Of a stretch of 64,000 nucleotides of DNA, positions 1-64,000 are shown piece by piece. The position numbers were made by a program, and so were the translations under genes. The notes beneath the pieces were generated by a model. It had not been told where the DNA came from. It ran no database searches and saw nothing but the letters and a program-made list of their open reading frames with translations. The stretch lies in assembly GCA_040007615.1 (NCBI GenBank), contig JBDTUQ010000002.1, positions 29,427 to 93,426 of the forward strand. Reading direction: 5' to 3'. The DNA comes from Novosphingobium sp. (GTDB lineage Bacteria > Pseudomonadota > Alphaproteobacteria > Sphingomonadales > Sphingomonadaceae). Positions within the stretch are counted from its first letter, which is position 1. Each line of letters opens with the position of its first letter.

Positions 1-3000
1 CAGATCGTGCCGCGGTTCGCGCCGCCGGAAATCAGGATGCTGCCGTCCGGTGCTTCGACAATGGCCATCGGGCCGATGCCGCCGTCGCTCTGGCCGATAC
101 CGGTGGCAAAGGCGCGTCCCGTGAAGGGCGTGAGCACAGCATCAAACTCGCTCGCCCCGGACAGCGCCACGGCCGCCGGGATGTTCGCCTCGGCAGCGGT
201 GAACAGCGCGTTGGTGGAGGGGACGACTGTTGGCTCGGGTGGCTGGCCAAAGTTCGGCGCGGTTGTGTCGGGCACGCTGGGCACACCGCCAAGGCTGACC
301 TTCGATCCATCGTCCACCGCATTGACGCCCGCCTTGGGCACTTCGCGGTTGCCTGCGACGTCAGTTGCCAGCGCGAGGAATTCGTAAGTCTTGCCAGGCT
401 CGCCCGTGAACACCAGCGAACCCGACGCCTGCGGCACCATGCGCTGCCAAATCTTGAAGTCGCCGCCATTCTCCGCAACGTAAAGCGTGACGTGCTTGAC
501 GCCCGATCCGGTGTTGTCGTCAGTGACGTTCCAGTCGATCGCGAAGTCATTGGTAGCCGCAATGCGCGTCGCGGTGATGTGGCTGCTGGGAGCTGTAGCG
601 TCGATTGTCTGCGTCAGTACGGTCGTGTCTTCGGGTGCAAAACCGGTCATGATGACCCGCGCCGAAGCACCGATGCGGTCACCCGTGGCGACAGTGTCTT
701 TGGGTTTGACCGAATAGTTTACGAAGCCCGCGCCGATCCCCGCCGCGTTGTTGGGCGCGAGAAGCCCGCGCGTCGCGTCTTCCAGCACTTCGCCGGTCAG
801 CGGATCGATGGCCTGAAGCACCCAGCTGGCCCGCGCCGGGCTTTGGTACATGTCCAGCACCGCGCTCACCCGCAGGATGAAGCCGCGTGTCTTGGAAAAG
901 TCGATCTCGGTCGAAAAGCTGGTCTTGCCGTCGGGCACCTTGATCGTGATGTCGCCGATCTTGATGTCGCCAAAGCTGAAGCTGCGCGGATCGAGTGAGG
1001 GATCAAGGTCCGTCACGATCCGCACTTCGTTTACCCAGCGGGCCGAGCCAGCAGCGTTCTCGAAGCCGACCGAATAGGGCAGCGTCGTCTGGTTGGGCAG
1101 CCAGCCCTGAGTGTCCAGAGTCTGCGGCCCGGTGATCGAGGCGAGGCGGCCGACATTGCCCTGGCCGGAATAGAACCGGCTGAAATCGAGCGCGGCGAAT
1201 TCGCTGCCGTCCACCGGCTCCGGCCCGTTGACCTGAAAATCCGCCGGAAGGCCGGACCCGCGCAGGGCGAAGTCCAGCCACGGCACGAAGATGCGCACTG
1301 ATTCAAAATAAGTCGATGCCGCCAGCGCGAGGTTGTAATCGGCAAATTTAGGCAACGCAGGCACGGGAATTTCGCCCACGTACCGATCGCTTTCGCGCGG
1401 GTCCATGAACTCGATCGGGGCCATCAGCCCATCCTGGTTGCCATAGAGTGTGCGGAGCTGATCGAAGAACCCGGGCAAGTCGCCGGTAGAGCGGATTTCC
1501 GAACCCGCCGGACCGAACAGGATTCCCGATGCCAGAGTCGCCATCAGGCTGACGATCTGCGTCTGTGTGCGGATTGGCGGGATCGCACCATCGGGGCGCA
1601 GCAGTCCGGCGGTTTCCAGCGAGGCGAGGTAGAGGTTGACCCAGTCGGTCTGGCTGGCCGCCAACGCCAGCAGCGATGGCGGGGCGCTGCTTGATGCCAG
1701 GATCGCGGTGCGCAAATCCAGCGCCTGTTTCGTCTGGAAGGCCACGAATTCGGCGCGCGTCATCGTCGTCGCCGCGGCCAGTATGTGGAAACGGAACGGG
1801 ATGAACGGGATCTCGTCCTTGCTGGGGATCGCCGCATTCTGCTTGTAAAGGCCGACAAAATCGAGGCCGTCGAGCACACTCTTCGAACCGGGAACACTGT
1901 CCTCGATCTTGTTCTTGGCCGCTTCCCACCACGCCGCCAGCGCGCCTTCACCTTGGGCCAGTACGCTGTCCAGTTCGGGGAACCGCGCCGCCATCTGCGC
2001 GCGGAACGTCTCGAACGCGCGGTCGGCCATTGCCTTCAGGCCGGGATAGGTCAGGATGTTGATGCTGAAACCGCCAAACCCGTCGGCAGGCTCGTCATAG
2101 AGGAAGCCGGAGGTGGTCAGTTGCCCGTTGACGTTGGTAACGGACTCCAGCCCGCTCCACGGCACAGCCGCGTTGGCCGATCCCGCTGCGCCATCGGGCG
2201 TGCCGCGCACGTTCGTGAAGAAGTTCAGGAACGGCAGGCCGTAGACATACTGGTTGTTGTTCAGTTCCGGCACGCCGACCTGGAAATAGGTATAGGGCGC
2301 ATCGAGGTTGGACAGGTTCTGCAAGGCCACCGAATAGGTAGCCTGATCGCCCGCCAGGATGACGCGCGGGCCACCCACGCCGATGGTGACTTCCGGCTCG
2401 ATCCCGCGTTCGATCAGGAACCGGTAAGGCTCGATCGTGGTCGAGCCATCGGGGTTGATGATCTTGACGTCATAAAGCCCGTGCGGCGCATCGGTGAAAT
2501 CGAAGGTGGCGATGATGGTGGTGGAATCGACCACCTTCCAAGCCACGGGTTCGTATTCCGCGATACCGGGCCGCGATACTTTAATGATCGCGCCGGGCTT
2601 GAACTGGCCGCCCTTGATCGTGGTGGTGACGAACTTGCCGTCGCCGCCGGTGTCAGTCTTGATATCGGTAATGACCAGCGGCATCAGATCGGCGAGCAGG
2701 GTAAGCTGCGACCCTTCCTGGCTGCCGCTGTAGCCGCGAACTAGCACATAATAGACGCCCGGCTGGGTGTCCGGTACGATGGCGGTCAGCTCCTGCGACA
2801 GCGGCCCGGTATAGGTCGCGTCGAACGCCGCCGATGTTGGCACCGCATCGTGGCGCAGGAACACCTCGTTGATGGCGCGCGCATCGTCGTCGCCGACGCG
2901 CAGACGCAGGGTCTGACCGGCGGGAACCTGGATCGCATAAAGCCTTTCCTCACCGGCCTTGAGATTGACCGTGGTCGGAATGTTCAGAGTCAGCGTCGGC

Positions 3001-6000
3001 ACCGAAACGCTCAGCGCACTGGGCGATGCGGTGGTGTTGTTCGACTCGCCGGTGTCTTCGTTCAGCTGGTTGCGTACATCGGCGCGCACGATCACCCGGT
3101 AATTGCCGGGCGACGCGCCGGGCAGCGTGGTCGTCAGGCTGAGTGTATAGGTGCCGTCAGGCAGCAGCGTGCCCGAGAAATCGCCCCGGCCCAGCAGGCG
3201 GTCGCCAATGTCCCAAGCCGCATCGCTAGACAGATAAACGCCGTCCGACCAGCTACCCGATGCGGTGACGGTGCTGGTGTTCTTGACCGTCCAGCTGATC
3301 GTTACCGGATCGCCAGGCTGCTTGTTGTCAGGCACGACGATGTCGGTGATCTGAATGTCAGTCGGCGGCGGCAGGTCGATGATCATGCGATCAGTGCTGC
3401 CAAGCGTGTTGTCGCGCTCGTTGGTTTCGAACACCTTGCCGGTGGTGTCGTACCGCACTGGATCGGTCACGACGAACACGTAATATGCCTGGGTGCCAAG
3501 ATCGCCCGGCAGCGCGAGGTTCAGGTTGACGTCATAGCTGCCGCCCGCCGCCAGTCCGCCGGAATGGGTGAAGCTGCCGACAAAACGGTCCGAGGTCAGG
3601 TCAAGGAACGGATCACGCGACAGGTAGACGAGGTCGTCCCAAGATCCCTGCAATGCTGGCGTGACGCCGCCGCTGTTGGTGACGGTGTATTGGACGGTAA
3701 AGCTCTGCCCCTTGACCGCGCGGGCCGGGGCGGTGAGCGATGTCACCTGAAGATTGGGCGCGCTGTAGGGCAGAATGGTGACGGCCCCGGCGGTGGTGTT
3801 GTTACCCTCACCCTGAAATTCACGCACCGCGCCCGCCGCACTGCCGCGAACGCCCCGAAGGCGCGAGGACAGCGACGAAGTGGAGAACCCGGACTCGCCC
3901 AGCCCGGAATCGGCCACAGCAATGACGTTGAACGAACCGTGCAGTTCGAACGGCACTGTCACCGTGGCAGTGGCGATATAGGATTGCCCTGCCTTCAGCC
4001 CGCCAGTGTGGACGTTCTCCGCCTTCACCACTACACCCGGCGACGTTTCCTGCGACATCAGCCAGTCGCCCTCGTCGAGTGAAGGATCGAGCGACAGGTA
4101 AAGCCGGTCAGTCCAGCTATCCTCGCGCGTGTCACGGTTGCCGACGTTCTCGACCTTGAAGCTGATAGTGTACGTCTGGCCGGCCTGGAACGTGTTCGGC
4201 ATGGTCAGCGCGGTAACCTTGAGGTCTGGCTCGCGGTAAACGACCGGGAAGGTGCCCTGGCCCATGTTGCCCTGCGGCAGTTCATAGGCGGCGCGCTGGA
4301 AGGCGGCATTCAGGTCTGAATTGTCGCCACTGCTGGGTAGGAACGATGTCCCCACATTGCCCACGACATTTGTGAAGACATAGACGTAGTATTGCCCCTC
4401 AACCCCCGGTGGCAGGGCGAACTGGGCGGTGTTGCTGTAGCTGGCCCCGCTTTTTAGACCGTTGCCCGGCTGGTTGACTGTCGCCACCAGTTGCGCGCGG
4501 CCTGCGATGAAGCTGGGGTCCTTGGAAATCCACACCTGGTCCTGCCAGTATTGCGTGCCCGACCAGACATCCGCGCCATCGTTGCGGACGGTGTAGCTGA
4601 TGCTGGTCTTCTCGCCCGAATAGGCGGGGCTGGCGGGAGCAGAGGGAACGACGCTGACAACGGTGAGGTCGGCAACCGCGTTCGTCACCAGCGTGCTGGT
4701 GAACTTCTGGTTGTCGAGCGTGTTTGTATCGCCCGCCAGAGAGGACCTGACGATGATGTACTTGCCCTCCGCCGCGACGTTCAAGCGGACGCTGGCGGAA
4801 TTGGTATAGCTCTGGCCAGGATCGAGGGGCTTCAGGTTATCAAAAGTGCCGAGCGCGAAGACCTTGGTGGCGTTTTCCAGCAGCGGTGCGTCAGCCAGAT
4901 AGACCTGGTCGCTCCAGCCGTCAGCAGTGGAATCGCCGCCAGCCTTGACTGTCCAACTGAACGCGAAATTGTCGCCCCCCTTGGCCGAAGCGTCTGCCGT
5001 CACCGACTCGACGCTGATTGCACGGGTGGTCTGCGCCGCCGCTGGAGTACCGACGATCTGGATCGCCCGCGCACGGTAGTTGCTGGAATTGAGCTCTGCC
5101 GGATCATCAGGGTTGATATTGGTGACCAGCGGGTCTTCGAGCAGCGTGCCGAACGGATCGACCCACGGCGTGATGTAGTACGTGCCCGAGATCACATGAT
5201 CCGGCAGCGTTACTGTCAGCACCCGGTCATAACCCTGACCGACAACCAGCGGCCCGCCGGTGTATTGCAGGCTGGTCAGCAGGATGTCGCCCTGGCCCGG
5301 ATGCGGCCGGTTCTTGTCGCGCGTCAGCCAGATCTGTTCGGTCCACGCCCCCAGATCGCTAGTGCCCGACCCGCGATTGGTGACGGTGTAGTTGACCGAA
5401 ACCGTGTTGCCCTCAAACGCCTGCGTCGGCACAGCAACGCTGTCGACGACAAGGTCGGCAAACGGGATTGGATCGACATAGATCGGCGTGACGGTGACGT
5501 TGCTGGCGATGGTATCGTTCGGCCACTCATCCACCGCGTTCCCGGCGTCGACCTGGGTGAGGATGTAGACCGTACCGCGAAACCGCTTTGGCACGGTGAA
5601 GGTGCCCGATGCCGACGTGTATTCCTCAAGGCTGCCGAGCGCGCTCTGGTTGACGAGCGAGGAGACGAGGATGTCGTCGCTGGTGAGCTTGTCATCCAGC
5701 GACAGATAGACACGGTCGTTCCATACGCCATTCGCGGCAACAAGGCCCTGATTGGTGACGGTGAACTCGATCGACGCCGTCGCACCGGCGCTGACGTGTA
5801 CCGGAGCAACAACGTTGCTGACGCGCAGATCGGGCCGGGGCAAGGTCGCCACCAGGATCGCGGAATCGTCAACCAGGCGGTTGTTGCCTTCCGACGTATA
5901 TTCATAGACGCTGTTGTCGGCGTCGGTGACGACGACGATTTCGTACTGATCGGACGTGTGCAGCGGCAGCCGCATTTCTTCCTTGCGGCTATAGCTGGTG

Positions 6001-9000
6001 CCGGCCTGAAGCGGCCCGGTATAGCTGTATGTGCCGATCAGAGTGCCCGCACCGGTATCGCCCACCTTGCGCAGATAGACCTTGTCGACCCACGATCCGT
6101 TCGCATCGCTGGTGCCGTCGTTCTGCACGGTCCACTGGATGTCGACGACCTGGCCTTCCGTGCCATTCGTCGGCGCGGAGATCGAGGTTACCTTGAGGTC
6201 AGGCGGGGGTGACAGGCTGACGGAGATCGGTGCCGACGTGGCAGTGTTGTTGTCGCCATAGATGAACTCGTATGGTCCGCTGCCGGGGTTGGACGAGCCT
6301 GGTGCTTCCACCACCACGCGGTAGTTGCCGGAAATGCCATCCGGAAGACGGAAGCTGGCGCTGCGCTGATAGCTGTCGCCGGTAGCGAGGAAGCCGAGAT
6401 GGTTGACCGCACCCAGCTTAATGCGGCCGGTGCCGTCGGTCTTTTCCAGCCAGACGATATCGAACCACTCGGCAACATTGGTCAGCCCGATGCCCTGATT
6501 GGCGACGGTCCACGTAACCGCAAGGTCAGTGCCGGACGCGCCGCTGTCGGGCGTTACTACGGTATTGACGACTAGATCGGCCCACAGGATCGGGGAAACG
6601 TCGAACGGCCCAGTCAGGAAGCCGCGGTTGCCGTCGGCACCGTTTTCAAACACCTCGCCCTTTGAATCGCTGCGGACGAACAGCGTGTAGTGGCCATAGA
6701 ATCCGGGCGGCAGGATCAGATCAAGGCTGGCGTCATAGCTTGCGCCCAGTGCCAGTCCGCCACTGTGGACCAATTGGCCCAGCACCACGTCGTCGCCATT
6801 GCCGAACACATCGTCGGCGGACACGATCACGCTGTCAGTCCACGAACTGGTGATGCCCGCGCCGGTGCCCGAATTGGTCACCTTCCAGCCCACCGTCACA
6901 TGCGCCGGATCGGCAATCTTGCGCGACGGGGCGGTGACGTTTGACACGTCAAGATCGGCATAAGGCGCAAGGCCCACAGTGAGGTCGATAGCCGAGGTGT
7001 TATTGCCCTCGCCCACAGTTTCGGCCACCACATCGGCGTCATCCGTGCGGACGATCAGTTTGTAAGCGCCCTGCGCGTCGATCGGCAGGGTGACAGACAG
7101 CGTGACATCGCGCGTCGCGCCTGCCGCAAGCGATCCGAGCGCGGTGACCGTGCCAAGCTTGATGTCGCCCGCGCCAATCACGCCATCGCGTGACAGCCAC
7201 ACGGTATCGGTCCACCCTGCCGCGGTCGCGCCGCTGCCATTGTTGCGCACGGTCCAGTTGACGTCGAAAGTCGATCCGCTCTGCGCGGTTCCACCTACCG
7301 GTCCGGCCAGCGCCGAAACCGTCAAGTCCGGATGAGTCAGCGCCAGCACCGCGCTGGCGCCGTCATTGTCCGCTTCCTGCCCGGCTTCGAACACTTGCGA
7401 GGAGGAATCAGCTCGTACCAGAATGAGCGTATCGCCATCAGCGTAATCGGTCGGCAGCGTGACATTCTGGGTCACGGTATAGCTATCGCCCGGAGCCAGC
7501 GCGAACGTGCGGCTGACGGAAGCCAGGTTGCGGCTGCCCGAAACGGTCGTGTCGGTGTCAAAATAGATTGTATCTGTCCACGGCGCAGAGGCGGTAACGG
7601 TGCCCGCATTGCGCACGACGTAAGTGACAGCCACGGTCTGCCCGGCGATCGCGTCTGCGGGGACGGTTACGCTATCCACCACCAGGTTGGCCGATGGAGC
7701 AGGGGCCAGGGTGATCGGCGCGGATACGCCTGCGTTGTCAGCTTCCTGCAGGTTTTCAAACACCGTCTGGCCTGCGTCAGTGACCAGGATCAGGCGGAAC
7801 GATCCGGTCCGGCCATCCTGCACTCGTGCATCGAACGCCACCGAATAGCTGTCACCCGGAGCCAGCGCACCGCTGCGCACCACTTCGCCCAGCACAAGAT
7901 CGCCGCTGTCGTAAATGCCATCGGCAGACAGGACCAGCCGGTCGATATGTCCGCCCGGTGCAGCCAGCGTGCCGGTGTTGCGCACCCGCCATGACACGTT
8001 GAATGGTTGACCGCCCGCGACCGGATCGGCGGGGCCGAACACGGCCTCCGCCACCAGATTGGGGGCCTGCGAGGAGAGTGCGATGACCGCTGGTGCGCCC
8101 ACATTATCGGCGCGGGTATCGGGTTCGATGATGGCGAAGGCCGGATCAGCGACCACGTAGACGCGGTAATTTCCAGCAATGTTGCTGGGCAGCACCACGC
8201 TCGCCGTGCCCGCATATTGTCCGCCTACAGCAAGCGGGCCGTTGTTGGCGAAATTGCCGAGGACGAAATCATCGGCATTGCCGAACACCGCGTCGCTGCT
8301 CAGCACCACACGGTCGCTCCAGCCAGAGCCGGTGCCTGTGTTGCCTGCGTTGATCACATTCCAGTTGACGGTGATCGTGTCGCCGCCAGAGGCATTGGAC
8401 GGAGCCGTTACGCCGGTAACCTGAAGGTCGGGATAATTGCGCGCAGCAACTGTGACACCGGCGCTTGCGGCGTTGTTCGCCTCGGCATTGATACCCGATA
8501 CGACCTCTCGCACGGTGCCCGCTGCGCCGCCCACATCGCTGTCTACAACCAACGTGACACGCACGTTGCCTACGGCTTTCTGGCCTTGCGGCAGAGCGAA
8601 AGCGAAGGTGCGGCTGCGCTGCTGACCCGCCGCCAAGGCGGTTCCGGTCGGCACGGAAAGGTCTAGGATCACGGCCCCTGTGTCGATATTTTCAACCAGC
8701 ACCCGATTGGTCCAGCCGCCCGCCGTGGCGGCGTTGCCGGTATTGGCCTCGTCCCAGTTCAGCGTGACGGTATCGCCAGCCGAAGGGTTGGCCGTGGCAA
8801 TCGCAAAGTTGCGAATCTGCAAGTCTGGCGCGGACGTGACCGATGTGGTGGAGGCATTGTTCGTCTCGCCCGTGCCGGCATCGTTCGCTTCAACGATCTC
8901 GTCCAGTATGTCGGTCGTGACCGTAAAATCGAACGAGCCAAAGGCGGAAAGGCCCGCAGGCCAGGTTATCGTCGCGCTGCGATCTACCGTCGCGCCCGCG

Positions 9001-12000
9001 TCGATGGTCGCGGCCAGCGGCACTGTGAGTACCACGACCTGCTGGTTCGAGGTGACGTTGCGCACGGTGATGCGTTCCGACATGCCTGCCGTCGTGGCGA
9101 GGTTGCCCGCGTTTGTCGTCTGCCAGTGCACCGTCACCGTGTCGCCCGGCTGCCAGCCCTCGGCGGGTTCCGGCACGACATTACCGACGGTCAGGTCGAT
9201 GACCGGGGCAAGCGTGGAGACAACCGCAACGCTGGCGCTGTTGTTATTCTCGCCCGTACCGGCAAGATTCGCTTCGGAAATCGTGTTGGCAACGTCACTG
9301 GTGACAGTGAAGCTGATATTGCCAGTGCCGCGATTGCCGGTTGGCAGGGTCACGGTGGTCTGGCGTTGACGCTCTGCCCCGGCGGCCAGCGGGCCGGCGG
9401 TATCGGCGATCAGGATATTGCCGATGATCTCGTTGGTATCGGTATTGCGGACGATAATCCGGTCCGTCCAGCTCGCCGCCGTCGGCAAGGTGCCGCTGTT
9501 GGTGGTCTTCCAGCTCAGGGTTACGGTGCTGCCCGACTGAATCTGGCCCACAGACGAAACCGCCAGCGCGGTCGGCGCAAGATCGGGTGAGGGCACATAT
9601 TGCAGCGATGAGATGATTACGGGCGACTGGATCGTGTTTTCGAACACGTTGAACGTGTAAGTGCCTATCGCATTGTCATAGGCGATGTAGCCATCGATGA
9701 TCAGGGTATAAGTCCCCGCATCGGCGAGCGTCATCGTATCGACATCGCTGTTGAAATCCGAATGGAACAGCTGCTGCCCGTTGGGACCGATCAGCCGCCA
9801 GGTTGAGTTGACCCCGCTCTGTGCCTGCTGGTCGAAGAAGAACCGCTCACCCGCTGTCGCGTTAAAGCGGTAGAACTTGGCCTCGGACCCGGGGCTAAGC
9901 GTGCCACTGACGGGAACACCCGGCGTGATCGGCGTGGCGTTGGCCATGTCGGACACGCGGATAGAGAACGGTCGCGCGGCCGCGCTATTGTTGGTGACGC
10001 GCAAGGTATAGGCGCCTGCGGGCAGAACCAGCACGGGCGAAGGACCGTAGTTCCACGAATCCGATGCGTTGAAATTGCGCGTGTCGACGGTGCCCTGTGG
10101 CCCCGACAACGACCACGAAACGTCGCCGTAATTGTTGAGCGCATCGACAAAAATCTGGGTCGGCCCGGCCAGCGTGAACGTCAATAGTTCTGACTGTCGC
10201 GGCTGATCAAGCGAGCCGGTAAACGTCTGTCCCAGCGTCAGCGTCGCAGTCTTGTCAACGATGCGGCTGACTTTGAAGGCATAGTCCACGACGGGCACAG
10301 GCTCATCCACCCGGCCATCGAACAGCAGCGTATATGTGCCTGTGCGCGGCAGCGTGACCGGGCCGACATCGGTCTGGTAACTGTTGTAGAACACCAGTTT
10401 GCCGGTCGGGTCCAGCAGCCGCCACGTGCCATATCCGGTAGTGCTGAGGTAATCGAAGAACATCCGGTCGCCCTGCGCGCCGGTAAAGCTGTAGACCGCG
10501 TTTGCGTTGCCGGGATTGAGCGTTCCGGTCGTCTGGCTGTCAATTGGCAGCGGGGCCGCAGAGGCGAGGTCGAGCAAACGGAAGGCGAAGTTGCCAGTCT
10601 GATCTGCGTCGGCGTCGATGGTCAGGGTGTAGCTGCCCTGCGGCGCATAGATCACTTCCGCGTCGGGGCGGTTGAACGCATCGCTGCGCGCAAAATCGCG
10701 CGAGTCCAGCGTTCCGGTCGGGCCGGTAAGCGTCCAGTTGAAGCTGGCGTTGTTGAGCAGGCTGTCGAACAGCAGGCGGCTGTTCTGAGCAAGCGAGAAC
10801 GAATAGCGCGTGCGGTCGCCCGGGTTGGTGATCGTGCCGCTGGTGGTCGCGCCAATGGTCAGCGCTGCAGCTGTATCGACCATCGTGTCGACCGCAAAAG
10901 TAAGCGTCTGCGGTGCGCCGGACCAGATCCGGCCTTCGACCAGCAGCGTATAAGTGCCATCGATGGGCAGGGCCGGCGCTTCGATGTCATAGCGCCCATA
11001 GTTAGGCCCGAATACGACATTGCCAGTCGGGTCGATCAGCCGCCAATAAGGCTCGCCCGAGCCGCTAATGGCATCGAAATAGACCTTCTGCCCGGCGCTG
11101 GCTGTGAACTTGTACATCGCCGTCGCATTGCCCGGGTTTAGCGTTAGCGTGATGGGCTGGCCGGATATGACATCCTGCGCCGATGACAGCGCCGCAACCC
11201 GGAAGGCATAGCTGCCGGTGCTCTGAGCGTTGGCTGAGATGATGACATTGTAAGTGCCCGGTTGCAGCACCATGACCGGGTTGCCGCCGTTTTCGGCAGA
11301 GTCGGTCTGGGTAAAAACATGCAGCCCGCCCGTTTGGGTTGGCCCAACGATCTGCCAGCGCAGTTCGCCGTTATTGGTCAGTGCATCGAAGATGACCGGG
11401 GTAGGTTGGGTGACGGTGAACGCATAGCGGTCTGCCGCGCCCGCCACCGCGATGGTTCCGGTCTGGGTAGCATCGAGCGTCAGGGGCGGAGTAGCCGCCG
11501 CTGCCGCCGTCATCGCCACGCTGACGTTGTCAACGTCCTGATCGCCGATCGATCCGCCCTGATAGCCGGACAGCAGCACGCGACCGGCCTCAAGCTCCAT
11601 GCCGCCGATAAAGAAATTGCTTGTCGCCGTCACCGCGCTCCCGCCGGTGGGCGTCAGTTCAATTGTCAGTAGCGTCCCGCCGGTGGTGCGCGTCAGCAAC
11701 ACCCGTGCGTGGGCCCAGGCGCCAGAGGCGAGCGTGATGCCGGGATTGGCGATCTCACCGATCTTGACGCCGTTGTAGTGAATCGAGATGTGGTTGCCGT
11801 TGACTTCGCCGTTGTTGAACGTGTCGAACCCAAGGCCCAGCGCGCCGGGGACGTTGGCCTCTACCCCCACTTGCGGGCCGGGGCCGGAAATCCCGTATTG
11901 CGCCACGGGCAGGAAGGCAAAGCTGATGCCGTCCGGGTCGGTCGTCGCGCCGGGCTGGCGGGTGATGCGGAAGTCAAAGCCCAGGTCGACACTGTCCTGC

Positions 12001-15000
12001 CGTCCGGTGCCGGTGGCCGAGAATACGACACTGTTCTGCAGGTTGGAATGCAGCACATCGGTAAGGCGGACGAAATTGCCGCCCGTACCGGTGAGGACTT
12101 GCGCCGCCGCGCCGAAATGATTGACGAGCACGTAGGGCAGTCCGGCGCTGTCGAAAGTCTGCGCCGTCTGTCCATTCGCAGGCACGGCAACCGGCTGGTC
12201 AAAGCGGAAGCCGTAGTTGACGTCGCCGTTGTTATAGATGCGCCCTTCGACCAGTAGCTTGTACGTGCCGGTCATGGTCGCCGTCAGCAGGCCGGTGTCT
12301 GCGGGCGAGGATGGCCCGAAAACCACCTGGCCCAGCGGATCGATCAGCCGCCAGCGCAAGTCACCCGAAGGCTGCTGCGTGATCGAAAAGCCGAAGCGCG
12401 TCCCTTGCGTCACGTCGAACTTGTAGGTCGCCGTCTCGCGCCCTGCCTGCGCTATCGTGCGGTTAAGCGTGCCGCCAGGGCTGAGCACTTCTGCCGCGCC
12501 CAGATCGAGCAGGCGGAAATCGTAGGTTCCCGTCGTGTCGCCGCCGATGTCGACTGTCAGCACCCAATCACCCGCCACAAGATTGAGCACCGGATTAGGG
12601 CCAAAATCTGCGCTGTCAGTGGAATAGAAATTGCGGCTATTCACCACCATGCCGCCGGGGCCAGTCAGCGTCCAGTTGAACTGCTGCGCGGCCGAAAGCG
12701 CATCGAACACCAGTTGCGAAGGCTGCGCCAGAGTGAACGAATAACGGTCGCTTTCGCCGGGCTTGGCAATCGAGCCCGCCACATGCAAGCCGAGCGTGAG
12801 GGGAGTGGTCGTCTGACCGCCCTCACTATAAACGGCAAAGCTGTATCCAGCTTGTGACCCCTGATGAACACGACCTTCCAGTAGCAGGGTATATGTGCCC
12901 GCGCGGTCGAGCGTAATGCCATCTATGTCGTTGATCCCGGTCGGGCCGAACACCGTCTTGCCTGATGGATCGAGCAGCCGCCAATAGACTTCCGACTGCA
13001 CAGCCAAGGCATCGAAATAAAACTTCTCCCCCGCTTGGGCATTGAATTTATAGGCATTGGTCAGCTTGGCCGGATCGAGTGCCACAGTAACCGGTGTGCC
13101 GAGCATCAGCGGGGTTGCCGCCGCCAGATCGGTCAGGCGGAAGTTGTAATTGCCGGTGCCGTCGCCGCTGCCGCTGACTTTTAGCGTGTAGGTGCCTGCC
13201 GCCAGATTCATCGCCGGGGTAGGGCCGAAGTCGATGGAATCGCTCTGGTCGAAACGACGTTTGGTGACGACATCCCCGTCAACACCGGTCAGCGTCCACA
13301 GCAGTCCGCCATTGTTCGTTTCGGAATCAAAATAGACGCTCGTGGCTGCCGCCAGCGTGAAGGTGTAGAGTTTTTCCTCACCCGCATGGCTGATCTTGCC
13401 GGTCACGCCGTTGGGATTCATGGCGTGGAGAATGGCACCGCCCGGCAGCGTGGCGCTTTCGAAATCCATCGCATAGAGCAGGCCTGCCGTGCCCGTGGGC
13501 GAAGGCGCATTCATGTCGGCGGCGATCTGTGCGGCAGTGCGTGCGGTGCCCCACATTTGCACGGTATCAATCGCGCCTTCGATCGAGCCGATATCGGTGC
13601 GCGCATGGGGATACATGCCGAACAGCAGCGGATCGCTGTTCACGATATTGTCGTTGGTGCGGATCGTGGCGGAGGCCTTTTCCACCCCGTTGACGAAGAT
13701 CTTCTGCGTTCCCGCCGTCCGGTCAACCACGGCGGCGATATGCACCCACTGGCCGAAGGTAAAGGCACCCGCAGTCGTGCTGACACCCTGATTACCAGAG
13801 GTATCGCCGGTGAGGAAATTGATCTGCCCATCCGAACCGAGCGATATGTGGTACGGCACCTTCTGGGTATCGGCATCGCCTTTGGTCGCCAGCACGACAT
13901 AATTGTCGGTCATCCGGTCGAGCCGATACCAGCCTTCCAGCGTAAAATCGCGCTGCGGGGCGGGGGCGACAGCGTTTGGAACTTCGACGTATTCCACGCC
14001 GCTCAGGCTCAGCGCATTGCCGTTGCGACCGGGCTCTACATGCGGTTGCTGAGGGTTGATGCCGTCGAGGGTGATCGCCGTGGGCGCACCGTTGACACCG
14101 GCCAGGTAGAAGGCAAGGCGGTAGTCGATCGGCCAGTCGCGCCACGCACGACTTTCCACCAGCAGCGTGTAGGTGCCGCCAATGGCCAGCACGCCGGTGT
14201 CGATGTCTCCGAAGGTGACCGGCCCGGTGACCTGCCGCCCATAAGGATCAATCAGCCGCAGCGAAATGCGGTCACCCGGCGCACTGATGGCCTGCCCGTC
14301 AATGAACACTCGCTGCCCAGCGGTGACGTCAAAGCGGTAGGCATGGTTCTCACGCCCCCCTGCAATTGTCGCGGAAAGGGCCGTGTCAAGCGTGACTTTC
14401 GGCGCTGTCGCCAGATCGAGAAACCGGAACGCGAACGTGCCCGTGGCCGCGCTGTTGCCATCGACAGTAACTGTGTATTGCCCCGCCTGTGCAGTGAATA
14501 CGGGGTTTTCGCCGCCCAGTTCGAAACTGTCGCCATTGCGCAAGTTGCGGGTGATCGAAAGCCCGCCCGGGCCGGTCAGCGTGACGTTGATCTGGTCGTT
14601 ATCGTAAAGCGCGTCGAATTCCAGAGTCGTCGGCGCGGCGAGGGTAAAGGTATAGGTTCGCTTGTCACCCGGTACCGCCAGTCGACCCTCGACCGTGCCG
14701 GGCAGACCAGCAAAATCGCGCAGGACGGATGCGCTGCCGCCGCTTACCGTTTCAGGAGTGGTGCCGCCTGAAAGACTGTCAAACGGGAGCCGTGCGACGA
14801 GGCCAGTGGCATTCGCTGGCGGGCCGTTCATCATGTCGGTCTGAATATCTGCGGCGGACCGCGCGCCGTGCCAGACGCGCACTTCATCCAGCGCGCCCTC
14901 AAGGCGGCCAAGGCTGTCGTCTGTTTCGATGGTGCCGCTGATGTAGAGCGGGCTATCGGCCTGACCGTAGGCCTGCGTACCGCTGACAGTGCGAGATGCT

Positions 15001-18000
15001 GCAAGTTGCCCGTTGAGGTAGATTTTCTCCGTGCCCGCCGTCCGGTCAAGCACCGCTGCCACGTGGGTCCACTGGCCAAAGGCGACGGATCCGCTGGCGG
15101 TCTGTAGATATTCGTCACCCGATGTGCTCTGGCTGGAGAGCAGGACAGACTGGTTCGCATTGAACCAGACGCTGTACGTGCGCTGGCTGGAGTCCGTGCC
15201 CTTGTAGACGATCGGCACCCAGGTATCGTGCGCTCGGTCGGGATTTATCCAGAACTCCACGGTCACCTGATCGCGGATATCCAGCGCAGGGTTGTTCAGC
15301 TTGACCTGTTCTGTGCCCGTAAGCGCGATGGCGTTGCCGACTTGTCCGGTGCGTAGTGACGACTGGCCGGTCGACCCGGTGATGTCGATGGCCTGCACCG
15401 TGGAATTGGAGCGATAGAGCGCGAACGTATAAGGCCACGTCGCCGTCCCGTCCCACACACGTCCTTCGACCAGTACGGTGTAGGTCCCGGTTTGCCCGGC
15501 GGTGAACTCTGTGTTCTGGAAACCTGTGGGGTTGGCGATCTGGTGCCCGGCAGGGTCGATGATCCGCAGCGAGGCATAAGGCAGGCCTTGCCTGACCTGC
15601 AGGAACACCTGGTCGCCAACAGTGGCGGTGAACTGATAGCTGTCCGTCTCGTTAGCAGGGGTCAGCGCGGCACTGACCGGCGTGGCATAAGAGATAGGCT
15701 GCGCGGCGGCCATGTCGAGCAGGCGGAAGCTGGCCGGACCGGTGGCGCCGTTGTTGCCCGTGATCTTGACTGTGTAATCACCCGCCGCCAGCGCGAACAC
15801 GCGGTCGCCATAATCCTCGAAGGAGTCAGTGTAATAGAACTGGTCTGAGCGCACCACGCCTGACGGGCCAGTGATCGTCCAGGTCAGGTTAGTATCAGGC
15901 GTCATCGAATCGAAATAGAACTTGCCTGACTGGGCAAGGGTGAACGTGTAGATGCCGGTTTCGCCCGGCCGCGCAAGGCTGGCTGCAACGGTCTGCCCCA
16001 CGGTCATGGCGATCGGTGCAGGATCGACGGGCCGGTCAAGGATAAACGAATAGGTGCGCTGAGGGGTCGTGTCCCACGGGCGACCTTCCACCAGCAGCGT
16101 ATACCGCCCGGTGAAGGCGGTGGTGAAGCTGGTATTGGCAAAGTCCAGCGCGCCGCTGGCATCGCGTCCGAACGGATCGAGCACGCGGATACTGGCATAG
16201 CCCGGAGCCTGCACAGAACTGAACGAGAACTTGTCGCCTGCAGTCGCCTGGAAAGTAAAAATGTCGGTTTCGGAAGCAGGCAGCAACGTGCCGCTGACCG
16301 TCGCTCCCGCAGCGGGGAGCAGCTGGGCGGATGCTGCGTCTAGCAGGCGGAACGAATAGGCTCCGGTTGCCCCGTTGTTGCTACTGACGGTGAATTCGTA
16401 ATCGCCCGGCGCGACGAGAAAGCTGGACGGGGCGCTGCGCTCGTAACTGTCTGAATTGCGGAAGTTGCCAGACGCAGAAACGCCCGCTCCCTGCATTGAC
16501 CAGTTGATCTGGCTGTTGTCAGTCAGGCTGTCGAACTGGATCGTCGTCGGCGCGGTGACGGTCAGTTTGTATCGCTGCTTGTCGCCAGCACCGGCAATCG
16601 AGCCATCGACTTGCGTGTTTGCCGAAATCGTTATGGGCGCGGGGTTCTGCGCGCGGTTAATCCTGAAGCCGATGTCGTCACTGCCGCCGTTATAGACGCG
16701 CCCTTCGATCAGCACGGTATAAGTGCTGGTCGCGGGCAGAGTGAAGGGCAGTGTGTAAAGGCTGGTCGGTCCGATCAGCATCCGGCCCGAGGAATCGAGC
16801 AAGCGGAACGCGAAATCGGCGTAATTGTTCAGCGTGAACCAGACTGTATCATCCTTGGTGCCAGTGAACGAATAGGCCAGCGTCGATGAATTGGGGTTGA
16901 GAACGCCATCAACCTGGGTGTTGGCAGTGGATACCGGCGTGGCATTCGCCAGATCGAGCATCCGGAACGAATAGGCCCCCGCCGATCCGGTGACTCGGAT
17001 CTGGTAAGTTCCCGCGACGGGCAAAACCAGGGCATTGTTGCCGCCGACTTCCCAGGCGTCGCTGTAATAGAAAGCGCGTGAAGCTTCCTGACCGCGCGGG
17101 CCGACCAATGCCCACGACTTGCCGCCGTCAGGGGTGAAGGAATCGAAATAGAGCGTCGTCGGCGTAGCGGTGGTGAAGGTGTAGAGTTTGGTATCGCCTG
17201 AACCCGCAAGCGTACCTGAAACTGTCGCGCCCAGGCTGAGCGCGGTGCCCTGCGACAAATCGGCAGGGGCGACAAATCCGGTCTTGTGGACCTTGAAACT
17301 GTAGTTGCGCGGGGTGCCGTCCCATACCCGGCCTTCGATCAGCAGGGTATAGGCGCCGGTCATCGTGATGGGCAGTGGATAGTCGCTGCCGAAATAGTCC
17401 TCGGCAACCTCGCGCCCGGTGGGATCGAGCAGGCGCCAGAACAGGTTGTCAGAGTTGCGCCCGACAACGCGCTCAAGCTGGATGACATCACCCGCCTGCG
17501 CATTGAAGGTGTAGGTATCCGTCTCGTTAGAGGGCTGCGTCTGCCCTAAAACCTCGGTGTCGAGCGCGACTGGCACGGCGCTGCCCATATCGAGCATGCG
17601 AAAGGCATAGGCCGCAGCGGTGACTATGGTGCTGTCAATCGTCAGTTCGTAATTGCCTGCGGGCAGATCAAGCACGCCGGGTCCGTAGAGTTCCGGGCCA
17701 TCGGAATAATAGAACGTGCGGCTGTTGATTTCCACACCGCGCGGACCGGTCAGCGTCCAGTTGAGGCTGCCGTCCGGCGTCTGGCTATCGAACACCAGCT
17801 TGCGTGCGGTGGCCAGCGTGAAGGTGTACTTGTCATGCTGCCCACGACCCAGAGTTGCGCTGACCGTGGTGCCGAGCACAAGCGCGGCGGTATTGTCCAC
17901 CAGATTGCTGACGGCATACTGAAAGGTAGACGGTCCACCGTCGTAAATCCGGCCTTCTACGGCGATCAGATAGTCGCCGGTCTGCGGCAGGTTGCGCAGT

Positions 18001-19961
18001 TCCAGGTCGGAAATATGCGCTGGCCCCTTCAGAACAGTGCCATCCGGATTATAGACGCGGACGCTGATTTCGTCGCCAACCTGGCTCTTAAGTTCAAAAT
18101 AAAGCCCGGAGCCAGCGGTAGCCGAAACGCGGTATAGGCGCGTCTCAGTGGCGGGCGTGCTGGTGACGGTGGCGGCAAGACCACTTGGCGAAAGATCGGC
18201 GCTGCTGGCTCCATTCTGCTCGTCAAAGCGCCAGTAGCCAACAATCCCGGCCTGCGCCGCGCTGAGCGGGGAGGCGAAGGCAGCCGACAATTCCGCTGCC
18301 GTGCGCGTGACGTTCCATACGCGCACTTCGTCGATCATGCCGTTAAACAGGTATGATCCCGCCGGAGAGGCACCGATCGCCAGCGCGCCACTACTCTGGT
18401 TGATCGGCGCGGAATAAGCCTGCTGGGCTACCTGCTGGCCATTGATGAACAGCCGCAGCGTGCTGCCGTCATATGTGCCAGAAACATGCTCCCACACGCC
18501 GGTGGGCAGCGGCGCTTCTACATAGGCGCCGTTCCAGTTGTTGACGAAGAACCGCACGTTGCCGCCAACACGGATCAGGCCATAGCCATCGCTCCAGCCG
18601 GTGTCGGTCGTCTTGGTGACGATGCCCTGGTAATAATTGCCAGACTGTGGGTTTATCCAAGCCTCCAGCGTCAGGTTGGCCGGGCGGAGCGCCGCGTCAT
18701 CAGGCACCGAAAGGCTGCCGAGCACATTGACGTCCCACGCGCGGTTGGTCATGCCCGGAAGACCGGAATAATCCATCGGAGCACCGGCAGGACGCTGTCC
18801 GGCCTGAGCCAGCCCGGCATTGCCAAGCGTGGCTGAAAAATTGTCGCCGGGATTGACGGTTGTTGCCAGCGCGCTGTCGATCAGGCGGAAGGCAAACGGT
18901 CCGGCGCGGTCATAATCGGCGTAGACCGTCAGCTTGTAACTACCCGCTGCCAGATCGAGCAGAGGATTGCCGTCATAGGAATCGCTCGACAGGAAATCAC
19001 GTCTCGAAACCACAGTCCCGCGCGGACCGGTGAGGGTCCAGTGGAATGAAGACCGGTTAAGCAGCGTATCGAATAGCAACCGACTGTCGCTTGCCAGATC
19101 GAACGAATAAGTCACCGTACTGCCGGGGCCGGAGATGGAATCCATCACCGTTTGACCAATTGATAAACTGGCCTGCGTGTTGGTTACGCGATCGACGCTG
19201 AAACTGTAATCAAAGGGAGAATTGTTATAGACCCTGCCTTCCACGGCCACCGTATAAGTGCCGCCCTTGTTCAACTGAAAAGGGCCGGAATCGCTGAATC
19301 CGGTTGGCCCGCTGACCAGTTCGCCGTCCGGGCCGATCAGCCGCCAGCTTACCGATTGGCCTGAAAGCTGCTGGGTATCGAAGAAGAAGCTCTCGCCCGC
19401 GGCCACGTCGAATGCGTAAAGATCCGTCTCGCGACCGGCATTGTGCGCGCTTACCGTCTGCCCCAGCGCGATGTGATCGGCATTGGCAAGGTCGAGCAGG
19501 CGGAAATCATAGGCCCCTGTGGTACTGGCATCGCCGTCCACGCTCAGGGTATAAGTGCCGATCTGCAGGTCCAGCACATTGGACCCGCCGATGTCATAGC
19601 CGTCCGACCCCGCCAGCGAGCGGTTGGCAACTACATTGCCGTTTGGTCCGGCCAGCGACCATTTGATCGAGGAGTTGGCGGTCAGCGAGTCGAACGCGAT
19701 TTTCTTGGGTTCGGTAAGGGTGAATGAGAATTGATCAGTCTCACCCGGAACGTCGATTGCGCCTGAAACGGGGGGCGTATCTGCAGACAGCAACAGCCGT
19801 GGTTCAAGCGACTCGATGGCGAGTCGGCTAGACAGAATGGTCGAATTGCGCAGGGCAGCGCGGCGGTTAGTCTGCCATGCTTCACCCAGCGCAGCGAGGC
19901 GGGGAAAACGCAAACGACGGGGATCGTTCGATTTCGCAGTAAGTCGCGCGTCGTGGAACAC
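1..19961 (-). CDS. Giant LEPR-XLL-motif extracellular/adhesin-like protein, >6,650 aa, C-terminus beyond the left window edge
   Basis: The minus frame with first codon base = 2 mod 3 reads VFHDARLTAK...SRLAIESLEPRLLLSADT near 19961-19780 and, in the same frame, VEAPDGSILISGGANRGTIW at 59-1. The intermediate segments I translated are all coherent in this frame. No ORF-track minus ORF within 1-19961 uses this frame, consistent with no internal stop. GTG at 19961 has a GGGGGA RBS-like motif; the nearest upstream in-frame stop is at ~20055. Confidence 0.93.
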   Translation of the reverse strand, partial: MFHDARLTAKSNDPRRLRFPRLAALGEAWQTNRRAALRNSTILSSRLAIESLEPRLLLSADTPPVSGAIDVPGETDQFSFTLTEPKKIAFDSLTANSSIKWSLAGPNGNVVANRSLAGSDGYDIGGSNVLDLQIGTYTLSVDGDASTTGAYDFRLLDLANADHIALGQTVSAHNAGRETDLYAFDVAAGESFFFDTQQLSGQSVSWRLIGPDGELVSGPTGFSDSGPFQLNKGGTYTVAVEGRVYNNSPFDYSFSVDRVTNTQASLSIGQTVMDSISGPGSTVTYSFDLASDSRLLFDTLLNRSSFHWTLTGPRGTVVSRRDFLSSDSYDGNPLLDLAAGSYKLTVYADYDRAGPFAFRLIDSALATTVNPGDNFSATLGNAGLAQAGQRPAGAPMDYSGLPGMTNRAWDVNVLGSLSVPDDAALRPANLTLEAWINPQSGNYYQGIVTKTTDTGWSDGYGLIRVGGNVRFFVNNWNGAYVEAPLPTGVWEHVSGTYDGSTLRLFINGQQVAQQAYSAPINQSSGALAIGASPAGSYLFNGMIDEVRVWNVTRTAAELSAAFASPLSAAQAGIVGYWRFDEQNGASSADLSPSGLAATVTSTPATETRLYRVSATAGSGLYFELKSQVGDEISVRVYNPDGTVLKGPAHISDLELRNLPQTGDYLIAVEGRIYDGGPSTFQYAVSNLVDNTAALVLGTTVSATLGRGQHDKYTFTLATARKLVFDSQTPDGSLNWTLTGPRGVEINSRTFYYSDGPELYGPGVLDLPAGNYELTIDSTIVTAAAYAFRMLDMGSAVPVALDTEVLGQTQPSNETDTYTFNAQAGDVIQLERVVGRNSDNLFWRLLDPTGREVAEDYFGSDYPLPITMTGAYTLLIEGRVWDGTPRNYSFKVHKTGFVAPADLSQGTALSLGATVSGTLAGSGDTKLYTFTTATPTTLYFDSFTPDGGKSWALVGPRGQEASRAFYYSDAWEVGGNNALVLPVAGTYQIRVTGSAGAYSFRMLDLANATPVSTANTQVDGVLNPNSSTLAYSFTGTKDDTVWFTLNNYADFAFRLLDSSGRMLIGPTSLYTLPFTLPATSTYTVLIEGRVYNGGSDDIGFRINRAQNPAPITISANTQVDGSIAGAGDKQRYKLTVTAPTTIQFDSLTDNSQINWSMQGAGVSASGNFRNSDSYERSAPSSFLVAPGDYEFTVSSNNGATGAYSFRLLDAASAQLLPAAGATVSGTLLPASETDIFTFQATAGDKFSFSSVQAPGYASIRVLDPFGRDASGALDFANTSFTTAFTGRYTLLVEGRPWDTTPQRTYSFILDRPVDPAPIAMTVGQTVAASLARPGETGIYTFTLAQSGKFYFDSMTPDTNLTWTITGPSGVVRSDQFYYTDSFEDYGDRVFALAAGDYTVKITGNNGATGPASFRLLDMAAAQPISYATPVSAALTPANETDSYQFTATVGDQVFLQVRQGLPYASLRIIDPAGHQIANPTGFQNTEFTAGQTGTYTVLVEGRVWDGTATWPYTFALYRSNSTVQAIDITGSTGQSSLRTGQVGNAIALTGTEQVKLNNPALDIRDQVTVEFWINPDRAHDTWVPIVYKGTDSSQRTYSVWFNANQSVLLSSQSTSGDEYLQTASGSVAFGQWTHVAAVLDRTAGTEKIYLNGQLAASRTVSGTQAYGQADSPLYISGTIETDDSLGRLEGALDEVRVWHGARSAADIQTDMMNGPPANATGLVARLPFDSLSGGTTPETVSGGSASVLRDFAGLPGTVEGRLAVPGDKRTYTFTLAAPTTLEFDALYDNDQINVTLTGPGGLSITRNLRNGDSFELGGENPVFTAQAGQYTVTVDGNSAATGTFAFRFLDLATAPKVTLDTALSATIAGGRENHAYRFDVTAGQRVFIDGQAISAPGDRISLRLIDPYGRQVTGPVTFGDIDTGVLAIGGTYTLLVESRAWRDWPIDYRLAFYLAGVNGAPTAITLDGINPQQPHVEPGRNGNALSLSGVEYVEVPNAVAPAPQRDFTLEGWYRLDRMTDNYVVLATKGDADTQKVPYHISLGSDGQINFLTGDTSGNQGVSTTAGAFTFGQWVHIAAVVDRTAGTQKIFVNGVEKASATIRTNDNIVNSDPLLFGMYPHARTDIGSIEGAIDTVQMWGTARTAAQIAADMNAPSPTGTAGLLYAMDFESATLPGGAILHAMNPNGVTGKISHAGEEKLYTFTLAAATSVYFDSETNNGGLLWTLTGVDGDVVTKRRFDQSDSIDFGPTPAMNLAAGTYTLKVSGSGDGTGNYNFRLTDLAAATPLMLGTPVTVALDPAKLTNAYKFNAQAGEKFYFDALAVQSEVYWRLLDPSGKTVFGPTGINDIDGITLDRAGTYTLLLEGRVHQGSQAGYSFAVYSEGGQTTTPLTLGLHVAGSIAKPGESDRYSFTLAQPSQLVFDALSAAQQFNWTLTGPGGMVVNSRNFYSTDSADFGPNPVLNLVAGDWVLTVDIGGDTTGTYDFRLLDLGAAEVLSPGGTLNRTIAQAGRETATYKFDVTQGTRFGFSITQQPSGDLRWRLIDPLGQVVFGPSSPADTGLLTATMTGTYKLLVEGRIYNNGDVNYGFRFDQPVAVPANGQTAQTFDSAGLPYVLVNHFGAAAQVLTGTGGNFVRLTDVLHSNLQNSVVFSATGTGRQDSVDLGFDFRITRQPGATTDPDGISFAFLPVAQYGISGPGPQVGVEANVPGALGLGFDTFNNGEVNGNHISIHYNGVKIGEIANPGITLASGAWAHARVLLTRTTGGTLLTIELTPTGGSAVTATSNFFIGGMELEAGRVLLSGYQGGSIGDQDVDNVSVAMTAAAAATPPLTLDATQTGTIAVAGAADRYAFTVTQPTPVIFDALTNNGELRWQIVGPTQTGGLHVFTQTDSAENGGNPVMVLQPGTYNVIISANAQSTGSYAFRVAALSSAQDVISGQPITLTLNPGNATAMYKFTASAGQKVYFDAISGSGEPYWRLIDPTGNVVFGPNYGRYDIEAPALPIDGTYTLLVEGRIWSGAPQTLTFAVDTMVDTAAALTIGATTSGTITNPGDRTRYSFSLAQNSRLLFDSLLNNASFNWTLTGPTGTLDSRDFARSDAFNRPDAEVIYAPQGSYTLTIDADADQTGNFAFRLLDLASAAPLPIDSQTTGTLNPGNANAVYSFTGAQGDRMFFDYLSTTGYGTWRLLDPTGKLVFYNSYQTDVGPVTLPRTGTYTLLFDGRVDEPVPVVDYAFKVSRIVDKTATLTLGQTFTGSLDQPRQSELLTFTLAGPTQIFVDALNNYGDVSWSLSGPQGTVDTRNFNASDSWNYGPSPVLVLPAGAYTLRVTNNSAAARPFSIRVSDMANATPITPGVPVSGTLSPGSEAKFYRFNATAGERFFFDQQAQSGVNSTWRLIGPNGQQLFHSDFNSDVDTMTLADAGTYTLIIDGYIAYDNAIGTYTFNVFENTIQSPVIISSLQYVPSPDLAPTALAVSSVGQIQSGSTVTLSWKTTNSGTLPTAASWTDRIIVRNTDTNEIIGNILIADTAGPLAAGAERQRQTTVTLPTGNRGTGNISFTVTSDVANTISEANLAGTGENNNSASVAVVSTLAPVIDLTVGNVVPEPAEGWQPGDTVTVHWQTTNAGNLATTAGMSERITVRNVTSNQQVVVLTVPLAATIDAGATVDRSATITWPAGLSAFGSFDFTVTTDILDEIVEANDAGTGETNNASTTSVTSAPDLQIRNFAIATANPSAGDTVTLNWDEANTGNAATAGGWTNRVLVENIDTGAVILDLSVPTGTALAAGQQRSRTFAFALPQGQKAVGNVRVTLVVDSDVGGAAGTVREVVSGINAEANNAASAGVTVAARNYPDLQVTGVTAPSNASGGDTITVNWNVINAGNTGTGSGWSDRVVLSSDAVFGNADDFVLGNFANNGPLAVGGQYAGTASVVLPSNIAGNYRVYVVADPAFAIIEPDTRADNVGAPAVIALSSQAPNLVAEAVFGPADPVAGGQPFNVSWRVRNTGTLAAPGGHIDRLVLSADGIYDSGDLVLGEVVRSGALAPGDSYSVAFDARVQDGRTGSFRLILVTDAGQTVFENLQEADNAGVSAPITLAPAPSANLVVDSVTVPADAIAGQTVAVTYVVRNAGTVTASAPWTDTIYFDTDTTVSGSRNLASVSRTFALAPGDSYTVTQNVTLPTDYADGDTLILVRADSSSQVFEAGQEADNDGASAVLALTHPDLTVSALAGPVGGTAQSGSTFDVNWTVRNNGSGATAAGWTDTVWLSRDGVIGAGDIKLGTVTALGSLAAGATRDVTLSVTLPIDAQGAYKLIVRTDDADVVAETVGEGNNTSAIDLTVGLAPYADLDVSNVTAPSRKIADPAHVTVGWKVTNSGTGAGITSSWTDSVIVSADDVFGNGDDVVLGQLVHSGGLALGASYDASLDLILPPGFYGHYTLFVRSDSKGEVFENGADGNRGFLTGPFDVSPILWADLVVNTVVTPDSGASGTDLAVTWTVANQGIGLTNVAEWFDIVWLEKTDGTGRIKLGAVNHLGFLATGDSYQRSASFRLPDGISGNYRVVVEAPGSSNPGSGPYEFIYGDNNTATSAPISVSLSPPPDLKVTSISAPTNGTEGQVVDIQWTVQNDGTSDANGSWVDKVYLRKVGDTGAGTLIGTYSYTGPLQAGTSYSRKEEMRLPLHTSDQYEIVVVTDADNSVYEYTSEGNNRLVDDSAILVATLPRPDLRVSNVVAPVHVSAGATASIEFTVTNQGLVAANGVWNDRVYLSLDDKLTSDDILVSSLVNQSALGSLEEYTSASGTFTVPKRFRGTVYILTQVDAGNAVDEWPNDTIASNVTVTPIYVDPIPFADLVVDSVAVPTQAFEGNTVSVNYTVTNRGSGTSDLGAWTEQIWLTRDKNRPHPGQGDILLTSLQYTGGPLVVGQGYDRVLTVTLPDHVISGTYYITPWVDPFGTLLEDPLVTNINPDDPAELNSSNYRARAIQIVGTPAAAQTTRAISVESVTADASAKGGDNFAFSWTVKAGGDSTADGWSDQVYLADAPLLENATKVFALGTFDNLKPLDPGQSYTNSASVRLNVAAEGKYIIVRSSLAGDTNTLDNQKFTSTLVTNAVADLTVVSVVPSAPASPAYSGEKTSISYTVRNDGADVWSGTQYWQDQVWISKDPSFIAGRAQLVATVNQPGNGLKSGASYSNTAQFALPPGVEGQYYVYVFTNVVGNVGTSFLPSSGDNSDLNAAFQRAAYELPQGNMGQGTFPVVYREPDLKVTALTMPNTFQAGQTYTISFKVENVGNRDTREDSWTDRLYLSLDPSLDEGDWLMSQETSPGVVVKAENVHTGGLKAGQSYIATATVTVPFELHGSFNVIAVADSGLGESGFSTSSLSSRLRGVRGSAAGAVREFQGEGNNTTAGAVTILPYSAPNLQVTSLTAPARAVKGQSFTVQYTVTNSGGVTPALQGSWDDLVYLSRDPFLDLTSDRFVGSFTHSGGLAAGGSYDVNLNLALPGDLGTQAYYVFVVTDPVRYDTTGKVFETNERDNTLGSTDRMIIDLPPPTDIQITDIVVPDNKQPGDPVTISWTVKNTSTVTASGSWSDGVYLSSDAAWDIGDRLLGRGDFSGTLLPDGTYTLSLTTTLPGASPGNYRVIVRADVRNQLNEDTGESNNTTASPSALSVSVPTLTLNIPTTVNLKAGEERLYAIQVPAGQTLRLRVGDDDARAINEVFLRHDAVPTSAAFDATYTGPLSQELTAIVPDTQPGVYYVLVRGYSGSQEGSQLTLLADLMPLVITDIKTDTGGDGKFVTTTIKGGQFKPGAIIKVSRPGIAEYEPVAWKVVDSTTIIATFDFTDAPHGLYDVKIINPDGSTTIEPYRFLIERGIEPEVTIGVGGPRVILAGDQATYSVALQNLSNLDAPYTYFQVGVPELNNNQYVYGLPFLNFFTNVRGTPDGAAGSANAAVPWSGLESVTNVNGQLTTSGFLYDEPADGFGGFSINILTYPGLKAMADRAFETFRAQMAARFPELDSVLAQGEGALAAWWEAAKNKIEDSVPGSKSVLDGLDFVGLYKQNAAIPSKDEIPFIPFRFHILAAATTMTRAEFVAFQTKQALDLRTAILASSSAPPSLLALAASQTDWVNLYLASLETAGLLRPDGAIPPIRTQTQIVSLMATLASGILFGPAGSEIRSTGDLPGFFDQLRTLYGNQDGLMAPIEFMDPRESDRYVGEIPVPALPKFADYNLALAASTYFESVRIFVPWLDFALRGSGLPADFQVNGPEPVDGSEFAALDFSRFYSGQGNVGRLASITGPQTLDTQGWLPNQTTLPYSVGFENAAGSARWVNEVRIVTDLDPSLDPRSFSFGDIKIGDITIKVPDGKTSFSTEIDFSKTRGFILRVSAVLDMYQSPARASWVLQAIDPLTGEVLEDATRGLLAPNNAAGIGAGFVNYSVKPKDTVATGDRIGASARVIMTGFAPEDTTVLTQTIDATAPSSHITATRIAATNDFAIDWNVTDDNTGSGVKHVTLYVAENGGDFKIWQRMVPQASGSLVFTGEPGKTYEFLALATDVAGNREVPKAGVNAVDDGSKVSLGGVPSVPDTTAPNFGQPPEPTVVPSTNALFTAAEANIPAAVALSGASEFDAVLTPFTGRAFATGIGQSDGGIGPMAIVEAPDGSILISGGANRGTI
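3000..9590 (-). repeat. Array of ~17 CARDB-like Ig-fold repeats (~125 aa each)
   Basis: (P/A)(D/N)Lx(V/I) starts at ~9585, 9195, 8822, 8425, 8055, 7685, 7325, 6953, 6575, 6197, 5828, 5452, ~5020 (degenerate), 4667, 4222, 3750 and 3357. Units typically contain V-x-W-T-V-x-N-x-G, W-x-D-x-(V/I)-x-L-S and E-x-N-N motifs. Confidence 0.85.
9620..19770 (-). repeat. Protein-level array of 12 diverged ~205-aa two-part beta-sandwich repeats (PPC-like), with lectin-fold inserts
   Basis: A mid-unit motif of the F-R-L-L-D-L type occurs at ~19500, 18885, 17600, 16960, 16345, 15720, 14425, 13135, 12510, 11200, 10575 and 9955. Most units also carry WTLTGP, WRL(I/L)DPxG and (V/I)EGR motifs. Confidence 0.85.
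19779..19814 (-). other. LEPR-XLL motif (ESLEPRLLLSAD), around residues 50-61 of the giant protein
   Basis: Direct translation. It matches the LEPRxLL / planctomycete-extracellular N-terminal motif of giant proteins. Confidence 0.9.
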
Positions 19962-20100
19962 GATGATCCCCCAGTCTTGCAGCAGGCAAGTCTTGTCAGC
20001 ATGAAAGGTGGCGTCCGGCGAGCGTGCCCAGCCGCTGGCCCCCAGTCCTCCCTAATCAATACGTGATTATTGTTGCCAAACAAAGCTAATTTCAAGTGCT

Positions 20101-20137
20101 CTGTTATTAGGCCTATTTTGTAAGCACCTGATAACAG
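20101..20137. promoter_or_regulatory. Candidate operator dyad in the AT-rich divergent promoter region
   Basis: CTGTTATTAGG-N15-CCTGATAACAG, an 11-bp inverted repeat with 1 mismatch. Confidence 0.35.
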
Positions 20138-20221
20138 GAATTATCTTTTCCCATTCTGGGGCACCAAATGGTGATTGGTTCTTTACCCTTTGCTTGATGC
20201 GTGGCATTGACTGATGCCGAC

Positions 20222-21166
20222 ATGGATCGACGATTTGCTTTGACGATCGGGGGAGGGGCTCTGGCGGTGGCTGCGGCGATTGCTTTTGCATATTCCGGCG
20301 ATGATGATGGCGGGCCGGTGCGCGAAGAGCGGCCGAAGCCCATTGCCGCCGTGCAGGCCGTGCAACATCTCGATCGCCCTACAGCTGCGGTGACCCCACC
20401 GGGCCTTGATCCCGCCCGTCCGACTGATTGCCTGATAGAACCAAGTCAGGTGGTGAAGGTTAACAGCGGGGTCGAAGGCGTGATCGCGGCGATTTATGTA
20501 GACCGGGGCGATGTGGTCCATCGCGGCCAGGTCGTGGCCCAGTTGCGGGCCGATGTTGATCAGGCCAGCCTTGCCGCCGCGCAGGCCAAGGCGGGCAACG
20601 TCTATACCGAACGCGCCGCCGCCAGCCGCGCTGTCTATCTCGATGCCGTGCGCAAGCGTAGCGAACAGATCGGCCAGTACCTTGCGCGTGATAATGTCGA
20701 GGAAGCGCAGGCCAACGCCCGCGCCGCTGCTGAGGAACGCAATGCCGCCCAACAGGAACGCCGCGTGGCGCAGCTGGAATCGGTGCAGCACAGCCGCATA
20801 CTTGGCGAAAAGACCGTGCGCAGCCCAGTCAACGGCATCGTTACCGAACGCGCCATGTCGCCCGGCGAGTATCGCGGGTCAGACGCTTCGCATATCCTGA
20901 CCGTGGCGCAAGTCGATCCACTGAACGTCGAAGTATTCGCACCGATTGCCCAGCTTGGCTCGGTCTCGATTGGCCAGTCGGTCAAGATATTTCCCGAACA
21001 GCCGGTTGGCGGCGAATACGTGGCCCGGATCAAGGTGATTGACCGGGTGTTCGATGCGGCCAGTGGCACGTTTGGAATGCGTCTGGAATTGCCTAATCCC
21101 GGTAATCGCCTGCCTGCGGGGCTGCGATGCCGGATCGAAATCGGGACCGCGCACAAAGGGGGCTAA
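20222..21166 (+). CDS. HlyD/RND-family periplasmic adaptor (membrane fusion protein)
   Basis: N-terminal TM segment, lipoyl-like hairpin (GVIAAIYVDRGDVVHRGQVVAQL ... VRSPVNGIV), helical hairpin, and a beta-barrel with DRVFDAASGTF...LPAG. ATG 20222 preferred over GTG 20201. Confidence 0.92.
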   Translation: MDRRFALTIGGGALAVAAAIAFAYSGDDDGGPVREERPKPIAAVQAVQHLDRPTAAVTPPGLDPARPTDCLIEPSQVVKVNSGVEGVIAAIYVDRGDVVHRGQVVAQLRADVDQASLAAAQAKAGNVYTERAAASRAVYLDAVRKRSEQIGQYLARDNVEEAQANARAAAEERNAAQQERRVAQLESVQHSRILGEKTVRSPVNGIVTERAMSPGEYRGSDASHILTVAQVDPLNVEVFAPIAQLGSVSIGQSVKIFPEQPVGGEYVARIKVIDRVFDAASGTFGMRLELPNPGNRLPAGLRCRIEIGTAHKGG

Positions 21167-21168
21167 TC

Positions 21169-22755
21169 GTGTATTCTGACAGGGGAACCATCAGGCCAGC
21201 CGCACTTCAACGCCGCCTAGGGCTAACTGTTTCGGGCGCTTTGGGCATGTGCCTGGCGCTCATCTCATCCGCGCAGGCAACGACCATGCAGGAGGCGCTG
21301 GAAGCCGCCTATCAAAACAATCCAAAACTTACCGCGCAGCGCGCCAACGTGCGCGTTGCCGACGAAAACGTGCCCATCGCCCGCGCCGCCTCCATGCCGG
21401 TGATCGACGGCACGGTCAGCTATCAGGAAAACATCCTGAAGGGTGACAACCCGCCGGGCGGCTTCGTCTCCGATCCTGACCGGCAACTGGTTGGCCAGAT
21501 CAACGCCACGCTTCCGCTGATCACATTCGGGGTCAACAAGTGGGGAGTCGCCGCCGCAGACGAGCGGGTCAAAGCCAGCCGTTATGGCCTGCGCGGCGGC
21601 GAGGCGGATCTGTTTACCGCCGTAGTCGGCGCTTATATGGATGTTATCCGCGACGAGGCCGTAGTCCGCCTGAACCAGCGTAACACCCAAGTCATCGGCT
21701 TCAACCTTCAAGAAACGACAGACCGCTACAAGGCCGGCAATCGCGGCCCAGCCGATGTCGCGCAGTCAGAAGCGCGGCTGTCGCTGGCACAGGCGCAATC
21801 GGAAACCGCGCAGTCAAAGCTGATTACCAGCCGGGAATCGTTCATCCAGCTTGTCGGCAGTGAACCCGGCGTCCTCGCCCCGCCGCCGCCTTTGCCCGAA
21901 CTGCCAACCGATCCCAACGTCGCGGTCGAATATGCGCTCCAGAACAATCCCAATATCCTGGCGGCCATGTCGCAGCGGATTGCCCTGTCTGATGATGTCC
22001 GCGTGGCCGATGGTGAGCGCAAGCCCCGGCTTGAGGCGCGGGCGTCGCTCAACCACTACGATTATCTGAACTCGCTCGCTCCCGGCACCGGGCCGCGCAA
22101 TGGGGACCGGGGTACCACGGCGAACGTCGGCGTGGCGCTGCGGGTGCCGCTCTTTTCCGGCGGCAGGCTGTCCGCGCTCTACCGTCAGGCAGTAGAGAAG
22201 GAAGGCGTTGGCGTCGAACAAGTGGTGGAGGCACAGCGCACGGTCGTTGCGCAGACCCGCTCTGCCTTTGCCACCTGGGTTGCGGCGCAGCGCGTGATCG
22301 CTGCTGCCGAACGCGGCGCGGCCGCCAACCAGCGAGCACTTCAGGCGCTTGGCGCGCAAGTTGATGCTGGTGTGCGCCCCTTGCTCGACAAGCTGAACGC
22401 CGAGCAGGAATTGCTAAACTCGCAAGTCACGCTGGTGACTGCGCGGCGCGACGCTTATGTCGCGGGCTTCGCATTATTGGCAGCGATGGGCCGGGCCGAG
22501 GCCAAGGATCTCAACTTCGAATCCAGCCGCCTCTATGATCCAACTGTCCATTACGACAAGGTGCGCAACCAGATATTCCAGTTAAGCGACCAGCCGGTCC
22601 CTGCCGCGAAGGCGCAGGGCACCAGCGGCACCCGGCCACAGGACGCGCAGGTTACTCCAGCTGACGGCGGCGTCAGCGACCCGGCGCTGTCGATCCGCAG
22701 CGATGCTTCCCCAGCAGCCGCTCCCGGTGGTCAGATAGCAGTTTCAAAGCCTTGA
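21169..22755 (+). CDS. TolC-family outer membrane efflux/type I secretion protein
   Basis: Signal peptide, then TMQEALEAAYQNNPKLTAQRA, VPLFSGG and LDKLNAEQELLNSQ motifs. GTG start lies 2 nt after the adaptor stop. Confidence 0.92.
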   Translation: MYSDRGTIRPAALQRRLGLTVSGALGMCLALISSAQATTMQEALEAAYQNNPKLTAQRANVRVADENVPIARAASMPVIDGTVSYQENILKGDNPPGGFVSDPDRQLVGQINATLPLITFGVNKWGVAAADERVKASRYGLRGGEADLFTAVVGAYMDVIRDEAVVRLNQRNTQVIGFNLQETTDRYKAGNRGPADVAQSEARLSLAQAQSETAQSKLITSRESFIQLVGSEPGVLAPPPPLPELPTDPNVAVEYALQNNPNILAAMSQRIALSDDVRVADGERKPRLEARASLNHYDYLNSLAPGTGPRNGDRGTTANVGVALRVPLFSGGRLSALYRQAVEKEGVGVEQVVEAQRTVVAQTRSAFATWVAAQRVIAAAERGAAANQRALQALGAQVDAGVRPLLDKLNAEQELLNSQVTLVTARRDAYVAGFALLAAMGRAEAKDLNFESSRLYDPTVHYDKVRNQIFQLSDQPVPAAKAQGTSGTRPQDAQVTPADGGVSDPALSIRSDASPAAAPGGQIAVSKP

Positions 22756-22763
22756 TCAGTCAG

Positions 22764-23876
22764 TTAACCTGACTTGTAAAGGCATTGGGTGGTCGTCGGG
22801 CGCTTGAACCGGGTGCAATCCCAAAGCGCCCGCTCGATCTTCTGCGACCGGTCGCGGATGTAGTAGAATACCTTTGGCCCGTTGACGCCGCTCCCCGGCA
22901 GGCGCCCCTCTATCTCGCAAAACGCCCGGTCGCCGCATAAATCATAAGCGGCGAGGGCTTGGGCACTGGCATTGCCCAAAGGTGAAATCTCAACCCGGAT
23001 CAGGCCTGAGGAATTGTCTACTTTGGCCGTGGCGACGGTCGCTGCACTTTCCGATGCGACAGCCGCTGGCACCGCCTCGCCCGCAGGCAGCGCGGCGCGA
23101 TGTGCGGGGGAGAGGAACGCGAGGGCAGGGATCGTCGGCTCGACACCGGCATAGTGCGACATCTGCGCATGAGGGCCGCCCCAGGCCCCCTTCCAGCGAA
23201 AGAACAGGTGCGTACCCACGCGGGCGATCTTTTCCAGTTCGGCGCTCCAGATCGGGTGGACCCAGTCGGTATGGTAATGCGTAGCGAGGCCCACGGATGC
23301 CTCTGTCGATCCCGCCAGCATCGCCGCCGCGCGGTCGCGCACGCGCTGGTACGCGGCGGCAGGCGGCACCCGCGCCAGCGCGCCGTCACAAGTAAAGGTG
23401 AACTGGCAACCGGTCCGCCGCTCGGAACCCTGGAACACCACTCCGCACACCGTTGCCGGGAAGGCTGGATGACGCAGGCGGTTGAGCACGACCTGACCGA
23501 CCGAACGGTTCCCAGCCTCGTCGCTGCCTGCTTCATACCACATTGCCGCCGCCATACAGTCCGTCGCCCGCGCCCGGCTTCCCTCATCCCCGCTGGCCGA
23601 AAACGGACGGGCAGGGGGGCCAATTCCGGCAAAAGAAATAGCCGCATTGATCTGTCGCGCCCGGTCTGGCGTCATCGCGGCAAATACCAAAGGTTCGGCC
23701 ACTGGCGGCGGCTTGAGTGAAAGCTCTGCCTCTACCGCCTGATCACTGCGTTGATGCGCTGCCTCCCGGTCGTAAATCACGAGGCCTGCTAAGATGAGCA
23801 AGGCGAGCGCCAGCCCGACCCGGAATGCCGGAGCCTTCGCCCAACCGGGCACTCGCAAAACATGTGACTGATCCAT
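22764..23876 (-). CDS. Cell wall hydrolase (SleB/Hydrolase_2 family), membrane-anchored
   Basis: CMAAAMWYEA, VGQVVLNRLRHPAFPATVCGVVFQG, CQFTFTCDG and ATHYHTDWVHPIWS motifs. Confidence 0.9.
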   Translation of the reverse strand: MDQSHVLRVPGWAKAPAFRVGLALALLILAGLVIYDREAAHQRSDQAVEAELSLKPPPVAEPLVFAAMTPDRARQINAAISFAGIGPPARPFSASGDEGSRARATDCMAAAMWYEAGSDEAGNRSVGQVVLNRLRHPAFPATVCGVVFQGSERRTGCQFTFTCDGALARVPPAAAYQRVRDRAAAMLAGSTEASVGLATHYHTDWVHPIWSAELEKIARVGTHLFFRWKGAWGGPHAQMSHYAGVEPTIPALAFLSPAHRAALPAGEAVPAAVASESAATVATAKVDNSSGLIRVEISPLGNASAQALAAYDLCGDRAFCEIEGRLPGSGVNGPKVFYYIRDRSQKIERALWDCTRFKRPTTTQCLYKSG

Positions 23877-24015
23877 TGACATGCAGTGCCCAAGGCGCAA
23901 GCGCGGGAGAACGGGAAACGGCGCTTTCTCAAGTCATTGGACAAACAATGTCAATGGACTCGCACATCTCATGCGGGTGAGCGCGGGCTTTGCGGCAGAC
24001 TTTCGATTTCTGTCG

Positions 24016-24639
24016 TCAGGCCGACTGCGCTGGCGGTTGGTCGATCCAGCCGCTGCCGGTGACCAGCCTTTCTAGCGTAGCCTTGAACCAATCGACAATC
24101 TTGGCCTGATCCATCGTTTTCGGCAGCGGCAATTGCCGGGCATAGATCACGTATCCCGTGGCGACCATCGCGATGGCAAGAGCCCGCTCCGTAGCATCCT
24201 CGCCGCCCAGCCACTCGGCCAGGGGTGTCAGGCTATGCTTGGTCATGCATCGCGCAGCAATTTCCGCGGCCTCTGTATCGCCGGATGCCAGCGCGACCAT
24301 CATCGGCAAGCTGATTACATCGACCGGGTCCAGCAATACAGTCGCCACGAACTCGGCATAGTCAGCTTTGCTTATCCCTGCAGCGAGCCTCTGGCCCAGA
24401 GAGATCTCTATAGCCTCTTCGAACAGATGTGCCTTGGTACCGAAATAGCGTACAATCAGAGGAGAGCTCACTTCTGCCAGCTTCGCGATGTCGCGGATGC
24501 CGGAATGCGAATAGCCCTTTGTGGAGAAAGCCTGCTGCGCCGCAACCAGAATGCGTGCCCGGGTGGCATCTGCATCACGCTTGTGCCGCGAAACACTGCG
24601 CCCATTTAATTCATGGTCGCCGCCGAGTGCCGAAGCCAT
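24016..24639 (-). CDS. TetR/AcrR family transcriptional regulator
   Basis: TRARILVAAQQAFSTKGYSHSGIRDIAKLAEVSSPLIVRYFGTKAHLF HTH. Confidence 0.92.
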   Translation of the reverse strand: MASALGGDHELNGRSVSRHKRDADATRARILVAAQQAFSTKGYSHSGIRDIAKLAEVSSPLIVRYFGTKAHLFEEAIEISLGQRLAAGISKADYAEFVATVLLDPVDVISLPMMVALASGDTEAAEIAARCMTKHSLTPLAEWLGGEDATERALAIAMVATGYVIYARQLPLPKTMDQAKIVDWFKATLERLVTGSGWIDQPPAQSA

Positions 24640-24853
24640 AGAACCCCCATATCTGAGCGATACGCATTTCTTGTCCGCCTGTCGGATAGGGTGCTAGGAA
24701 TTTCCCTTACGGCAAGGCCGATTTTTTGCAGAAAATCGAGAGTGTATAAGGCAAGCAATAACACGCGCCCTAACGGCGCTTCGCTTTCCAAGCGCCCGCA
24801 GTTCCGGAACGGATGTGCCCTGCCGAAATGTGTATGAGAAAATTGTGTTGAAT

Positions 24854-24943
24854 TGGCGGACAGGGTGGGATTCGAACCCACGGTGAGCTTCCACCCACGA
24901 CGGTTTTCAAGACCGTTGCCTTAAACCACTCGGCCACCTGTCC
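24854..24943 (-). tRNA. tRNA-Ser (UGA)
   Basis: 90 nt. GGACAGG/CCTGTCC acceptor stem + GCCA, anticodon arm ACGGT-CTTGAAA-ACCGT, long variable arm, GGTTCGAATCC T-loop. Confidence 0.97.
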
Positions 24944-25101
24944 GGCTCATGAGGGCCAGATGCCGCTAGCGTGGGATTTGGGCTTTGTCACCCCCCCCAG
25001 CGTTATAGGGCTGACGTTATGGGGCCAGGCGTTTGGACGAATGTAGGGGAGAGGCGTGCAGCGGGATTTCAATCGCGGGCTTACTGTGCGAAGTTACGGC
25101 G

Positions 25102-26226
25102 ATGTTTAGGATTCTTGCCAGTCTGCGCCTGTTCGGGATCGCATCCGCTGCATCGTTATTAGGCCCGGCGGATGTACCCGTGCAGCCTGTGGCCAAGGGA
25201 TTGTCGGCAAATGGCCAGCATCTAGTGCAGCCGGTTGCCGAACCTGTTGTTGCTGCGCCCGCTGGCTCAGGCGCGCAGGATGAACCCGCATTTCAGGGTT
25301 ACGTGCAGCGTCTCGCCGCCCGCGCGCGGGCTGAGGGGGTGAGCGAGCCGACCATTCGCGCCATGACCGCAGACCTGACGCTCAATCCGCGAGTCATCGC
25401 GCTCGATCAGTCACAGCCCGGCACCAGCCGCACCAGCGCGGTTCCGGCCTTTGCGCCCTATCGCCGCAGCCATGTTGATGCCGCGCGGATTGCCGGGGGG
25501 CGGCGCACTTATGCCCAAGTCGCGGGCTGGGCCTCGACGATCGAGCGGCGCTTTGGTGTGCCAATCCCCATCGTCGTCGCCATTTTCGGGCACGAGACGG
25601 ACTATGGCAATTACAAGGGTGACTTCGATCTCGCCCGCTCGCTGGCAACGCTGGCATATGAAGGGCGGCGGCGGGAGCTGTTCGCGCAGGAATTCGTCGC
25701 CCTGCTCAAGATGGCCGATCAGGGCGTCCCGCGCGAGCGGCTGAAGGGTAGCTGGGCCGGGGCTTTCGGCAATCCGCAGTTCCTGCCCAGTATGTACCTG
25801 CGGCTGGCGGTGGACGGTGACGGCGATGGTCGGCGTGATATCTGGACCAGCCAGGCCGATACGCTCGCCTCAATCGCCAACTATTTCCGCGATGCCGGGT
25901 GGCGGGCAGGGCAGCCGTGGGGCGTTCCGGCGAGTGTCCCGGCGGGGCTGGACCGCAATCTGGTCGCCGAAAAGCTCATTTCACCCGAATGCGCGCGCGT
26001 TCACGCGCGCCATGATCGCTGGCTGACCGTGGCCGAATGGCGTCGATTGGGGGTGGAGCCTGCGCGCCCGATTGCCGACAATGTGCTGGCAACGCTGTTC
26101 GAACCGGACGGCGCAGGCGAACAAGCCTATCTGTTAACCGGGAATTATCGGGTTATCCTCCACTATAACTGCTCGAACTTCTACGCCATGACCGTGGGAT
26201 TGCTTGCAGATGAGATTGCCCGTTAA
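25102..26226 (+). CDS. mltB: Lytic murein transglycosylase (MltB/SLT_2 family)
   Basis: IFGHETDYG, LKGSWAGAFGNPQFLPS, AVDGDGDGRRDIW and ILHYNCSNFYA motifs. Start uncertain (25033 vs 25102). Confidence 0.9.
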   Translation: MFRILASLRLFGIASAASLLGPADVPVQPVAKGLSANGQHLVQPVAEPVVAAPAGSGAQDEPAFQGYVQRLAARARAEGVSEPTIRAMTADLTLNPRVIALDQSQPGTSRTSAVPAFAPYRRSHVDAARIAGGRRTYAQVAGWASTIERRFGVPIPIVVAIFGHETDYGNYKGDFDLARSLATLAYEGRRRELFAQEFVALLKMADQGVPRERLKGSWAGAFGNPQFLPSMYLRLAVDGDGDGRRDIWTSQADTLASIANYFRDAGWRAGQPWGVPASVPAGLDRNLVAEKLISPECARVHARHDRWLTVAEWRRLGVEPARPIADNVLATLFEPDGAGEQAYLLTGNYRVILHYNCSNFYAMTVGLLADEIAR

Positions 26227-27175
26227 GCAGATTTTGGCTTTTGCCTGTGCCGGAACGCTGGCCGCTTGCGGCACGGCGGGGCATAACGCTCAGGCCATAG
26301 GCGCCATGCCCGGCCCACAGCAAAACGGCCCGGCGGCTGACTATCCGATGGTGCTGGGTGATGCCTTCATCGTCGACGGGGTCAGCTATAAACCGGTCGA
26401 CGTGATGAATTACGACACCGTCGGTTATGCTGGCGTAGAGGTCGGAGCGGGCGAGCGGGAAGGCGTTACCATCGCCCATCGCACCTTACCCTTGCCCAGC
26501 TATGCCGAAGTGACCTCGCTCGAAAGCGGGCGGACGATACTCGTCCGGGTCGAGCGGCGCGGTCCGATGACCGGGGCGCGGCTGATCGACCTGTCGCCCG
26601 CCGCCGCCGCGCAACTGGGCGTAAACGGCGCGCATAGCCCGATTCGCATCCGCCGGGTCAACCCGCCCGAACAGGAACGCGCCCTGCTGCGCGGCGGAGA
26701 GGCCGTGCCGCCGCGCATGGATACGCCCAAGTCGCTGGGCGCCGTCCTGCGGCGCAAGCTGGAGCCGGATTTCGTTGCTGTTGCCGTGCCTTTGCCAACG
26801 CCAGTTCCCACGGTTGCCGCCGCTCCGGTGAAGGCAGCGCAAGCTAAGGTTCCTGTGGTGAAGGCAGTGAAAGCTGCCGCCCCAGCGCAACCCGCGCCCA
26901 AACCAGTTACTGTGCCGACAAAAGCCCCGGCCCCAACTCCGGCCACCACCGCGCCGAAAGAACACTCCGGCACGCTGATTGTCCAGGTCGGCGCATTTTC
27001 TACCGAACAACGTGGCCGCACCGCAGCGGCAAAAGTCGGCGGAAACGTCAGCGCGGCAGGTAAATTCCACCGCGTCCGCATGGGGCCGTTCGCCACCCGG
27101 GGACAAGCCGAGGCGGCCCTCGCCAAGGCGAAAGCCGCCGGGTATAGCGACGCACGAATCCAGCGCGCGGACTGA
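26210..27175 (+). CDS. rlpA: RlpA-like lipoprotein (DPBB + SPOR domain)
   Basis: Lipobox LAAC, AHRTLPLPSYAEVT, and a C-terminal SPOR domain (VQVGAFS...HRVRMGPF). Confidence 0.88.
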   Translation: MRLPVKQILAFACAGTLAACGTAGHNAQAIGAMPGPQQNGPAADYPMVLGDAFIVDGVSYKPVDVMNYDTVGYAGVEVGAGEREGVTIAHRTLPLPSYAEVTSLESGRTILVRVERRGPMTGARLIDLSPAAAAQLGVNGAHSPIRIRRVNPPEQERALLRGGEAVPPRMDTPKSLGAVLRRKLEPDFVAVAVPLPTPVPTVAAAPVKAAQAKVPVVKAVKAAAPAQPAPKPVTVPTKAPAPTPATTAPKEHSGTLIVQVGAFSTEQRGRTAAAKVGGNVSAAGKFHRVRMGPFATRGQAEAALAKAKAAGYSDARIQRAD

Positions 27176-27229
27176 TCGTTCATCGGTCCCCTTGCGCGCC
27201 GGTCCATTGCCAGCGCCGGGGATCGGTTC

Positions 27230-28498
27230 TTGACTCGACTTGTTGCTGCCGCACTGATTGCTTCCGGTTTGCCCATCGCCGCCGCTGGCCTCGCTACGGT
27301 TCCAACCGAGGGCGCGATGCCAGCGTCCCCCGCGATAGTTCACGAACCGGCGCGCCGCGCTTTCGCTCCGCCCGAGGCGTTTACCGATCCGGCGCAAGTG
27401 CCGCCGTCGCTCGCCCGCGTGCCGATAGCCCTGCTGATGGACCTGAGTTCCGGGCAAGTGCTCTATGCCAAGGACGAAAACCGCCGCTTCGTCCCTGCCT
27501 CGATCACCAAGGTGATGACGCTTTATCTGGCCTTCGAGCTGCTGCATAAGCAACACCTCAAGCCCGACCAGCACATGCAGATGAGCGAGGAAGCGTTCAA
27601 GAAGTGGCATAATGTCGGCTCGACGATGTTCCTCGATCGCACGATGAACCCCACGGTGGATGACCTCCTGCTGGGTATCGCCAATGTTTCCGCCAACGAT
27701 GCCTGCGTCGTTCTCGCCGAAGGGGCAGGCGGCAGCGTCGCTAACTGGACCGCGATGATGAATGCGCAGGCGCGACGGCTGGGCATGAAGGACAGCCATT
27801 TCAGCACGCCCAACGGCTGGATGGACGAAGGGCAGACTTACGTCACCGCGCACGATCTGGCGACGCTAGCCAGCGCCATGATCGCCGCCCATCCTGACAA
27901 GTATCACCGCTATATCGGCCATGAAACAATGACCTGGAACGGTATTACTCAGGCCAATCACGACCCCATCCTGGGCCGCCTGCCCGGTGCTGACGGGATC
28001 AAAACCGGGTTCACCAATCAGGCCGGATACGGCTATCTCGGTTCGGCAATCCGCGATGGTCGGCGGCTGATCATGGTCGTCGCCGGGGTCGACTTGGCCC
28101 GCGACCGCGCGACCGCCGCCCGCGACCTGATGGAATGGGGTTTTGCCGCCTTCGCCAGCAAGCCCCTGTTCGCCGCCGGTGCCAAAGTGGGTGAGGCGAG
28201 GGTGCAGGGCGGCCAGCAGCGCATGGTCAGCCTTGTCACACCGTCGGGATTTGGCGCAACCATAGCTGGAAATTCCGACAAAAATGGGCACGTTCCCATA
28301 AGCTTGCGTGTGGTTTATGATGGTCCACTTGAAGCGCCAATCGAAAAAGGCAGCATCGTTGCCGCGCTGGAAGTCCGCGTCGGCAATGCCCCGCCAAGCC
28401 GGGTGCCGCTGCTGGCTGGGGAAAGCGTGGGCCGCGCCGATTGGCTGGCCCGCCTGCGCAACGGACTGCTCGGGCTGTTTTCATGGAGCCGCGCATGA
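27230..28498 (+). CDS. D-alanyl-D-alanine carboxypeptidase (PBP5/6 family)
   Basis: SxxK (PASITK), SAN (VSANDA) and KTG (DGIKTGFT) motifs. Confidence 0.93.
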   Translation: MTRLVAAALIASGLPIAAAGLATVPTEGAMPASPAIVHEPARRAFAPPEAFTDPAQVPPSLARVPIALLMDLSSGQVLYAKDENRRFVPASITKVMTLYLAFELLHKQHLKPDQHMQMSEEAFKKWHNVGSTMFLDRTMNPTVDDLLLGIANVSANDACVVLAEGAGGSVANWTAMMNAQARRLGMKDSHFSTPNGWMDEGQTYVTAHDLATLASAMIAAHPDKYHRYIGHETMTWNGITQANHDPILGRLPGADGIKTGFTNQAGYGYLGSAIRDGRRLIMVVAGVDLARDRATAARDLMEWGFAAFASKPLFAAGAKVGEARVQGGQQRMVSLVTPSGFGATIAGNSDKNGHVPISLRVVYDGPLEAPIEKGSIVAALEVRVGNAPPSRVPLLAGESVGRADWLARLRNGLLGLFSWSRA

Positions 28499-29121
28499 AC
28501 AAGGGGCGCTTCATCGCGCTGGAAGGCGGAGAGGGGGCGGGCAAGTCCACTCAGGCCATGCTGCTCGCCACGGCCTTGCGGGCACGCGGGCTGGAAGTGG
28601 TGACCACGCGCGAGCCGGGCGGCACCGCTGGGGCAGAGGCTATCCGCGCCTTGCTGCTCAGCACGGAGGGCAATGGCTGGCAGCCCCGCGCCGAGGCGTT
28701 GCTGTTTGCCGCCGCCAGATCCGACCATGTCGAACGCCTGATTCGCCCGGCGCTGGAACGCGGCGCATGGGTCATCTGTGACCGGTTCCTCGATTCCAGC
28801 CGCGCCTACCAGGGCGGCGGCGGCGGGCTGGCGGACGCCGACCTGCTGGCGCTGCACCAGTTCGGCAGCATGGGGCTGCTGCCCGATCAGACCTTGCTGA
28901 TCGCCGTTACCCCGAAAATCGCCGCGCAGCGCCTCGCCTTGCGCGATTTTGATGGGCCAGACCGGATCGGCGGGCGGCCTGAAAGTTTTCACGCCGCAGT
29001 CGCCGCCGCCTTCGCCCGCTTCGCCGCCGATGATCCGGGCCGGTTTGCCGTGATCGACGGCGATGGCCCGCCGGAATCCACCCACCTGGCCGTGATGGCG
29101 GCGCTGGACCGCCTCGCGTGA
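28495..29121 (+). CDS. tmk: Thymidylate kinase
   Basis: FIALEGGEGAGKST, TREPGGT and CDRFLDSS motifs; ATGA overlap with the upstream gene. Confidence 0.96.
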   Translation: MNKGRFIALEGGEGAGKSTQAMLLATALRARGLEVVTTREPGGTAGAEAIRALLLSTEGNGWQPRAEALLFAAARSDHVERLIRPALERGAWVICDRFLDSSRAYQGGGGGLADADLLALHQFGSMGLLPDQTLLIAVTPKIAAQRLALRDFDGPDRIGGRPESFHAAVAAAFARFAADDPGRFAVIDGDGPPESTHLAVMAALDRLA

Positions 29122-30086
29122 ACATTCATCCCGCCAACCTTTCCGGCCATGATGCCGCGTGGCACGAATGGCGCACGGCGATGGCTTCTGACCGGATGCA
29201 CCACGGCTGGATTCTGGCCGGCAAGCGCGGGCTGGGCAAAGCCGCCTTCGCCCTTGCCGCCGCGCGCGAACTGGTGGCCGAACCCGGCGTTCCGCAGCCC
29301 GAACTGCACGCTGACGTGATCGTCCTCGAACGCCAGCCGCAAAACGATGAGGAAGAGAAAAAGCGCGCCGACGGCAAGCCGTTCCAGCTGAAACGCAACA
29401 TCTCGGTCGATCAGGTCCGCCGTATGCAGCACCGCCTGTTTACCCGTCCGACGCTGGGCGCACGCCGCGTTATCATCATCGACCCGGCGGACGACATGGA
29501 GAAGGGCGCAGTCAATGCCCTGCTCAAAAGCCTGGAGGAACCGCCGTCTGGAACGTTTTTCCTGCTGGTGGCGCACAGCCCCGGACGCCTGCTGGCGACG
29601 ATCCGCTCGCGCTGCCGGATGCTGCGCTTTCCCAACCTTTCCGACGCAGAGATCGACACGCTGTTGATCCGCGAAGCACCGCAAGCGGACGCCGCAACCC
29701 GCGCGGCCGCCATCGCCGCCGCCGAAGGATCGCCCGGCACGGCGCTCGGTTTTGTCGAGCACGAGCTGGGCACGCTGCACGCCCTCATGCTGCGCCTGAT
29801 TGCCGAGGGGGACGAGCATTTCATGCTGCGTGGCGCGCTGGCAGGAGCAATCGGCCTTCGCCCAGACCGTGAACGCCAGTTGGCCACGCTGGACCTTGCC
29901 CGCGCGGTGCTGGCCGCCGATCTGGCAGGCGCAATACCCGCCAAGCAGGCCCGCATTATCGAGGCTCACGCGGCCCTGGCCCAGCTTTCCGCCTCCGCGC
30001 CGACTGCCAACTTTGACCCTGGCCTGCTGGCGATGGAAATTGGCGGGTTGCTGGCCAGTGCCGCGATGCCTAGAGAAGCAGCCTGA
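29118..30086 (+). CDS. holB: DNA polymerase III delta-prime subunit
   Basis: GKRGLGK, ISVDQVR, NALLKSLEEPP and TIRSRC motifs; located after tmk. Confidence 0.92.
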   Translation: MNIHPANLSGHDAAWHEWRTAMASDRMHHGWILAGKRGLGKAAFALAAARELVAEPGVPQPELHADVIVLERQPQNDEEEKKRADGKPFQLKRNISVDQVRRMQHRLFTRPTLGARRVIIIDPADDMEKGAVNALLKSLEEPPSGTFFLLVAHSPGRLLATIRSRCRMLRFPNLSDAEIDTLLIREAPQADAATRAAAIAAAEGSPGTALGFVEHELGTLHALMLRLIAEGDEHFMLRGALAGAIGLRPDRERQLATLDLARAVLAADLAGAIPAKQARIIEAHAALAQLSASAPTANFDPGLLAMEIGGLLASAAMPREAA

Positions 30087-30115
30087 GCCCCATTTACGCG
30101 AGAACATCCCACGGC

Positions 30116-31669
30116 ATGGCCGACCCTTTCTATATCACGACCGCGATCAGCTATCCCAACGGGCGGCCGCACATTGGCCATGCCTATGAAGCCATCGCCG
30201 CTGACGCAATCGCCCGCTTCCAGCGCCTTTCGGGCCGCGAAGTGCGGTTTCAGACCGGGACTGACGAACACGGCCTCAAGATGGTGCAGGCCGCTCGCGA
30301 CAAGGGCGTGGACGTGCGCGACTTGTGCCGTGAAATGTCCGATCAGTTCCAGGCGATGTGCGACACATTGAACGTATCGTATGACCATTTTCAGCGCACC
30401 ACAGCGCCGGAACATCACACGGCAAGCCAGGCCTTGTGGAATGCGATCGCTGCCAATGGCGATCTGGAACTGGGCCGCTATGAGGGCTGGTACAGCGTCC
30501 GTGATGAAGCATTTTATGAGGGAAAAGAGCTAACTAACGGTGAAAGTGTCGTAAAACTTTCACCGCAAGGCACGCCTGTGGAATGGACGGTGGAGGAAAA
30601 CTGGCGCTTCAAGCTGTCGAAGTACCAACAGGCATTGCTCGATTACTACGCCGCTCACCCCGATTTCATTCAGCCCGAAAGTCGCCGTAATGAAGTGATC
30701 CGTTTTGTCGAAGGGGGCCTGCAGGATCTTTCCGTCTCGCGCACCAGCTTTGACTGGGGCGTAAAGGTTCCGGGCAGCGAAGGCCACGTCATGTACGTGT
30801 GGGTCGATGCGCTGACCAACTACCTGACCGGTCTGGGTTTTCCAGAAGATACAGAGCTTTGGCGCAAGTTCTGGCCAGCCAGTCTGCACCTGATCGGCAA
30901 GGACATCGTCCGCTTCCATGCGGTTTACTGGCCCGCCTTCCTGATGAGCGCCGGGCTGCCATTGCCTGAAAAGGTGTTCGGCCACGGCTTCGTCCTCGCC
31001 CGAGATGGCACCAAGATGGGCAAATCTGCCGGAAATGCTGCCGATCCATTGGAACTAGCAGAAAAATACGGCGTTGATGCACTGCGCTATTTCCTGCTCC
31101 GCGAAGTGAGTTTCGGACAGGACGGCAGCTATTCCGCAGAGGCTATCGTGACCCGCTACAACGCAGAACTGGCGAACAGCTTTGGCAACCTGGCGCAGCG
31201 GGTGCTGAGTTTTATCGCCAAGAACCTGCCCGACGGGCTGCCCGCCAGCAGCGCGGCTCAAGATGTGGATGCAGAACTTATCGCAACCGTTTCAGCCGCT
31301 TGCCAAACAGACTTGCCACGCTTTTTTAACAATCTGGCGCTCTCGCAAGGAATCGAGGCCTGGCTGCGCGGGGTGTTCGCCTGCAATCAGTATGTTGACG
31401 TGCAGGCACCGTGGACGCTGCGCAAGACCGATCCCGAGCGGATGGTTGCTGTGCTGTCAACGCTCGTCATCTGCATCCGCCAGCTCGCCATTGCCATACA
31501 ACCGGTAATCCCGACCGCAGCGGGTAACCTGCTTGATCAGATGGGTATTTCCGACGTTGATCGCAATTTCGGCAATTTGGGCGACACGTCATGGCTTGGG
31601 ACCCTGCGGCTGAATCAACCCACGGGCGTATTCCCCCGCCTGGACATGCCCGCCGAAGCCGCCGCCTGA
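30116..31669 (+). CDS. metG: Methionyl-tRNA synthetase (short form, no C-terminal tRNA-binding domain)
   Basis: YPNGRPHIGH (HIGH), TGTDEHG, YVWVDAL and KMGKS motifs. Confidence 0.96.
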   Translation: MADPFYITTAISYPNGRPHIGHAYEAIAADAIARFQRLSGREVRFQTGTDEHGLKMVQAARDKGVDVRDLCREMSDQFQAMCDTLNVSYDHFQRTTAPEHHTASQALWNAIAANGDLELGRYEGWYSVRDEAFYEGKELTNGESVVKLSPQGTPVEWTVEENWRFKLSKYQQALLDYYAAHPDFIQPESRRNEVIRFVEGGLQDLSVSRTSFDWGVKVPGSEGHVMYVWVDALTNYLTGLGFPEDTELWRKFWPASLHLIGKDIVRFHAVYWPAFLMSAGLPLPEKVFGHGFVLARDGTKMGKSAGNAADPLELAEKYGVDALRYFLLREVSFGQDGSYSAEAIVTRYNAELANSFGNLAQRVLSFIAKNLPDGLPASSAAQDVDAELIATVSAACQTDLPRFFNNLALSQGIEAWLRGVFACNQYVDVQAPWTLRKTDPERMVAVLSTLVICIRQLAIAIQPVIPTAAGNLLDQMGISDVDRNFGNLGDTSWLGTLRLNQPTGVFPRLDMPAEAAA

Positions 31670-32445
31670 TGCTCATCGATTCCCACTGCCACCTGAATTA
31701 TGCAGGGCTGGTCGAACAGCAGCAGCAAGTGCTGGCCCGCGCGCGTGAGACGGGGGTGGGGGGCTTTCTCAACATTTCGACCCGGCGATCCGAATGGGGC
31801 GACGTAGTCAGCCTGGCCGAGCGGGAAAGCGATGTCTGGGCCAGTGTCGGCATCCACCCGCACGAGGCTGGCGCTCATTCAGATCTTGGAGCCGCCGCGT
31901 TGTTGCAATCTGCGGCTCATCCTCGCGTCATTGCCATCGGCGAGACGGGGCTGGATTATTATTACGACAAGTCTGATCGCGATACCCAGCAGGCGCTGTT
32001 TCGCACCCATATTGGCGTGGCCCGCGACACCGGGTTGCCGCTGATCGTCCATACCCGCGATGCTGAAGCGGACACGGCGCAGATCCTTGCCGACGAAATG
32101 GGGAAGGGGGCCTTCCCCGCGCTGATCCACTGTTTCACCGCATCGGCTGAATTTGCCCGTAAAATGCTCGGTTTAGGGCTGACAATATCCATTTCTGGCA
32201 TCGTAACCTTCAAGAATGCCAAAGACTTGCAGGCGATAGCTGCGCAGTTACCCGAAGATCGCCTGCTAGTGGAGACTGACGCGCCATTCCTGGCCCCGGT
32301 TCCACATCGGGGGCGCACTTGCGAGCCAGCGTTTGTTGCCGACACCGCCCGGTTTGTTGCTGCTTTGCGCGGGGTTAGCGCGGACGAACTTGCCGAGCGA
32401 ACCTCAGCCAACTTTCGCCGTCTGTTCACGAAGGCGGTTCTATGA
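31669..32445 (+). CDS. TatD family nuclease
   Basis: LIDSHCHL, IGETGLDY, LIVHTRDA, IHCF and LLVETDAPFLAP motifs. Confidence 0.95.
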   Translation: MLIDSHCHLNYAGLVEQQQQVLARARETGVGGFLNISTRRSEWGDVVSLAERESDVWASVGIHPHEAGAHSDLGAAALLQSAAHPRVIAIGETGLDYYYDKSDRDTQQALFRTHIGVARDTGLPLIVHTRDAEADTAQILADEMGKGAFPALIHCFTASAEFARKMLGLGLTISISGIVTFKNAKDLQAIAAQLPEDRLLVETDAPFLAPVPHRGRTCEPAFVADTARFVAALRGVSADELAERTSANFRRLFTKAVL

Positions 32446-33209
32446 AACTGGTCATGCTCGGGTCGGGTACTTCGACCGGCGTGCCGCGCATTGGCAACGA
32501 TTGGGGCGATTGCGATCCCGCCGAACCGAGAAACAGGCGCTCGCGCGTTTCCATATTGGTTGAAAGCCTGGCCGGGACCCGGTTGCTCGTGGATACTTCA
32601 ACAGACCTGCGCAACCAGTTGCTAGAAAACGATATTGATCGCATCGATGCGGTGTTCTGGACGCACGATCATGCTGACCACGCACACGGCATCGATGATC
32701 TAAGGCCGTTGCGCTATGGTCGCGGCGGTCCGATCCCGGGTTACGCGGCAGACGAAACAGTCAGACGGTTGAGGCAGCGGTTCGGCTATGTTTTCGCCGG
32801 CCAGCATGGCTATCATACTATCGTGAACCTGGATTCGCTTGACCGTTTGAGAATGTGCGGGGGTATCGGTGTTGGCTTTACCCAAATGCCGCATGGACCA
32901 GCGGAATCGACAGCATTCAGGTTTTATTGTGACGGAAAATCAATCGGTTATGCAACAGACTTCAGTGCGATTACTCGCCAGATGGTTGACCTGTTTGATG
33001 GCTGCGATGTGCTCGTCACCGATTGCCTGCGCCGGGATCCGCATCCAACACATGCACATCTGGCGATGGCAATGGAACTGATCGAGGCGTCGCGCGCCAG
33101 TCAGGCCGTGCTGACGCATCTCGACAAAAGCATGGATTATGCCACCTTGGCGCAGGAAGTTCCGGCCCACGTGATTGTCGGCTATGATGGCCTGGAGTTG
33201 GAACTTTGA
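32442..33209 (+). CDS. Metallo-beta-lactamase fold hydrolase (PhnP-like)
   Basis: LGSGTSTGVP and THDHADHAHG motifs. Confidence 0.93.
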   Translation: MKLVMLGSGTSTGVPRIGNDWGDCDPAEPRNRRSRVSILVESLAGTRLLVDTSTDLRNQLLENDIDRIDAVFWTHDHADHAHGIDDLRPLRYGRGGPIPGYAADETVRRLRQRFGYVFAGQHGYHTIVNLDSLDRLRMCGGIGVGFTQMPHGPAESTAFRFYCDGKSIGYATDFSAITRQMVDLFDGCDVLVTDCLRRDPHPTHAHLAMAMELIEASRASQAVLTHLDKSMDYATLAQEVPAHVIVGYDGLELEL

Positions 33210-33385
33210 TCGCAACAACAGTTGGGACCTTCGTAGCTCTGCTAATTGGCTGCTTCGTTCTTAACTACTATAGTTGGCTGCGAGTTTCGACGGGATTGCA
33301 TCGACGGACTAAGGTTCTGATGTTGCTTGCTTGGATTTTCATATTCGGACTCCTCACGCTGATTTTCAGTCGGATGGGGACTTAG
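33206..33385 (+). CDS. Putative 59-aa two-TM small membrane protein (below the ORF-track cutoff)
   Basis: TTG overlaps the MBL stop (TTGA) with GGAG 8 nt upstream. Reads MIATTVGTFVALLIGCFVLNYYSWLRVSTGLHRRTKVLMLLAWIFIFGLLTLIFSRMGT. Confidence 0.5.
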   Translation: MIATTVGTFVALLIGCFVLNYYSWLRVSTGLHRRTKVLMLLAWIFIFGLLTLIFSRMGT

Positions 33386-33510
33386 CTCGTGGCATAGTTT
33401 AACATAATACATATTATCATTCGCGGCTGAGTTGCACAAACACTCCCTCTTGGTCGGCCCCCCACGTAGGAAACACGCTTCAACTTTGAGTACGGACGGA
33501 CATTACCCAC

Positions 33511-34314
33511 GTGAATGAACCCACGACAGAACCTGTTGGCAGACTGCTCGCCATCATGGCCCGGCTGCGTGATCCACGGCTTGGCTGCGAGTGGGACTTG
33601 GCGCAGACGTTTGCCACGATTGCCCCCTACACGATCGAGGAAGCCTATGAGGTGGCCGACGCGATCGAACGCGGTAATCTGTCGGCACTGCGCGACGAAC
33701 TTGGAGACCTGTTGCTGCAAGTGGTGTTCCACGCCCGAATAGCTGAAGAAATGAGCGCATTTTCGTTTGCCGATGTCGCAAATGCCATCTCGGACAAGAT
33801 GGAATCGCGCCATCCCCATATCTTCGGAGGAGTTTCAGTTCCGGAGCAATCGCGCGAAAAACGATGGGAGCAGTTGAAAGCCGAAGAACGCGCAAGCAAG
33901 GGCGCGACTTCGGCGCTCGATGGCGTTGCGCTTGCTTTACCTGCGCTGATGCGCGCGGAAAAATTGCAGAATCGTGCCGCGCGCGTCGGGTTTGACTGGC
34001 CCGATGCGGAAGGACCGGCAGCCAAGCTGCGAGAGGAAATGGACGAACTGGACCAAGCCGCAACCGACGCTGAGCGGTTTGAGGAAGCGGGCGACATGCT
34101 GTTTTCGGCAGTAAATCTGTTGCGCAAGCTGGGTCTGGCCCCGGAAGAGGCGTTGCGGGCGGCCAACGCCAAGTTTGAACGTCGTTTCAAGGCGATGGAG
34201 GCTTTGTCCGAGAAATCAGATGAGAGGTTTTCCGACCGCTCGCTGGATGAGCAGGAGGCCTTGTGGCAGGCGGTCAAACAGACCGAGGCGGTAGACGATC
34301 AGAGCCGACTGTAG
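33511..34314 (+). CDS. mazG: Nucleoside triphosphate pyrophosphohydrolase MazG
   Basis: MARLRDP..GCEWD..QT, IEEAYEV, DELGDLLLQVVFH and GFDWP motifs. Confidence 0.95.
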   Translation: MNEPTTEPVGRLLAIMARLRDPRLGCEWDLAQTFATIAPYTIEEAYEVADAIERGNLSALRDELGDLLLQVVFHARIAEEMSAFSFADVANAISDKMESRHPHIFGGVSVPEQSREKRWEQLKAEERASKGATSALDGVALALPALMRAEKLQNRAARVGFDWPDAEGPAAKLREEMDELDQAATDAERFEEAGDMLFSAVNLLRKLGLAPEEALRAANAKFERRFKAMEALSEKSDERFSDRSLDEQEALWQAVKQTEAVDDQSRL

Positions 34315-35657
34315 CGCCCGAGATCGCGCGGGGTCAGGCGAACCTCTATTCGCCGCGCCGGGGTGTCTGTCCCCTGCACCGCGTCCTCATCGTTCAGCAC
34401 TTCGCCGTGGGCGTGTAACCAGGCAAGCCGCTGCCCGTCGCTGGCCGGGACTACAAACGTGTACTGCACCGCCTCTGTCGTCAGCAGGCGGCCGAGCAGT
34501 TGCAATAAATCGTCGCAGGATTGCCCCGTAACAGCAGACAGGGGAACGATTTTGTCGCCTGGACGCCGCGTAATCTCTTCGCGCAGGTCAGATATCCGTT
34601 CGGGATCAAGCAAGTCCCACTTGTTCCACACTTCGACCATCGGAATACGTGCAGAAGTGCCCTCATCCTCCCCTTCCCCAAGGCCCGCTTCCCCCAGACC
34701 AAGATCGGCCAGAACGGCCAGGACCTGATCTTTCTGGGCGGCGCTGTCAGGGTTGGCGATATCGCGGACATGGACGATGAGGTCGGCGGCCATGACTTCT
34801 TCGAGTGTCGCGCGAAAAGCCGCTACCAGCTGCGTCGGCAAGTCAGAGATGAAGCCCACGGTATCGGACAGGATCGCCTTGTCCACGCCCGGCAGTCTGA
34901 TCGCGCGCATCGTGGGATCGAGCGTGGCGAACAACAGATCTTCCGCCATCACGTCCGCCCCGGTCAAACGGTTGAACAGGGTGGATTTTCCCGCATTGGT
35001 ATAGCCGACCAGCGCGATCACCGGCCAGGGCGCGCGGCCCCGACGCTGGCGGTGCAGGCCGCGTGTGCGGCGCACTTGCTCAAGCTCTCGCTTAAGCCTT
35101 GCCATGCGGTCGCGGATCAGCCTCCGGTCAGCCTCGATCTGGGTTTCGCCGGGGCCGCCAAGGAAGCCGAAGCCGCCGCGCTGGCGTTCAAGGTGGGTCC
35201 AGCTGCGCACCAGCCTGCCCGCCTGATAATCCAGATGAGCGAGTTCGACTTGTAGACGACCCTCGGCAGTGCGGGCGCGTTCGCCGAAGATTTCCAGAAT
35301 CAGCCCGGTGCGGTCGATCACCTTGCGCTTGAGCTTTTCCTCAAGGTTGCGCTGCTGGATCGCCGTCAGCGCGCCATCGACTACGACCAGATCGGCATCG
35401 TCCTGCGTGCAGGCGATAGCGATGTTGGCAATCTGGCCTTCGCCGAACAGGGTGGCCGCCTTGGGTTCGCGGATGGGGATGGTGAATGCCTGCCCGACCT
35501 GAAGCCCGATGGCGAGGGCCAGACCCTTAGCCTCCGCGACCCGCGCCTCGCCGTCGCCCACGCGCGCGCCCTTTGCTGTCGGGCGCATCAGCGGGCACAC
35601 GACAACGGCCCGCGCGCCGCGCGTTACTTCACCGACGAGGTCATCATTGTCGATCAG
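34299..35657 (-). CDS. hflX: GTPase HflX
   Basis: [29 protein letters not shown] and NKWD motifs. The frame is open up to CTG 35657, which overlaps the hfq stop. Confidence 0.95.
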
Positions 35658-36229
35658 GCGTCGTCCTCTTCGTCATCCCATTCGCCCTGCAGGTCGACGG
35701 GGGTAACGGGCTGGATCGTCGAAACCGCGTGCTTGTAGGCGAGTTGCACATAGCCGTCGCGCTCCAGCAACATGCAGAACAGATCGTATGCGGCGACCCG
35801 GCCCTGCAGCATCACGCCGTTGACGAGGAACATCGTCACCTGGACCCCGGCGCTGCGGATGCTGGACAGGAACACGTCCTGCAGCAGGCGGACCTTGCGG
35901 CTGCCTTCGGCATTGCCGTTGGAAAACAGCCGGGCATCAATGGGCAGGCCTGGCATGATCGTGGAGATCGCGTGCTTGTAAACCAGTTGCGACTGGCCAT
36001 CGCGGCGCAGCAGGATCGAGAAATTGTCAAACCAGGTGACGATGCCCTGAAGTTTCACGCCCTTGACCAGAAACATGGTCACCGGCGTCTTGTTCTTGCG
36101 GAGCAGGTTGAGAAACTGGTCTTGCAGGTTTGCGCTATTCTTGCCCGTGGGTACTATGATGGCGGGGGCGGGCGTGGCCACAGCTTCGGACGCGGCGCGC
36201 GCACGCGCAGTAAGAGTCTTGCCGGTCAA
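35654..36229 (-). CDS. hfq: RNA chaperone Hfq with two tandem Sm domains
   Basis: Two copies of LQD.FL...VTMFLV.GV.LQG...YKHA.STI.P; TTG start with AGGAG RBS. Confidence 0.95.
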
Positions 36230-36385
36230 TTCGGTCTCCTATGTTATTGGCAGCCGCTTGTGCGGTCCGCGATCTGGCTGATTCGCCGGGTAGTCCGGGT
36301 AGAAGCAGCCGCTTGAGACATTCAGGCTACTGAATCATGACAGGCCCGTAAACGCTAAACTAGGTTTTCGGGTCAGATTGTCAGG

Positions 36386-37780
36386 TCACTCGCCGTCTTC
36401 GCCCTCCTCATCCCGGCGGTCGCCCATGCCCAAAAGCTTGAGTTTGCGGTGCAGAGCAGAGCGTTCCATGCCAATAAAACTGGCGGTTTTCGAAATGTTT
36501 CCGGAAAATCTGCGGATCTGGACGCGCAAGTATTCGCGCTCAAAATTTTCCCGCGCCTCGCGCAGCGGCGCGCCCATCAGCTGCGATATGCCGACGTCGC
36601 CGGTCAGTCGTCCGGTGAGAATCTCGGGCGGCAGCATGTCCGCCTCGATCTGCCCCAGCTTGTCGCGCGGGGCGAGGATGACAGTGCGTTCGACCACGTT
36701 GCGCAGCTGCCGCACGTTGCCGGGCCATTCATAAGCATGGAACGCGGCCATTGCCTCTGCGGTGATGGCCGGTGCCGGGACGCCCTGATCACGGGCATAG
36801 CGGGCGAAAAAATGATCGACGAGCGGGGGAATATCCTCACGCCGGTCGGCCAGCGCCGGGATTGCCACCGGAACGACATTGAGCCGGTAGAACAGGTCTT
36901 CGCGAAAGCGCCGCTCGGCAATTTCGATCTCCAGATTGCGCGAGCTGGACGAAACCACGCGAACATCGACACGGAGTTGCCGGTGGCCGCCCACGCGGGC
37001 GAACGATTGCTCGGTCAGCACCCGCAGGATGCGTGCCTGGGTGGAGAGCGGCATGTCGGCCACCTCATCGAGGTAAAGCGTGCCGCCATCGGCCATTTCC
37101 AGTAGGCCGGGACGGATCAGGTTGCCGTCCAGCTCCTCACCGAACAGTTCCTGTTCAAAACGCTCGGCGGTAATCCGCGCGGAGTTGACGCTGACGAATG
37201 CCTTTTCGCTGCGCTGGCTCCAGCTGTGCAGCAGGCGGGCGGCGACTTCCTTGCCTGCCCCGGCCGGGCCGGTGATCAGCAGGCGGCTGCCGGTATTGGC
37301 GATTCGCTTCAGTGTCGCGCGAACCTGATTGATGGCGGTGGAATTGCCGGTAAATTCATAGCCCGGTGCGCTGTCCTGCCTCAACTGCGCGTTTTCGCGG
37401 CGCAGACGCTCGGTTTCGGTCGCGCGGGCGACGAGCAGCAGCAGACGCTCTGCCTCGAACGGCTTTTCGAGAAAATCCATCGCGCCCCGGCTGATGGCTG
37501 AGACTGCCGTATCGATGTTACCGTGGCCGGAAAAGATGATCACCGGCAGTTCCGGCTCGCGCGCCTTTATTGCGTCCAGCACTTCCAGGCCGTCCATCGG
37601 GCTGCCGTGGAGCCACACGTCGAGCAGGACCAGGCTGGGTCGGCGCTCGTCAACGGCGGCCAGCGCGGCCTCGCTGTCGCCCGCCGTGCGGCATTCATAA
37701 CCCTCATCGCTGAGCACACCGGCAACGAGTTCGCGAATGTCGCGTTCATCATCGACGATCAGAATATCGAGAGCCATCAT
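36386..37780 (-). CDS. ntrX: Response regulator NtrX
   Basis: REC domain (DILIVDDE, LLDVW), AAA+ (GPAGAGKE) lacking GAFTGA, Fis-type HTH; downstream of ntrY. Confidence 0.92.
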   Translation of the reverse strand: MMALDILIVDDERDIRELVAGVLSDEGYECRTAGDSEAALAAVDERRPSLVLLDVWLHGSPMDGLEVLDAIKAREPELPVIIFSGHGNIDTAVSAISRGAMDFLEKPFEAERLLLLVARATETERLRRENAQLRQDSAPGYEFTGNSTAINQVRATLKRIANTGSRLLITGPAGAGKEVAARLLHSWSQRSEKAFVSVNSARITAERFEQELFGEELDGNLIRPGLLEMADGGTLYLDEVADMPLSTQARILRVLTEQSFARVGGHRQLRVDVRVVSSSSRNLEIEIAERRFREDLFYRLNVVPVAIPALADRREDIPPLVDHFFARYARDQGVPAPAITAEAMAAFHAYEWPGNVRQLRNVVERTVILAPRDKLGQIEADMLPPEILTGRLTGDVGISQLMGAPLREARENFEREYLRVQIRRFSGNISKTASFIGMERSALHRKLKLLGMGDRRDEEGEDGE

Positions 37781-37808
37781 CGTTCCTCTTGCGTATTCAT
37801 TTTGCGGA

Positions 37809-40052
37809 TCATTCGGCCGCTTCCGAAGCGCGCTGTCCGGCCAGCGGATCGCGCGCAAAGCGCAGCGTTACTCTGGTGCCGCCGCCTTCCACCGAATCGA
37901 AACTCATTTCGCCGCCATGTTCCTCGACGATCTTGTTGACGATCGCGAGGCCCAGTCCGGTGCCTTTTTCGCGGGTGGTGACATAAGGTTCGACGATCCG
38001 CTCCCGGTCCTTGGGTAGCCCAACGCCGTTGTCGGTAACCGTCACGCTGATCATCTGTTCCTCTTGCGTGAGGGCCAGCGCGATGTTTCCGCGATAATCG
38101 ATTGGCGCGTTGCGGGCTTTTGCCTCCACCGCCTCGACCGCGTTCTTGATCACGTTGGTCATCGCCTGACCGAACTGGTGGCGATCGCAGAGGATGACAT
38201 CTTCGCCGGGACGGTTGCCATTGCCCGGTTGCAAGGCGAAGCTGAAATCGAGGTCCGGGCGGGCGACTTCCTGCAGGAACAGGGCCTGCCGCGCGAGGTC
38301 GACCGGGTCTTCGCGGCGGAACACCGGCTTGGGCAGGCGCGCGAATGATGAGAACTCGTCGACCATCTTGCGCAAGTCACCCACCTGCCGGATGATCGTG
38401 CTGGTCAGTTCCTCAAACAGCTCGGGGTCGTTGATGATCTGCTTGCGATAGCGGCGGTTGAGCCGTTCAGTGGCCAGCTGGATCGGGGTCAGCGGGTTCT
38501 TGATTTCGTGGGCAATGCGCCGCGCGACGTCAGACCATGCCGCCTGCCGCTGATCAAGGATCTGGCGGGTAATGTCTTCAAAGGTAATGACATAGCCAGT
38601 CCTGTCGCGGGCGATCTTTACCGCCAGAGTCAGCAGGTTGCCGCCCTTGCCGTGCTGGATCACCGCGTTGTCGCTGCCTGATTCGACAACGGCGGACAGC
38701 TCCGGCGAAATCTCGGCCAACAGCTCGTTGGCAGGCTGGGCGTCGGTGGAATCGAACAGCAGCTTGCGCGCCGGGGTGTTGATCAGTTGCACCCTGCCCT
38801 CACCATCGACCGAAATGACCCCGGCGGAAACCGACTCGATCACCGCCTCGGTAAAGGCACGGCGTTCATGCAATTGCTGGTTCGCCCCGACCAGCGCCTG
38901 AGTCTGCCGCTCAATCTGCGCGGTCATGCGGTTGAACGCGCGGTTGAGCAGGCCGATTTCGTCCGCGCCCCTGCGCCCTTCGACCCGCATGGAAAAGTTG
39001 CCGCTGCCCACCCGCCGCGCGGCGGAAACGAGGTCGTAGAGCGGCTTCACCTGACGGTCGGCAAAGCGTAGCCCGAACCACACCGCCAGCCCAACCAGCG
39101 CCAACGAAGCGACGAACAGCGCGATATTGAAGCGCAGTTGCAGCGTGCGCGCACGCAAGGTCAGCACCTGATAGGCGCGCACGATGTTTTCCGCGCGCTG
39201 GCCCTGACTGAACGCCAGCAGATCGGAACTGCGCGCGGCGTAGAGGTATATTCCCGCCGCACGGTCAATCGGGGTCACCGCCTCAATCCGGTTGGCGTTG
39301 GCATTGACCACCAGCGGCTCGCCCGAATCGATGCGGATCAGCACGTCCGGCCTGATCCGCTCGCGCGTGCTGTTGCCTTCGGGATCGACGATGGCGTCGG
39401 TGATCAGCTTGCCGTCCGGTCCCTTTTGCAGGATCGCGCTTTCGTTCAGTTTGCGGCTGACGACCTGATAAGAATACCCTTCCGCAAAGGCCGGGCTGCT
39501 GATCGGTGCCTGCCCCAGATAGTTACGCAAATCGCTGGCCATCGCGATCGATTCATTGCCGACATCGCGCAAATTCTGCTCATAATACCCGCGCGCCAGT
39601 TTGTTGGCATTTTCGAGCAGCCCGCGCGAGTTGTCGGAAAACCAGAACTCCACGCCGGACTGGAACAGGAACGAGGCGAACAGCACCACCAGCAGCGTAG
39701 GGATGGCGGCGATCAGCGAGAACAGGAACACCAGTTGCACATGCAGCCGCCCGGTGCCCCCCAGCGTCTCGGCCGCCCGGCGCAGGGCCATGCGCCGCCC
39801 CAGCAGCACCAGCAGACCCATCGCCGGGACCAGCGTGCCCACCAGCAACATCGCGGTAAGGTTCGATGGCAGCAGTTCGCCCTTGGGTGTCTCACGGTTG
39901 AGCGTGACCCAGGTGGTCACCGTCATCGTAATGAAGGCGATGACTGCCGCCACTTCGATGACGGCGAAAAAATTGGCCCGGCGCGCGGCAAGCTGAAGCC
40001 GCCGCCACCAGCGGGGCCACCTGCTTTTCCTGCGAGTCAGTTCATCCGGCAT
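37809..40052 (-). CDS. ntrY: Sensor histidine kinase NtrY
   Basis: Multiple TM segments, HAMP, PAS, AWSDVARRIAHEIKNPLTPIQL and GTGLGLAIV motifs. Confidence 0.93.
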   Translation of the reverse strand: MPDELTRRKSRWPRWWRRLQLAARRANFFAVIEVAAVIAFITMTVTTWVTLNRETPKGELLPSNLTAMLLVGTLVPAMGLLVLLGRRMALRRAAETLGGTGRLHVQLVFLFSLIAAIPTLLVVLFASFLFQSGVEFWFSDNSRGLLENANKLARGYYEQNLRDVGNESIAMASDLRNYLGQAPISSPAFAEGYSYQVVSRKLNESAILQKGPDGKLITDAIVDPEGNSTRERIRPDVLIRIDSGEPLVVNANANRIEAVTPIDRAAGIYLYAARSSDLLAFSQGQRAENIVRAYQVLTLRARTLQLRFNIALFVASLALVGLAVWFGLRFADRQVKPLYDLVSAARRVGSGNFSMRVEGRRGADEIGLLNRAFNRMTAQIERQTQALVGANQQLHERRAFTEAVIESVSAGVISVDGEGRVQLINTPARKLLFDSTDAQPANELLAEISPELSAVVESGSDNAVIQHGKGGNLLTLAVKIARDRTGYVITFEDITRQILDQRQAAWSDVARRIAHEIKNPLTPIQLATERLNRRYRKQIINDPELFEELTSTIIRQVGDLRKMVDEFSSFARLPKPVFRREDPVDLARQALFLQEVARPDLDFSFALQPGNGNRPGEDVILCDRHQFGQAMTNVIKNAVEAVEAKARNAPIDYRGNIALALTQEEQMISVTVTDNGVGLPKDRERIVEPYVTTREKGTGLGLAIVNKIVEEHGGEMSFDSVEGGGTRVTLRFARDPLAGQRASEAAE

Positions 40053-40111
40053 CGTTGCAACTATACAACGCGACTGTTGCCTGATTGCAAGGGGTAAACG
40101 TCAGCTGCCAA

Positions 40112-41533
40112 TCAATTACGGCTGGCGAACAGTTCCGGATCGAGCGCAAGTTCGCCCAGACGCTTGCGCAAGGTGTTGCGGTTTATGCCCAGCACTTGCG
40201 CCGCGCGCAGCTGGTTGCCACCAGTTCCGCGCAGCACTTCGGCAAACAACGGGCGTTCGAACGCGGCCAGCGCGGCGTCATAGACCATGCCGGGGCGCGG
40301 GGCTTCGGCCTGAAGCCAGCGGGTGACGGCGGCCTCCAGCGTGATCCCCGCCTCTGCCGTATCCAGCGGGCTTTCTCCTGCCTGCCCGGTCATCAGCGGG
40401 GCGAGCGCGGCGGCGTCAATCATATCTTCGCGCGCCAACAGGGCCATACGGTAGACGAAATTGCGCAGTTCGCGGACGTTGCCCCGCCACGGCTGGCGGC
40501 TGAGCAGTTCCACCGCATCGTCAGTCAACTGGCGGCGGGGCAGCCCTTCTGAGGCAGCGAGGCCGAGGAAATGCCGGGCCAGCGCGCCAATGTCGTCCGC
40601 CCGCTCACGCAAGGGCGGCAGGGTAATCGGCACGACGTTCAGCCGATAGAACAAGTCCTCGCGGAACTGCCCGGCGGCGATCATCGGTTCAAGATCCTTG
40701 TTGGTGGCGGCGATGATCCGCACATCGACCTTGATCTCGTCGCGCCCACCCACGCGCAACACGCTGCCAGACTGGAGCGCGCGCAGAAGCCGAGTCTGCG
40801 CCTGCATCGGCATGTCGCCGATTTCATCGAGGAACAGCGTGCCGCCGTTGGCCTGTTCAAACTTGCCGATGTGCCGCGCGACGGCCCCGGTGAACGCCCC
40901 GCGCTCGTGCCCGAACAGCTCGCTTTCGATCAGTTCGGCGGGAATTGCGGCGGTGTTGACGGCTACGAACGGCTTTTGCTGGCGCGCGCCAAGCTGGTGG
41001 ATCGCTTCTGCCACCAGTTCCTTGCCAGTGCCCGATTCGCCCAGGATCAGCACCGTCAGGTCATTGCGCAGCACGCGGGTAATCATCCGGTAGACGACCT
41101 GCATCGCCGCTGATCGCCCTACCAGAGGCATGTCAGCGCCGGCCGGTTCCTCGATAGCTTCCTCCGCCCCGCCCTTTGACGATCCGGCGGCCTGACGCAC
41201 GGTGCGGGCCAGTTCTTCGATATCGAAAGGCTTGGGAAAATATTCGAACGCGCCGTTGTCAGTCGCGCGCACGGCAGTATCCAGCGTGTTGCGGGCCGAC
41301 AGGATGATGAACGGCATGTCGGGATGCTGGGTACGGATGCGCGGCAGGCCTTCGATGCCGTCGCCGTCGGTCAGCATGACATCGGTGACCAGCACTTTGA
41401 ACTGTTGTTCCGACAGCAAGCGGTCGCGCATGGCAACACTGTCGCAGCGGACAACTTTGAAGCCATCAGACTCCAGCGCCGCAGTGATGACGATGGCGAT
41501 GGACTCGTCATCTTCTACCAGAAGCACGCTCAT
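40112..41533 (-). CDS. ntrC: Nitrogen regulation response regulator NtrC
   Basis: REC domain, GESGTGKE, GAFTGA, WRGNVREL, C-terminal HTH; ATGA overlap with ntrB. Confidence 0.93.
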   Translation of the reverse strand: MSVLLVEDDESIAIVITAALESDGFKVVRCDSVAMRDRLLSEQQFKVLVTDVMLTDGDGIEGLPRIRTQHPDMPFIILSARNTLDTAVRATDNGAFEYFPKPFDIEELARTVRQAAGSSKGGAEEAIEEPAGADMPLVGRSAAMQVVYRMITRVLRNDLTVLILGESGTGKELVAEAIHQLGARQQKPFVAVNTAAIPAELIESELFGHERGAFTGAVARHIGKFEQANGGTLFLDEIGDMPMQAQTRLLRALQSGSVLRVGGRDEIKVDVRIIAATNKDLEPMIAAGQFREDLFYRLNVVPITLPPLRERADDIGALARHFLGLAASEGLPRRQLTDDAVELLSRQPWRGNVRELRNFVYRMALLAREDMIDAAALAPLMTGQAGESPLDTAEAGITLEAAVTRWLQAEAPRPGMVYDAALAAFERPLFAEVLRGTGGNQLRAAQVLGINRNTLRKRLGELALDPELFASRN

Positions 41534-42633
41534 GCCTTTTGGCTCCTGTTTTGCGATTCGGCGGCCTTGCCGGTTGGCGCCAGCGGCAAATGGATGCGGA
41601 AATGCGTCCAACCGCCGATTTCGTCGCGTTCGTGGGTGATCCGCCCGCTCATGTCACGCACCAGCTTGCGCACCAGCGCGAGGCCAAGGCCCTGCCCCGA
41701 TTTCTTGGTGGTGACGAACGGCTCGAAAATGTGGTCGCGCATGGCAGGATCGACACCGGGGCCATTGTCGCTGACGCGCAGTTCGATCGGCAGCCGCACC
41801 GCCTTGCCAGAGGCGACAGCGTGCAATTGCAGCCCGCTGGAAAACCGCGTCTGCACGATCACGCGGGGGCGGGCTTCGCCACTGCAAGCTTCGGCAGCGT
41901 TGGACAGCAGATTGATGAGCACCTGCACCAGTCCATCTGGACTGCCCAGCACATCAGGTAGCGAGGGGTCGAACTCCTCCTGAATGCGCGGAGCCTTGCC
42001 AGCAGCATCGAGCACCGAGCGGGCGCGGCGCACCGCCTCATGCAGGTTGCACGGCTCCACCGGCTCGACCGTGCGGCGGCTGAGGGTCTGCATTTCGTCG
42101 ATCAGCTTGGCGACTCGGTCGACCTCGTCGGTAATCAGGCTGGTCAGCGCGCGGTCCTTGTCCCCCACCTTGCGGGCGAGCAATTGCGCCGCGCCGCGAA
42201 TACCGGCGAGCGGATTCTTGATCTCGTGCGCGAGGATTTCGGGCGCCCGCAGCACCGAATCCTCATGCTGTCCGGGGTCTTCGCCCAATGCTTCGGCGGC
42301 GCTGGCGTCCTGTAGCGAGACGACCATCCAGCCCGCCGCGTCGGTAACGGGCGAGGCGGTCACGTCCAGTCGGCGCGGGCCGATGCCGGGCAGATGCGTG
42401 CCGATATCGCGCGCAGATATCGGTGCGTCGCCCTCGCCAATGCGGTTGAGCAGGCGCTGCTCATCAAAGCGGATGGCGTCGGTCAGCCGCTTGCCCGACA
42501 AGCGCCGCAAGCTTTGCCCCAGCAGCTGTTCGGCCGCCGGATTGGCGTGGGAAATACGCTGTCCCGGCCCGATCAGCAGCACCGCGACCGTCAGGCTGGC
42601 GAGTTGCCGCTGCGCATCGGGCGAATCGGCCAC
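41530..42633 (-). CDS. ntrB: Histidine kinase NtrB
   Basis: PAS domain, LAHEIKNPLAGIRGAAQLL, DNGPG and PFVTTK motifs. Confidence 0.92.
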   Translation of the reverse strand: MADSPDAQRQLASLTVAVLLIGPGQRISHANPAAEQLLGQSLRRLSGKRLTDAIRFDEQRLLNRIGEGDAPISARDIGTHLPGIGPRRLDVTASPVTDAAGWMVVSLQDASAAEALGEDPGQHEDSVLRAPEILAHEIKNPLAGIRGAAQLLARKVGDKDRALTSLITDEVDRVAKLIDEMQTLSRRTVEPVEPCNLHEAVRRARSVLDAAGKAPRIQEEFDPSLPDVLGSPDGLVQVLINLLSNAAEACSGEARPRVIVQTRFSSGLQLHAVASGKAVRLPIELRVSDNGPGVDPAMRDHIFEPFVTTKKSGQGLGLALVRKLVRDMSGRITHERDEIGGWTHFRIHLPLAPTGKAAESQNRSQKA

Positions 42634-42638
42634 GCCGG

Positions 42639-43655
42639 TCAGGCCGCGCGCCGTTTCAGGAACGGGGCGTAGAAGGCCTGAAGCTGGCGGACGACTTCCC
42701 CTGCATTATCAACGAAGTTCACCTTATTGCGGAACTCAGCCGATCCGGGGAGGCCCTTGGTGTACCAGCCAAGGTGCTTGCGGGCCATCTTGACGCCAGT
42801 ATCCTCGCCGTAATGGGCTAGCATTGCTGCGTAATGTTCAAGGATCAGGGCAAGCTGCGTGTCGATATCCGGGTCTGGCAGGCTGACCCCGGTGCGCCAC
42901 CAGTGCATGACCTGCCCCAGCAGCCACGGCTTGCCATAAGCGCCGCGCCCGATCATCAGCCCGTCCGCGCCCGATTGCTCCAGAGCGGCGGCGGCGTCCG
43001 CGATGCCGCAGATGTCGCCATTGACGATGACCGGCACCGATACCGCTTGCTTGACCTTGCGGACAAAGCCCCAGTCCGCCTCTCCCCGGTACATCTGATT
43101 GCGGGTGCGGCCGTGGACGGTGATCAGCTTGGCCCCAAGATCCTCGGCGATATGAGCCAGTTCCGGGGCGTTCAGGCTATCAAGATCCCAGCCCATGCGC
43201 ATCTTGACGGTGACTGGAACGTCGACCGCTTTGACCGTCGCCTCGATCAGACGGGCGGCCAGCGGCAGGTCGCGCATCAGCGCCGAACCGGCATCGCCGT
43301 TGACAACCTTTTTCACCGGGCAGCCCATGTTGATGTCAATGATCGCCGCGCCGCGATCGGCGTTAAGCTTCGCCGCTTCGGCCATTTCGCGCGGTTCGCA
43401 GCCCGCAAGCTGGAGCGAAACCGGCTCTTCTTGCCTGTCCCACGCCGCCTTTTGCAGTGATTGCCGCGTTTCGCGGATCATTGCCGGGCTGGCGATCATC
43501 TCGGTCACGTTGAGGCCGGAGCCATAACGCCGCACCAGCTTGCGGAACGGCATGTCGGTAACGCCGGTCATCGGTGCCAGGACAACCGGGCAGTCGATAA
43601 CCAGCGGACCGATGGCAATCGGGCGGAGCGGCGGAGGAGCGGGAAGTGGGGTCAT
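42639..43655 (-). CDS. dusB: tRNA-dihydrouridine synthase DusB (NifR3)
   Basis: [27 protein letters not shown] and MIGRGAYG motifs. Confidence 0.94.
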
Positions 43656-43728
43656 AGCTATGCCTAAAATTTGGGCGCCCTTTAGTGGATTGCAGGGCGC
43701 GCAGCAAGGGCCTAACGGCGCGGGGACT

Positions 43729-44877
43729 ATGGCCCAGGCTGATCCATCCCGTGCGCGCGTTTCAGCGGTGGTTGTCGCCGCCGGAGCGGGCCTGCGCGCC
43801 GGACAGCCGCTGCCCAAGCAATTCGCCTCATGGCGCGGCAAGCCAGTGGTGCGCCACTCGGTCGAGGCTTTGGCCAGCGCCGGTATTGCGCCAATCGTGG
43901 TGTGCATTCCCGAAGGCGCGCGCGACGTGGCCGAGGCGGCGCTGGCGGGGCTGGACGTGCAGTTCGTGACTGGTGGCGCTACGCGGCAGGCTTCGGTGCT
44001 GGCAGGCTTGGAGGCAATTGAGCCAACTGTGCCTGACCTAGTCCTGATCCACGATGCAGCGCGTCCCGTGCTGCCGTCAGCGGTGATCGAGCGCCTCATC
44101 GCCGCCCTGAGCCAGTACGCGGGCGCAATCCCGGTGCTGCCCGTGGTTGACAGCCTTGCGCATGACGCTGACGGCATGATGGGCGCGCCCGCAGACCGCG
44201 CCGCCTTGCGCCGCGTGCAGACCCCGCAGGCATTCCGCTTTCCCGCCATCCTTGCCGCGCACCGCGACTGGCGGGGCGAACCGCTGGCCGGAGACGATGC
44301 GCAAGTGGCACAGGCGACCGGGCTGGAAGTCGCTATGGTCGAAGGGGACGAGGCCTTGCAAAAGCTGACATATGCCGCCGATTTCGTGGCCCCTGCCCCC
44401 GCATTTCGTATCGGCACGGGCTATGATGTCCACCGCCTGGCTGAGGGCGAGGACTTGTGGCTGTGCGGGGTGCGGATCGATCATTCGCATGGCTTGGCTG
44501 GTCACTCCGATGCCGATGTCGCCATTCACGCGCTGGTCGATGCCCTGCTCGGCGCGATATCAGCAGGCGATATCGGACAACATTTTCCGCCCAGTGATCC
44601 GCAATGGCGCGGCGCGGACTCGGCGGTTTTCTTGCGCCACGCTGCCTCGCTGGTCGCCGCTGCCGGTTATGGCATCGGCAACGTGGACGTGACGCTAGTG
44701 TGTGAGGCTCCAAAGATCGGCCCGCGCCGGCAGGCCATGCGCGAACGGCTTGCCGCGCTGCTTGGCGTTGACATCGCCGCCGTGAGCGTCAAGGCCACTA
44801 CCACCGAAGGACTTGGCAGCATCGGCCGGCGTGAGGGCATTGCTGCCCAGGCAGCGGTCGGCTTGTTCCGCAACTGA
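43729..44877 (+). CDS. ispDF: Bifunctional IspD/IspF
   Basis: [28 protein letters not shown] and [19 protein letters not shown] motifs. Confidence 0.95.
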
Positions 44878-44890
44878 ACGGGAATTCGAA

Positions 44891-45424
44891 ATGATGCGCA
44901 ATCTTGCCCTGTTTGCCGCCGCCGCGCTGGTCTGCGCGCCGCAGATCGCCGCTGCCGCCGAACCTGCTTGCCTGACCCCGCGCGAAGTCACTGCCTTCAC
45001 CGCGTTCGCCCTGCCCGGCGTGATTACCGCGACGGCGCAACGCTGTTCCGCCGTCCTGCCCGCCGGAGCGTTCCTGCGCACCAGCGGCCAGCAGATGGCC
45101 CAACGCTATGCCGCCCGCAAATCCGCTGTCTGGCCGGAAACCAAGGCGGCGCTGATCAAGTTGAGCGGCGGCAGCAACGATCAGGCGGCGAATCTGTTCA
45201 AGACTTTGCCTGACGAAACCTTGCAGCAACTGGCGGATACGATGGTCACCGGCGTCGTGGCCGACAAGATTCCGGCCAGCCGCTGCGGGGTTATCGACCA
45301 GTTTCTGGCTCTGCTGTCACCCCTGCCGCCAGAAAACACGGCGGAACTGATCGGCCTTACGATGGGCCTTGTATCGCGGGGCGAGACGCCCAAACTTGGC
45401 AAGCTCTCCATCTGCAAGGCTTGA
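44891..45424 (+). CDS. Hypothetical exported protein
   Basis: Signal peptide MMRNLALFAAAALVCAPQIAAAA; fills the gap between ispDF and cinA. Confidence 0.75.
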   Translation: MMRNLALFAAAALVCAPQIAAAAEPACLTPREVTAFTAFALPGVITATAQRCSAVLPAGAFLRTSGQQMAQRYAARKSAVWPETKAALIKLSGGSNDQAANLFKTLPDETLQQLADTMVTGVVADKIPASRCGVIDQFLALLSPLPPENTAELIGLTMGLVSRGETPKLGKLSICKA

Positions 45425-45430
45425 ATTTTT

Positions 45431-45928
45431 ATGCCGGATTCGCTTTTACCTCCCGAAATCGTCGCGCTGGCGCAGCGGGTTGTGGCTGAAAACATCGCTG
45501 CCGGACGTACCGTGGTTCTGGCGGAAAGCTGCACGGGCGGACTGGTTTCGGCGGCGCTGACCGAAGTGGCCGGGTCTTCGGCCATGCTTGATCGCGGGTT
45601 CGTGACCTATTCCAACGAGGCCAAGCGCGAGATGCTGGGCGTGCCGAACGACATTCTTGACACGTTCGGCGCGGTGTCTGTCGCCTGCGCCTGGGCGATG
45701 GCGCAAGGCGCGCTGAAATACAGCGGGGCCGACGTGGCGGTGGCGATCAGCGGGATTGCCGGGCCTGACGGTGGAACCGACCAGAAGCCGGTCGGAACAG
45801 TGGTGTTCGCCCGCGCCATTCGCGGCGAGGAAGAAGTCGAGGCCGAGGAAAAACGCTTTGCCGATACGACCCGCGCCGGGGTGCGGCTTCAGGCGGCGCT
45901 AATGGCGCTGGAACTGCTGCTGCCGTAA
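45431..45928 (+). CDS. CinA C-terminal domain protein (PncC-like NMN deamidase)
   Basis: [18 protein letters not shown] and SGIAGP.GG motifs. Confidence 0.92.
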
Positions 45929-46350
45929 AGTACCGCCGCGCGGGCCTCAAACGCGGCGACCATCTTGCGGAAAGCCTTGTCGAAATACTGCCCGGCAAGC
46001 TTTTCGAACACGATATTGCGGAAACTGAACTGGACGTTGAAATCGATCTCGCACTCATGCGGGCCGAGCGAACGGAACCGCCAGACATTATCCAGATCGC
46101 GCAATGGCCCGTCGACATAGTGCACCCGGATGCTCTCTGGCCGGGTCTTTTCGATGCGCGAGGTGAACTTTTCGCGGATCGCGCTGAAGCCCACCAGCAT
46201 GTCAGCGACCATTTCGGCTGCGCTGTCAGAGCGGACGCGGGTGGCCACCACCCACGGCAGGAAATCGGCATAGCGGCCAACGTCGGCGACCAGATCGAAC
46301 ATCTGCTCGGCGCTGAACGGCAGGCGCCTGACTTCGTGCAGCGCGGGCAT
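45889..46350 (-). CDS. Coq10/RatA (PasT) START-domain protein
   Basis: [17 protein letters not shown] and FEARA motifs; coupled to lipA. Confidence 0.9.
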
Positions 46351-47300
46351 CAGGCGACGCGCGCAGCGGCCTTGGCGAGCTGAGCCTCGCGCGTGGCCCG
46401 CATGGCCTTGAAATCGTCGCCTGCGTGATAGCTTGACCGGGTGAGCGGCGAGGCGGCGACTTGCAGGAACCCCTTGGCCCGCGCAATCGCGCCGTAAGCG
46501 GAAAACGCCTGCGGGGTGACAAATTCAATTACTTTGGTGTGCTTCGGCGTTGGCTGAAGGTATTGGCCCATAGTCAGGAAATCGAGGCCCGCACAGCGCA
46601 TGTCGTCCATCACCTGATGCACTTCCAGCCGTTCCTCACCCAGCCCCAGCATGACGCCGCTCTTGGTGAAAATCATGGGATCGTGCGCCTTCACTTCCTC
46701 AAGCAGGCGCAGCGAATTGTAATAGCGCGCGCCGGGGCGAATCGTCGGGTAAAGCCGGGGGACGGTTTCTAGGTTGTGGTTGTAAACGTCTGGCCCTGCA
46801 GCCACGATGGCTTCTACCGCCGCGCGCATCTTGCCGCGAAAGTCGGGCGTGAGGATTTCGATTGTCGTCTGCGGCGTCTTGCGGCGCAGCGCCTCGATGA
46901 CCCGGACAAACTGCCCGGCCCCGCCATCAGGCAGATCGTCCCGGTCGACCGAGGTGATGACGATGTGTTCCAGCCCCAGCTTGGCGGCGGCTTCGGCCAC
47001 ATGTTCCGGCTCGTCAGCGTCCAGCTTGCGCGGCATCCCGGTCTTGACGTTGCAGAAGGCGCAGGCGCGGGTGCAGACATCGCCCAGGATCATCACCGTG
47101 GCGTGCTTCTTGGTCCAGCACTCGCCAATGTTGGGGCAGGCAGCTTCCTCGCAGACCGTGTTCAGGTTCAGCTCGCGCATCAGATCGCGGGTGGCGGCGT
47201 ACTGGCGGCTGGTTGGCGCCTTGACGCGGATCCAGTCCGGCTTGCGCTGACGCTCAGGCGCCTGCGGGGCCGGCTGCGGTGCTGTTGAAAGGTCGTTCAT
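46350..47300 (-). CDS. lipA: Lipoyl synthase
   Basis: [20 protein letters not shown] and RSSY motifs. Confidence 0.97.
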
Positions 47301-47378
47301 CGCCGCCAGATAGAACGGAGCGCGCGCGCTTGCCAGTGGCAATTGCTTTTGACGAAAAGGTTGGGCATTGACAGCGAC

Positions 47379-48044
47379 ATGGACACCCCCCCTCCCAGTA
47401 ACGTCACCCCGCAACTTGACCGGCTGATGGCCGGATACCGGCGTTTCCGCGCCACTGGCTGGACCCCGAATCGCGAGCGTTGGTCAAGCCTGCGCGAAGG
47501 TCAGGAGCCTGAGGTCATGGTGATCGCCTGTTCCGACAGCCGGGTCGATCCATCGCAGATCTTCGATGTCGATCCCGGCGAGGTTTTCGTCGTCCGTAAT
47601 GTCGCCGCGATGGTGCCCCCGTTTGAAACGACGCCGGGCCTGCACGGTGTTTCCGCCGCGCTGGAGTTCGCGGTGCAAGTGCTCAAGGTCAAGGAAATCG
47701 TGGTCATGGGCCACGGCATGTGCGGCGGCTGCAAGGTGGCGCTGACCCAGGAACTGGCAGGCGCGGAGCCGGGTGAAGGCGGCTTTGTCGCCAACTGGAT
47801 ATCCCTGCTCGACGATGCGCGCCAGCCGATCGCTGCCGAACTTGGCACTACAGGGCGCCGGGCCGAACGCGCGATGGAAGAAGCTGCGGTCAAGGTCAGT
47901 CTCGCAAACTTGCGCACGTTTCCCTGCATTCAGCGCAAGGAAGCCTCGGGTGCCCTCACCCTGCGCGGCGCATTGTTCGCAATTTCCGACGGCGTTCTAA
48001 ACGTTCTGGATGAGGCAGACGGCGATTTTCATCCGGTTGTATAA
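47379..48044 (+). CDS. Beta-class carbonic anhydrase
   Basis: [14 protein letters not shown] and GHGMCGG motifs. Confidence 0.94.
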
Positions 48045-48070
48045 CGCGGATCGCTATCCCCCGTTCGCCG

Positions 48071-48367
48071 CTATTTGCGCGCCTTGGCCAAGCGGTGCCG
48101 ATTGGCGCGCACCTTACCCGATAGATGACGGACGGTTGACCGACTGACCGTCAGCGGACTTGTGCCCATGCAGCCGGTCATGAGCTTCCACTGCAACAGC
48201 GCCGCGCTTTCGATTTTTTCCGCAACCATAAGGGTTGCCTCGGCAGCTCCAGCATCGCCGCCCTCAGCGATCTTCATCGTCCTGAGTCCGATAACCGCCC
48301 AGGAGTCCAGCCCCAGCGCCACACTATCAATGCCCAGGCGGACCAGCTTTTCCACGGATACAGGCAT
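48071..48367 (-). CDS. Small conserved hypothetical protein
   Basis: GAGG RBS. VIGLR...LMVAEK...KVRANRHRL resembles small helical alphaproteobacterial hypothetical proteins (from memory). Confidence 0.65.
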   Translation of the reverse strand: MPVSVEKLVRLGIDSVALGLDSWAVIGLRTMKIAEGGDAGAAEATLMVAEKIESAALLQWKLMTGCMGTSPLTVSRSTVRHLSGKVRANRHRLAKARK

Positions 48368-48505
48368 GATGACTCCTCGTTAGCTAAATTAACGCCTGTG
48401 CCGTCATAATGGCGGGGGGCAAGATCCGGTAGTGCTTTAAACAACTGACACCATCGCCAGTTCCGCCGGAAGGCAAAAACGCGCCAACTCAAGGCCGAAC
48501 GTACA

Positions 48506-48531
48506 AAGGGCGGCAGTTGCCCGCCGCCCTT
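48506..48531 (-). terminator. Intrinsic terminator after the 48555-49976 gene
   Basis: AAGGGCGGC-N8-GCCGCCCTT hairpin followed by a short T run on the minus strand. Confidence 0.65.
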
Positions 48532-48554
48532 CACAATCAAATATTGAGCATCAG

Positions 48555-49976
48555 TCAAGTGCCGCTCTTGGCTTTCTGCGCCGAATGGATCGCCCACAAT
48601 TGCGCCAACGGCTGACGAGGGCCGGTTATTTTGGCGAAAGTTGCCTGAGCCTCGGCATAGCTGCCAAGATCACACTGCGCGATGCCAAGACGGGTCAGGG
48701 CGCGCGCGGTATCGACGCCCGGCTTGCCAAGCGCCAGAGTGTACATTTCCTTAGCCTTGGCTGGCTGGTCATAGCTCAGGAAAACATCGCCTGCGGCCAT
48801 CACGGTGACGGCGGATGCGCCAGCGGCCCGGGCGTCGCGCTCAAGCGCGGGCATCGCGACCTTGTCAGCCGCCAGACGTGACTGAGCAATGCCACGGTTC
48901 TCGCTTACGAAGACATCACTGGCAGTCAGCTTGCCCGAAGCAATCCCGGCGTCTAGAACCTTGAGAACTTCCCCCGGCAAGCGGCGCGCATCGGCGGCTT
49001 GCAGGTATTCTACATAGTCGCTGCTCTGGTTCATGCTCTTCGTCCGGGCCATCAAGCGCATCAAATCAAGCGATTCCTGCGCCTGGTACTTGCCTGTAAT
49101 GCGCAACATGCCGATGGCCGCTTCCCAGTTGTCCGGTGTGGGATAAACCGCAACCGCGTTACGGCTGAACGTCGCCGCTGAGTCGTAAAGCTTGGCCTTG
49201 TAGGCCATCTGCAAACCGCGTCGGTACCACGATTCCGGTGCCGGGCTACCCGTGGCATTCCGTTGATCAATTGCCGCCTGAAGCTTCGCCAGACCGGTGG
49301 GAATCTGATTGCTCGACAGATAGGCTTCTGCCAGCGAGACGTCGATGCCGTTTTCGTGATAGCCCGCGTCAATTGCGGTCTGGTAAGCGGCAATTGCGCT
49401 CGTATAATCCTTAGTAGATGCCGAGAACTGGCCGAGGTAGAAGTACATCTTCGGCAGTTCGGCGGGGGCCAGCTTGCCACTATCTATCATCAACTGCACG
49501 CCGCGCCGCTGCATGGTTTCGTCCTGCGCCGTGGTGCCGAGATTGATCGCCAACTGTCCGGCAAACAACTTATCATCAGGCACAGTGATCGCGGCAAGGG
49601 CAGCGTCCAGCAGGCGCTTTTCCTCAGTCAATAGCCCGCTCAATGTGGCTATAGCTGCCAAACGCTGGTCTTCTGCCGTCTTGCGCCCGGCAGAGGTGGT
49701 AGCGGCGTTGTAAGCATCAATCGCTGCTTTGCCTGCCTGCGAAGCGGCGGCGACGTCGGGCCGCTTTCCAGCAGCCTCGATCGCCTTCTGCGCGGGTATG
49801 ACAGCAGCGATAAATGGTTTTGAATACGAAGCTTTAGGCGGGGCAGCCTCTTTCTTGGCCGCCATAGCGGGGGTGGCGACAAGGGCGGAGCCAGTGGCAC
49901 AGGCCAAGGCAAGCGCCAGGGCGCCGTGTTTGAACATAGCGCTCTTGGTGCTGCGGACAACAGGAAACATGGGCAT
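48555..49976 (-). CDS. Exported TPR-like alpha-helical protein
   Basis: Signal peptide, GAGGAG RBS, TPR-like segments (AIAAYQTAIDAG, ARALTRLGIAQCDLGSYAEAQATF). Confidence 0.8.
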   Translation of the reverse strand: MPMFPVVRSTKSAMFKHGALALALACATGSALVATPAMAAKKEAAPPKASYSKPFIAAVIPAQKAIEAAGKRPDVAAASQAGKAAIDAYNAATTSAGRKTAEDQRLAAIATLSGLLTEEKRLLDAALAAITVPDDKLFAGQLAINLGTTAQDETMQRRGVQLMIDSGKLAPAELPKMYFYLGQFSASTKDYTSAIAAYQTAIDAGYHENGIDVSLAEAYLSSNQIPTGLAKLQAAIDQRNATGSPAPESWYRRGLQMAYKAKLYDSAATFSRNAVAVYPTPDNWEAAIGMLRITGKYQAQESLDLMRLMARTKSMNQSSDYVEYLQAADARRLPGEVLKVLDAGIASGKLTASDVFVSENRGIAQSRLAADKVAMPALERDARAAGASAVTVMAAGDVFLSYDQPAKAKEMYTLALGKPGVDTARALTRLGIAQCDLGSYAEAQATFAKITGPRQPLAQLWAIHSAQKAKSGT

Positions 49977-50285
49977 TCATCTCCTCAAAAGGTCCGCCAC
50001 CGGGGGTAGTGGATGACCCGCAATTTTCGCGTTCGCAATGACGCGGATTTGCCGGTTTGGCAATAACGCCTGCTACAATTGCACCCGTGAACGGCGATTG
50101 AATGGCGATTGGCGGGCGATTGACTGTTTGCAGCAGCAACAGGACCAGCAGTCGGGCACTAAACGGTCCGGAGGTGTGGAAAACCTGCTATATCCTGCCC
50201 CCGCCCGATAGCTTCGCTGGCCTTGTCCGGCGCTTTGTCCTAGGGCCTTCACCAACCGGTTTACCCAGAAAAGAACAGCGCACAC

Positions 50286-53042
50286 GTGAGCGACGAAACA
50301 GACACACTCCCCACCCCGTCACCCGCCGGGGAATACCAGCGCATCGACATCGTCGACGAGATGAAGACCAGTTATCTCGACTATGCGATGAGCGTGATTG
50401 TCAGCCGCGCGCTGCCCGATGTGCGCGACGGGTTAAAGCCCGTCCACCGCCGCATATTGTTTGCCGCGCAGGAAGGCGGCATGGTCGCCGGGCGGCCTTA
50501 TCGCAAGTGCGCCAAGATCGTTGGCGACGTGATGGGCAACTATCACCCGCACGGCGACAGCGCGATCTACATGGCCCTTGTCCGCATGGCGCAGGACTGG
50601 TCAATGCGCGTGCCGCTGGTCGATGGCCAGGGCAACTTCGGGTCGATGGACCCCGACATGCCGGCCTCGATGCGCTATACCGAAGCGCGTCTGGCCAAAG
50701 TGGCGAACAGCCTGCTGGACGATCTCGACAAGAACACCGTTGATTTTATCGACAACTATGACGGTTCGCGGTCCGAGCCGACCGTGCTTCCGGCCCGGTT
50801 CCCGAACCTGCTGGTCAACGGCGCGGGCGGCATTGCCGTCGGCATGGCTACCAACATTCCGCCGCATAATCTGGGCGAAGTGATCGACGGCTGCCTTGCC
50901 TATATTGAAGATCCGGCGATCACGACCGAGCAACTGTACGAAATCATCCCCGGCCCGGATTTCCCCACCGCGCCGATCATTCTGGGCACCCACGGCGCGC
51001 GTTCGGCCTATCTGACCGGGCGCGGATCAATCCTGCAACGCTGCCGCCATGTGATCGAGGAAGGCCGGGGTGACCGCCGCTCCATCGTGTTGACGTCCAT
51101 CCCCTATCAGGTCGGCAAATCCGGCCTCGTTGAAAAGATCGCCGAGGCCGCCAAGGACAAGCGGATTGAGGGCGTTTCCGACATCCGCGACGAATCAAGC
51201 CGCATGGGCGTGCGCGTGGTGATCGACCTGAAGCGCGATGCCACGCCCGAAGTGGTGCTCAACCAACTCTGGCGGCACACCCCGGCGCAATCGAGCTTTC
51301 CGGCGAACATGCTGGCGATCCGTGGCGGCCGCCCGGAAACGCTGGCGCTGCGCGACATCATCGCCGCGTTCATCACCTTCCGCGAAGAAGTCATCACCCG
51401 CCGCACCAAGTTTGAACTGAACAAGGCGCGCGACCGGGCGCATCTGTTGCTGGGTCTGGTGATCGCGGTCACCAATCTGGACGAGGTTGTCCGCATCATT
51501 CGCGGCGCTCCGAACCCCGCCGCCGCCCGCGCCGCCCTGCTCGCCCGCGAATGGCCGATAGGCGAAATCGCGCCCTACATCCGTCTGGTCGAAGCGATCG
51601 AGGATGATGCCGAGGATATGTCGGGCAGCGTCTATCGCATGTCCGAATTGCAGGTAAAGGCGATCCTTGACCTGCGCCTCCACCGCCTGACCGCGATGGG
51701 CCGGGACGAGATTGGCGGCGAACTGGAAGAGCTTTCCATCGCCATCAAGGAATTCCTGTCGATCCTTGGCGACCGGGTAAAGCTGTACGGTGTCATGCGC
51801 GATGAACTGGTGGCCGTGCGCGCCCAGTTCGCCACCCCGCGCGTCTCGCAGATCGCCCCCGCGTGGGACGGGATAGACGACGAGGAACTGATCGAGCGTG
51901 AGGACATGGTCGTCACTGTCACGCTTGACGGCTATATCAAGCGCACGCCGCTCTCCACTTTCCGCGCACAGAGCCGTGGCGGCAAGGGCCGTTCAGGCAT
52001 GGCGACCAAGGAAGAAGATGCCGTGGCGACCATGTTCGTCACCTCTACGCACAACCCGGTGTTGTTCTTCTCCACTTCGGGCAAGGTTTACCGCCTGAAA
52101 GTGTGGAAGCTGCCCGAAGGCGGCCCGGCCACGCGCGGTCGGCCGATAGTCAACCTGCTCCCGGCGCTCGACAAGGATGAGACGGTCGCCACCGTGCTGG
52201 CCTTGCCCGAAGATGAGGCCGAATGGGGAAAACTGTCGGTCGTGTTTGCCACGGCCAAGGGCAGCGTGCGGCGCAATTCGATGGATTCGTTTGCAAACAT
52301 TCCATCAAACGGCAAGTTCGCCATGCGCTTTGACGAAGACTCGGCTGACCGTCTGATCGGCGTCGCCCTGCTCGATCCGACTGATGACGTGCTGCTGGCG
52401 ACCCGCGCGGGCAAGGCGATCCGCTTTGCCGGTGATGAAGTGCGCGAGTTTACCAGCCGCACCTCCACCGGCGTGCGCGGCATGGTGCTGAAGGGCGCGG
52501 ATGAGGTTATCTCGCTGTCGATCCTGCACCGCGTCGGCACCAATGCGGAAGAGCGCGAGCAGTATCTGCGCTTCGCCCCGTGGAAGGGTGAGCGCGAGGG
52601 TGATTGCGAACTGACGCCTGAACGCCTGGCCGAATTGGCAGAGCGCGAGCAGTTCATCCTGACGGTATGCGCCAATGGCTATGGCAAGCTGTCGTCGGCT
52701 TATGAATACCGCCGCACGGGTCGCGGCGGACAGGGCATCACCAATATCGACAACATTGCCCGCAACGGGCCTGTGGTTGCCAGCTTCCCCGCCGCGCAGG
52801 CCGATCAGTTGATGCTCGTCACCGATCAGGCCAAGTTGATCCGCCTGCCGCTGGAAACGCTGCGTGTGATTGGTCGCGGCAGCGCCGGGGTTCGGCTGTT
52901 CAACGTCGCCAATGACGAACACGTCGTCAGCGCGGTGAGGCTGGCTGATGATGGGGCTGAGGTTGTGGACGGCGTTTTGGAGGGCGCAGAAGGCGAAGTT
53001 GCGATTGTCGTTCCAGAAACTGGTCCCGAAACTGAAGATTGA
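50286..53042 (+). CDS. gyrA: DNA gyrase subunit A
   Basis: [29 protein letters not shown] catalytic Tyr, and GyrA-box QSRGGKG. Confidence 0.98.
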
Positions 53043-53082
53043 TGCAGAGGGGAATAGGGGCGCAATCTTACCCCTAATCCGA

Positions 53083-53192
53083 TACCCTGAGCTTGTCGAA
53101 GGGCTGTACTTGTTCTTTGAGATGGGCGCTCAGATCAAATCTAAGGACAGCCCTTGGGCTACGCCCGCCTTCGGCACGACAAGCTCAGGGTA
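53083..53192. repeat. REP-like palindromic intergenic element
   Basis: Perfect 16-bp terminal inverted repeat: TACCCTGAGCTTGTCG (53083-53098) and CGACAAGCTCAGGGTA (53177-53192). Confidence 0.8.
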
Positions 53193-53232
53193 GGCGGGGT
53201 TTTGGGATGGGCCGGGAATAGAGGCAGTTGGT

Positions 53233-53586
53233 ATGGGTGTTTTGCCGCAGATAGCCTACAAGGTTCTGACCGCACCGCAGATGGCGGAACTCGAAACGAA
53301 CGCAGTATTCCTTGGCGCTCCGGTCGATCTGGCGGATGGCTATATTCACTTGTCCACCGCTGATCAGTTGGGCGAGACGGTGGACAAGCATTTCGCCGGG
53401 CAGCACGATTTGCATGTGGTTGCCGTCGATCTGGAGGCACTTGGCAATGCGGTGAAGTGGGAGCCATCTCGTGGCGGGGCCTTGTTCCCGCACATCTACG
53501 GCCCGCTGCCGCTCAGCGCCGTGCTCGCCTATGGACCGCTTGAGCGTGAGGCAGACGGCGCGATCAAGCTTCCCGTCACTGGCTGA
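53233..53586 (+). CDS. DUF952 family protein
   Basis: AYKVLT, DLADGYIHLST, KWEPSRGGALFPHIYG motifs. Confidence 0.88.
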   Translation: MGVLPQIAYKVLTAPQMAELETNAVFLGAPVDLADGYIHLSTADQLGETVDKHFAGQHDLHVVAVDLEALGNAVKWEPSRGGALFPHIYGPLPLSAVLAYGPLEREADGAIKLPVTG

Positions 53587-53590
53587 CGCA

Positions 53591-54751
53591 ATGCCGCTCC
53601 ACCCGATCTACGCAGGCATGGGCACGACCATTTTCGAGCATATGTCGGCGCTTTGCCGCGATGGTACGCGGATCAACCTTGGTCAGGGCTTTCCCGATGA
53701 TAACGGCCCGCCCGAACTGATCGAAGCGGCGGCGCGGGCGCTGCGGGATCGGTCGAACCAGTATCCCCCCAGCGCCGGGGTGCCCGAACTGCGCGATGCC
53801 TTGGCCGCATTTTACGCAGACACCCAAGGCCTGCCGCTCACCCGCGAACAGGTCATCGTCACCTCTGGCGCGACCGAGGCCATTGCCGCCGCGATCTTGG
53901 CCGTGGTCCAACCCGGCGACGAAGTGCTCCTGTTCGCCCCGGCCTATGATGCCTATGCGCCGATGGTCCTCCGCGCGGGCGGGGTGCCGGTGTTCATCCC
54001 CCTCGCCCCGCCGCACTGGCGCTATGAGCGTGAGGCGATCGAGCGCGCGATCACCCCGCGCACTCGCGCGATGATCGTCAACGATCCACTGAACCCCAGC
54101 GGCAGCGTCGCTTCGTCAGAGGAACTGGCGATGCTGGCCGACCTGTGCCTCAGCCATGACATAATCGTCATCTGCGACGAAGTGTGGGAGGCCGTGCGGT
54201 TTGGCGGGCAGGCGCACCGATCAATGCTATCGCTGCCGGGCATGGCCTCCCGCGCAATCAAGATCGGATCGGCGGGCAAGATTTTCGGGCTGACCGGGTG
54301 GAAGATTGGCTGGCTCTGCGCCGCGCCTGAATTGGCGGCAGTGTTGACCCGCGCCCACCAGTTCCTGACCTTTACCACCCCGCCCGCTCTGCAATATGCC
54401 GTGGCCGAGGGGCTGGGAATGCCGCAAGTCATGGCGGCGCAGCACCGCACCTGGGCGGCCTCGCGCGATCATCTGGGAGAGCTGCTGACTGCCGCCGGGT
54501 TTGCCGTCCTGGAGAGCGCCGCGACCTGGTTCCGCTGCATCGACCTGCCGGGATCGGGCATTTCGCTGGACGACCGCACCTTTGCCGACCGCGCGGTGGA
54601 GGAAGGCGGCGTGGCGACTATCCCGCTGTCGCCTTTCTACGAAAGGCCAGCTGTCAGCACCGTGCTGCGCCTATGCCATTGCAAACCGCTGGCCCTGCTG
54701 GATGAGGGCGTGCGCCGCCTGTCTGCCTTTCGCGACAGTCTGCGCACATGA
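53591..54751 (+). CDS. PLP-dependent class I/II aminotransferase (YbdL-like)
   Basis: INLGQGFPD, NDPLNPSG, CDEVW and SAGKIFGLTGWKIG motifs. Confidence 0.92.
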   Translation: MPLHPIYAGMGTTIFEHMSALCRDGTRINLGQGFPDDNGPPELIEAAARALRDRSNQYPPSAGVPELRDALAAFYADTQGLPLTREQVIVTSGATEAIAAAILAVVQPGDEVLLFAPAYDAYAPMVLRAGGVPVFIPLAPPHWRYEREAIERAITPRTRAMIVNDPLNPSGSVASSEELAMLADLCLSHDIIVICDEVWEAVRFGGQAHRSMLSLPGMASRAIKIGSAGKIFGLTGWKIGWLCAAPELAAVLTRAHQFLTFTTPPALQYAVAEGLGMPQVMAAQHRTWAASRDHLGELLTAAGFAVLESAATWFRCIDLPGSGISLDDRTFADRAVEEGGVATIPLSPFYERPAVSTVLRLCHCKPLALLDEGVRRLSAFRDSLRT

Positions 54752-55113
54752 TTCCCGGCCTTCAGATCCGTGTGCGCATCCATTGCGGTGAAGAGATCGC
54801 GATGGGGCCGGGCAAGGCCGATTTGCTCGATGCCATCGCCGCCCACGGTTCGATTTCCGCCGCCGCCCGCGCAATGGGGATGAGCTATCGGCGGGCGTGG
54901 CTGCTGGTCGACGTGATGAACCGCTGCTGGCGCGAACCGCTGGTGGAAACCGCGCCGGGCGGCGGCGCGTGGGTCAGTGTGTTCGGCGTGGCGACGCTGG
55001 CCGGATACCGGGCGATCCAGACAGCAGCGGAAAGCGCAGGGGGGCGGGAAACCTGGACGGATTTGCAGGCCACTCTGCTGGCCCTTCCCCGCGCGCATCA
55101 GGGCGAAGATTAA
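54748..55113 (+). CDS. modE: Short ModE-like regulator (winged HTH only)
   Basis: MGPGKADLLDAIAAHGSISAAARAMGMSYRRAWLLVDVMN; 121 aa with no TOBE/Mop domain. Confidence 0.88.
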   Translation: MIPGLQIRVRIHCGEEIAMGPGKADLLDAIAAHGSISAAARAMGMSYRRAWLLVDVMNRCWREPLVETAPGGGAWVSVFGVATLAGYRAIQTAAESAGGRETWTDLQATLLALPRAHQGED

Positions 55114-55733
55114 ACCATTTCCACGATCTGCCCGGCCAGCCGATCTACCTCGGCACGGTCGTGGCTGACGTAGAGGATCGGCAGGCGCAGTTCGTCGCGT
55201 ATGCGCTCGATTACCGCCATGATCTCGTCGCGGCGGGGGGCATCGAGCGAGGATAGCGGCTCGTCCATCAACAGGAACTTCGGACCCGAAAGCAGCGCCC
55301 GGCCAATCGCCACCCGTTGCGCCTCGCCGCCCGACAGGCTGCGCGGTGAGCGGGCAAGCAGGTGTCCGATGCCGAGAAAATCCACCGCAGCGTCAAAATC
55401 CAGCCAGCGGCGCGCAGGCGGCGCGAGGTTCCAGCCATAGAGCAGGTTCGCCTGCACGCTGCGATGCGGGAACAGGCGGTTGTCCTGAAAAACATAACCG
55501 CAGGCGCGGCGTTCGGGCGGCAGGTTTATGCGCGCGGCGGAGTCGAACAGCACCTGCCCGCCCACCACGATCCTGCCCGCGTCCGGCCTCAGCAGTCCGC
55601 TGACCATGTCCAGCACCGAGGTTTTACCTGCACCAGATGGGCCGAACAGCGCGGTCAGCCCTTCCCCCGCCGAGCAGCGCAGGGCCACGGTGCGCGCGCC
55701 CCGGCGGCAGGTGACATCAATGTCAAAGGACAT
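55110..55733 (-). CDS. modC: Molybdate ABC transporter ATPase (207 aa, no TOBE domain)
   Basis: LFGPSGAGKT, GYVFQDNRLFPH, LSGGEAQRVAIGRALL and LYVSHD motifs. Confidence 0.92.
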   Translation of the reverse strand: MSFDIDVTCRRGARTVALRCSAGEGLTALFGPSGAGKTSVLDMVSGLLRPDAGRIVVGGQVLFDSAARINLPPERRACGYVFQDNRLFPHRSVQANLLYGWNLAPPARRWLDFDAAVDFLGIGHLLARSPRSLSGGEAQRVAIGRALLSGPKFLLMDEPLSSLDAPRRDEIMAVIERIRDELRLPILYVSHDRAEVDRLAGQIVEMV

Positions 55734-56433
55734 GGGCGTCGCCCTTGCCCATACCCAGAACCGGCCCCCTCCCCAGCCATTCGGAAAGCACCAGCGCGCC
55801 CAGTGACAGCGCCACCGAAATCGCCGCCAGCCGGGTGACCATCGCCTCACCCCCCGGCTGCTGCAGGGCTGCGTAGATCGCCAGTGGCAAGGTCTGCGTC
55901 TCACCGGGAATGCTGGAAACGAAGGTGATCGTCGCGCCGAACTCGCCCAGCGAGCGGGCAAATCCCAGCACTGCCGCCGCCGCAATTCCGGGCAGGCACA
56001 GCGGCAGGGTGATCGTCCAGAAACAGCGCCACGGCCCCGCCCCCAGCGTTCGCGCGGCCCCTTCAAGCCGGCGATCCACCGCTTCCAGCGACAGCCGGAT
56101 AGCGCGCACCATCAGCGGCAGCGCCATGACTGCCGCCGCCAGCGCCGCCCCGGTCCAGCGGAACATCAGCGTCACGCCGAACCACTGCTCAAGCGTGCGT
56201 CCGACGGGACCGTTCGCACCGAACAGGATCAGCAGCAGCCAGCCGGTGACGACCGGAGGCACCACCAGCGGCAAGTGAACCAGCGCATCGACCAGCAAGC
56301 GGCCCGGAAAGCGCCGCCTCGCCAGCAACCAGGCCAGCGCAAAGGCCAGCGGCATCGTCAGCACAATCGCCGCGCCGCTGACTTTCAGCGATAGCATCAC
56401 GACTTGCCATTCAGCGGGAGACAAGACTAGCAA
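55723..56433 (-). CDS. modB: Molybdate ABC transporter permease
   Basis: LPLVVPPVVTG, EGAARTLGA, FARSLGEFGAT and TLPLAIY motifs. Confidence 0.93.
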   Translation of the reverse strand: MLVLSPAEWQVVMLSLKVSGAAIVLTMPLAFALAWLLARRRFPGRLLVDALVHLPLVVPPVVTGWLLLILFGANGPVGRTLEQWFGVTLMFRWTGAALAAAVMALPLMVRAIRLSLEAVDRRLEGAARTLGAGPWRCFWTITLPLCLPGIAAAAVLGFARSLGEFGATITFVSSIPGETQTLPLAIYAALQQPGGEAMVTRLAAISVALSLGALVLSEWLGRGPVLGMGKGDAHVL

Positions 56434-56437
56434 AGGG

Positions 56438-57217
56438 TCAGGGCCTGCCGAAACCGTGGCGGCGCAGGATCGCCTGTCCAGCCGGCGACACGAGGAAACG
56501 CCGGAAAGCCTCACCCTCTGGGTTGGTAGACCGGGTGGGAATGGCCGCTGGATAAACGATGGCCGGATGGCTGCTGGCCGGAAACTCGCCCACTACCATC
56601 ACGCCCGGCTGGGCCAGCGCGTCGGTGGCATAGACCACGCCTAGCGGCACCTCGCCCCGGCTGACCAGCATCAAAGCCTCGCGGACGCTGCCCGAACGGG
56701 TGACGCGCCCTTGCACGGATGGCCAGACGCCCAGCGACGAAAGCGCCGCTCGGGCATATCGACCTGCGGGCACCGCGTCCTGATCTGCCATCGCCAGCCG
56801 TCCCGCGCCTATCGCCCGTGCCAATGCGAATCCGGGAGAAATGGCAAGGCGCTGTGGCCGGGCCTTAGGCGCGATCAGGACCAGCCGGTTGGTTGCTATC
56901 ACCCGGGCTGGCGGGCGGACGAGTCTGCGCGCCGCAAGATAATCCATCCACTCCGCGTCGGCTGCCACAAACAGGTCTGCCGGCGCGCCTGCTTCGATCT
57001 GCCGGGCCAGCGCGGACGTGGCGGCAAAGGCCAGGACCGGGCGCGGGTGTCTGGTTCGGGTGAATGCATCAGCGGCGTCACTCAGCGCTTCCTGCAAGCT
57101 GGCTGCGGCGAGCACCACTGGCGCGCGGGGCGCAGCGTCTGCACGCAAGCCCGGCAAGGCCAGTGCCAAAGCCATTGCGCCTATCAATGCACGAACGATC
57201 CACACCAGAAACGACAC
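56438..57217 (-). CDS. modA: Molybdate-binding periplasmic protein
   Basis: VLAAASL, FAATSALARQIEAGAPAD, VPAGRYA and GVVYATDA motifs. Confidence 0.93.
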   Translation of the reverse strand: MSFLVWIVRALIGAMALALALPGLRADAAPRAPVVLAAASLQEALSDAADAFTRTRHPRPVLAFAATSALARQIEAGAPADLFVAADAEWMDYLAARRLVRPPARVIATNRLVLIAPKARPQRLAISPGFALARAIGAGRLAMADQDAVPAGRYARAALSSLGVWPSVQGRVTRSGSVREALMLVSRGEVPLGVVYATDALAQPGVMVVGEFPASSHPAIVYPAAIPTRSTNPEGEAFRRFLVSPAGQAILRRHGFGRP

Positions 57218-57240
57218 CCTTCCTCAGGCAGGCAATGTGC

Positions 57241-57268
57241 CCATCTATATCTGGCTGTATATAGATGG
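57241..57268. promoter_or_regulatory. ModE-type operator
   Basis: Perfect dyad CCATCTATAT-N8-ATATAGATGG, 24 bp upstream of modA; fits the known TATAT-N7-TATAT ModE consensus. Confidence 0.8.
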
Positions 57269-57369
57269 CTTTGGCACTCCGCCAGACCTGTTAGGAGACA
57301 AGCAGATTATTGCCTGCACGCGCCGGATGGGCCATTGGGTCCGGCAGGCCGCAAAGGGAGTGTTTCACT

Positions 57370-57864
57370 ATGAGCGAAATGGCAATCGAGGCGGCGACTT
57401 ACCGGCAGGTGCTTGGCTATTACCCGACCGGAGTCTGCGTGATCACCGCGCTGGACCAGCAGGCCAGCCCCTGCGGCATGGTCGTCGGAACGTTCACATC
57501 GGTTTCACTCGATCCGCCACTGGTCGGCTTTCTGCCAGACAAGCGGTCATCAAGCTGGTCAGTGATCGAGCAGGCCGGGCATTTCTGTGTCAATGTCCTG
57601 GCGGATGACCAGATGGAACTGTGCCGCAAGCTGTCGGTCAGCGGCCCGGACAAGTTCACCGGCGTGGAATATACCGTGTCGGCGCACGACCTGCCGATCC
57701 TGGCAGGGGCAATGGTCTCGATCGAATGCCGGTTGCATTCGGTGATCGATGCGGGCGACCACTGGTTCGTACTTGGCCACGTGCTCGGCCTTGAAGCCTT
57801 GCGCGATGGCGACCCGATGCTGTTCCATCGCGGCAAATACGGCAGCTTTGCCCAAACAAGCTAA
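57370..57864 (+). CDS. Flavin reductase-like protein (HpaC/RutF family)
   Basis: YPTGVCVIT, FTSVSLDPPLV, FCVNVL and AGDHWFVLG motifs. Confidence 0.92.
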   Translation: MSEMAIEAATYRQVLGYYPTGVCVITALDQQASPCGMVVGTFTSVSLDPPLVGFLPDKRSSSWSVIEQAGHFCVNVLADDQMELCRKLSVSGPDKFTGVEYTVSAHDLPILAGAMVSIECRLHSVIDAGDHWFVLGHVLGLEALRDGDPMLFHRGKYGSFAQTS

Positions 57865-58010
57865 GAAGACACACAATCTAACAAAATAGCCCCATCGCCC
57901 CGGCGCTCTGGTCAATGATTGCCCTGACCCACACTTGACAGTGCCCGCCCATTCGCTGTCCACATGTTCAGCATAAACCGGTCAGTACCGGCGCGGGAGA
58001 GCGATACGAC

Positions 58011-58226
58011 ATGACACGATCACTGAACGGCCGGGTTGTCGTGATAACCGGCGGCGGCTCAGGCATTGGTCGCAGCATCGCCCTGCGCCTTGCCGAAGAT
58101 GCCGCCAAAGTGGCGATCTGGGACATCAACCTCGCCGGTGCCGCCTACCTAGCGTCAGAAGAAGCCAGCTATATCACCGGGCAGACGATCAGCACCAACG
58201 GCGGGCGCGACATGGGCTCGCACTGA
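58011..58226 (+). pseudogene. SDR oxidoreductase with a large in-frame internal deletion
   Basis: Rossmann start (VITGGGSGIG...WDINLAGA) joined directly to an SDR C-terminus (AYLASEEASYITGQTISTNGG); no YxxxK; 71 aa. Confidence 0.85.
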
Positions 58227-58255
58227 GGCGGGCACCCGTTCCAATTCCCGATGGC

Positions 58256-59134
58256 CTATTCCCAGACCCATTCATCGCGGGGAATGCCAAGCAGATCCAG
58301 CACACCGGTCAGGTCGCCGCGATCGACCCAGCCATTGGCTGCCGCCCGCGCCTTGGGCTTGGCCAGAAAGGCGATGCCATAAGTTGCGACTTGCAGCATC
58401 GGGATGTCATTGGCGCCGTCACCGGTCGCCAGTGACACCGCGTTCGTGCCGACGAGCGCGGATTGCTCTTCCAGCAGGCGCTGCTTGACTGCGCTATCGA
58501 CGATCGGCCCGGTCAGCCCTCCAGTCAGTTCGCCGTTTGCGATTTCAAGCCGGTTGCCGACCACCATGTCGAAACCCAGTTCCTCGGCAACGGGATCGGC
58601 AAACTGGTGAAAGCCGCCAGTCACCAGCACGGTCTTGCAACCCTTGGCCTTAAGAGTCGCCACTAGCACCTTGGCACCGGGCATTGCGGTGATGCGGGTA
58701 TCGAGACACTCTTGGATCGCGCTTTCGTTAAGCCCGCGCAGCAGGGCGACCCGCTCAAGCAGCGCGCTCTTGAAATCGAGTTCGCCCTGCATCGCGCGCT
58801 CGGTAATCTCTGCGATCTGCGGCTTGATCCCGGCAAAATCGGCCAATTCGTCAATACATTCAGCGGCGATCATGGTGGAGTCCATGTCGCTGACGAATAC
58901 CTGCGGCACCACGGGCTCATGGTCGGCGATCAGCATGTCGCTGGGCGAAAACCGCGCGTCGAGCACTGCCGCCAGTGATCCGGCGTCACCGCCCGCCACG
59001 GACATCTGAATGCCGCCGGGTATTGCCAGCTCGCTCACCGTCGCCGTCATTCCTTGCGCCGCAAGATCGGCGAGCGCCTTGTCAAGATTTGCGGACAGCG
59101 CGTCCACTTCTGCTATCAGCCGCGCAATGAGCAC
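58256..59134 (-). CDS. serB: Phosphoserine phosphatase
   Basis: SDMDSTMIAAECIDELA, ITERAMQGELDF, LVTGGF and GDGANDIPM motifs. Confidence 0.94.
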   Translation of the reverse strand: MLIARLIAEVDALSANLDKALADLAAQGMTATVSELAIPGGIQMSVAGGDAGSLAAVLDARFSPSDMLIADHEPVVPQVFVSDMDSTMIAAECIDELADFAGIKPQIAEITERAMQGELDFKSALLERVALLRGLNESAIQECLDTRITAMPGAKVLVATLKAKGCKTVLVTGGFHQFADPVAEELGFDMVVGNRLEIANGELTGGLTGPIVDSAVKQRLLEEQSALVGTNAVSLATGDGANDIPMLQVATYGIAFLAKPKARAAANGWVDRGDLTGVLDLLGIPRDEWVWE

Positions 59135-60086
59135 CGAAGATTCCCTTTCCAATGATGCGATCCTGCCGCCGCTGGCGCTCATTGCAGGGCCGACCGCCAG
59201 CGGCAAGAGCGATCTTGCCGTGCGGCTGGCTTTGGCATTGGCCAGACAAGGCCGCCGGGCCGTGGTGATCAATGCCGATAGCGCGCAAGTCTATGCCGAC
59301 CTGTCCATCATCAGCGCCCGGCCAACTGTGGAAGAAATGCAGGGCGTGGAGCACCGCCTGTTCGGCACATGGGACGGCGCACAAGCCTGCTCCGCTGCGC
59401 AGTGGGCGGCGGCGGCGGCCGGGGAAGTAGCCGCCTGCCAAGCGCAAGGCGATATCCCCATTCTGGTAGGCGGGACCGGGCTTTACATCACGACCTTGAT
59501 TGACGGCATTGCCCCGATGCCCGCTATCGAACCTGCCGTTCGCGAGGCCGTTCGCGCCATGCCGCTGGCCGAAGCACATGCCGCGCTGCAGAGGGAAGAC
59601 CCCGAACGCGCTGCCGTGCTTTCCGCCAATGACAGCGCCCGCGTGCGCCGCGCGCTGGAGGTCGTGCGCTCCACGGGTCAGGGCATGGCACATTGGCACA
59701 GCGCACGCAACGGCGGCATCGGCGGGTCGGTGCGCCTGCATCCGGCCATCCTCTTGCCCGCTCGCGAATGGCTCTATCCCCGCTGCGACTTGCGCTTTGC
59801 CCGCATGGTTGAACGCGGGGCTGTCGAAGAGGTCCGGGCGCTGCTGGGGCGCGGCCTTGATCCTGCCTTGCCGGTCATGCGGGCGATTGGCGTTCCCGAA
59901 CTGGCCGATTATACACGCGGCCTTGCCAGCCTGGCCCAAACGCAGGACCGGGGCGCGCAAGCTACGCGGAACTATGCGAAGCGGCAATATACGTGGTTTC
60001 GCCGTCAATTGCCCGCCGACTGGCCTCGATTTGAGGCAGAAAGTTTCGGCGCTGAACATATATTTGAATTATTATTACAAGGTTAG
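59127..60086 (+). CDS. miaA: tRNA dimethylallyltransferase
   Basis: IAGPTASGKS, INADSAQVY, VGGTGLY and TRNYAKRQYTWFR motifs. Confidence 0.95.
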   Translation: MSTEDSLSNDAILPPLALIAGPTASGKSDLAVRLALALARQGRRAVVINADSAQVYADLSIISARPTVEEMQGVEHRLFGTWDGAQACSAAQWAAAAAGEVAACQAQGDIPILVGGTGLYITTLIDGIAPMPAIEPAVREAVRAMPLAEAHAALQREDPERAAVLSANDSARVRRALEVVRSTGQGMAHWHSARNGGIGGSVRLHPAILLPAREWLYPRCDLRFARMVERGAVEEVRALLGRGLDPALPVMRAIGVPELADYTRGLASLAQTQDRGAQATRNYAKRQYTWFRRQLPADWPRFEAESFGAEHIFELLLQG

Positions 60087-60089
60087 GGG

Positions 60090-60118
60090 TTGACGCGATT
60101 TTTCCTTTCGCCTACCGG
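60090..60118 (+). promoter_or_regulatory. Candidate RpoD promoter for the ilvB operon
   Basis: TTGACG-N17-TACCGG, an alphaproteobacterial-type -35/-10 pair, ~45 nt upstream of the ATG. Confidence 0.45.
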
Positions 60119-60164
60119 CCCGCAACGATCGGTTCGAACGTAAGGGCCGCGCAGGAAATCGAAT

Positions 60165-61928
60165 ATGCCAAAGTCAGATGCAGCTACCACCGGTGAACGC
60201 TCAGGCGCGGAAATCCTGATTGAAAGCCTGATCCGTCAGGGCGTGGAATATGTGTTCGGCTATCCGGGCGGCTCGGTGCTGCCGATTTATGATGCGTTGT
60301 TCGGCGATGAACGCCTGCGCCACATCCTTGTCCGCCACGAAGCCGGCGCAGCCCATGCGGCGGAAGGCTATGCGCGCTCCACCGGCAAGCCCGGCGTTGT
60401 ACTCGTCACGTCCGGCCCCGGCGCGACCAATGCCGTCACCGGCATTGCCGACGCATTCATGGATTCGATACCGCTCGTCATCATCACCGGCCAGGTGCCC
60501 ACCGGCCTGATCGGCTCCGACGCATTCCAGGAAGCCGACACCATCGGCATCACCCGGCACTGCTGCAAACACAACTATCTGGTCAAAGACCCGGCTGAAC
60601 TGGCCGCGACGATTGACGAGGCGTTCCAGATCGCCACTTCGGGTCGCCCCGGCCCGGTCCTGATCGACATTCCCAAGGACGTGCAGATTGCCTCCGCCCC
60701 GTGGAGCGACGCCGCACCGCAGCGCCGCAACCGCTACACGCCGCGTCTGGCTGGCAGCGAGGCCGAGATCGCCCGCGCCATAGACCTCATCGCGAATGCC
60801 AAGGCCCCGGTGTTCTATACGGGCGGCGGGGTGATCAATTCCGGCCCCCAAGCCACCAGTCTGCTGCGTGAGTTGCAGACGCTAACGGGCGCCCCGGTCA
60901 CGTCAACCCTGATGGGTCTGGGCGCTTTCCCCGCTGACCATGCGGACTGGCTGGGAATGCTGGGCATGCACGGCACCTATGAAGCCAACTGGGCGATGAA
61001 TCAGGCGGACCTGATCATCTGCGTCGGCGCGCGGTTTGATGACCGGGTGACGGGTAAGCTCAGCGCGTTTTCGCCCAATTCGACGAAGATTCACATCGAT
61101 ATAGACCGGTCCTCGATCAACAAGACCGTGCGGGTCGATCTGCCCATCGTCGGCGATTGCGCCACCGTTCTGGAGCAGCTTATCGCCGCATGGGGCAGCC
61201 GCAAGGCGCAGGACCTGTCCGCATGGCGCGCCCGGATTGAGGGCTGGCGTGCGAAAAAGAGCCTGTCCTATCCTCGTGATGGAGCGGAAATTGCCCCCCA
61301 ATATGCGGTTGAGCGGCTTTTTGCCCTGACCCGCGATCGCGATCCGGTGATCACCACCGAAGTTGGCCAGCATCAGATGTGGGCGGCGCAGCACTTTCAC
61401 TTCTTCGGCCCGAACAAGTGGCTGACTTCCGGCGGTCTGGGAACGATGGGCTATGGGCTTCCCGCCGCCATCGGCGCGCAACTGGGCAACCCCGATAGTC
61501 TGGTCATCGACATCGCCGGCGAAGCATCGATCCAGATGAACATTCAGGAACTGGGCACCGCCAGTCAATACCGCCTGCCTGTCAAGGTGTTCATCCTGAA
61601 CAACGAATACATGGGCATGGTCCGCCAGTGGCAGGAACTGACTTATGAGAGCCGCTATTCGAACTCGTATTCTGACAGCCTGCCCGATTTCGTCGCGCTG
61701 GCCGAGGCGTATGGCTGGAAAGGCATTCGTATCCAAAGCGAGGATGAACTGGACGCTGGCATTCAGGCGATGATCGATCACCCCGGCCCGGTCATGGTCG
61801 ATTGCCGGGTGTCCAAGGCTGCGAACTGCTTTCCGATGATCCCATCGGGCGCGGCGCATACCGACATGATCTTGCAGGGCGACGCCGTTGCCGGGACTAT
61901 GGATGATGAAGCCAAGGCGCTGGTGTGA
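60165..61928 (+). CDS. ilvB: Acetohydroxyacid synthase large subunit
   Basis: FGYPGG, RHEAGA, TSGPGATN, EVGQHQMW and SGGLGTMG motifs. Confidence 0.96.
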   Translation: MPKSDAATTGERSGAEILIESLIRQGVEYVFGYPGGSVLPIYDALFGDERLRHILVRHEAGAAHAAEGYARSTGKPGVVLVTSGPGATNAVTGIADAFMDSIPLVIITGQVPTGLIGSDAFQEADTIGITRHCCKHNYLVKDPAELAATIDEAFQIATSGRPGPVLIDIPKDVQIASAPWSDAAPQRRNRYTPRLAGSEAEIARAIDLIANAKAPVFYTGGGVINSGPQATSLLRELQTLTGAPVTSTLMGLGAFPADHADWLGMLGMHGTYEANWAMNQADLIICVGARFDDRVTGKLSAFSPNSTKIHIDIDRSSINKTVRVDLPIVGDCATVLEQLIAAWGSRKAQDLSAWRARIEGWRAKKSLSYPRDGAEIAPQYAVERLFALTRDRDPVITTEVGQHQMWAAQHFHFFGPNKWLTSGGLGTMGYGLPAAIGAQLGNPDSLVIDIAGEASIQMNIQELGTASQYRLPVKVFILNNEYMGMVRQWQELTYESRYSNSYSDSLPDFVALAEAYGWKGIRIQSEDELDAGIQAMIDHPGPVMVDCRVSKAANCFPMIPSGAAHTDMILQGDAVAGTMDDEAKALV

Positions 61929-61954
61929 TGGAGAGTTTGCAACTTGAACTTGCA

Positions 61955-62095
61955 CGTCATCCCGGCCCATCGACTTTGCTCTGGATAAACTTCCGGCCCC
62001 TTTGGCCGGAAGGCCGGGATCCAGACCTCATCAAACAAGTGCCACTTCGCGACTTTATCTGTCCGGGCTGGGTCCCGGCCTCCGCCGGGATGACG
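61955..62095. repeat. CGTC-tagged REP-like element
   Basis: Terminal inverted repeat CGTCATCCCGGC / GCCGGGATGACG, with internal GAAGGCCGGGATCCA and TGGGTCCCGGCCTCC arms. Confidence 0.8.
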
Positions 62096-62097
62096 AT

Positions 62098-62616
62098 ATG
62101 ATGAAAATACAGCACCAAACCGAAGAGCGCCACGTCCTGACCGTCATGGTCGATAACGAGGCAGGCATTCTGGCCAAGATCGCCGGGCTGTTCACCGCGC
62201 GCGGCTATAATATTGACAGCCTGACCGTGGCCGACATTTCGGAGAACCATCAGGTCAGCCGCATCACTATCGTCACCCACGGCCCGCCCGAAGTGATCGA
62301 CCAGATCCGCGCCCAGCTTGAACGGCTGGTGCCGGTGCATAAGGTAATCGACCTCACCGAAGTCGGCCCTTATGTTGAGCGCGAACTGGCGTTGATCAAA
62401 GTGTCCGGCAAGGGTGAACACCGGGTTGAGGCGCTGCGTCTGGCCGACGTTTTCCGGGCCAAGGTTGTCGACACCACCACCGCCAGTTTCATCTTTGAAC
62501 TGACCGGCACGCCTGACAAGATCGACAGTTTTGTCGCCCTGATGCGCGAACTGGGGCTGGTCGAAGTGGGTCGCACCGGGGTTGTCGGCATGACGCGCGG
62601 GGCTGAGGCCGCTTAG
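62098..62616 (+). CDS. ilvN: Acetohydroxyacid synthase small subunit
   Basis: VMVDNEAGILAKIAGLFTARGYNIDSL and ERELALIKV motifs. Confidence 0.95.
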   Translation: MMKIQHQTEERHVLTVMVDNEAGILAKIAGLFTARGYNIDSLTVADISENHQVSRITIVTHGPPEVIDQIRAQLERLVPVHKVIDLTEVGPYVERELALIKVSGKGEHRVEALRLADVFRAKVVDTTTASFIFELTGTPDKIDSFVALMRELGLVEVGRTGVVGMTRGAEAA

Positions 62617-62651
62617 CGAATACACAAAATTAACTCGCTAATAACCCGGCA

Positions 62652-63783
<1,132 letters not shown>

Positions 63784-63806
63784 TCGTTCTGCCGATTACC
63801 TATGTG

Positions 63807-63846
63807 AAGGCGCGCCGTGAAACCATCGCGGCGCGCCTTTCTGTTT
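63807..63846 (+). terminator. Intrinsic terminator after ilvC
   Basis: AAGGCGCGCCG-N11-CGGCGCGCCTT followed by TCTGTTT. Confidence 0.75.
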
Positions 63847-63859
63847 CAAGACTGAACCG

Positions 63860-64000
63860 ATGAGCCAGACGGCGCAGCACATCCTGATCCCGTTCCACGA
63901 CCTGAATTCAGGCGGAACCGAGCGCATCGCGCTGACGCTGGCAAAGCACTGGCTGGATGCCGGACGGCGCGTTACCCTTCTTTGCGGATCGAAAACCGGG
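63860..64000 (+). CDS. Glycosyltransferase (GT4-like), 5' part only
   Basis: MSQTAQHILIPFHDLNSGGTERIALTLAKHWLDAGRRVTLL, a typical GT4 N-terminal GG-x-E motif. Confidence 0.75.
   Translation, partial: MSQTAQHILIPFHDLNSGGTERIALTLAKHWLDAGRRVTLLCGSKTG

Follow-up and report, generated by a model that had tools for sequence, protein, structure and literature searches.

The locus raises the question of how a protein of 12,385 residues that begins with an LEPR-XLL motif might be carried out of the cell, and whether the adaptor and TolC genes that diverge from it form a pathway of its own. The window, the whole stretch of 64,000 nucleotides analysed here, corresponds to positions 29427-93426 of contig C2 (window coordinate = C2 - 29426) in a metagenome-assembled genome of 85 contigs that is 91% complete. 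An earlier, sequence-only reading took in the adaptor, TolC and roughly half the cargo gene, with the motor and the protease lying outside its coordinates; it proposed a poorly described, TolC-dependent pathway dedicated to this protein.

The giant gene and the divergent adaptor-TolC pair

The 5' part of the giant gene occupies window positions 3..19961 (minus strand) as one open frame, divergent from the adaptor-TolC pair, that encodes the N-terminal 6,653 aa and leaves the window at its left end, in agreement with the single frame of more than 6,650 aa claimed earlier. The full gene (C2:12233-49387, minus strand) extends 17.2 kb beyond the window's left edge. From a GTG at window position 19961 it runs for 37,155 nt of N-free contig sequence, without any of the stops that the sequence-only reading had named as counting against it. 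The protein is colinear with its orthologues (57%, 40% and 40% identity over >10,600 aa); together, a stop-free frame of 37 kb and this colinearity exclude a chance origin. The lack of cysteine and of RTX repeats, noticed earlier in the translated parts, extends to the entire protein, which contains no Cys and, in a scan of all 12,385 aa, no GGxGxD nonapeptide.

The leader region (aa 1-62; window 19776..19961, minus strand) ends in the conserved block RRAALRNSTILSSRLAIESLEPRLLLSAD. The LEPRLLLSAD motif pointed out previously occupies aa 52-61, and the NCBIfam model LEPR-8K (NF012209) matches aa 47-68 with 25.5 bits against a cut-off of 17 (29.7 bits in a six-frame genome search). With this N-terminal match on a very long, repeat-rich protein of extracellular type, the product belongs to the LEPR-XLL proteins. 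Its leader is basic, with 10 K+R to 4 D+E within the first 52 aa, and aa 1-62 contain no hydrophobic h-region. Fifteen further LEPR proteins, which may have different mature parts, keep the block, and it precedes mature proteins of 3,275 aa, 7,155 aa and ~12,500 aa; one leader block on differing mature proteins fits the expectation for a sorting signal.

Behind the leader, Pfam places a PPC-like (pre-peptidase C-terminal) array, broken up by three Laminin_G_3 domains, at aa 63-3,457 (9591..19775, minus strand; PPC 3.3e-6, Laminin_G_3 4.6e-76 over three stretches), followed by a CARDB array at aa 3,458-5,655 (2997..9590, minus strand; 1.9e-105, 12 stretches above threshold, limits taken from sequence landmarks). 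Residues 5,656-6,653 (3..2996, minus strand) gave no confident Pfam or PDB match and no sequence relative in the PDB; orthologue alignment places them in the stretch of the protein that is most strongly conserved (aa ~4,300-6,900): in four orthologues, drawn from two classes, 40-60% of the alignment columns there do not vary. The HMM search matched LEPR-XLL, CARDB, LamG and PPC, and He_PIG, Big_9, cadherin-like, PKD and cohesin domains are also found across the protein. Conservation is lowest in the C-terminal ~1,000 aa, the last ~100 aa of the K/R/E-rich tail cannot be aligned between orders, and comparison of orthologues yields no conserved C-terminal secretion signature of the type I kind. 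The adhesin or surface filament of the sequence-only reading is a guess from these domains.

The giant gene and the adaptor gene are separated by a divergent intergenic region of 239 bp (19962..20200), shorter than the 260 bp given earlier. It contains a sigma-70-like site, TTGAAA-18-AATAAT (20095->20066, minus strand; a consensus match only), ~105 nt ahead of the GTG that starts the giant gene. On the plus strand, positions 20201..21166 encode a periplasmic adaptor (membrane-fusion protein) of 321 aa with a single N-terminal TM helix at aa 11-32 (HlyD_D23 1.4e-18; RND_mfp 1.1e-29, 103.5 bits against a cut-off of 94.9). Overlapping it by 40 nt, the gene at 21127..22755 (plus strand) encodes a dedicated TolC-family outer-membrane channel of 542 aa (OEP 1.7e-51; type_I_sec_TolC, TIGR01844, 242 bits against 225). 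A second, housekeeping TolC, 43.5% identical to it, is encoded on contig C7.

The downstream operon and its recurrence

The sequence-only reading had suggested that such loci in other proteobacteria also carry an M50/HlyD fusion and a SecA-like ATPase, which here could lie left of the window; both are present, 17-24 kb from its edge (C2:5784-10134). Followed leftwards, the giant frame ends at C2:12233 and the minus strand continues with genes that Pfam and NCBIfam models identify as DUF3467 (111 aa, C2:11898-12233), a GAF-HlyD adaptor (617 aa, C2:9959-11812), an RRE/M50-protease/HlyD fusion (717 aa, C2:7798-9951, start corrected) and a SecA paralogue (673 aa, C2:5784-7805). Three of the four operon junctions overlap or nearly abut: the DUF3467 ATG overlaps the TGA of the giant gene, and the start of the SecA paralogue overlaps the fusion stop by 8 nt. 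The genome encodes one LEPR protein and one such cassette.

The fusion starts with a PqqD-like domain that is predicted, from profile and model, to bind leader peptides (RRE). A profile of 23 orthologues matches PqqD 3g2b at E = 8.5e-6 over residues 13-94 of 95, and the single sequence reaches only 14.4 bits with Pfam PqqD. The AlphaFold model (pLDDT 79) contains three strands (24-31, 34-41, 47-50) and three helices (52-58, 67-81, 85-97), the winged-helix arrangement that, with profile and fold likeness to PqqD, we used to recognise an RRE. Foldseek matches its fold to the lasso-peptide B1 and TbiB1 proteins with bound leader peptides, LynD and CteB (6jx3_B, 5v1u, 4v1t, 5why; probability 0.97-1.0, E marginal at 0.01-0.08). 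A PqqD-like RRE on the M50-HlyD fusion would provide a concrete reader for recognition through the N-terminal motif, as had been suggested. The fusion continues with at least five TM-like segments (aa 152-454) and intact M50 motifs, HELGH at aa 210 and NPLLRFDG near aa 325; it thus presents both marks by which we defined a site-2 (M50) protease, an HExxH within a TM helix and NxxPxxxxDG in a polytopic domain. Its scores lie below the curated cut-offs, at 23.3 bits versus 27.2 for Pfam Peptidase_M50 and 135 bits versus 300 for daptide_HExxH (2.6e-39), which places the M50 part, judged by sequence, as a homologue of these families yet outside them. These sub-threshold scores and the marginal Foldseek E values count against an exporter reading of the locus.

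Residues 44-654 of the 927-aa SecA that the genome also encodes (contig C1; 38% identity), and residues 22-547 of Bacillus subtilis SecA, align with the SecA paralogue. In the paralogue, Walker A, DEAD and motif VI are intact and the preprotein cross-linking domain is retained (SecA_PP_bind, 5.6e-27); the C-terminal third of SecA is gone, and with it the helical wing domain, two-helix finger and zinc tail. In canonical SecA these are the parts that engage SecY and SecB. By alignment, the paralogue keeps a predicted ATPase motor and preprotein clamp and has lost the SecY-engaging parts. It scores below the cut-off of every SecA2 model (for example, 518 bits versus 1085).

A neighbourhood survey confirmed such loci in other proteobacteria, with 29 that carry an M50-HlyD orthologue in Sphingomonadales, Rhodobacterales, Chromatiales, Sedimenticola and Hydrogenophaga; wherever flanking sequence allows, a giant ORF lies directly upstream of the cassette. 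Sphingobium indicum BiD32 and Oceanicola granulosus HTCC2516 are carriers that can be cultured. The locus including its LEPR-tagged gene of ~12,200-13,200 aa recurs in Sphingomonadales, Rhodobacterales and Gammaproteobacteria. LEPR-8K exceeds its cut-off in 19 of the 21 genomes with M50-HlyD loci, where most of its frames are 12,236-13,174 aa long and run into the cassette. Orthologues of the 321-aa adaptor, the cassette's 'small HlyD/Biotin_lipoyl' member, adjoin the SecA-like gene in six sphingomonad loci, one Chromatiales locus and one Hydrogenophaga locus. Across a class-wide sample (201 genomes from 197 genera of the host's class), the cassette, scored by its protease fusion, is found in 16 genomes, LEPR in 20 and both in 12, so that the motif is present in 12/16 cassette genomes versus 8/185 cassette-free ones (Fisher p = 3e-11); the two lie ≤15 kb apart in at least five genomes. 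The matches in the eight cassette-free genomes are weak and mainly in short frames; these, and the 4/16 cassette genomes that have no LEPR match, also speak against an exporter reading. The earlier idea of recognition through the N-terminal motif gains from this co-occurrence of tag and module as well as from the RRE-like domain.

Export routes and competing readings

The assembly, which at 91% completeness could be missing one, contains no ABC transporter that can be recognised as a type I secretion component. The three ABC_membrane exporters that it does encode reach at best 338, 328 and 208 bits where the HlyB/PrtD/LssB models require 725, 510 and 693, look MsbA/CydD-like and adjoin no HlyD gene, and the 50 kb examined around the locus contain no ABC exporter. 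The RTX C-terminus and neighbouring ABC transporter that would have made this an ordinary type I adhesin are not found. Compared with a classical type I (ABC-MFP-OMF) system, the locus has the membrane-fusion and TolC components (three HlyD-type proteins plus TolC) and lacks the ABC transporter and the substrate signal. The assembly encodes one SecY, and neither a second SecY nor a SecA2-level score indicates accessory Sec (SecA2/SecY2). We propose that the locus is probably a dedicated, leader-guided, TolC-dependent and ABC-less exporter of the 12,385-aa LEPR-XLL protein, driven by the SecA paralogue.

The cassette could instead be confined to targeting and processing, with RRE-M50 trimming the leader, the SecA paralogue delivering the chain to SecYEG, and the adaptors and TolC moving it through the outer membrane as a second step. 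We regard this as unlikely. Its retained SecA_PP_bind domain would suit the paralogue to such a role, the genome's SecY is normal and its other SecA full-length, and no obvious inner-membrane protein pore is seen among the locus genes; that no component is recognised as an inner-membrane channel former also weighs against the exporter reading. The leader, however, has no h-region, the paralogue has shed its wing domain, finger and zinc tail, and three inner-membrane-anchored adaptors suit a one-step, type I-like conduit.

Slightly less likely again, the same machine might work post-translationally and C-terminus first, the LEPR-XLL block being a retention, anchoring or maturation tag. To our knowledge, all TolC/membrane-fusion-protein systems studied to date thread their substrates C-terminus first, and LapA-like giant type I adhesins carry an N-terminal retention module. 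For the LEPRxLL giants of Chlorobium, a 2026 preprint suggests export in this direction (10.64898/2026.03.19.712371), which counts against our proposal. Such a route is hard to square with a C-terminal region that is the least conserved and, at its very end, unalignable between orders, with the absence of RTX repeats, and with a SecA-type motor and an RRE that binds leaders, both of which engage unfolded chains at N-terminal or internal segments.

We consider it improbable that the cassette serves to export or mature another product, for example a small RiPP-like peptide, and that the giant gene lies beside it without a functional link, its product exiting otherwise or staying inside. The nearest named relative of the RRE-M50 part is indeed a RiPP leader peptidase (daptide_HExxH), and a quarter of cassette genomes in the class sample have no LEPR match; but synteny with the LEPR giant holds in two classes of proteobacteria even where the proteins are 40% identical, the giant stop overlaps the DUF3467 start, no conserved small leader-bearing ORF was found at the locus, DUF3467 is, unlike a RiPP precursor, conserved over its entire 80-aa core, and a search of the assembly gave no alternative export route. 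That a repeat-rich gene from a fragmented metagenome-assembled genome owes its frame to misassembly, or is a pseudogene in decay, is scarcely credible, given 37,155 nt without a stop, orthologous open frames of 12,296-13,174 aa that are intact and colinear end to end in isolate genomes and other MAGs, and contigs from three separate rhizosphere runs that cover the stretch.

Relation to known systems and a proposed pathway

A secondary SecA_DEAD locus was described in silico in 2015, with a 'completely unknown' role, an unnamed substrate and a missing inner-membrane channel that was already remarked on; Methylobacterium extorquens AM1 META1p2399-2402 is an example (Kamneva, Poudel & Ward, PLoS One, PMC4452313). 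The present locus conforms to it in its truncated SecA_DEAD paralogue (673 aa, beside a 927-aa SecA), in all three HlyD-type partners (Peptidase_M50/HlyD, GAF/HlyD and small HlyD/Biotin_lipoyl) and in having no ABC transporter; the OEP/TolC gene, found only sometimes in that locus, is present. Unlike in that description, an LEPR-XLL giant is tied to the locus here, and the RRE-like start of the fusion and DUF3467 as a conserved member go beyond it. The system was poorly described in that its cargo had not been named, although the gene set had been reported. We found no paper that links this gene set to LEPR-XLL proteins. New here, at the level of sequence, is that the SecA_DEAD gene set is tied to an LEPR-XLL giant as candidate cargo, both physically and phylogenetically.

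With type I systems (HlyB-HlyD-TolC; LapB-LapC-LapE/LapA) the locus shares a membrane-fusion adaptor and a TolC-family duct, and with their giant adhesins a huge, Cys-free, Ig-like-repeat-rich cargo that is presumably unfolded in export. It has no ABC transporter, RTX nonapeptides or conserved C-terminal signal; a SecA-type motor and an N-terminal leader also set it apart, as do three different adaptors where type I systems have one. As in CvaAB-TolC, peptidase-containing ABC transporters and daptide HExxH (NF041824), an N-terminal leader is predicted to be read and cut by a protease of the export machine, and the RRE fold at the fusion's N-terminus is one that binds leader peptides in RiPP enzymes. 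Unlike bacteriocin exporters, the cargo is a 12,385-aa protein rather than a peptide and has no double-glycine site, the protease is an M50/S2P-type metalloprotease rather than a C39 cysteine protease, and the energiser is a SecA paralogue. Gram-positive and mycobacterial SecA2 or SecA2/SecY2 likewise devote a second SecA to few unusual, often very large surface proteins; here, by contrast, there is no SecY2, the paralogue is C-terminally truncated and under SecA2 cut-offs, and, in a diderm envelope, it is partnered by adaptors and TolC. In Chlorobium chlorochromatii, the LEPRxLL giants Cag_663/Cag_665 are reported to be expressed and to leave the cell, no transport signal being known for them, and to be co-expressed with a horizontally acquired secA, which lends our proposal outside support; the preprint proposes a sap-like type I route and does not discuss the M50-HlyD/SecA-like module (10.64898/2026.03.19.712371). 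These giants resemble the present protein in an N-terminal LEPRxLL domain (24 aa there) and a nearby tolC, and differ in a mature part that is a beta-helix and in a length of 20,647-36,806 aa.

In the dedicated exporter that we favour, the RRE domain would bind the LEPR-XLL leader of a possibly nascent chain at the inner membrane, and the SecA-like motor would pass the chain, unfolded, free of Cys and with its N-terminus leading, into a conduit formed by the M50 membrane domain and three membrane-fusion proteins docked on the dedicated TolC. The M50 protease would remove the leader, and the Ig-like, CARDB, PPC and LamG modules would fold outside the cell, yielding a giant protein that is extracellular or sits on the surface. 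Accessory or gating roles may fall to DUF3467, whose translation is coupled to that of the cargo, and to the GAF domain in the cytoplasm. Which end of the chain leads, and that export accompanies translation, are purely our inference.

More tentatively, this could be a distinct, as yet unnumbered diderm secretion system, in which an RRE/site-2 protease captures a nascent LEPR-XLL tag and a motor-only SecA pushes the chain N-terminus first, possibly co-translationally, through a three-adaptor/TolC conduit; its cargo would be a horizontally shared orthologue of fixed architecture with a conserved core (aa ~4,300-6,900). If this is true, an N-terminus-first route would account for the export of proteins of 12,000 to >30,000 residues, giants that a type I system with a C-terminal signal would impractically have to finish and hold unfolded.

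A giant protein with a shared leader

The giant gene starts with GTG at window position 19961 on the minus strand and stays open to the window's left end, a span of 6,653 aa. Extended leftwards on C2, the contig that carries the window at 29427-93426, it ends at C2:12233, for a total of 37,155 nt and 12,385 aa, uninterrupted by any stop or N. The sequence-only reading had described a single long open frame with an N-terminal LEPRLLLSAD motif, lacking cysteine and RTX nonapeptides in the parts translated. The frame proves even larger than that, with half of the gene inside the window; the motif occupies aa 52-61, and all 12,385 aa are free of cysteine, of GGxGxD nonapeptides and of an N-terminal hydrophobic signal. 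The NCBIfam LEPR-8K model matches above its cut-off at aa 47-68. The motif forms part of a leader block, (S/T)xLxxRLxhExLEPRxLLSAD with a basic stretch ahead of it, that is common to LEPR proteins of 3,275, 7,155 and ~12,500 aa. Since the same block heads otherwise unrelated mature parts, it behaves as a sorting signal would. A Tat or Sec signal in the leader was rejected for want of an h-region and of a conserved RR pair.

The four families earlier named for an HMM search (LEPR-XLL, CARDB, LamG and PPC) are all matched in the protein. According to Pfam, PPC-like modules and three LamG domains occupy aa 63-3,457, a CARDB array aa 3,458-5,655, and He_PIG, Big_9, cadherin-like and PKD arrays aa ~7,100-8,000 and 11,170-11,900. 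Big_2 domains, an OmpA-like domain and a C-terminal cohesin are also present, along with weak dockerin-like and RHS-like signals and a long stretch without confident matches that includes beta-propeller-like parts. The giant is 57% identical to its Sphingobium orthologue and 40% identical to those of Lutimaribacter and of the gammaproteobacterium Sedimenticola. The giant is not a free-running repeat protein: each alignment runs end to end as one HSP longer than 10,600 aa. Conservation is lowest in the last ~1,000 aa and highest at aa ~4,300-6,900 (window 3-7,000 and leftwards), where 40-60% of columns are invariant across two proteobacterial classes. This region, which takes in the end of the CARDB array and a ~1,200-aa stretch that no family or structure matches with confidence, probably forms the functional core. 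PDB sequence searches with aa 5,650-6,650 and aa 9,100-10,640 matched nothing.

Several local features of the giant are recorded here as observations. A glycine/alanine-rich hydrophobic hairpin at aa 9,005-9,054 (C2:22,225-22,375) stands out in an otherwise soluble protein; its two TM-like segments share a conserved AVGGLxG core, and the stretch is hydrophobic in each of the four orthologues compared. At aa ~9,850-10,000 (C2:~19,300-19,900) lie three motifs, THGF, GHSRGT and TTLDPHD, that do not vary among four orthologues; at motif level they are reminiscent of an alpha/beta-hydrolase's oxyanion, nucleophile-elbow and acid motifs. A lipase or alpha/beta-hydrolase assignment was nevertheless set aside, as a four-orthologue profile found no PDB or Pfam match. 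An OmpA-like peptidoglycan-binding domain (Pfam OmpA, 1.7e-7; aa ~10,650-10,790, C2:17,225-17,650) is an insertion of ~145 aa missing from the Sphingobium, Lutimaribacter and Sedimenticola orthologues, and could tether the giant of the present lineage to the cell wall. The protein's one HExxH, at aa 10,927, was rejected as a general catalytic protease site because it is not conserved, reading HEMGN or HESGN in Rhodobacterales and Sedimenticola.

The cassette and the divergent adaptor-TolC pair

Leftward extension also recovered the cassette, including the M50-peptidase/HlyD fusion and SecA-like ATPase that the sequence-only reading had placed, as a possibility, left of the window. Its four genes lie on the same strand as the giant gene, and three of the four junctions overlap or nearly abut. 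The ATG of the DUF3467 gene (111 aa) overlaps the giant's TGA as ATGA; it is followed by a GAF-HlyD adaptor (617 aa, one TM helix), the M50-protease/HlyD fusion (717 aa) and a SecA paralogue (673 aa), whose gene shares its first 8 nt with the end of the fusion gene. Orthologue comparison moved the fusion's start to a conserved MANPF that lies 61 codons into the longest ORF, hence its length of 717 aa and the 7-nt gap that separates it from the GAF-HlyD gene. Beyond the SecA paralogue lie phoR and then pstCAB-phoU.

The SecA paralogue aligns at 38% identity with the 927-aa SecA of this genome, over residues 44-654 of the latter, and with residues 22-547 of B. subtilis SecA. Both nucleotide-binding domains (MATGEGKT, DEAD, TNMAGRGTDI) are retained, as is the preprotein cross-linking domain. 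Because the paralogue ends just past the start of the scaffold helix, it is without the helical wing domain, the two-helix finger and the zinc tail.

The fusion has three parts: an N-terminal domain of ~100 aa, a polytopic membrane domain and a periplasmic HlyD part. A profile of 23 orthologues aligned the full N-terminal domain with PqqD (3g2b) at E = 8.5e-6. Its AlphaFold model (pLDDT 79) has a three-strand and three-helix layout that resembles lasso-peptide B1 and TbiB1, both solved with leader peptides, as well as LynD and CteB; Foldseek gave these matches probabilities of 0.97-1.0 at marginal E-values. The predicted fold is thus RRE-like. The two motifs that supply the metal ligands in site-2 proteases, HELGH and NPLLRFDG, are present in the membrane domain, which shows homology to the daptide leader peptidases (2.6e-39). 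DUF3467 is strongly conserved among loci, and its model (pLDDT 68) shows four strands and a long helix. A SecB-like chaperone role for it was rejected, with no PDB fold match (best E = 0.83) and no PDB sequence relative.

On the other side of the giant gene, the divergent pair was found as first described and encodes a 321-aa membrane-fusion adaptor with one TM helix and a 542-aa TolC-family channel. The gap measures 239 bp, a correction to the 260 bp first given, and holds a sigma-70-like site, by consensus match, ~105 nt upstream of the giant gene's start. Another contig (C7) encodes a second TolC, paralogous to the dedicated one at 43.5% identity.

Conservation and setting of the locus

A synteny scan with one genome per species yielded 32 loci with a fusion 43-72% identical to the present one, 29 of them usable orthologues, from Sphingomonadales, Rhodobacterales, Chromatiales, Sedimenticola, Methylococcaceae and Hydrogenophaga. 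Every locus with a 10 kb flank preserves the order giant ORF, DUF3467, GAF-HlyD, fusion, SecA paralogue, so that the neighbourhood survey proposed at the outset recovers a conserved locus with a giant ORF across orders and classes. Such spread implies horizontal transfer. The adaptor and TolC genes adjoin the SecA paralogue in six sphingomonad loci, and the adaptor follows it in one Chromatiales and one Hydrogenophaga locus, the latter with a weak TolC-like match upstream. In the present genome the pair has moved to the opposite side of the cargo gene.

Of 21 genomes searched with LEPR-8K (the present genome and 20 locus carriers), 19 gave matches above cut-off, most of them in open frames of 12,236-13,174 aa whose coordinates run into the cassette. 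Across an evenly drawn class-wide sample (201 genomes, 197 genera), a LEPR match accompanies the fusion in 12 of 16 genomes (none in 4), compared with 8 of the 185 genomes without the fusion (none in 177). This corresponds to an odds ratio of 66 (Fisher p = 3e-11), a test that ignores phylogeny, although nearly all genomes belong to different genera. The two lie at most 15 kb apart in at least five genomes of the sample, and the eight LEPR-only matches are weak and mostly in short frames. The fusion family numbers 3,994 representatives at 50% identity (E <= 1e-30), and harmless strains that can be cultured are among its carriers. Thetidibacter halocola KMU-90, a cultured member of the Rhodobacterales, has three separate LEPR-tagged frames of 12,463-12,907 aa (C1:206140, C2:181367 and C5:13443 of its own assembly), together more than 110 kb of coding sequence.

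The source assembly (2.34 Mb, 85 contigs, 90.8% complete) encodes a GyrA 84-88% identical to that of Novosphingobium genomes and MAGs, which identifies the organism as a Novosphingobium-like sphingomonad. The stretch is present in four DNA runs, all rhizosphere metagenomes, and in no RNA run. The alphaproteobacterial core genes hflX, ntrX, ntrY, ntrC, dus and gyrA (window 34299-44417 and 50286-53042) place the locus in the chromosome backbone, with no obvious mobile element. Right of tolC, a cell-wall enzyme cluster (window 22764-28498) encodes a SleB-like hydrolase on the minus strand, an SLT_2 lytic transglycosylase, an RlpA-like DPBB+SPOR protein and a PBP5-type D-Ala-D-Ala carboxypeptidase. 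A 372-aa ORF on the minus strand (window 28989-30107) has gene-like GC3 (0.75) and no Pfam match at E <= 1e-5.

A putative exporter for LEPR-XLL giants

The analysis shows a coupled gene set that is conserved together with the cargo, a fusion with an RRE-like fold and intact protease motifs, and a SecA paralogue that is truncated but keeps its ATPase motifs; a type I secretion ABC transporter and a second SecY are lacking. We propose that the RRE domain would read the LEPR-XLL leader, that the SecA-type motor would thread the unfolded, cysteine-free chain through the M50 membrane domain and a conduit of three adaptors and TolC, and that the M50 site would cut off the leader. Translation of the 37-kb message takes about a quarter-hour by our estimate from typical elongation rates, and with an N-terminal signal, export could start before it finishes. 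The putative dedicated TolC-dependent pathway put forward in the sequence-only reading is largely backed by comparative genomics.

The present locus lacks the defining features of accessory Sec systems; the assembly has one copy of SecY. It likewise lacks those of classical type I secretion, with no ABC transporter and no C-terminal or RTX signal. Neither an RTX C-terminus nor a neighbouring PrtD/HlyB-type ABC transporter is seen, and the assembly contains no type I secretion ABC transporter: its three ABC exporters score far below curated family cut-offs, and no HlyD gene was found adjoining any of them. As the assembly is 91% complete, the absence of another export route is strong but not absolute.

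The present locus is a member of a gene set described in silico in 2015, for which the SecA paralogue was suggested to stand in for the ABC ATPase, with the M50 protein as a possible pore; its role was called 'completely unknown' and no substrate was named (Kamneva 2015, PMC4452313). Full-text literature searches found no later paper on the locus beyond that study and a self-citation, and mentions of LEPR-XLL in passing only. According to a 2026 preprint, two LEPRxLL giants of Chlorobium chlorochromatii are expressed and transferred to the partner cell, and a sap-like type I route, C-terminus first, is proposed for them (10.64898/2026.03.19.712371). New relative to print are the LEPR-XLL cargo assignment, the interpretation of the fusion's N-terminal domain as an RRE, the addition of DUF3467 to the conserved cassette, and a length-conserved family of ~12,400-aa orthologues common to Alpha- and Gammaproteobacteria.

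LEPR-XLL, which heads some of the largest known bacterial proteins at their N-terminus, has been an orphan tag with no assigned export route, and the SecA_DEAD/M50/HlyD locus an orphan machine since 2015. If the two are mutual partners, they would constitute a TolC-dependent exporter powered by a SecA-type ATPase in place of an ABC, RND or MFS pump, and leader-peptide recognition by RRE domains would widen from small RiPPs to megadalton proteins. The making and placing of giant surface proteins would then become testable, also for the giants that reportedly move from one partner to the other in bacterial consortia.

Follow-up and report, generated by a model that had tools for sequence, protein, structure and literature searches.

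The leader motif discussed here is already known: it is catalogued as NCBIfam NF012209 (LEPR-XLL), is PF07595-like in Pfam terms, and corresponds, in proteobacterial form, to the planctomycete motif RRLxxExLExRxLLA, which Studholme et al. (2004; cited via PMC8567305) proposed to be an export signal. In T. immobilis, whose genome encodes 52 proteins with the motif, these proteins fractionate with the envelope (PMC8567305). For the LEPRxLL giants of Chl. chlorochromatii, both production and release from the cell have been reported, along with co-expression of a secA that was acquired recently (bioRxiv 10.64898/2026.03.19.712371).

The leader and the protein that it opens

The window, i.e., the entire stretch of 64,000 nucleotides analysed, contains on the minus strand (1–19961) the first 6,653 of the 12,385 codons of a giant gene, which continues past the window start to C2:12230 (complete frame, C2:49387..12230). 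The product, encoded in a Sphingomonadaceae genome, is a cysteine-free, acidic, adhesin-like protein of 1.3 MDa with PPC-like repeats from residue 65 and with LamG, CARDB, He_PIG, Big_9, cadherin-like, PKD, OmpA-like, and cohesin domains. As read from the sequence, its first 61 residues (M1–D61; 19779–19961, minus strand) are a LEPR-XLL-type N-terminal leader of an adhesin-like surface protein, the translation from GTG 19961 to 19779 being MFHDARLTAKSNDPRRLRFPRLAALGEAWQTNRRAALRNSTILSSRLAIESLEPRLLLSAD.

In an alignment of 25 leaders the layout consists of a variable basic stretch followed by the invariant core Phi-E-x-L-E-P-R-Phi-L-L-S-A-D, at whose Asp the conservation ends. Here the basic region, delimited also by charge and hydropathy, spans residues 1–46 (19824–19961, minus strand) and includes the semi-conserved R-R-A-A-L-R-N-S-x-I-L-S-S-R, whereas the core, LAIESLEPRLLLSAD, spans L47–D61 (19779–19823, minus strand), with E50, E53, and R55 as the counterparts of the motif's invariant positions. 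The segment IESLEPRLLLSAD matched NF012209 with 27.8–29.7 bits versus a cut-off of 17 (hit at residues 47–68; C2:49181–49249 in the genome-wide search, or 19755–19823 of the window), so that the match, which occurs once in the giant protein, is beyond chance. Arg accounts for 10 of the 61 leader residues (16.4%, versus 3.8% over the entire protein), the net charge is +5, and 11 alignments of the repeat unit within the protein (BLASTP) start at residues 64–66, i.e., 3–5 residues past D61. The original prediction of an Arg-rich leader of about 60 residues, with the first structural repeat starting right after SAD, is thus borne out in sequence, position, and composition.

Export signals and the start codon

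The claim that the leader possesses neither a Sec h-region nor a Tat consensus likewise held. The highest Kyte–Doolittle mean of the leader was 0.68 (15-residue window) and rose to only 0.81 when the frame was extended to the upstream in-frame stop, whereas six envelope proteins from the same window reached 1.75–2.99; accordingly, no Sec h-region was found in either the leader or its extension. The pattern [ST]RRx-hydrophobic-hydrophobic was not found in the leader, nor does an h-region follow its RR pairs. A hidden Sec or Tat signal farther upstream, the possibility that the original prediction had held against itself, was excluded because an in-frame TAG (20052–20054, minus strand), 31 codons upstream of the leader start, closes the frame. 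In each of 31 loci the open frame extends no farther than 24–107 codons upstream of the motif, which is therefore N-terminal. The leader, then, belongs to family NF012209, is N-terminal, and is neither a Sec nor a Tat signal.

Of the two starts that had been considered, GTG 19961 stands: it is the first ATG, GTG, or TTG downstream of the stop, lies 46 codons ahead of the motif, is preceded at 5 nt by a Shine–Dalgarno-like GGGGGA (19967–19972, minus strand), and corresponds in position to an ATG in four Sphingomonadales orthologues. The alternative CTG, located at 20045 and not at about 20046 as had been given, was rejected: it directly adjoins a GGGAGGA, so that the spacing is wrong, and the extension adds no hydrophobic stretch.

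The flanking cassette

A complete "secondary SecA_DEAD" cassette surrounds the giant gene. On the 3' side of the latter follow, translationally coupled, genes for a DUF3467 protein, a GAF-HlyD protein, a PqqD(RRE)/M50-protease/HlyD fusion, and a short SecA; the start codon for DUF3467 overlaps the stop codon of the giant gene as ATGA. Upstream, in divergent orientation, lie the genes for a HlyD-type periplasmic adaptor of 321 residues (20201–21166, plus strand; Pfam HlyD_D23 and HlyD_3; TIGR01730 above cut-off) and for a TolC-family outer-membrane channel of 542 residues (21127–22755, plus strand; Pfam OEP, E 1.7e-51; TIGR01844 type_I_sec_TolC, 242 bits versus a cut-off of 225). The divergent intergenic region contains, by consensus match only, a sigma-70-like promoter, TTGAAA-18-AATAAT (20066–20095, minus strand).

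The fusion protein joins a PqqD/RRE domain, an M50 intramembrane metalloprotease, and a C-terminus folded like a periplasmic adaptor (membrane-fusion protein, MFP) of the MacA/MexA type. Its protease signatures, HExxH and NxxPxxxxDG, are invariant, HELGH and NGNPLLRFDGYY being kept in 61 homologues, and the protease therefore looks active; in the focal genome the fusion stays under the Pfam M50 gathering score (23.8 versus 27.2). PqqD (PF05402) was detected in 9 of 12 homologues and was not reached at E 0.01 in the focal protein. An AF2 model of residues 1–135 has a beta3-alpha3 topology, and its best small-domain Foldseek matches, 6jx3_B, 5v1u, and 5v1v (target-normalised TM-score 0.67–0.71, with weak E values of 0.03–0.1), are RRE proteins solved together with leader peptides. 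The SecA paralogue (SecA_DEAD+PPXD+P-loop) lacks the C-terminal third and retains the preprotein cross-linking domain and the ATPase motifs, with Walker A (TGEGKT) and the DEAD box intact.

Among 401 sampled genomes of the phylum, the fusion family was present in 53 of the 57 that bear the motif and missing in the other 4; another 44 had the fusion without the motif, and 300 had neither, an association with an odds ratio of 90 and p 3e-34, uncorrected for phylogeny. In this sample the motif lay within 10 kb of the fusion in 34 of 39 matches on a shared contig. The motif was also found in 40 of 44 fusion-bearing genomes and, in the cassette-selected set, was at a distance of at most 5 kb in 25 of 32 instances and on the same strand in 30 of 32. 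The closest relatives lacked both the giant gene and the fusion (60 of 60).

A putative address tag and its candidate readers

Since the cassette genes adjoin the giant gene, the leader is probably a tag that, in place of a normal signal peptide, is read by the flanking protease, SecA, adaptor, and TolC proteins. The explanation that we favour, to which we give somewhat better than even chances, is that the LEPR-XLL leader serves as the address tag of the cassette: the ExLEPRxLL core would be bound by the fusion's RRE domain in the cytoplasm, as RiPP leaders are by RRE domains; the unfolded chain would be fed N-terminus first by the short SecA, possibly during translation; the leader would be removed by the M50 active site in or just after LLLSAD; the chain would be carried over the periplasm and the outer membrane by the three adaptors and TolC; and the tail would be tethered to peptidoglycan, maybe by the OmpA-like domain near the C-terminus.

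Several observations weigh against this cassette reading. An NF012209 match was missing in 44 of the 97 genomes with the fusion family, which may therefore serve other substrates. Planctomycete genomes contain dozens of motif proteins each, far outnumbering the cassettes. A Vibrio LEPR-XLL giant, moreover, carries at its C-terminus domains that are characteristic of type I secretion, namely RTX and serralysin (PMC10868602).

The locus encodes candidates for both of the readers that had been postulated, the RRE-M50-HlyD fusion as the peptidase and the SecA paralogue as the translocase. The cassette is that of Kamneva et al. 2015, in which the substrate was reportedly not named; what is new here is the genomic context of the leader and not the motif itself. 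The original proposal of a dedicated peptidase or translocase gains support from the genomic association and from the fusion's relationship by homology to the RRE-dependent leader peptidase of daptides, since residues 18–398 of the fusion match that intramembrane enzyme (NF041824) with E 2e-39. In the daptide system, leaders with ELExMEAP are cut off by an RRE-S2P fusion (bioRxiv 10.1101/2023.03.08.531785), to which the fusion described here, with its RRE/M50/HlyD architecture, is homologous.

Position, start and composition of the leader

Translation of window positions 19961–19779 on the minus strand from the GTG gave a sequence identical to the 61 residues (M1–D61) that the original prediction had singled out as a leader. 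The giant open reading frame beginning there leaves the window and reaches C2:12230 (C2 being the numbering of the genome contig), thus encoding an adhesin-like protein of 12,385 aa, 1,297 kDa, and pI 4.5 that contains no cysteine. Upstream from the leader the frame is shut by an in-frame TAG at 20054–20052, 31 codons before the start, and the GTG at 19961 is the first ATG, GTG, or TTG past that stop, with a GGGGGA located 5 nt ahead. Four Sphingomonadales orthologues have an ATG exactly 46 codons ahead of the LEPR-XLL motif that forms the core of the leader (L47–D61), which distance is that of GTG 19961, and in two further orthologues the ATG precedes the motif by 41–42 codons. Between the two starts that had been envisaged, then, the GTG is sustained by the orthologue spacing and by the GGGGGA, whereas the CTG, which had been assigned to about 20046, actually lies at 20045 and is an unlikely start: that codon directly abuts a GGGAGGA, the orthologue starts are situated 41–46 codons before the motif, and its use would in any event bring no hydrophobic segment. 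A TTG at codon 17 was discarded as well, having neither a Shine–Dalgarno sequence nor orthologue support. The GGGAGGA itself, a strong Shine–Dalgarno-like sequence at window 20046–20052 (minus strand), right after the in-frame stop and some 85 nt upstream of GTG 19961, is not followed by a canonical start codon at a suitable spacing.

The leader is rich in Arg (16.4%, vs. 3.8% in the entire giant protein), with a net charge of +5, and matches no other part of the protein in self-alignment. The repeat unit starts at residues 64–66 in eleven self-alignments; the first structural repeat does, as had been anticipated, come directly after SAD.

Kinship of the leader and its relation to classical signals

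The leader belongs to an already catalogued family. The NCBIfam model NF012209 ("LEPR-XLL domain," LEPR-8K) matches residues 47–68 with 27.8 bits against a cut-off of 17 when the 120-aa N-terminus is searched, and with 29.7 bits in a six-frame search of the genome; the motif thus occupies the very N-terminal end of a giant protein, as membership in NF012209 leads one to expect. The leader shares with that family the core ExLEPRxLLSAD and the N-terminal place on a very large repetitive protein, with no essential difference, NF012209 being the name of a motif and not of a mechanism. The match of residues 46–61 to PF07595 (Planc_extracel; 17.9 bits, E 0.0025), which remains below the gathering score of 25.5, is the same motif in the flavor of a different lineage: the planctomycete RRLxxExLExRxLLA has here the same pattern, SRLAIESLEPRLLLSA, and is likewise found N-terminally, in the absence of a classical signal peptide, on the longest proteins of the genome. 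The host, however, belongs to the Alphaproteobacteria and is no planctomycete, its MetRS being nearest, at about 70% identity, to Sphingomonas/Sphingomonadales sequences; it has one protein of this kind, whereas planctomycetes carry dozens.

Studholme et al. 2004 (as cited in PMC8567305) put forward the RRLxxExLExRxLLA motif as a new export signal, and T. immobilis has 52 motif proteins, among them 8 of its 10 longest proteins (PMC8567305). In Vibrio a LEPR-XLL protein of about 8,000 aa bears C-terminal RTX domains (PMC10868602), while the symbiosis proteins of 36,806 and 20,647 aa of Chl. chlorochromatii have LEPRxLL N-termini, are produced, and pass to the partner cell (bioRxiv 10.64898/2026.03.19.712371). 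The interpretation of the leader as the target of a dedicated reader is supported, yet rediscovers a published hypothesis.

To characterize the family we took 31 LEPR loci from genomes linked through the cassette described below. In all 31 the frame is shut 24–107 codons upstream of the motif, which closure means that the motif is always N-terminal. The leader measures, up to the Asp, a median of 61 aa (33–77), has a median net charge of +5, and reaches a maximum 15-residue hydropathy with a median of 0.67, the highest value being ≤1.23. In a motif-anchored alignment of 25 non-redundant leaders, E(−3), E(0), and R(+2)—corresponding to E50, E53, and R55 here—are invariant, and L(−1), P(+1), L(+4), L(+5), S(+6), A(+7), and D(+8) are 84–96% conserved; past D(+8) conservation falls away and differing domains follow. 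The part upstream of the core is variable and basic, with a second block, R-(R/K)-A-A-L-R-x-S-S-I-L-S-S-R, common to the Sphingomonadales leaders.

A Sec signal would comprise a hydrophobic h-region of some 10–15 residues after a basic n-region, and a Tat signal a twin-arginine motif resembling S/T-R-R-x-F-L-K plus an h-region. The absence of both, as originally claimed, was borne out. The maximum 15-residue Kyte–Doolittle mean of the leader is 0.68, or 0.81 with the upstream extension, vs. 1.75–2.99 for the N-termini of six envelope proteins encoded in the window. The consensus [ST]RRx-hydrophobic-hydrophobic is unmatched in the leader, whose sole loose RRxΦΦ match, RRAAL, precedes no hydrophobic stretch; a Tat reading of PRRLRF was rejected, there being neither the consensus nor an h-region. 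A lipobox is also absent, with no Cys in the leader or in the whole 12,385 aa. The LLLSA with its subsequent D bears a superficial likeness to the last residues of a signal peptide, and there are RR pairs in the leader, from which features one might conjecture a cryptic or mis-started Sec/Tat signal, or else a functionless Arg-rich stretch arisen by chance. The TAG at 20054–20052, however, makes a longer N-terminus impossible, thus ruling out a Sec or Tat signal hidden upstream; the low hydropathy and the lack of a Tat consensus and a lipobox Cys disagree with a cryptic signal; and the core is invariant in the 25 leaders, which come from Alpha-, Beta-, and Gammaproteobacteria, and its score exceeds the curated cut-off of NF012209. 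We accordingly regard that conjecture as scarcely credible. The leader is non-Sec, non-Tat, family-conserved, and N-terminal.

The cassette beside the giant gene and its distribution

Downstream of the giant gene, and on the same strand, is a gene for a DUF3467 protein, whose ATG overlaps the TGA of the giant gene as ATGA (L002:12230–12233, in C2 numbering) with a GGAGGA 8 nt upstream. For this protein we found neither a structurally solved relative nor an NCBIfam model, and the literature yielded nothing useful; it may be a dedicated chaperone. Also downstream and on that strand are a GAF-HlyD adaptor; a fusion protein of 717 aa with M50-protease and HlyD domains; and a short SecA paralogue of 673 aa with SecA_DEAD, preprotein cross-linking, and second P-loop domains. 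Upstream of the giant gene, and divergent from it, are the genes for an HlyD adaptor of 321 aa and a TolC of the type_I_sec_TolC subfamily, for which latter neighbor a search for encoding contigs gave no record. No ABC, RND, or MFS pump is present in the locus, nor any ABC exporter within C2:1–52,000; three ABC_membrane genes occur on other contigs of the genome. A 176-aa ORF after the short SecA gene (L002:5257–5787) was dismissed as spurious in view of its lack of a family, its odd composition, and its overlap with the next gene. On a separate contig (C63:3103–8274) a small M50-family gene with a 258-aa frame and an ABC exporter having an ABC_membrane domain are about 4 kb apart, which pair may be a separate peptide-export module.

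In the fusion protein, HELGH and NGNPLLRFDGYY are invariant throughout 61 homologues of 49–100% identity. Residues 18–398 match NF041824, the daptide-biosynthesis intramembrane metalloprotease (E 2e-39), with 136 bits. This score falls far short of the 300 bits set as the equivalog cut-off, and the fusion is therefore a relative of those enzymes and not a member. The PqqD domain (PF05402) was detected in 9 of 12 fusion homologues but not, at E 0.01, in the copy of this genome, in which several domain assignments are sub-threshold. A Foldseek search with the whole 717-aa model (pLDDT 80.7) was dominated by the C-terminal domain, whose 270 residues are modeled as a periplasmic adaptor of the MacA/MexA type (E 2e-9), and so yielded membrane-fusion proteins alone; the N-terminal domain was folded separately for the search. 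The AF2 model of residues 1–135 (pLDDT 77) consists of three strands followed by three helices, and its best small-domain matches were lasso B1 (6jx3_B) and TbiB1 (5v1u/5v1v)—RRE proteins crystallized with leader peptides—with E values of only 0.03–0.1 and target-normalized TM-scores of 0.67–0.71. From homologues and model together, the fusion is predicted to have the PqqD-like wHTH (β3-α3) domain characteristic of RRE-dependent leader recognition. The short SecA, in turn, aligns with residues 44–654 of the housekeeping SecA at 38% identity; it is apparently active and keeps TGEGKT and DEAD, the C-terminal 250 residues or so being missing.

The motif and the full fusion were found in none of the 60 closest genomes, from the same genus and order, and every one of the 60 lacks the giant gene and the cassette. 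The locus C2:5784–52181 nevertheless has no compositional island signal (62.6–65.1% G+C, vs. 62.9% for the genome), which combination suggests that the island was acquired from a compositionally similar donor.

Among 44 genomes from Alpha-, Beta-, and Gammaproteobacteria picked solely for encoding the fusion, 40 gave an NF012209 match, mostly in frames of about 12,000 aa. The motif frame and the fusion gene shared a contig in 32 of these, on the same strand in 30 and at ≤5 kb in 25, the usual gap of 1.9–3.3 kb being that occupied by the DUF3467 and GAF-HlyD genes. We then considered an evenly drawn phylum sample of 401 genomes, where the motif was present in 57 and the fusion family in 97: both occurred in 53 genomes, the motif alone in 4 (weak matches or incomplete genomes), the fusion alone in 44, and neither in 300, which figures give, uncorrected for phylogeny, an odds ratio of 90 (Fisher p 3e-34). 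When a motif match shared its contig with a fusion gene in that sample, it lay ≤10 kb away in 34 of 39 instances; in 14 control genomes there was no motif match. Still, 44 of the 97 fusion-family genomes lacked a detectable NF012209 match, and the fusion family may there read diverged leader variants missed by the 24-position model. Planctomycetes have far more motif proteins than cassettes, which excess counts against the address-tag reading set out below. Lower-scoring fusion paralogues (E about 1e-60) were often seen adjoining weak LEPR-like matches. In two long-read MAGs (L033/G078:C9 and L037/G082:C8) the LEPR frame is short, at 903 and 2,141 aa, and separated from the cassette by about 37 kb, as much as one giant gene spans, so that the gene looks as though it had been broken by assembly indels.

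Possible export route and comparison with known systems

The cassette—the RRE-M50-adaptor fusion, the SecA paralogue, two further adaptors, and TolC—is conserved, adjacent to the giant gene, and co-inherited with the leader, and this genomic association, together with the homologies of the fusion and the short SecA, supports the original proposal of a leader read by a dedicated peptidase or translocase. As judged from these sequence data, the leader is probably the address tag of an export process borne by the cassette. Under that scheme it is in the cytoplasm that the RRE of the fusion would bind the ExLEPRxLL core; the short SecA would feed the unfolded chain, N-terminus first, into a trans-envelope duct formed by the adaptors and TolC; and the M50 site would take off the leader around LLLSAD, where family conservation stops. 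An OmpA-family peptidoglycan-binding domain, beyond the window at L122:4946–5192 on the minus strand (C2:17146–17392; residues ~10,666–10,748), scores 29.0 bits against a cut-off of 27.2 and suggests that the C-terminal part of the giant stays anchored in the periplasm; such a tether to peptidoglycan would fit an N-first export. A cohesin domain is also located near the C-terminus, at residues ~12,032–12,135, with a dockerin-like DADGDGKITLNDL just behind.

Two other routes need to be weighed. The chain might exit C-terminus first in a type I-like secretion driven by a C-terminal signal and an ABC exporter encoded elsewhere, in combination with the local adaptors and TolC, with the LEPR-XLL end serving as a handle for retention in the periplasm or for release, which the M50 protease would trim as LapG cuts the N-terminal plug of LapA. 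HlyD-type adaptors and a type_I_sec_TolC do flank the giant gene, the giant shares its acidity and its lack of cysteine with T1SS substrates, the genome encodes three ABC exporters at other places, and there is the precedent of the RTX domains at the C-terminus of the Vibrio giant (PMC10868602); the locus, though, contains neither an ABC exporter nor a C39 domain, and a domain search over all 12,385 aa found no RTX/HemolysinCabind repeats, which result bears on signals of the RTX type. Furthermore, the OmpA-like domain is near the C-terminus and not the N-terminus; the RRE, being N-terminal to the membrane domain of the fusion, is predicted to be cytoplasmic, which location fits recognition before export and not after; and the conserved parts of the cassette include a SecA paralogue that has a preprotein cross-linking domain. 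We thus consider a C-first exit unlikely.

Alternatively, the RRE-M50 protein might read the leader as a processing license, for quality control, or as a regulatory proteolytic switch, with translocation left to another signal or to the general Sec system. RRE domains are known from peptide-maturation systems and not from secretion, a GAF sensor domain is fused to one of the adaptors, and the sole paper describing the cassette gives its role as unknown (PMC4452313). Against a role limited to processing or regulation, modification enzymes are absent from the locus, no other recognizable export signal was found in the giant protein, and the remaining parts of the cassette—a SecA-like ATPase, three adaptors, and TolC—are all transport components; such a role seems to us improbable. 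As to the wider proposition that the address-tag scheme represents a distinct, still unnumbered secretion pathway of diderms, with a LEPR-XLL tag, capture by an RRE/site-2-protease/adaptor protein, a motor-only SecA paralogue, an N-first exit through adaptors and TolC, and the clipping of the leader en route, we advance it tentatively, as a possibility for which the odds are somewhat unfavorable. If true, it would account for the exit of the largest bacterial proteins without Sec, Tat, or an ABC exporter, and would cover the planctomycete "extracellular motif" proteins as well as the Chlorochromatium symbiosis giants. For the passage of giant LEPR-XLL and planctomycete-motif proteins across the envelope, a problem raised with the export-signal proposal of 2004, the present locus is a compact case, with one substrate and one complete candidate machine in a 2.3-Mb genome. 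Near-identical loci are present in the cultured strains Sphingopyxis granuli NBRC 100800, Sphingopyxis panaciterrulae DSM 27163, Sphingobium indicum BiD32, and Pseudooceanicola batsensis HTCC2597, which availability makes the question of leader and cassette directly testable; Methylobacterium extorquens AM1 carries the cassette too (Kamneva 2015, PMC4452313).

Our literature search found no paper linking the LEPR-XLL motif to the cassette. Kamneva, Poudel and Ward 2015 described a conserved locus of secondary SecA_DEAD, Peptidase_M50/HlyD, GAF/HlyD, and HlyD genes without naming a substrate or a signal (PMC4452313). All four gene types adjoin the giant gene here, likewise with no ABC transporter; the present locus differs in that the giant gene separates the third adaptor and TolC from the other cassette genes and has its stop codon coupled to a DUF3467 gene. 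In the daptide enzyme MpaP (NF041824) an RRE domain and a site-2 protease are joined in one protein, which cuts off a leader with a conserved ELExMEAP (bioRxiv 10.1101/2023.03.08.531785). Our fusion is homologous, shares the N-terminal RRE and the site-2-type metalloprotease, and faces a similarly acidic and Leu-rich motif (ExLEPR), but falls short of the equivalog cut-off and has an extra periplasmic adaptor domain; moreover, the daptide substrate is a short peptide, whereas the presumed substrate here is a 1.3-MDa protein with no modification enzymes nearby. The PCATs—C39 ABC transporters acting on double-glycine leaders—share the logic whereby a peptidase that forms part of a tripartite exporter recognizes a short N-terminal leader and cuts it off, and the Lap system (LapA/LapG) also exports a giant repetitive adhesin via an adaptor and TolC; here, however, there is no ABC transporter, C39 domain, GG motif, RTX repeat, or LapG-type dialanine site, and the motor would be a SecA paralogue. 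In that respect there is a likeness to the accessory SecA2 of Gram-positives and mycobacteria, a second SecA devoted to a few unusual and often very large surface proteins, from which the short SecA differs in lacking the C-terminal helical scaffold and wing region, in scoring far below all the SecA2 equivalog cut-offs, and in belonging to a diderm, where it adjoins adaptors and TolC with no SecY2 present.
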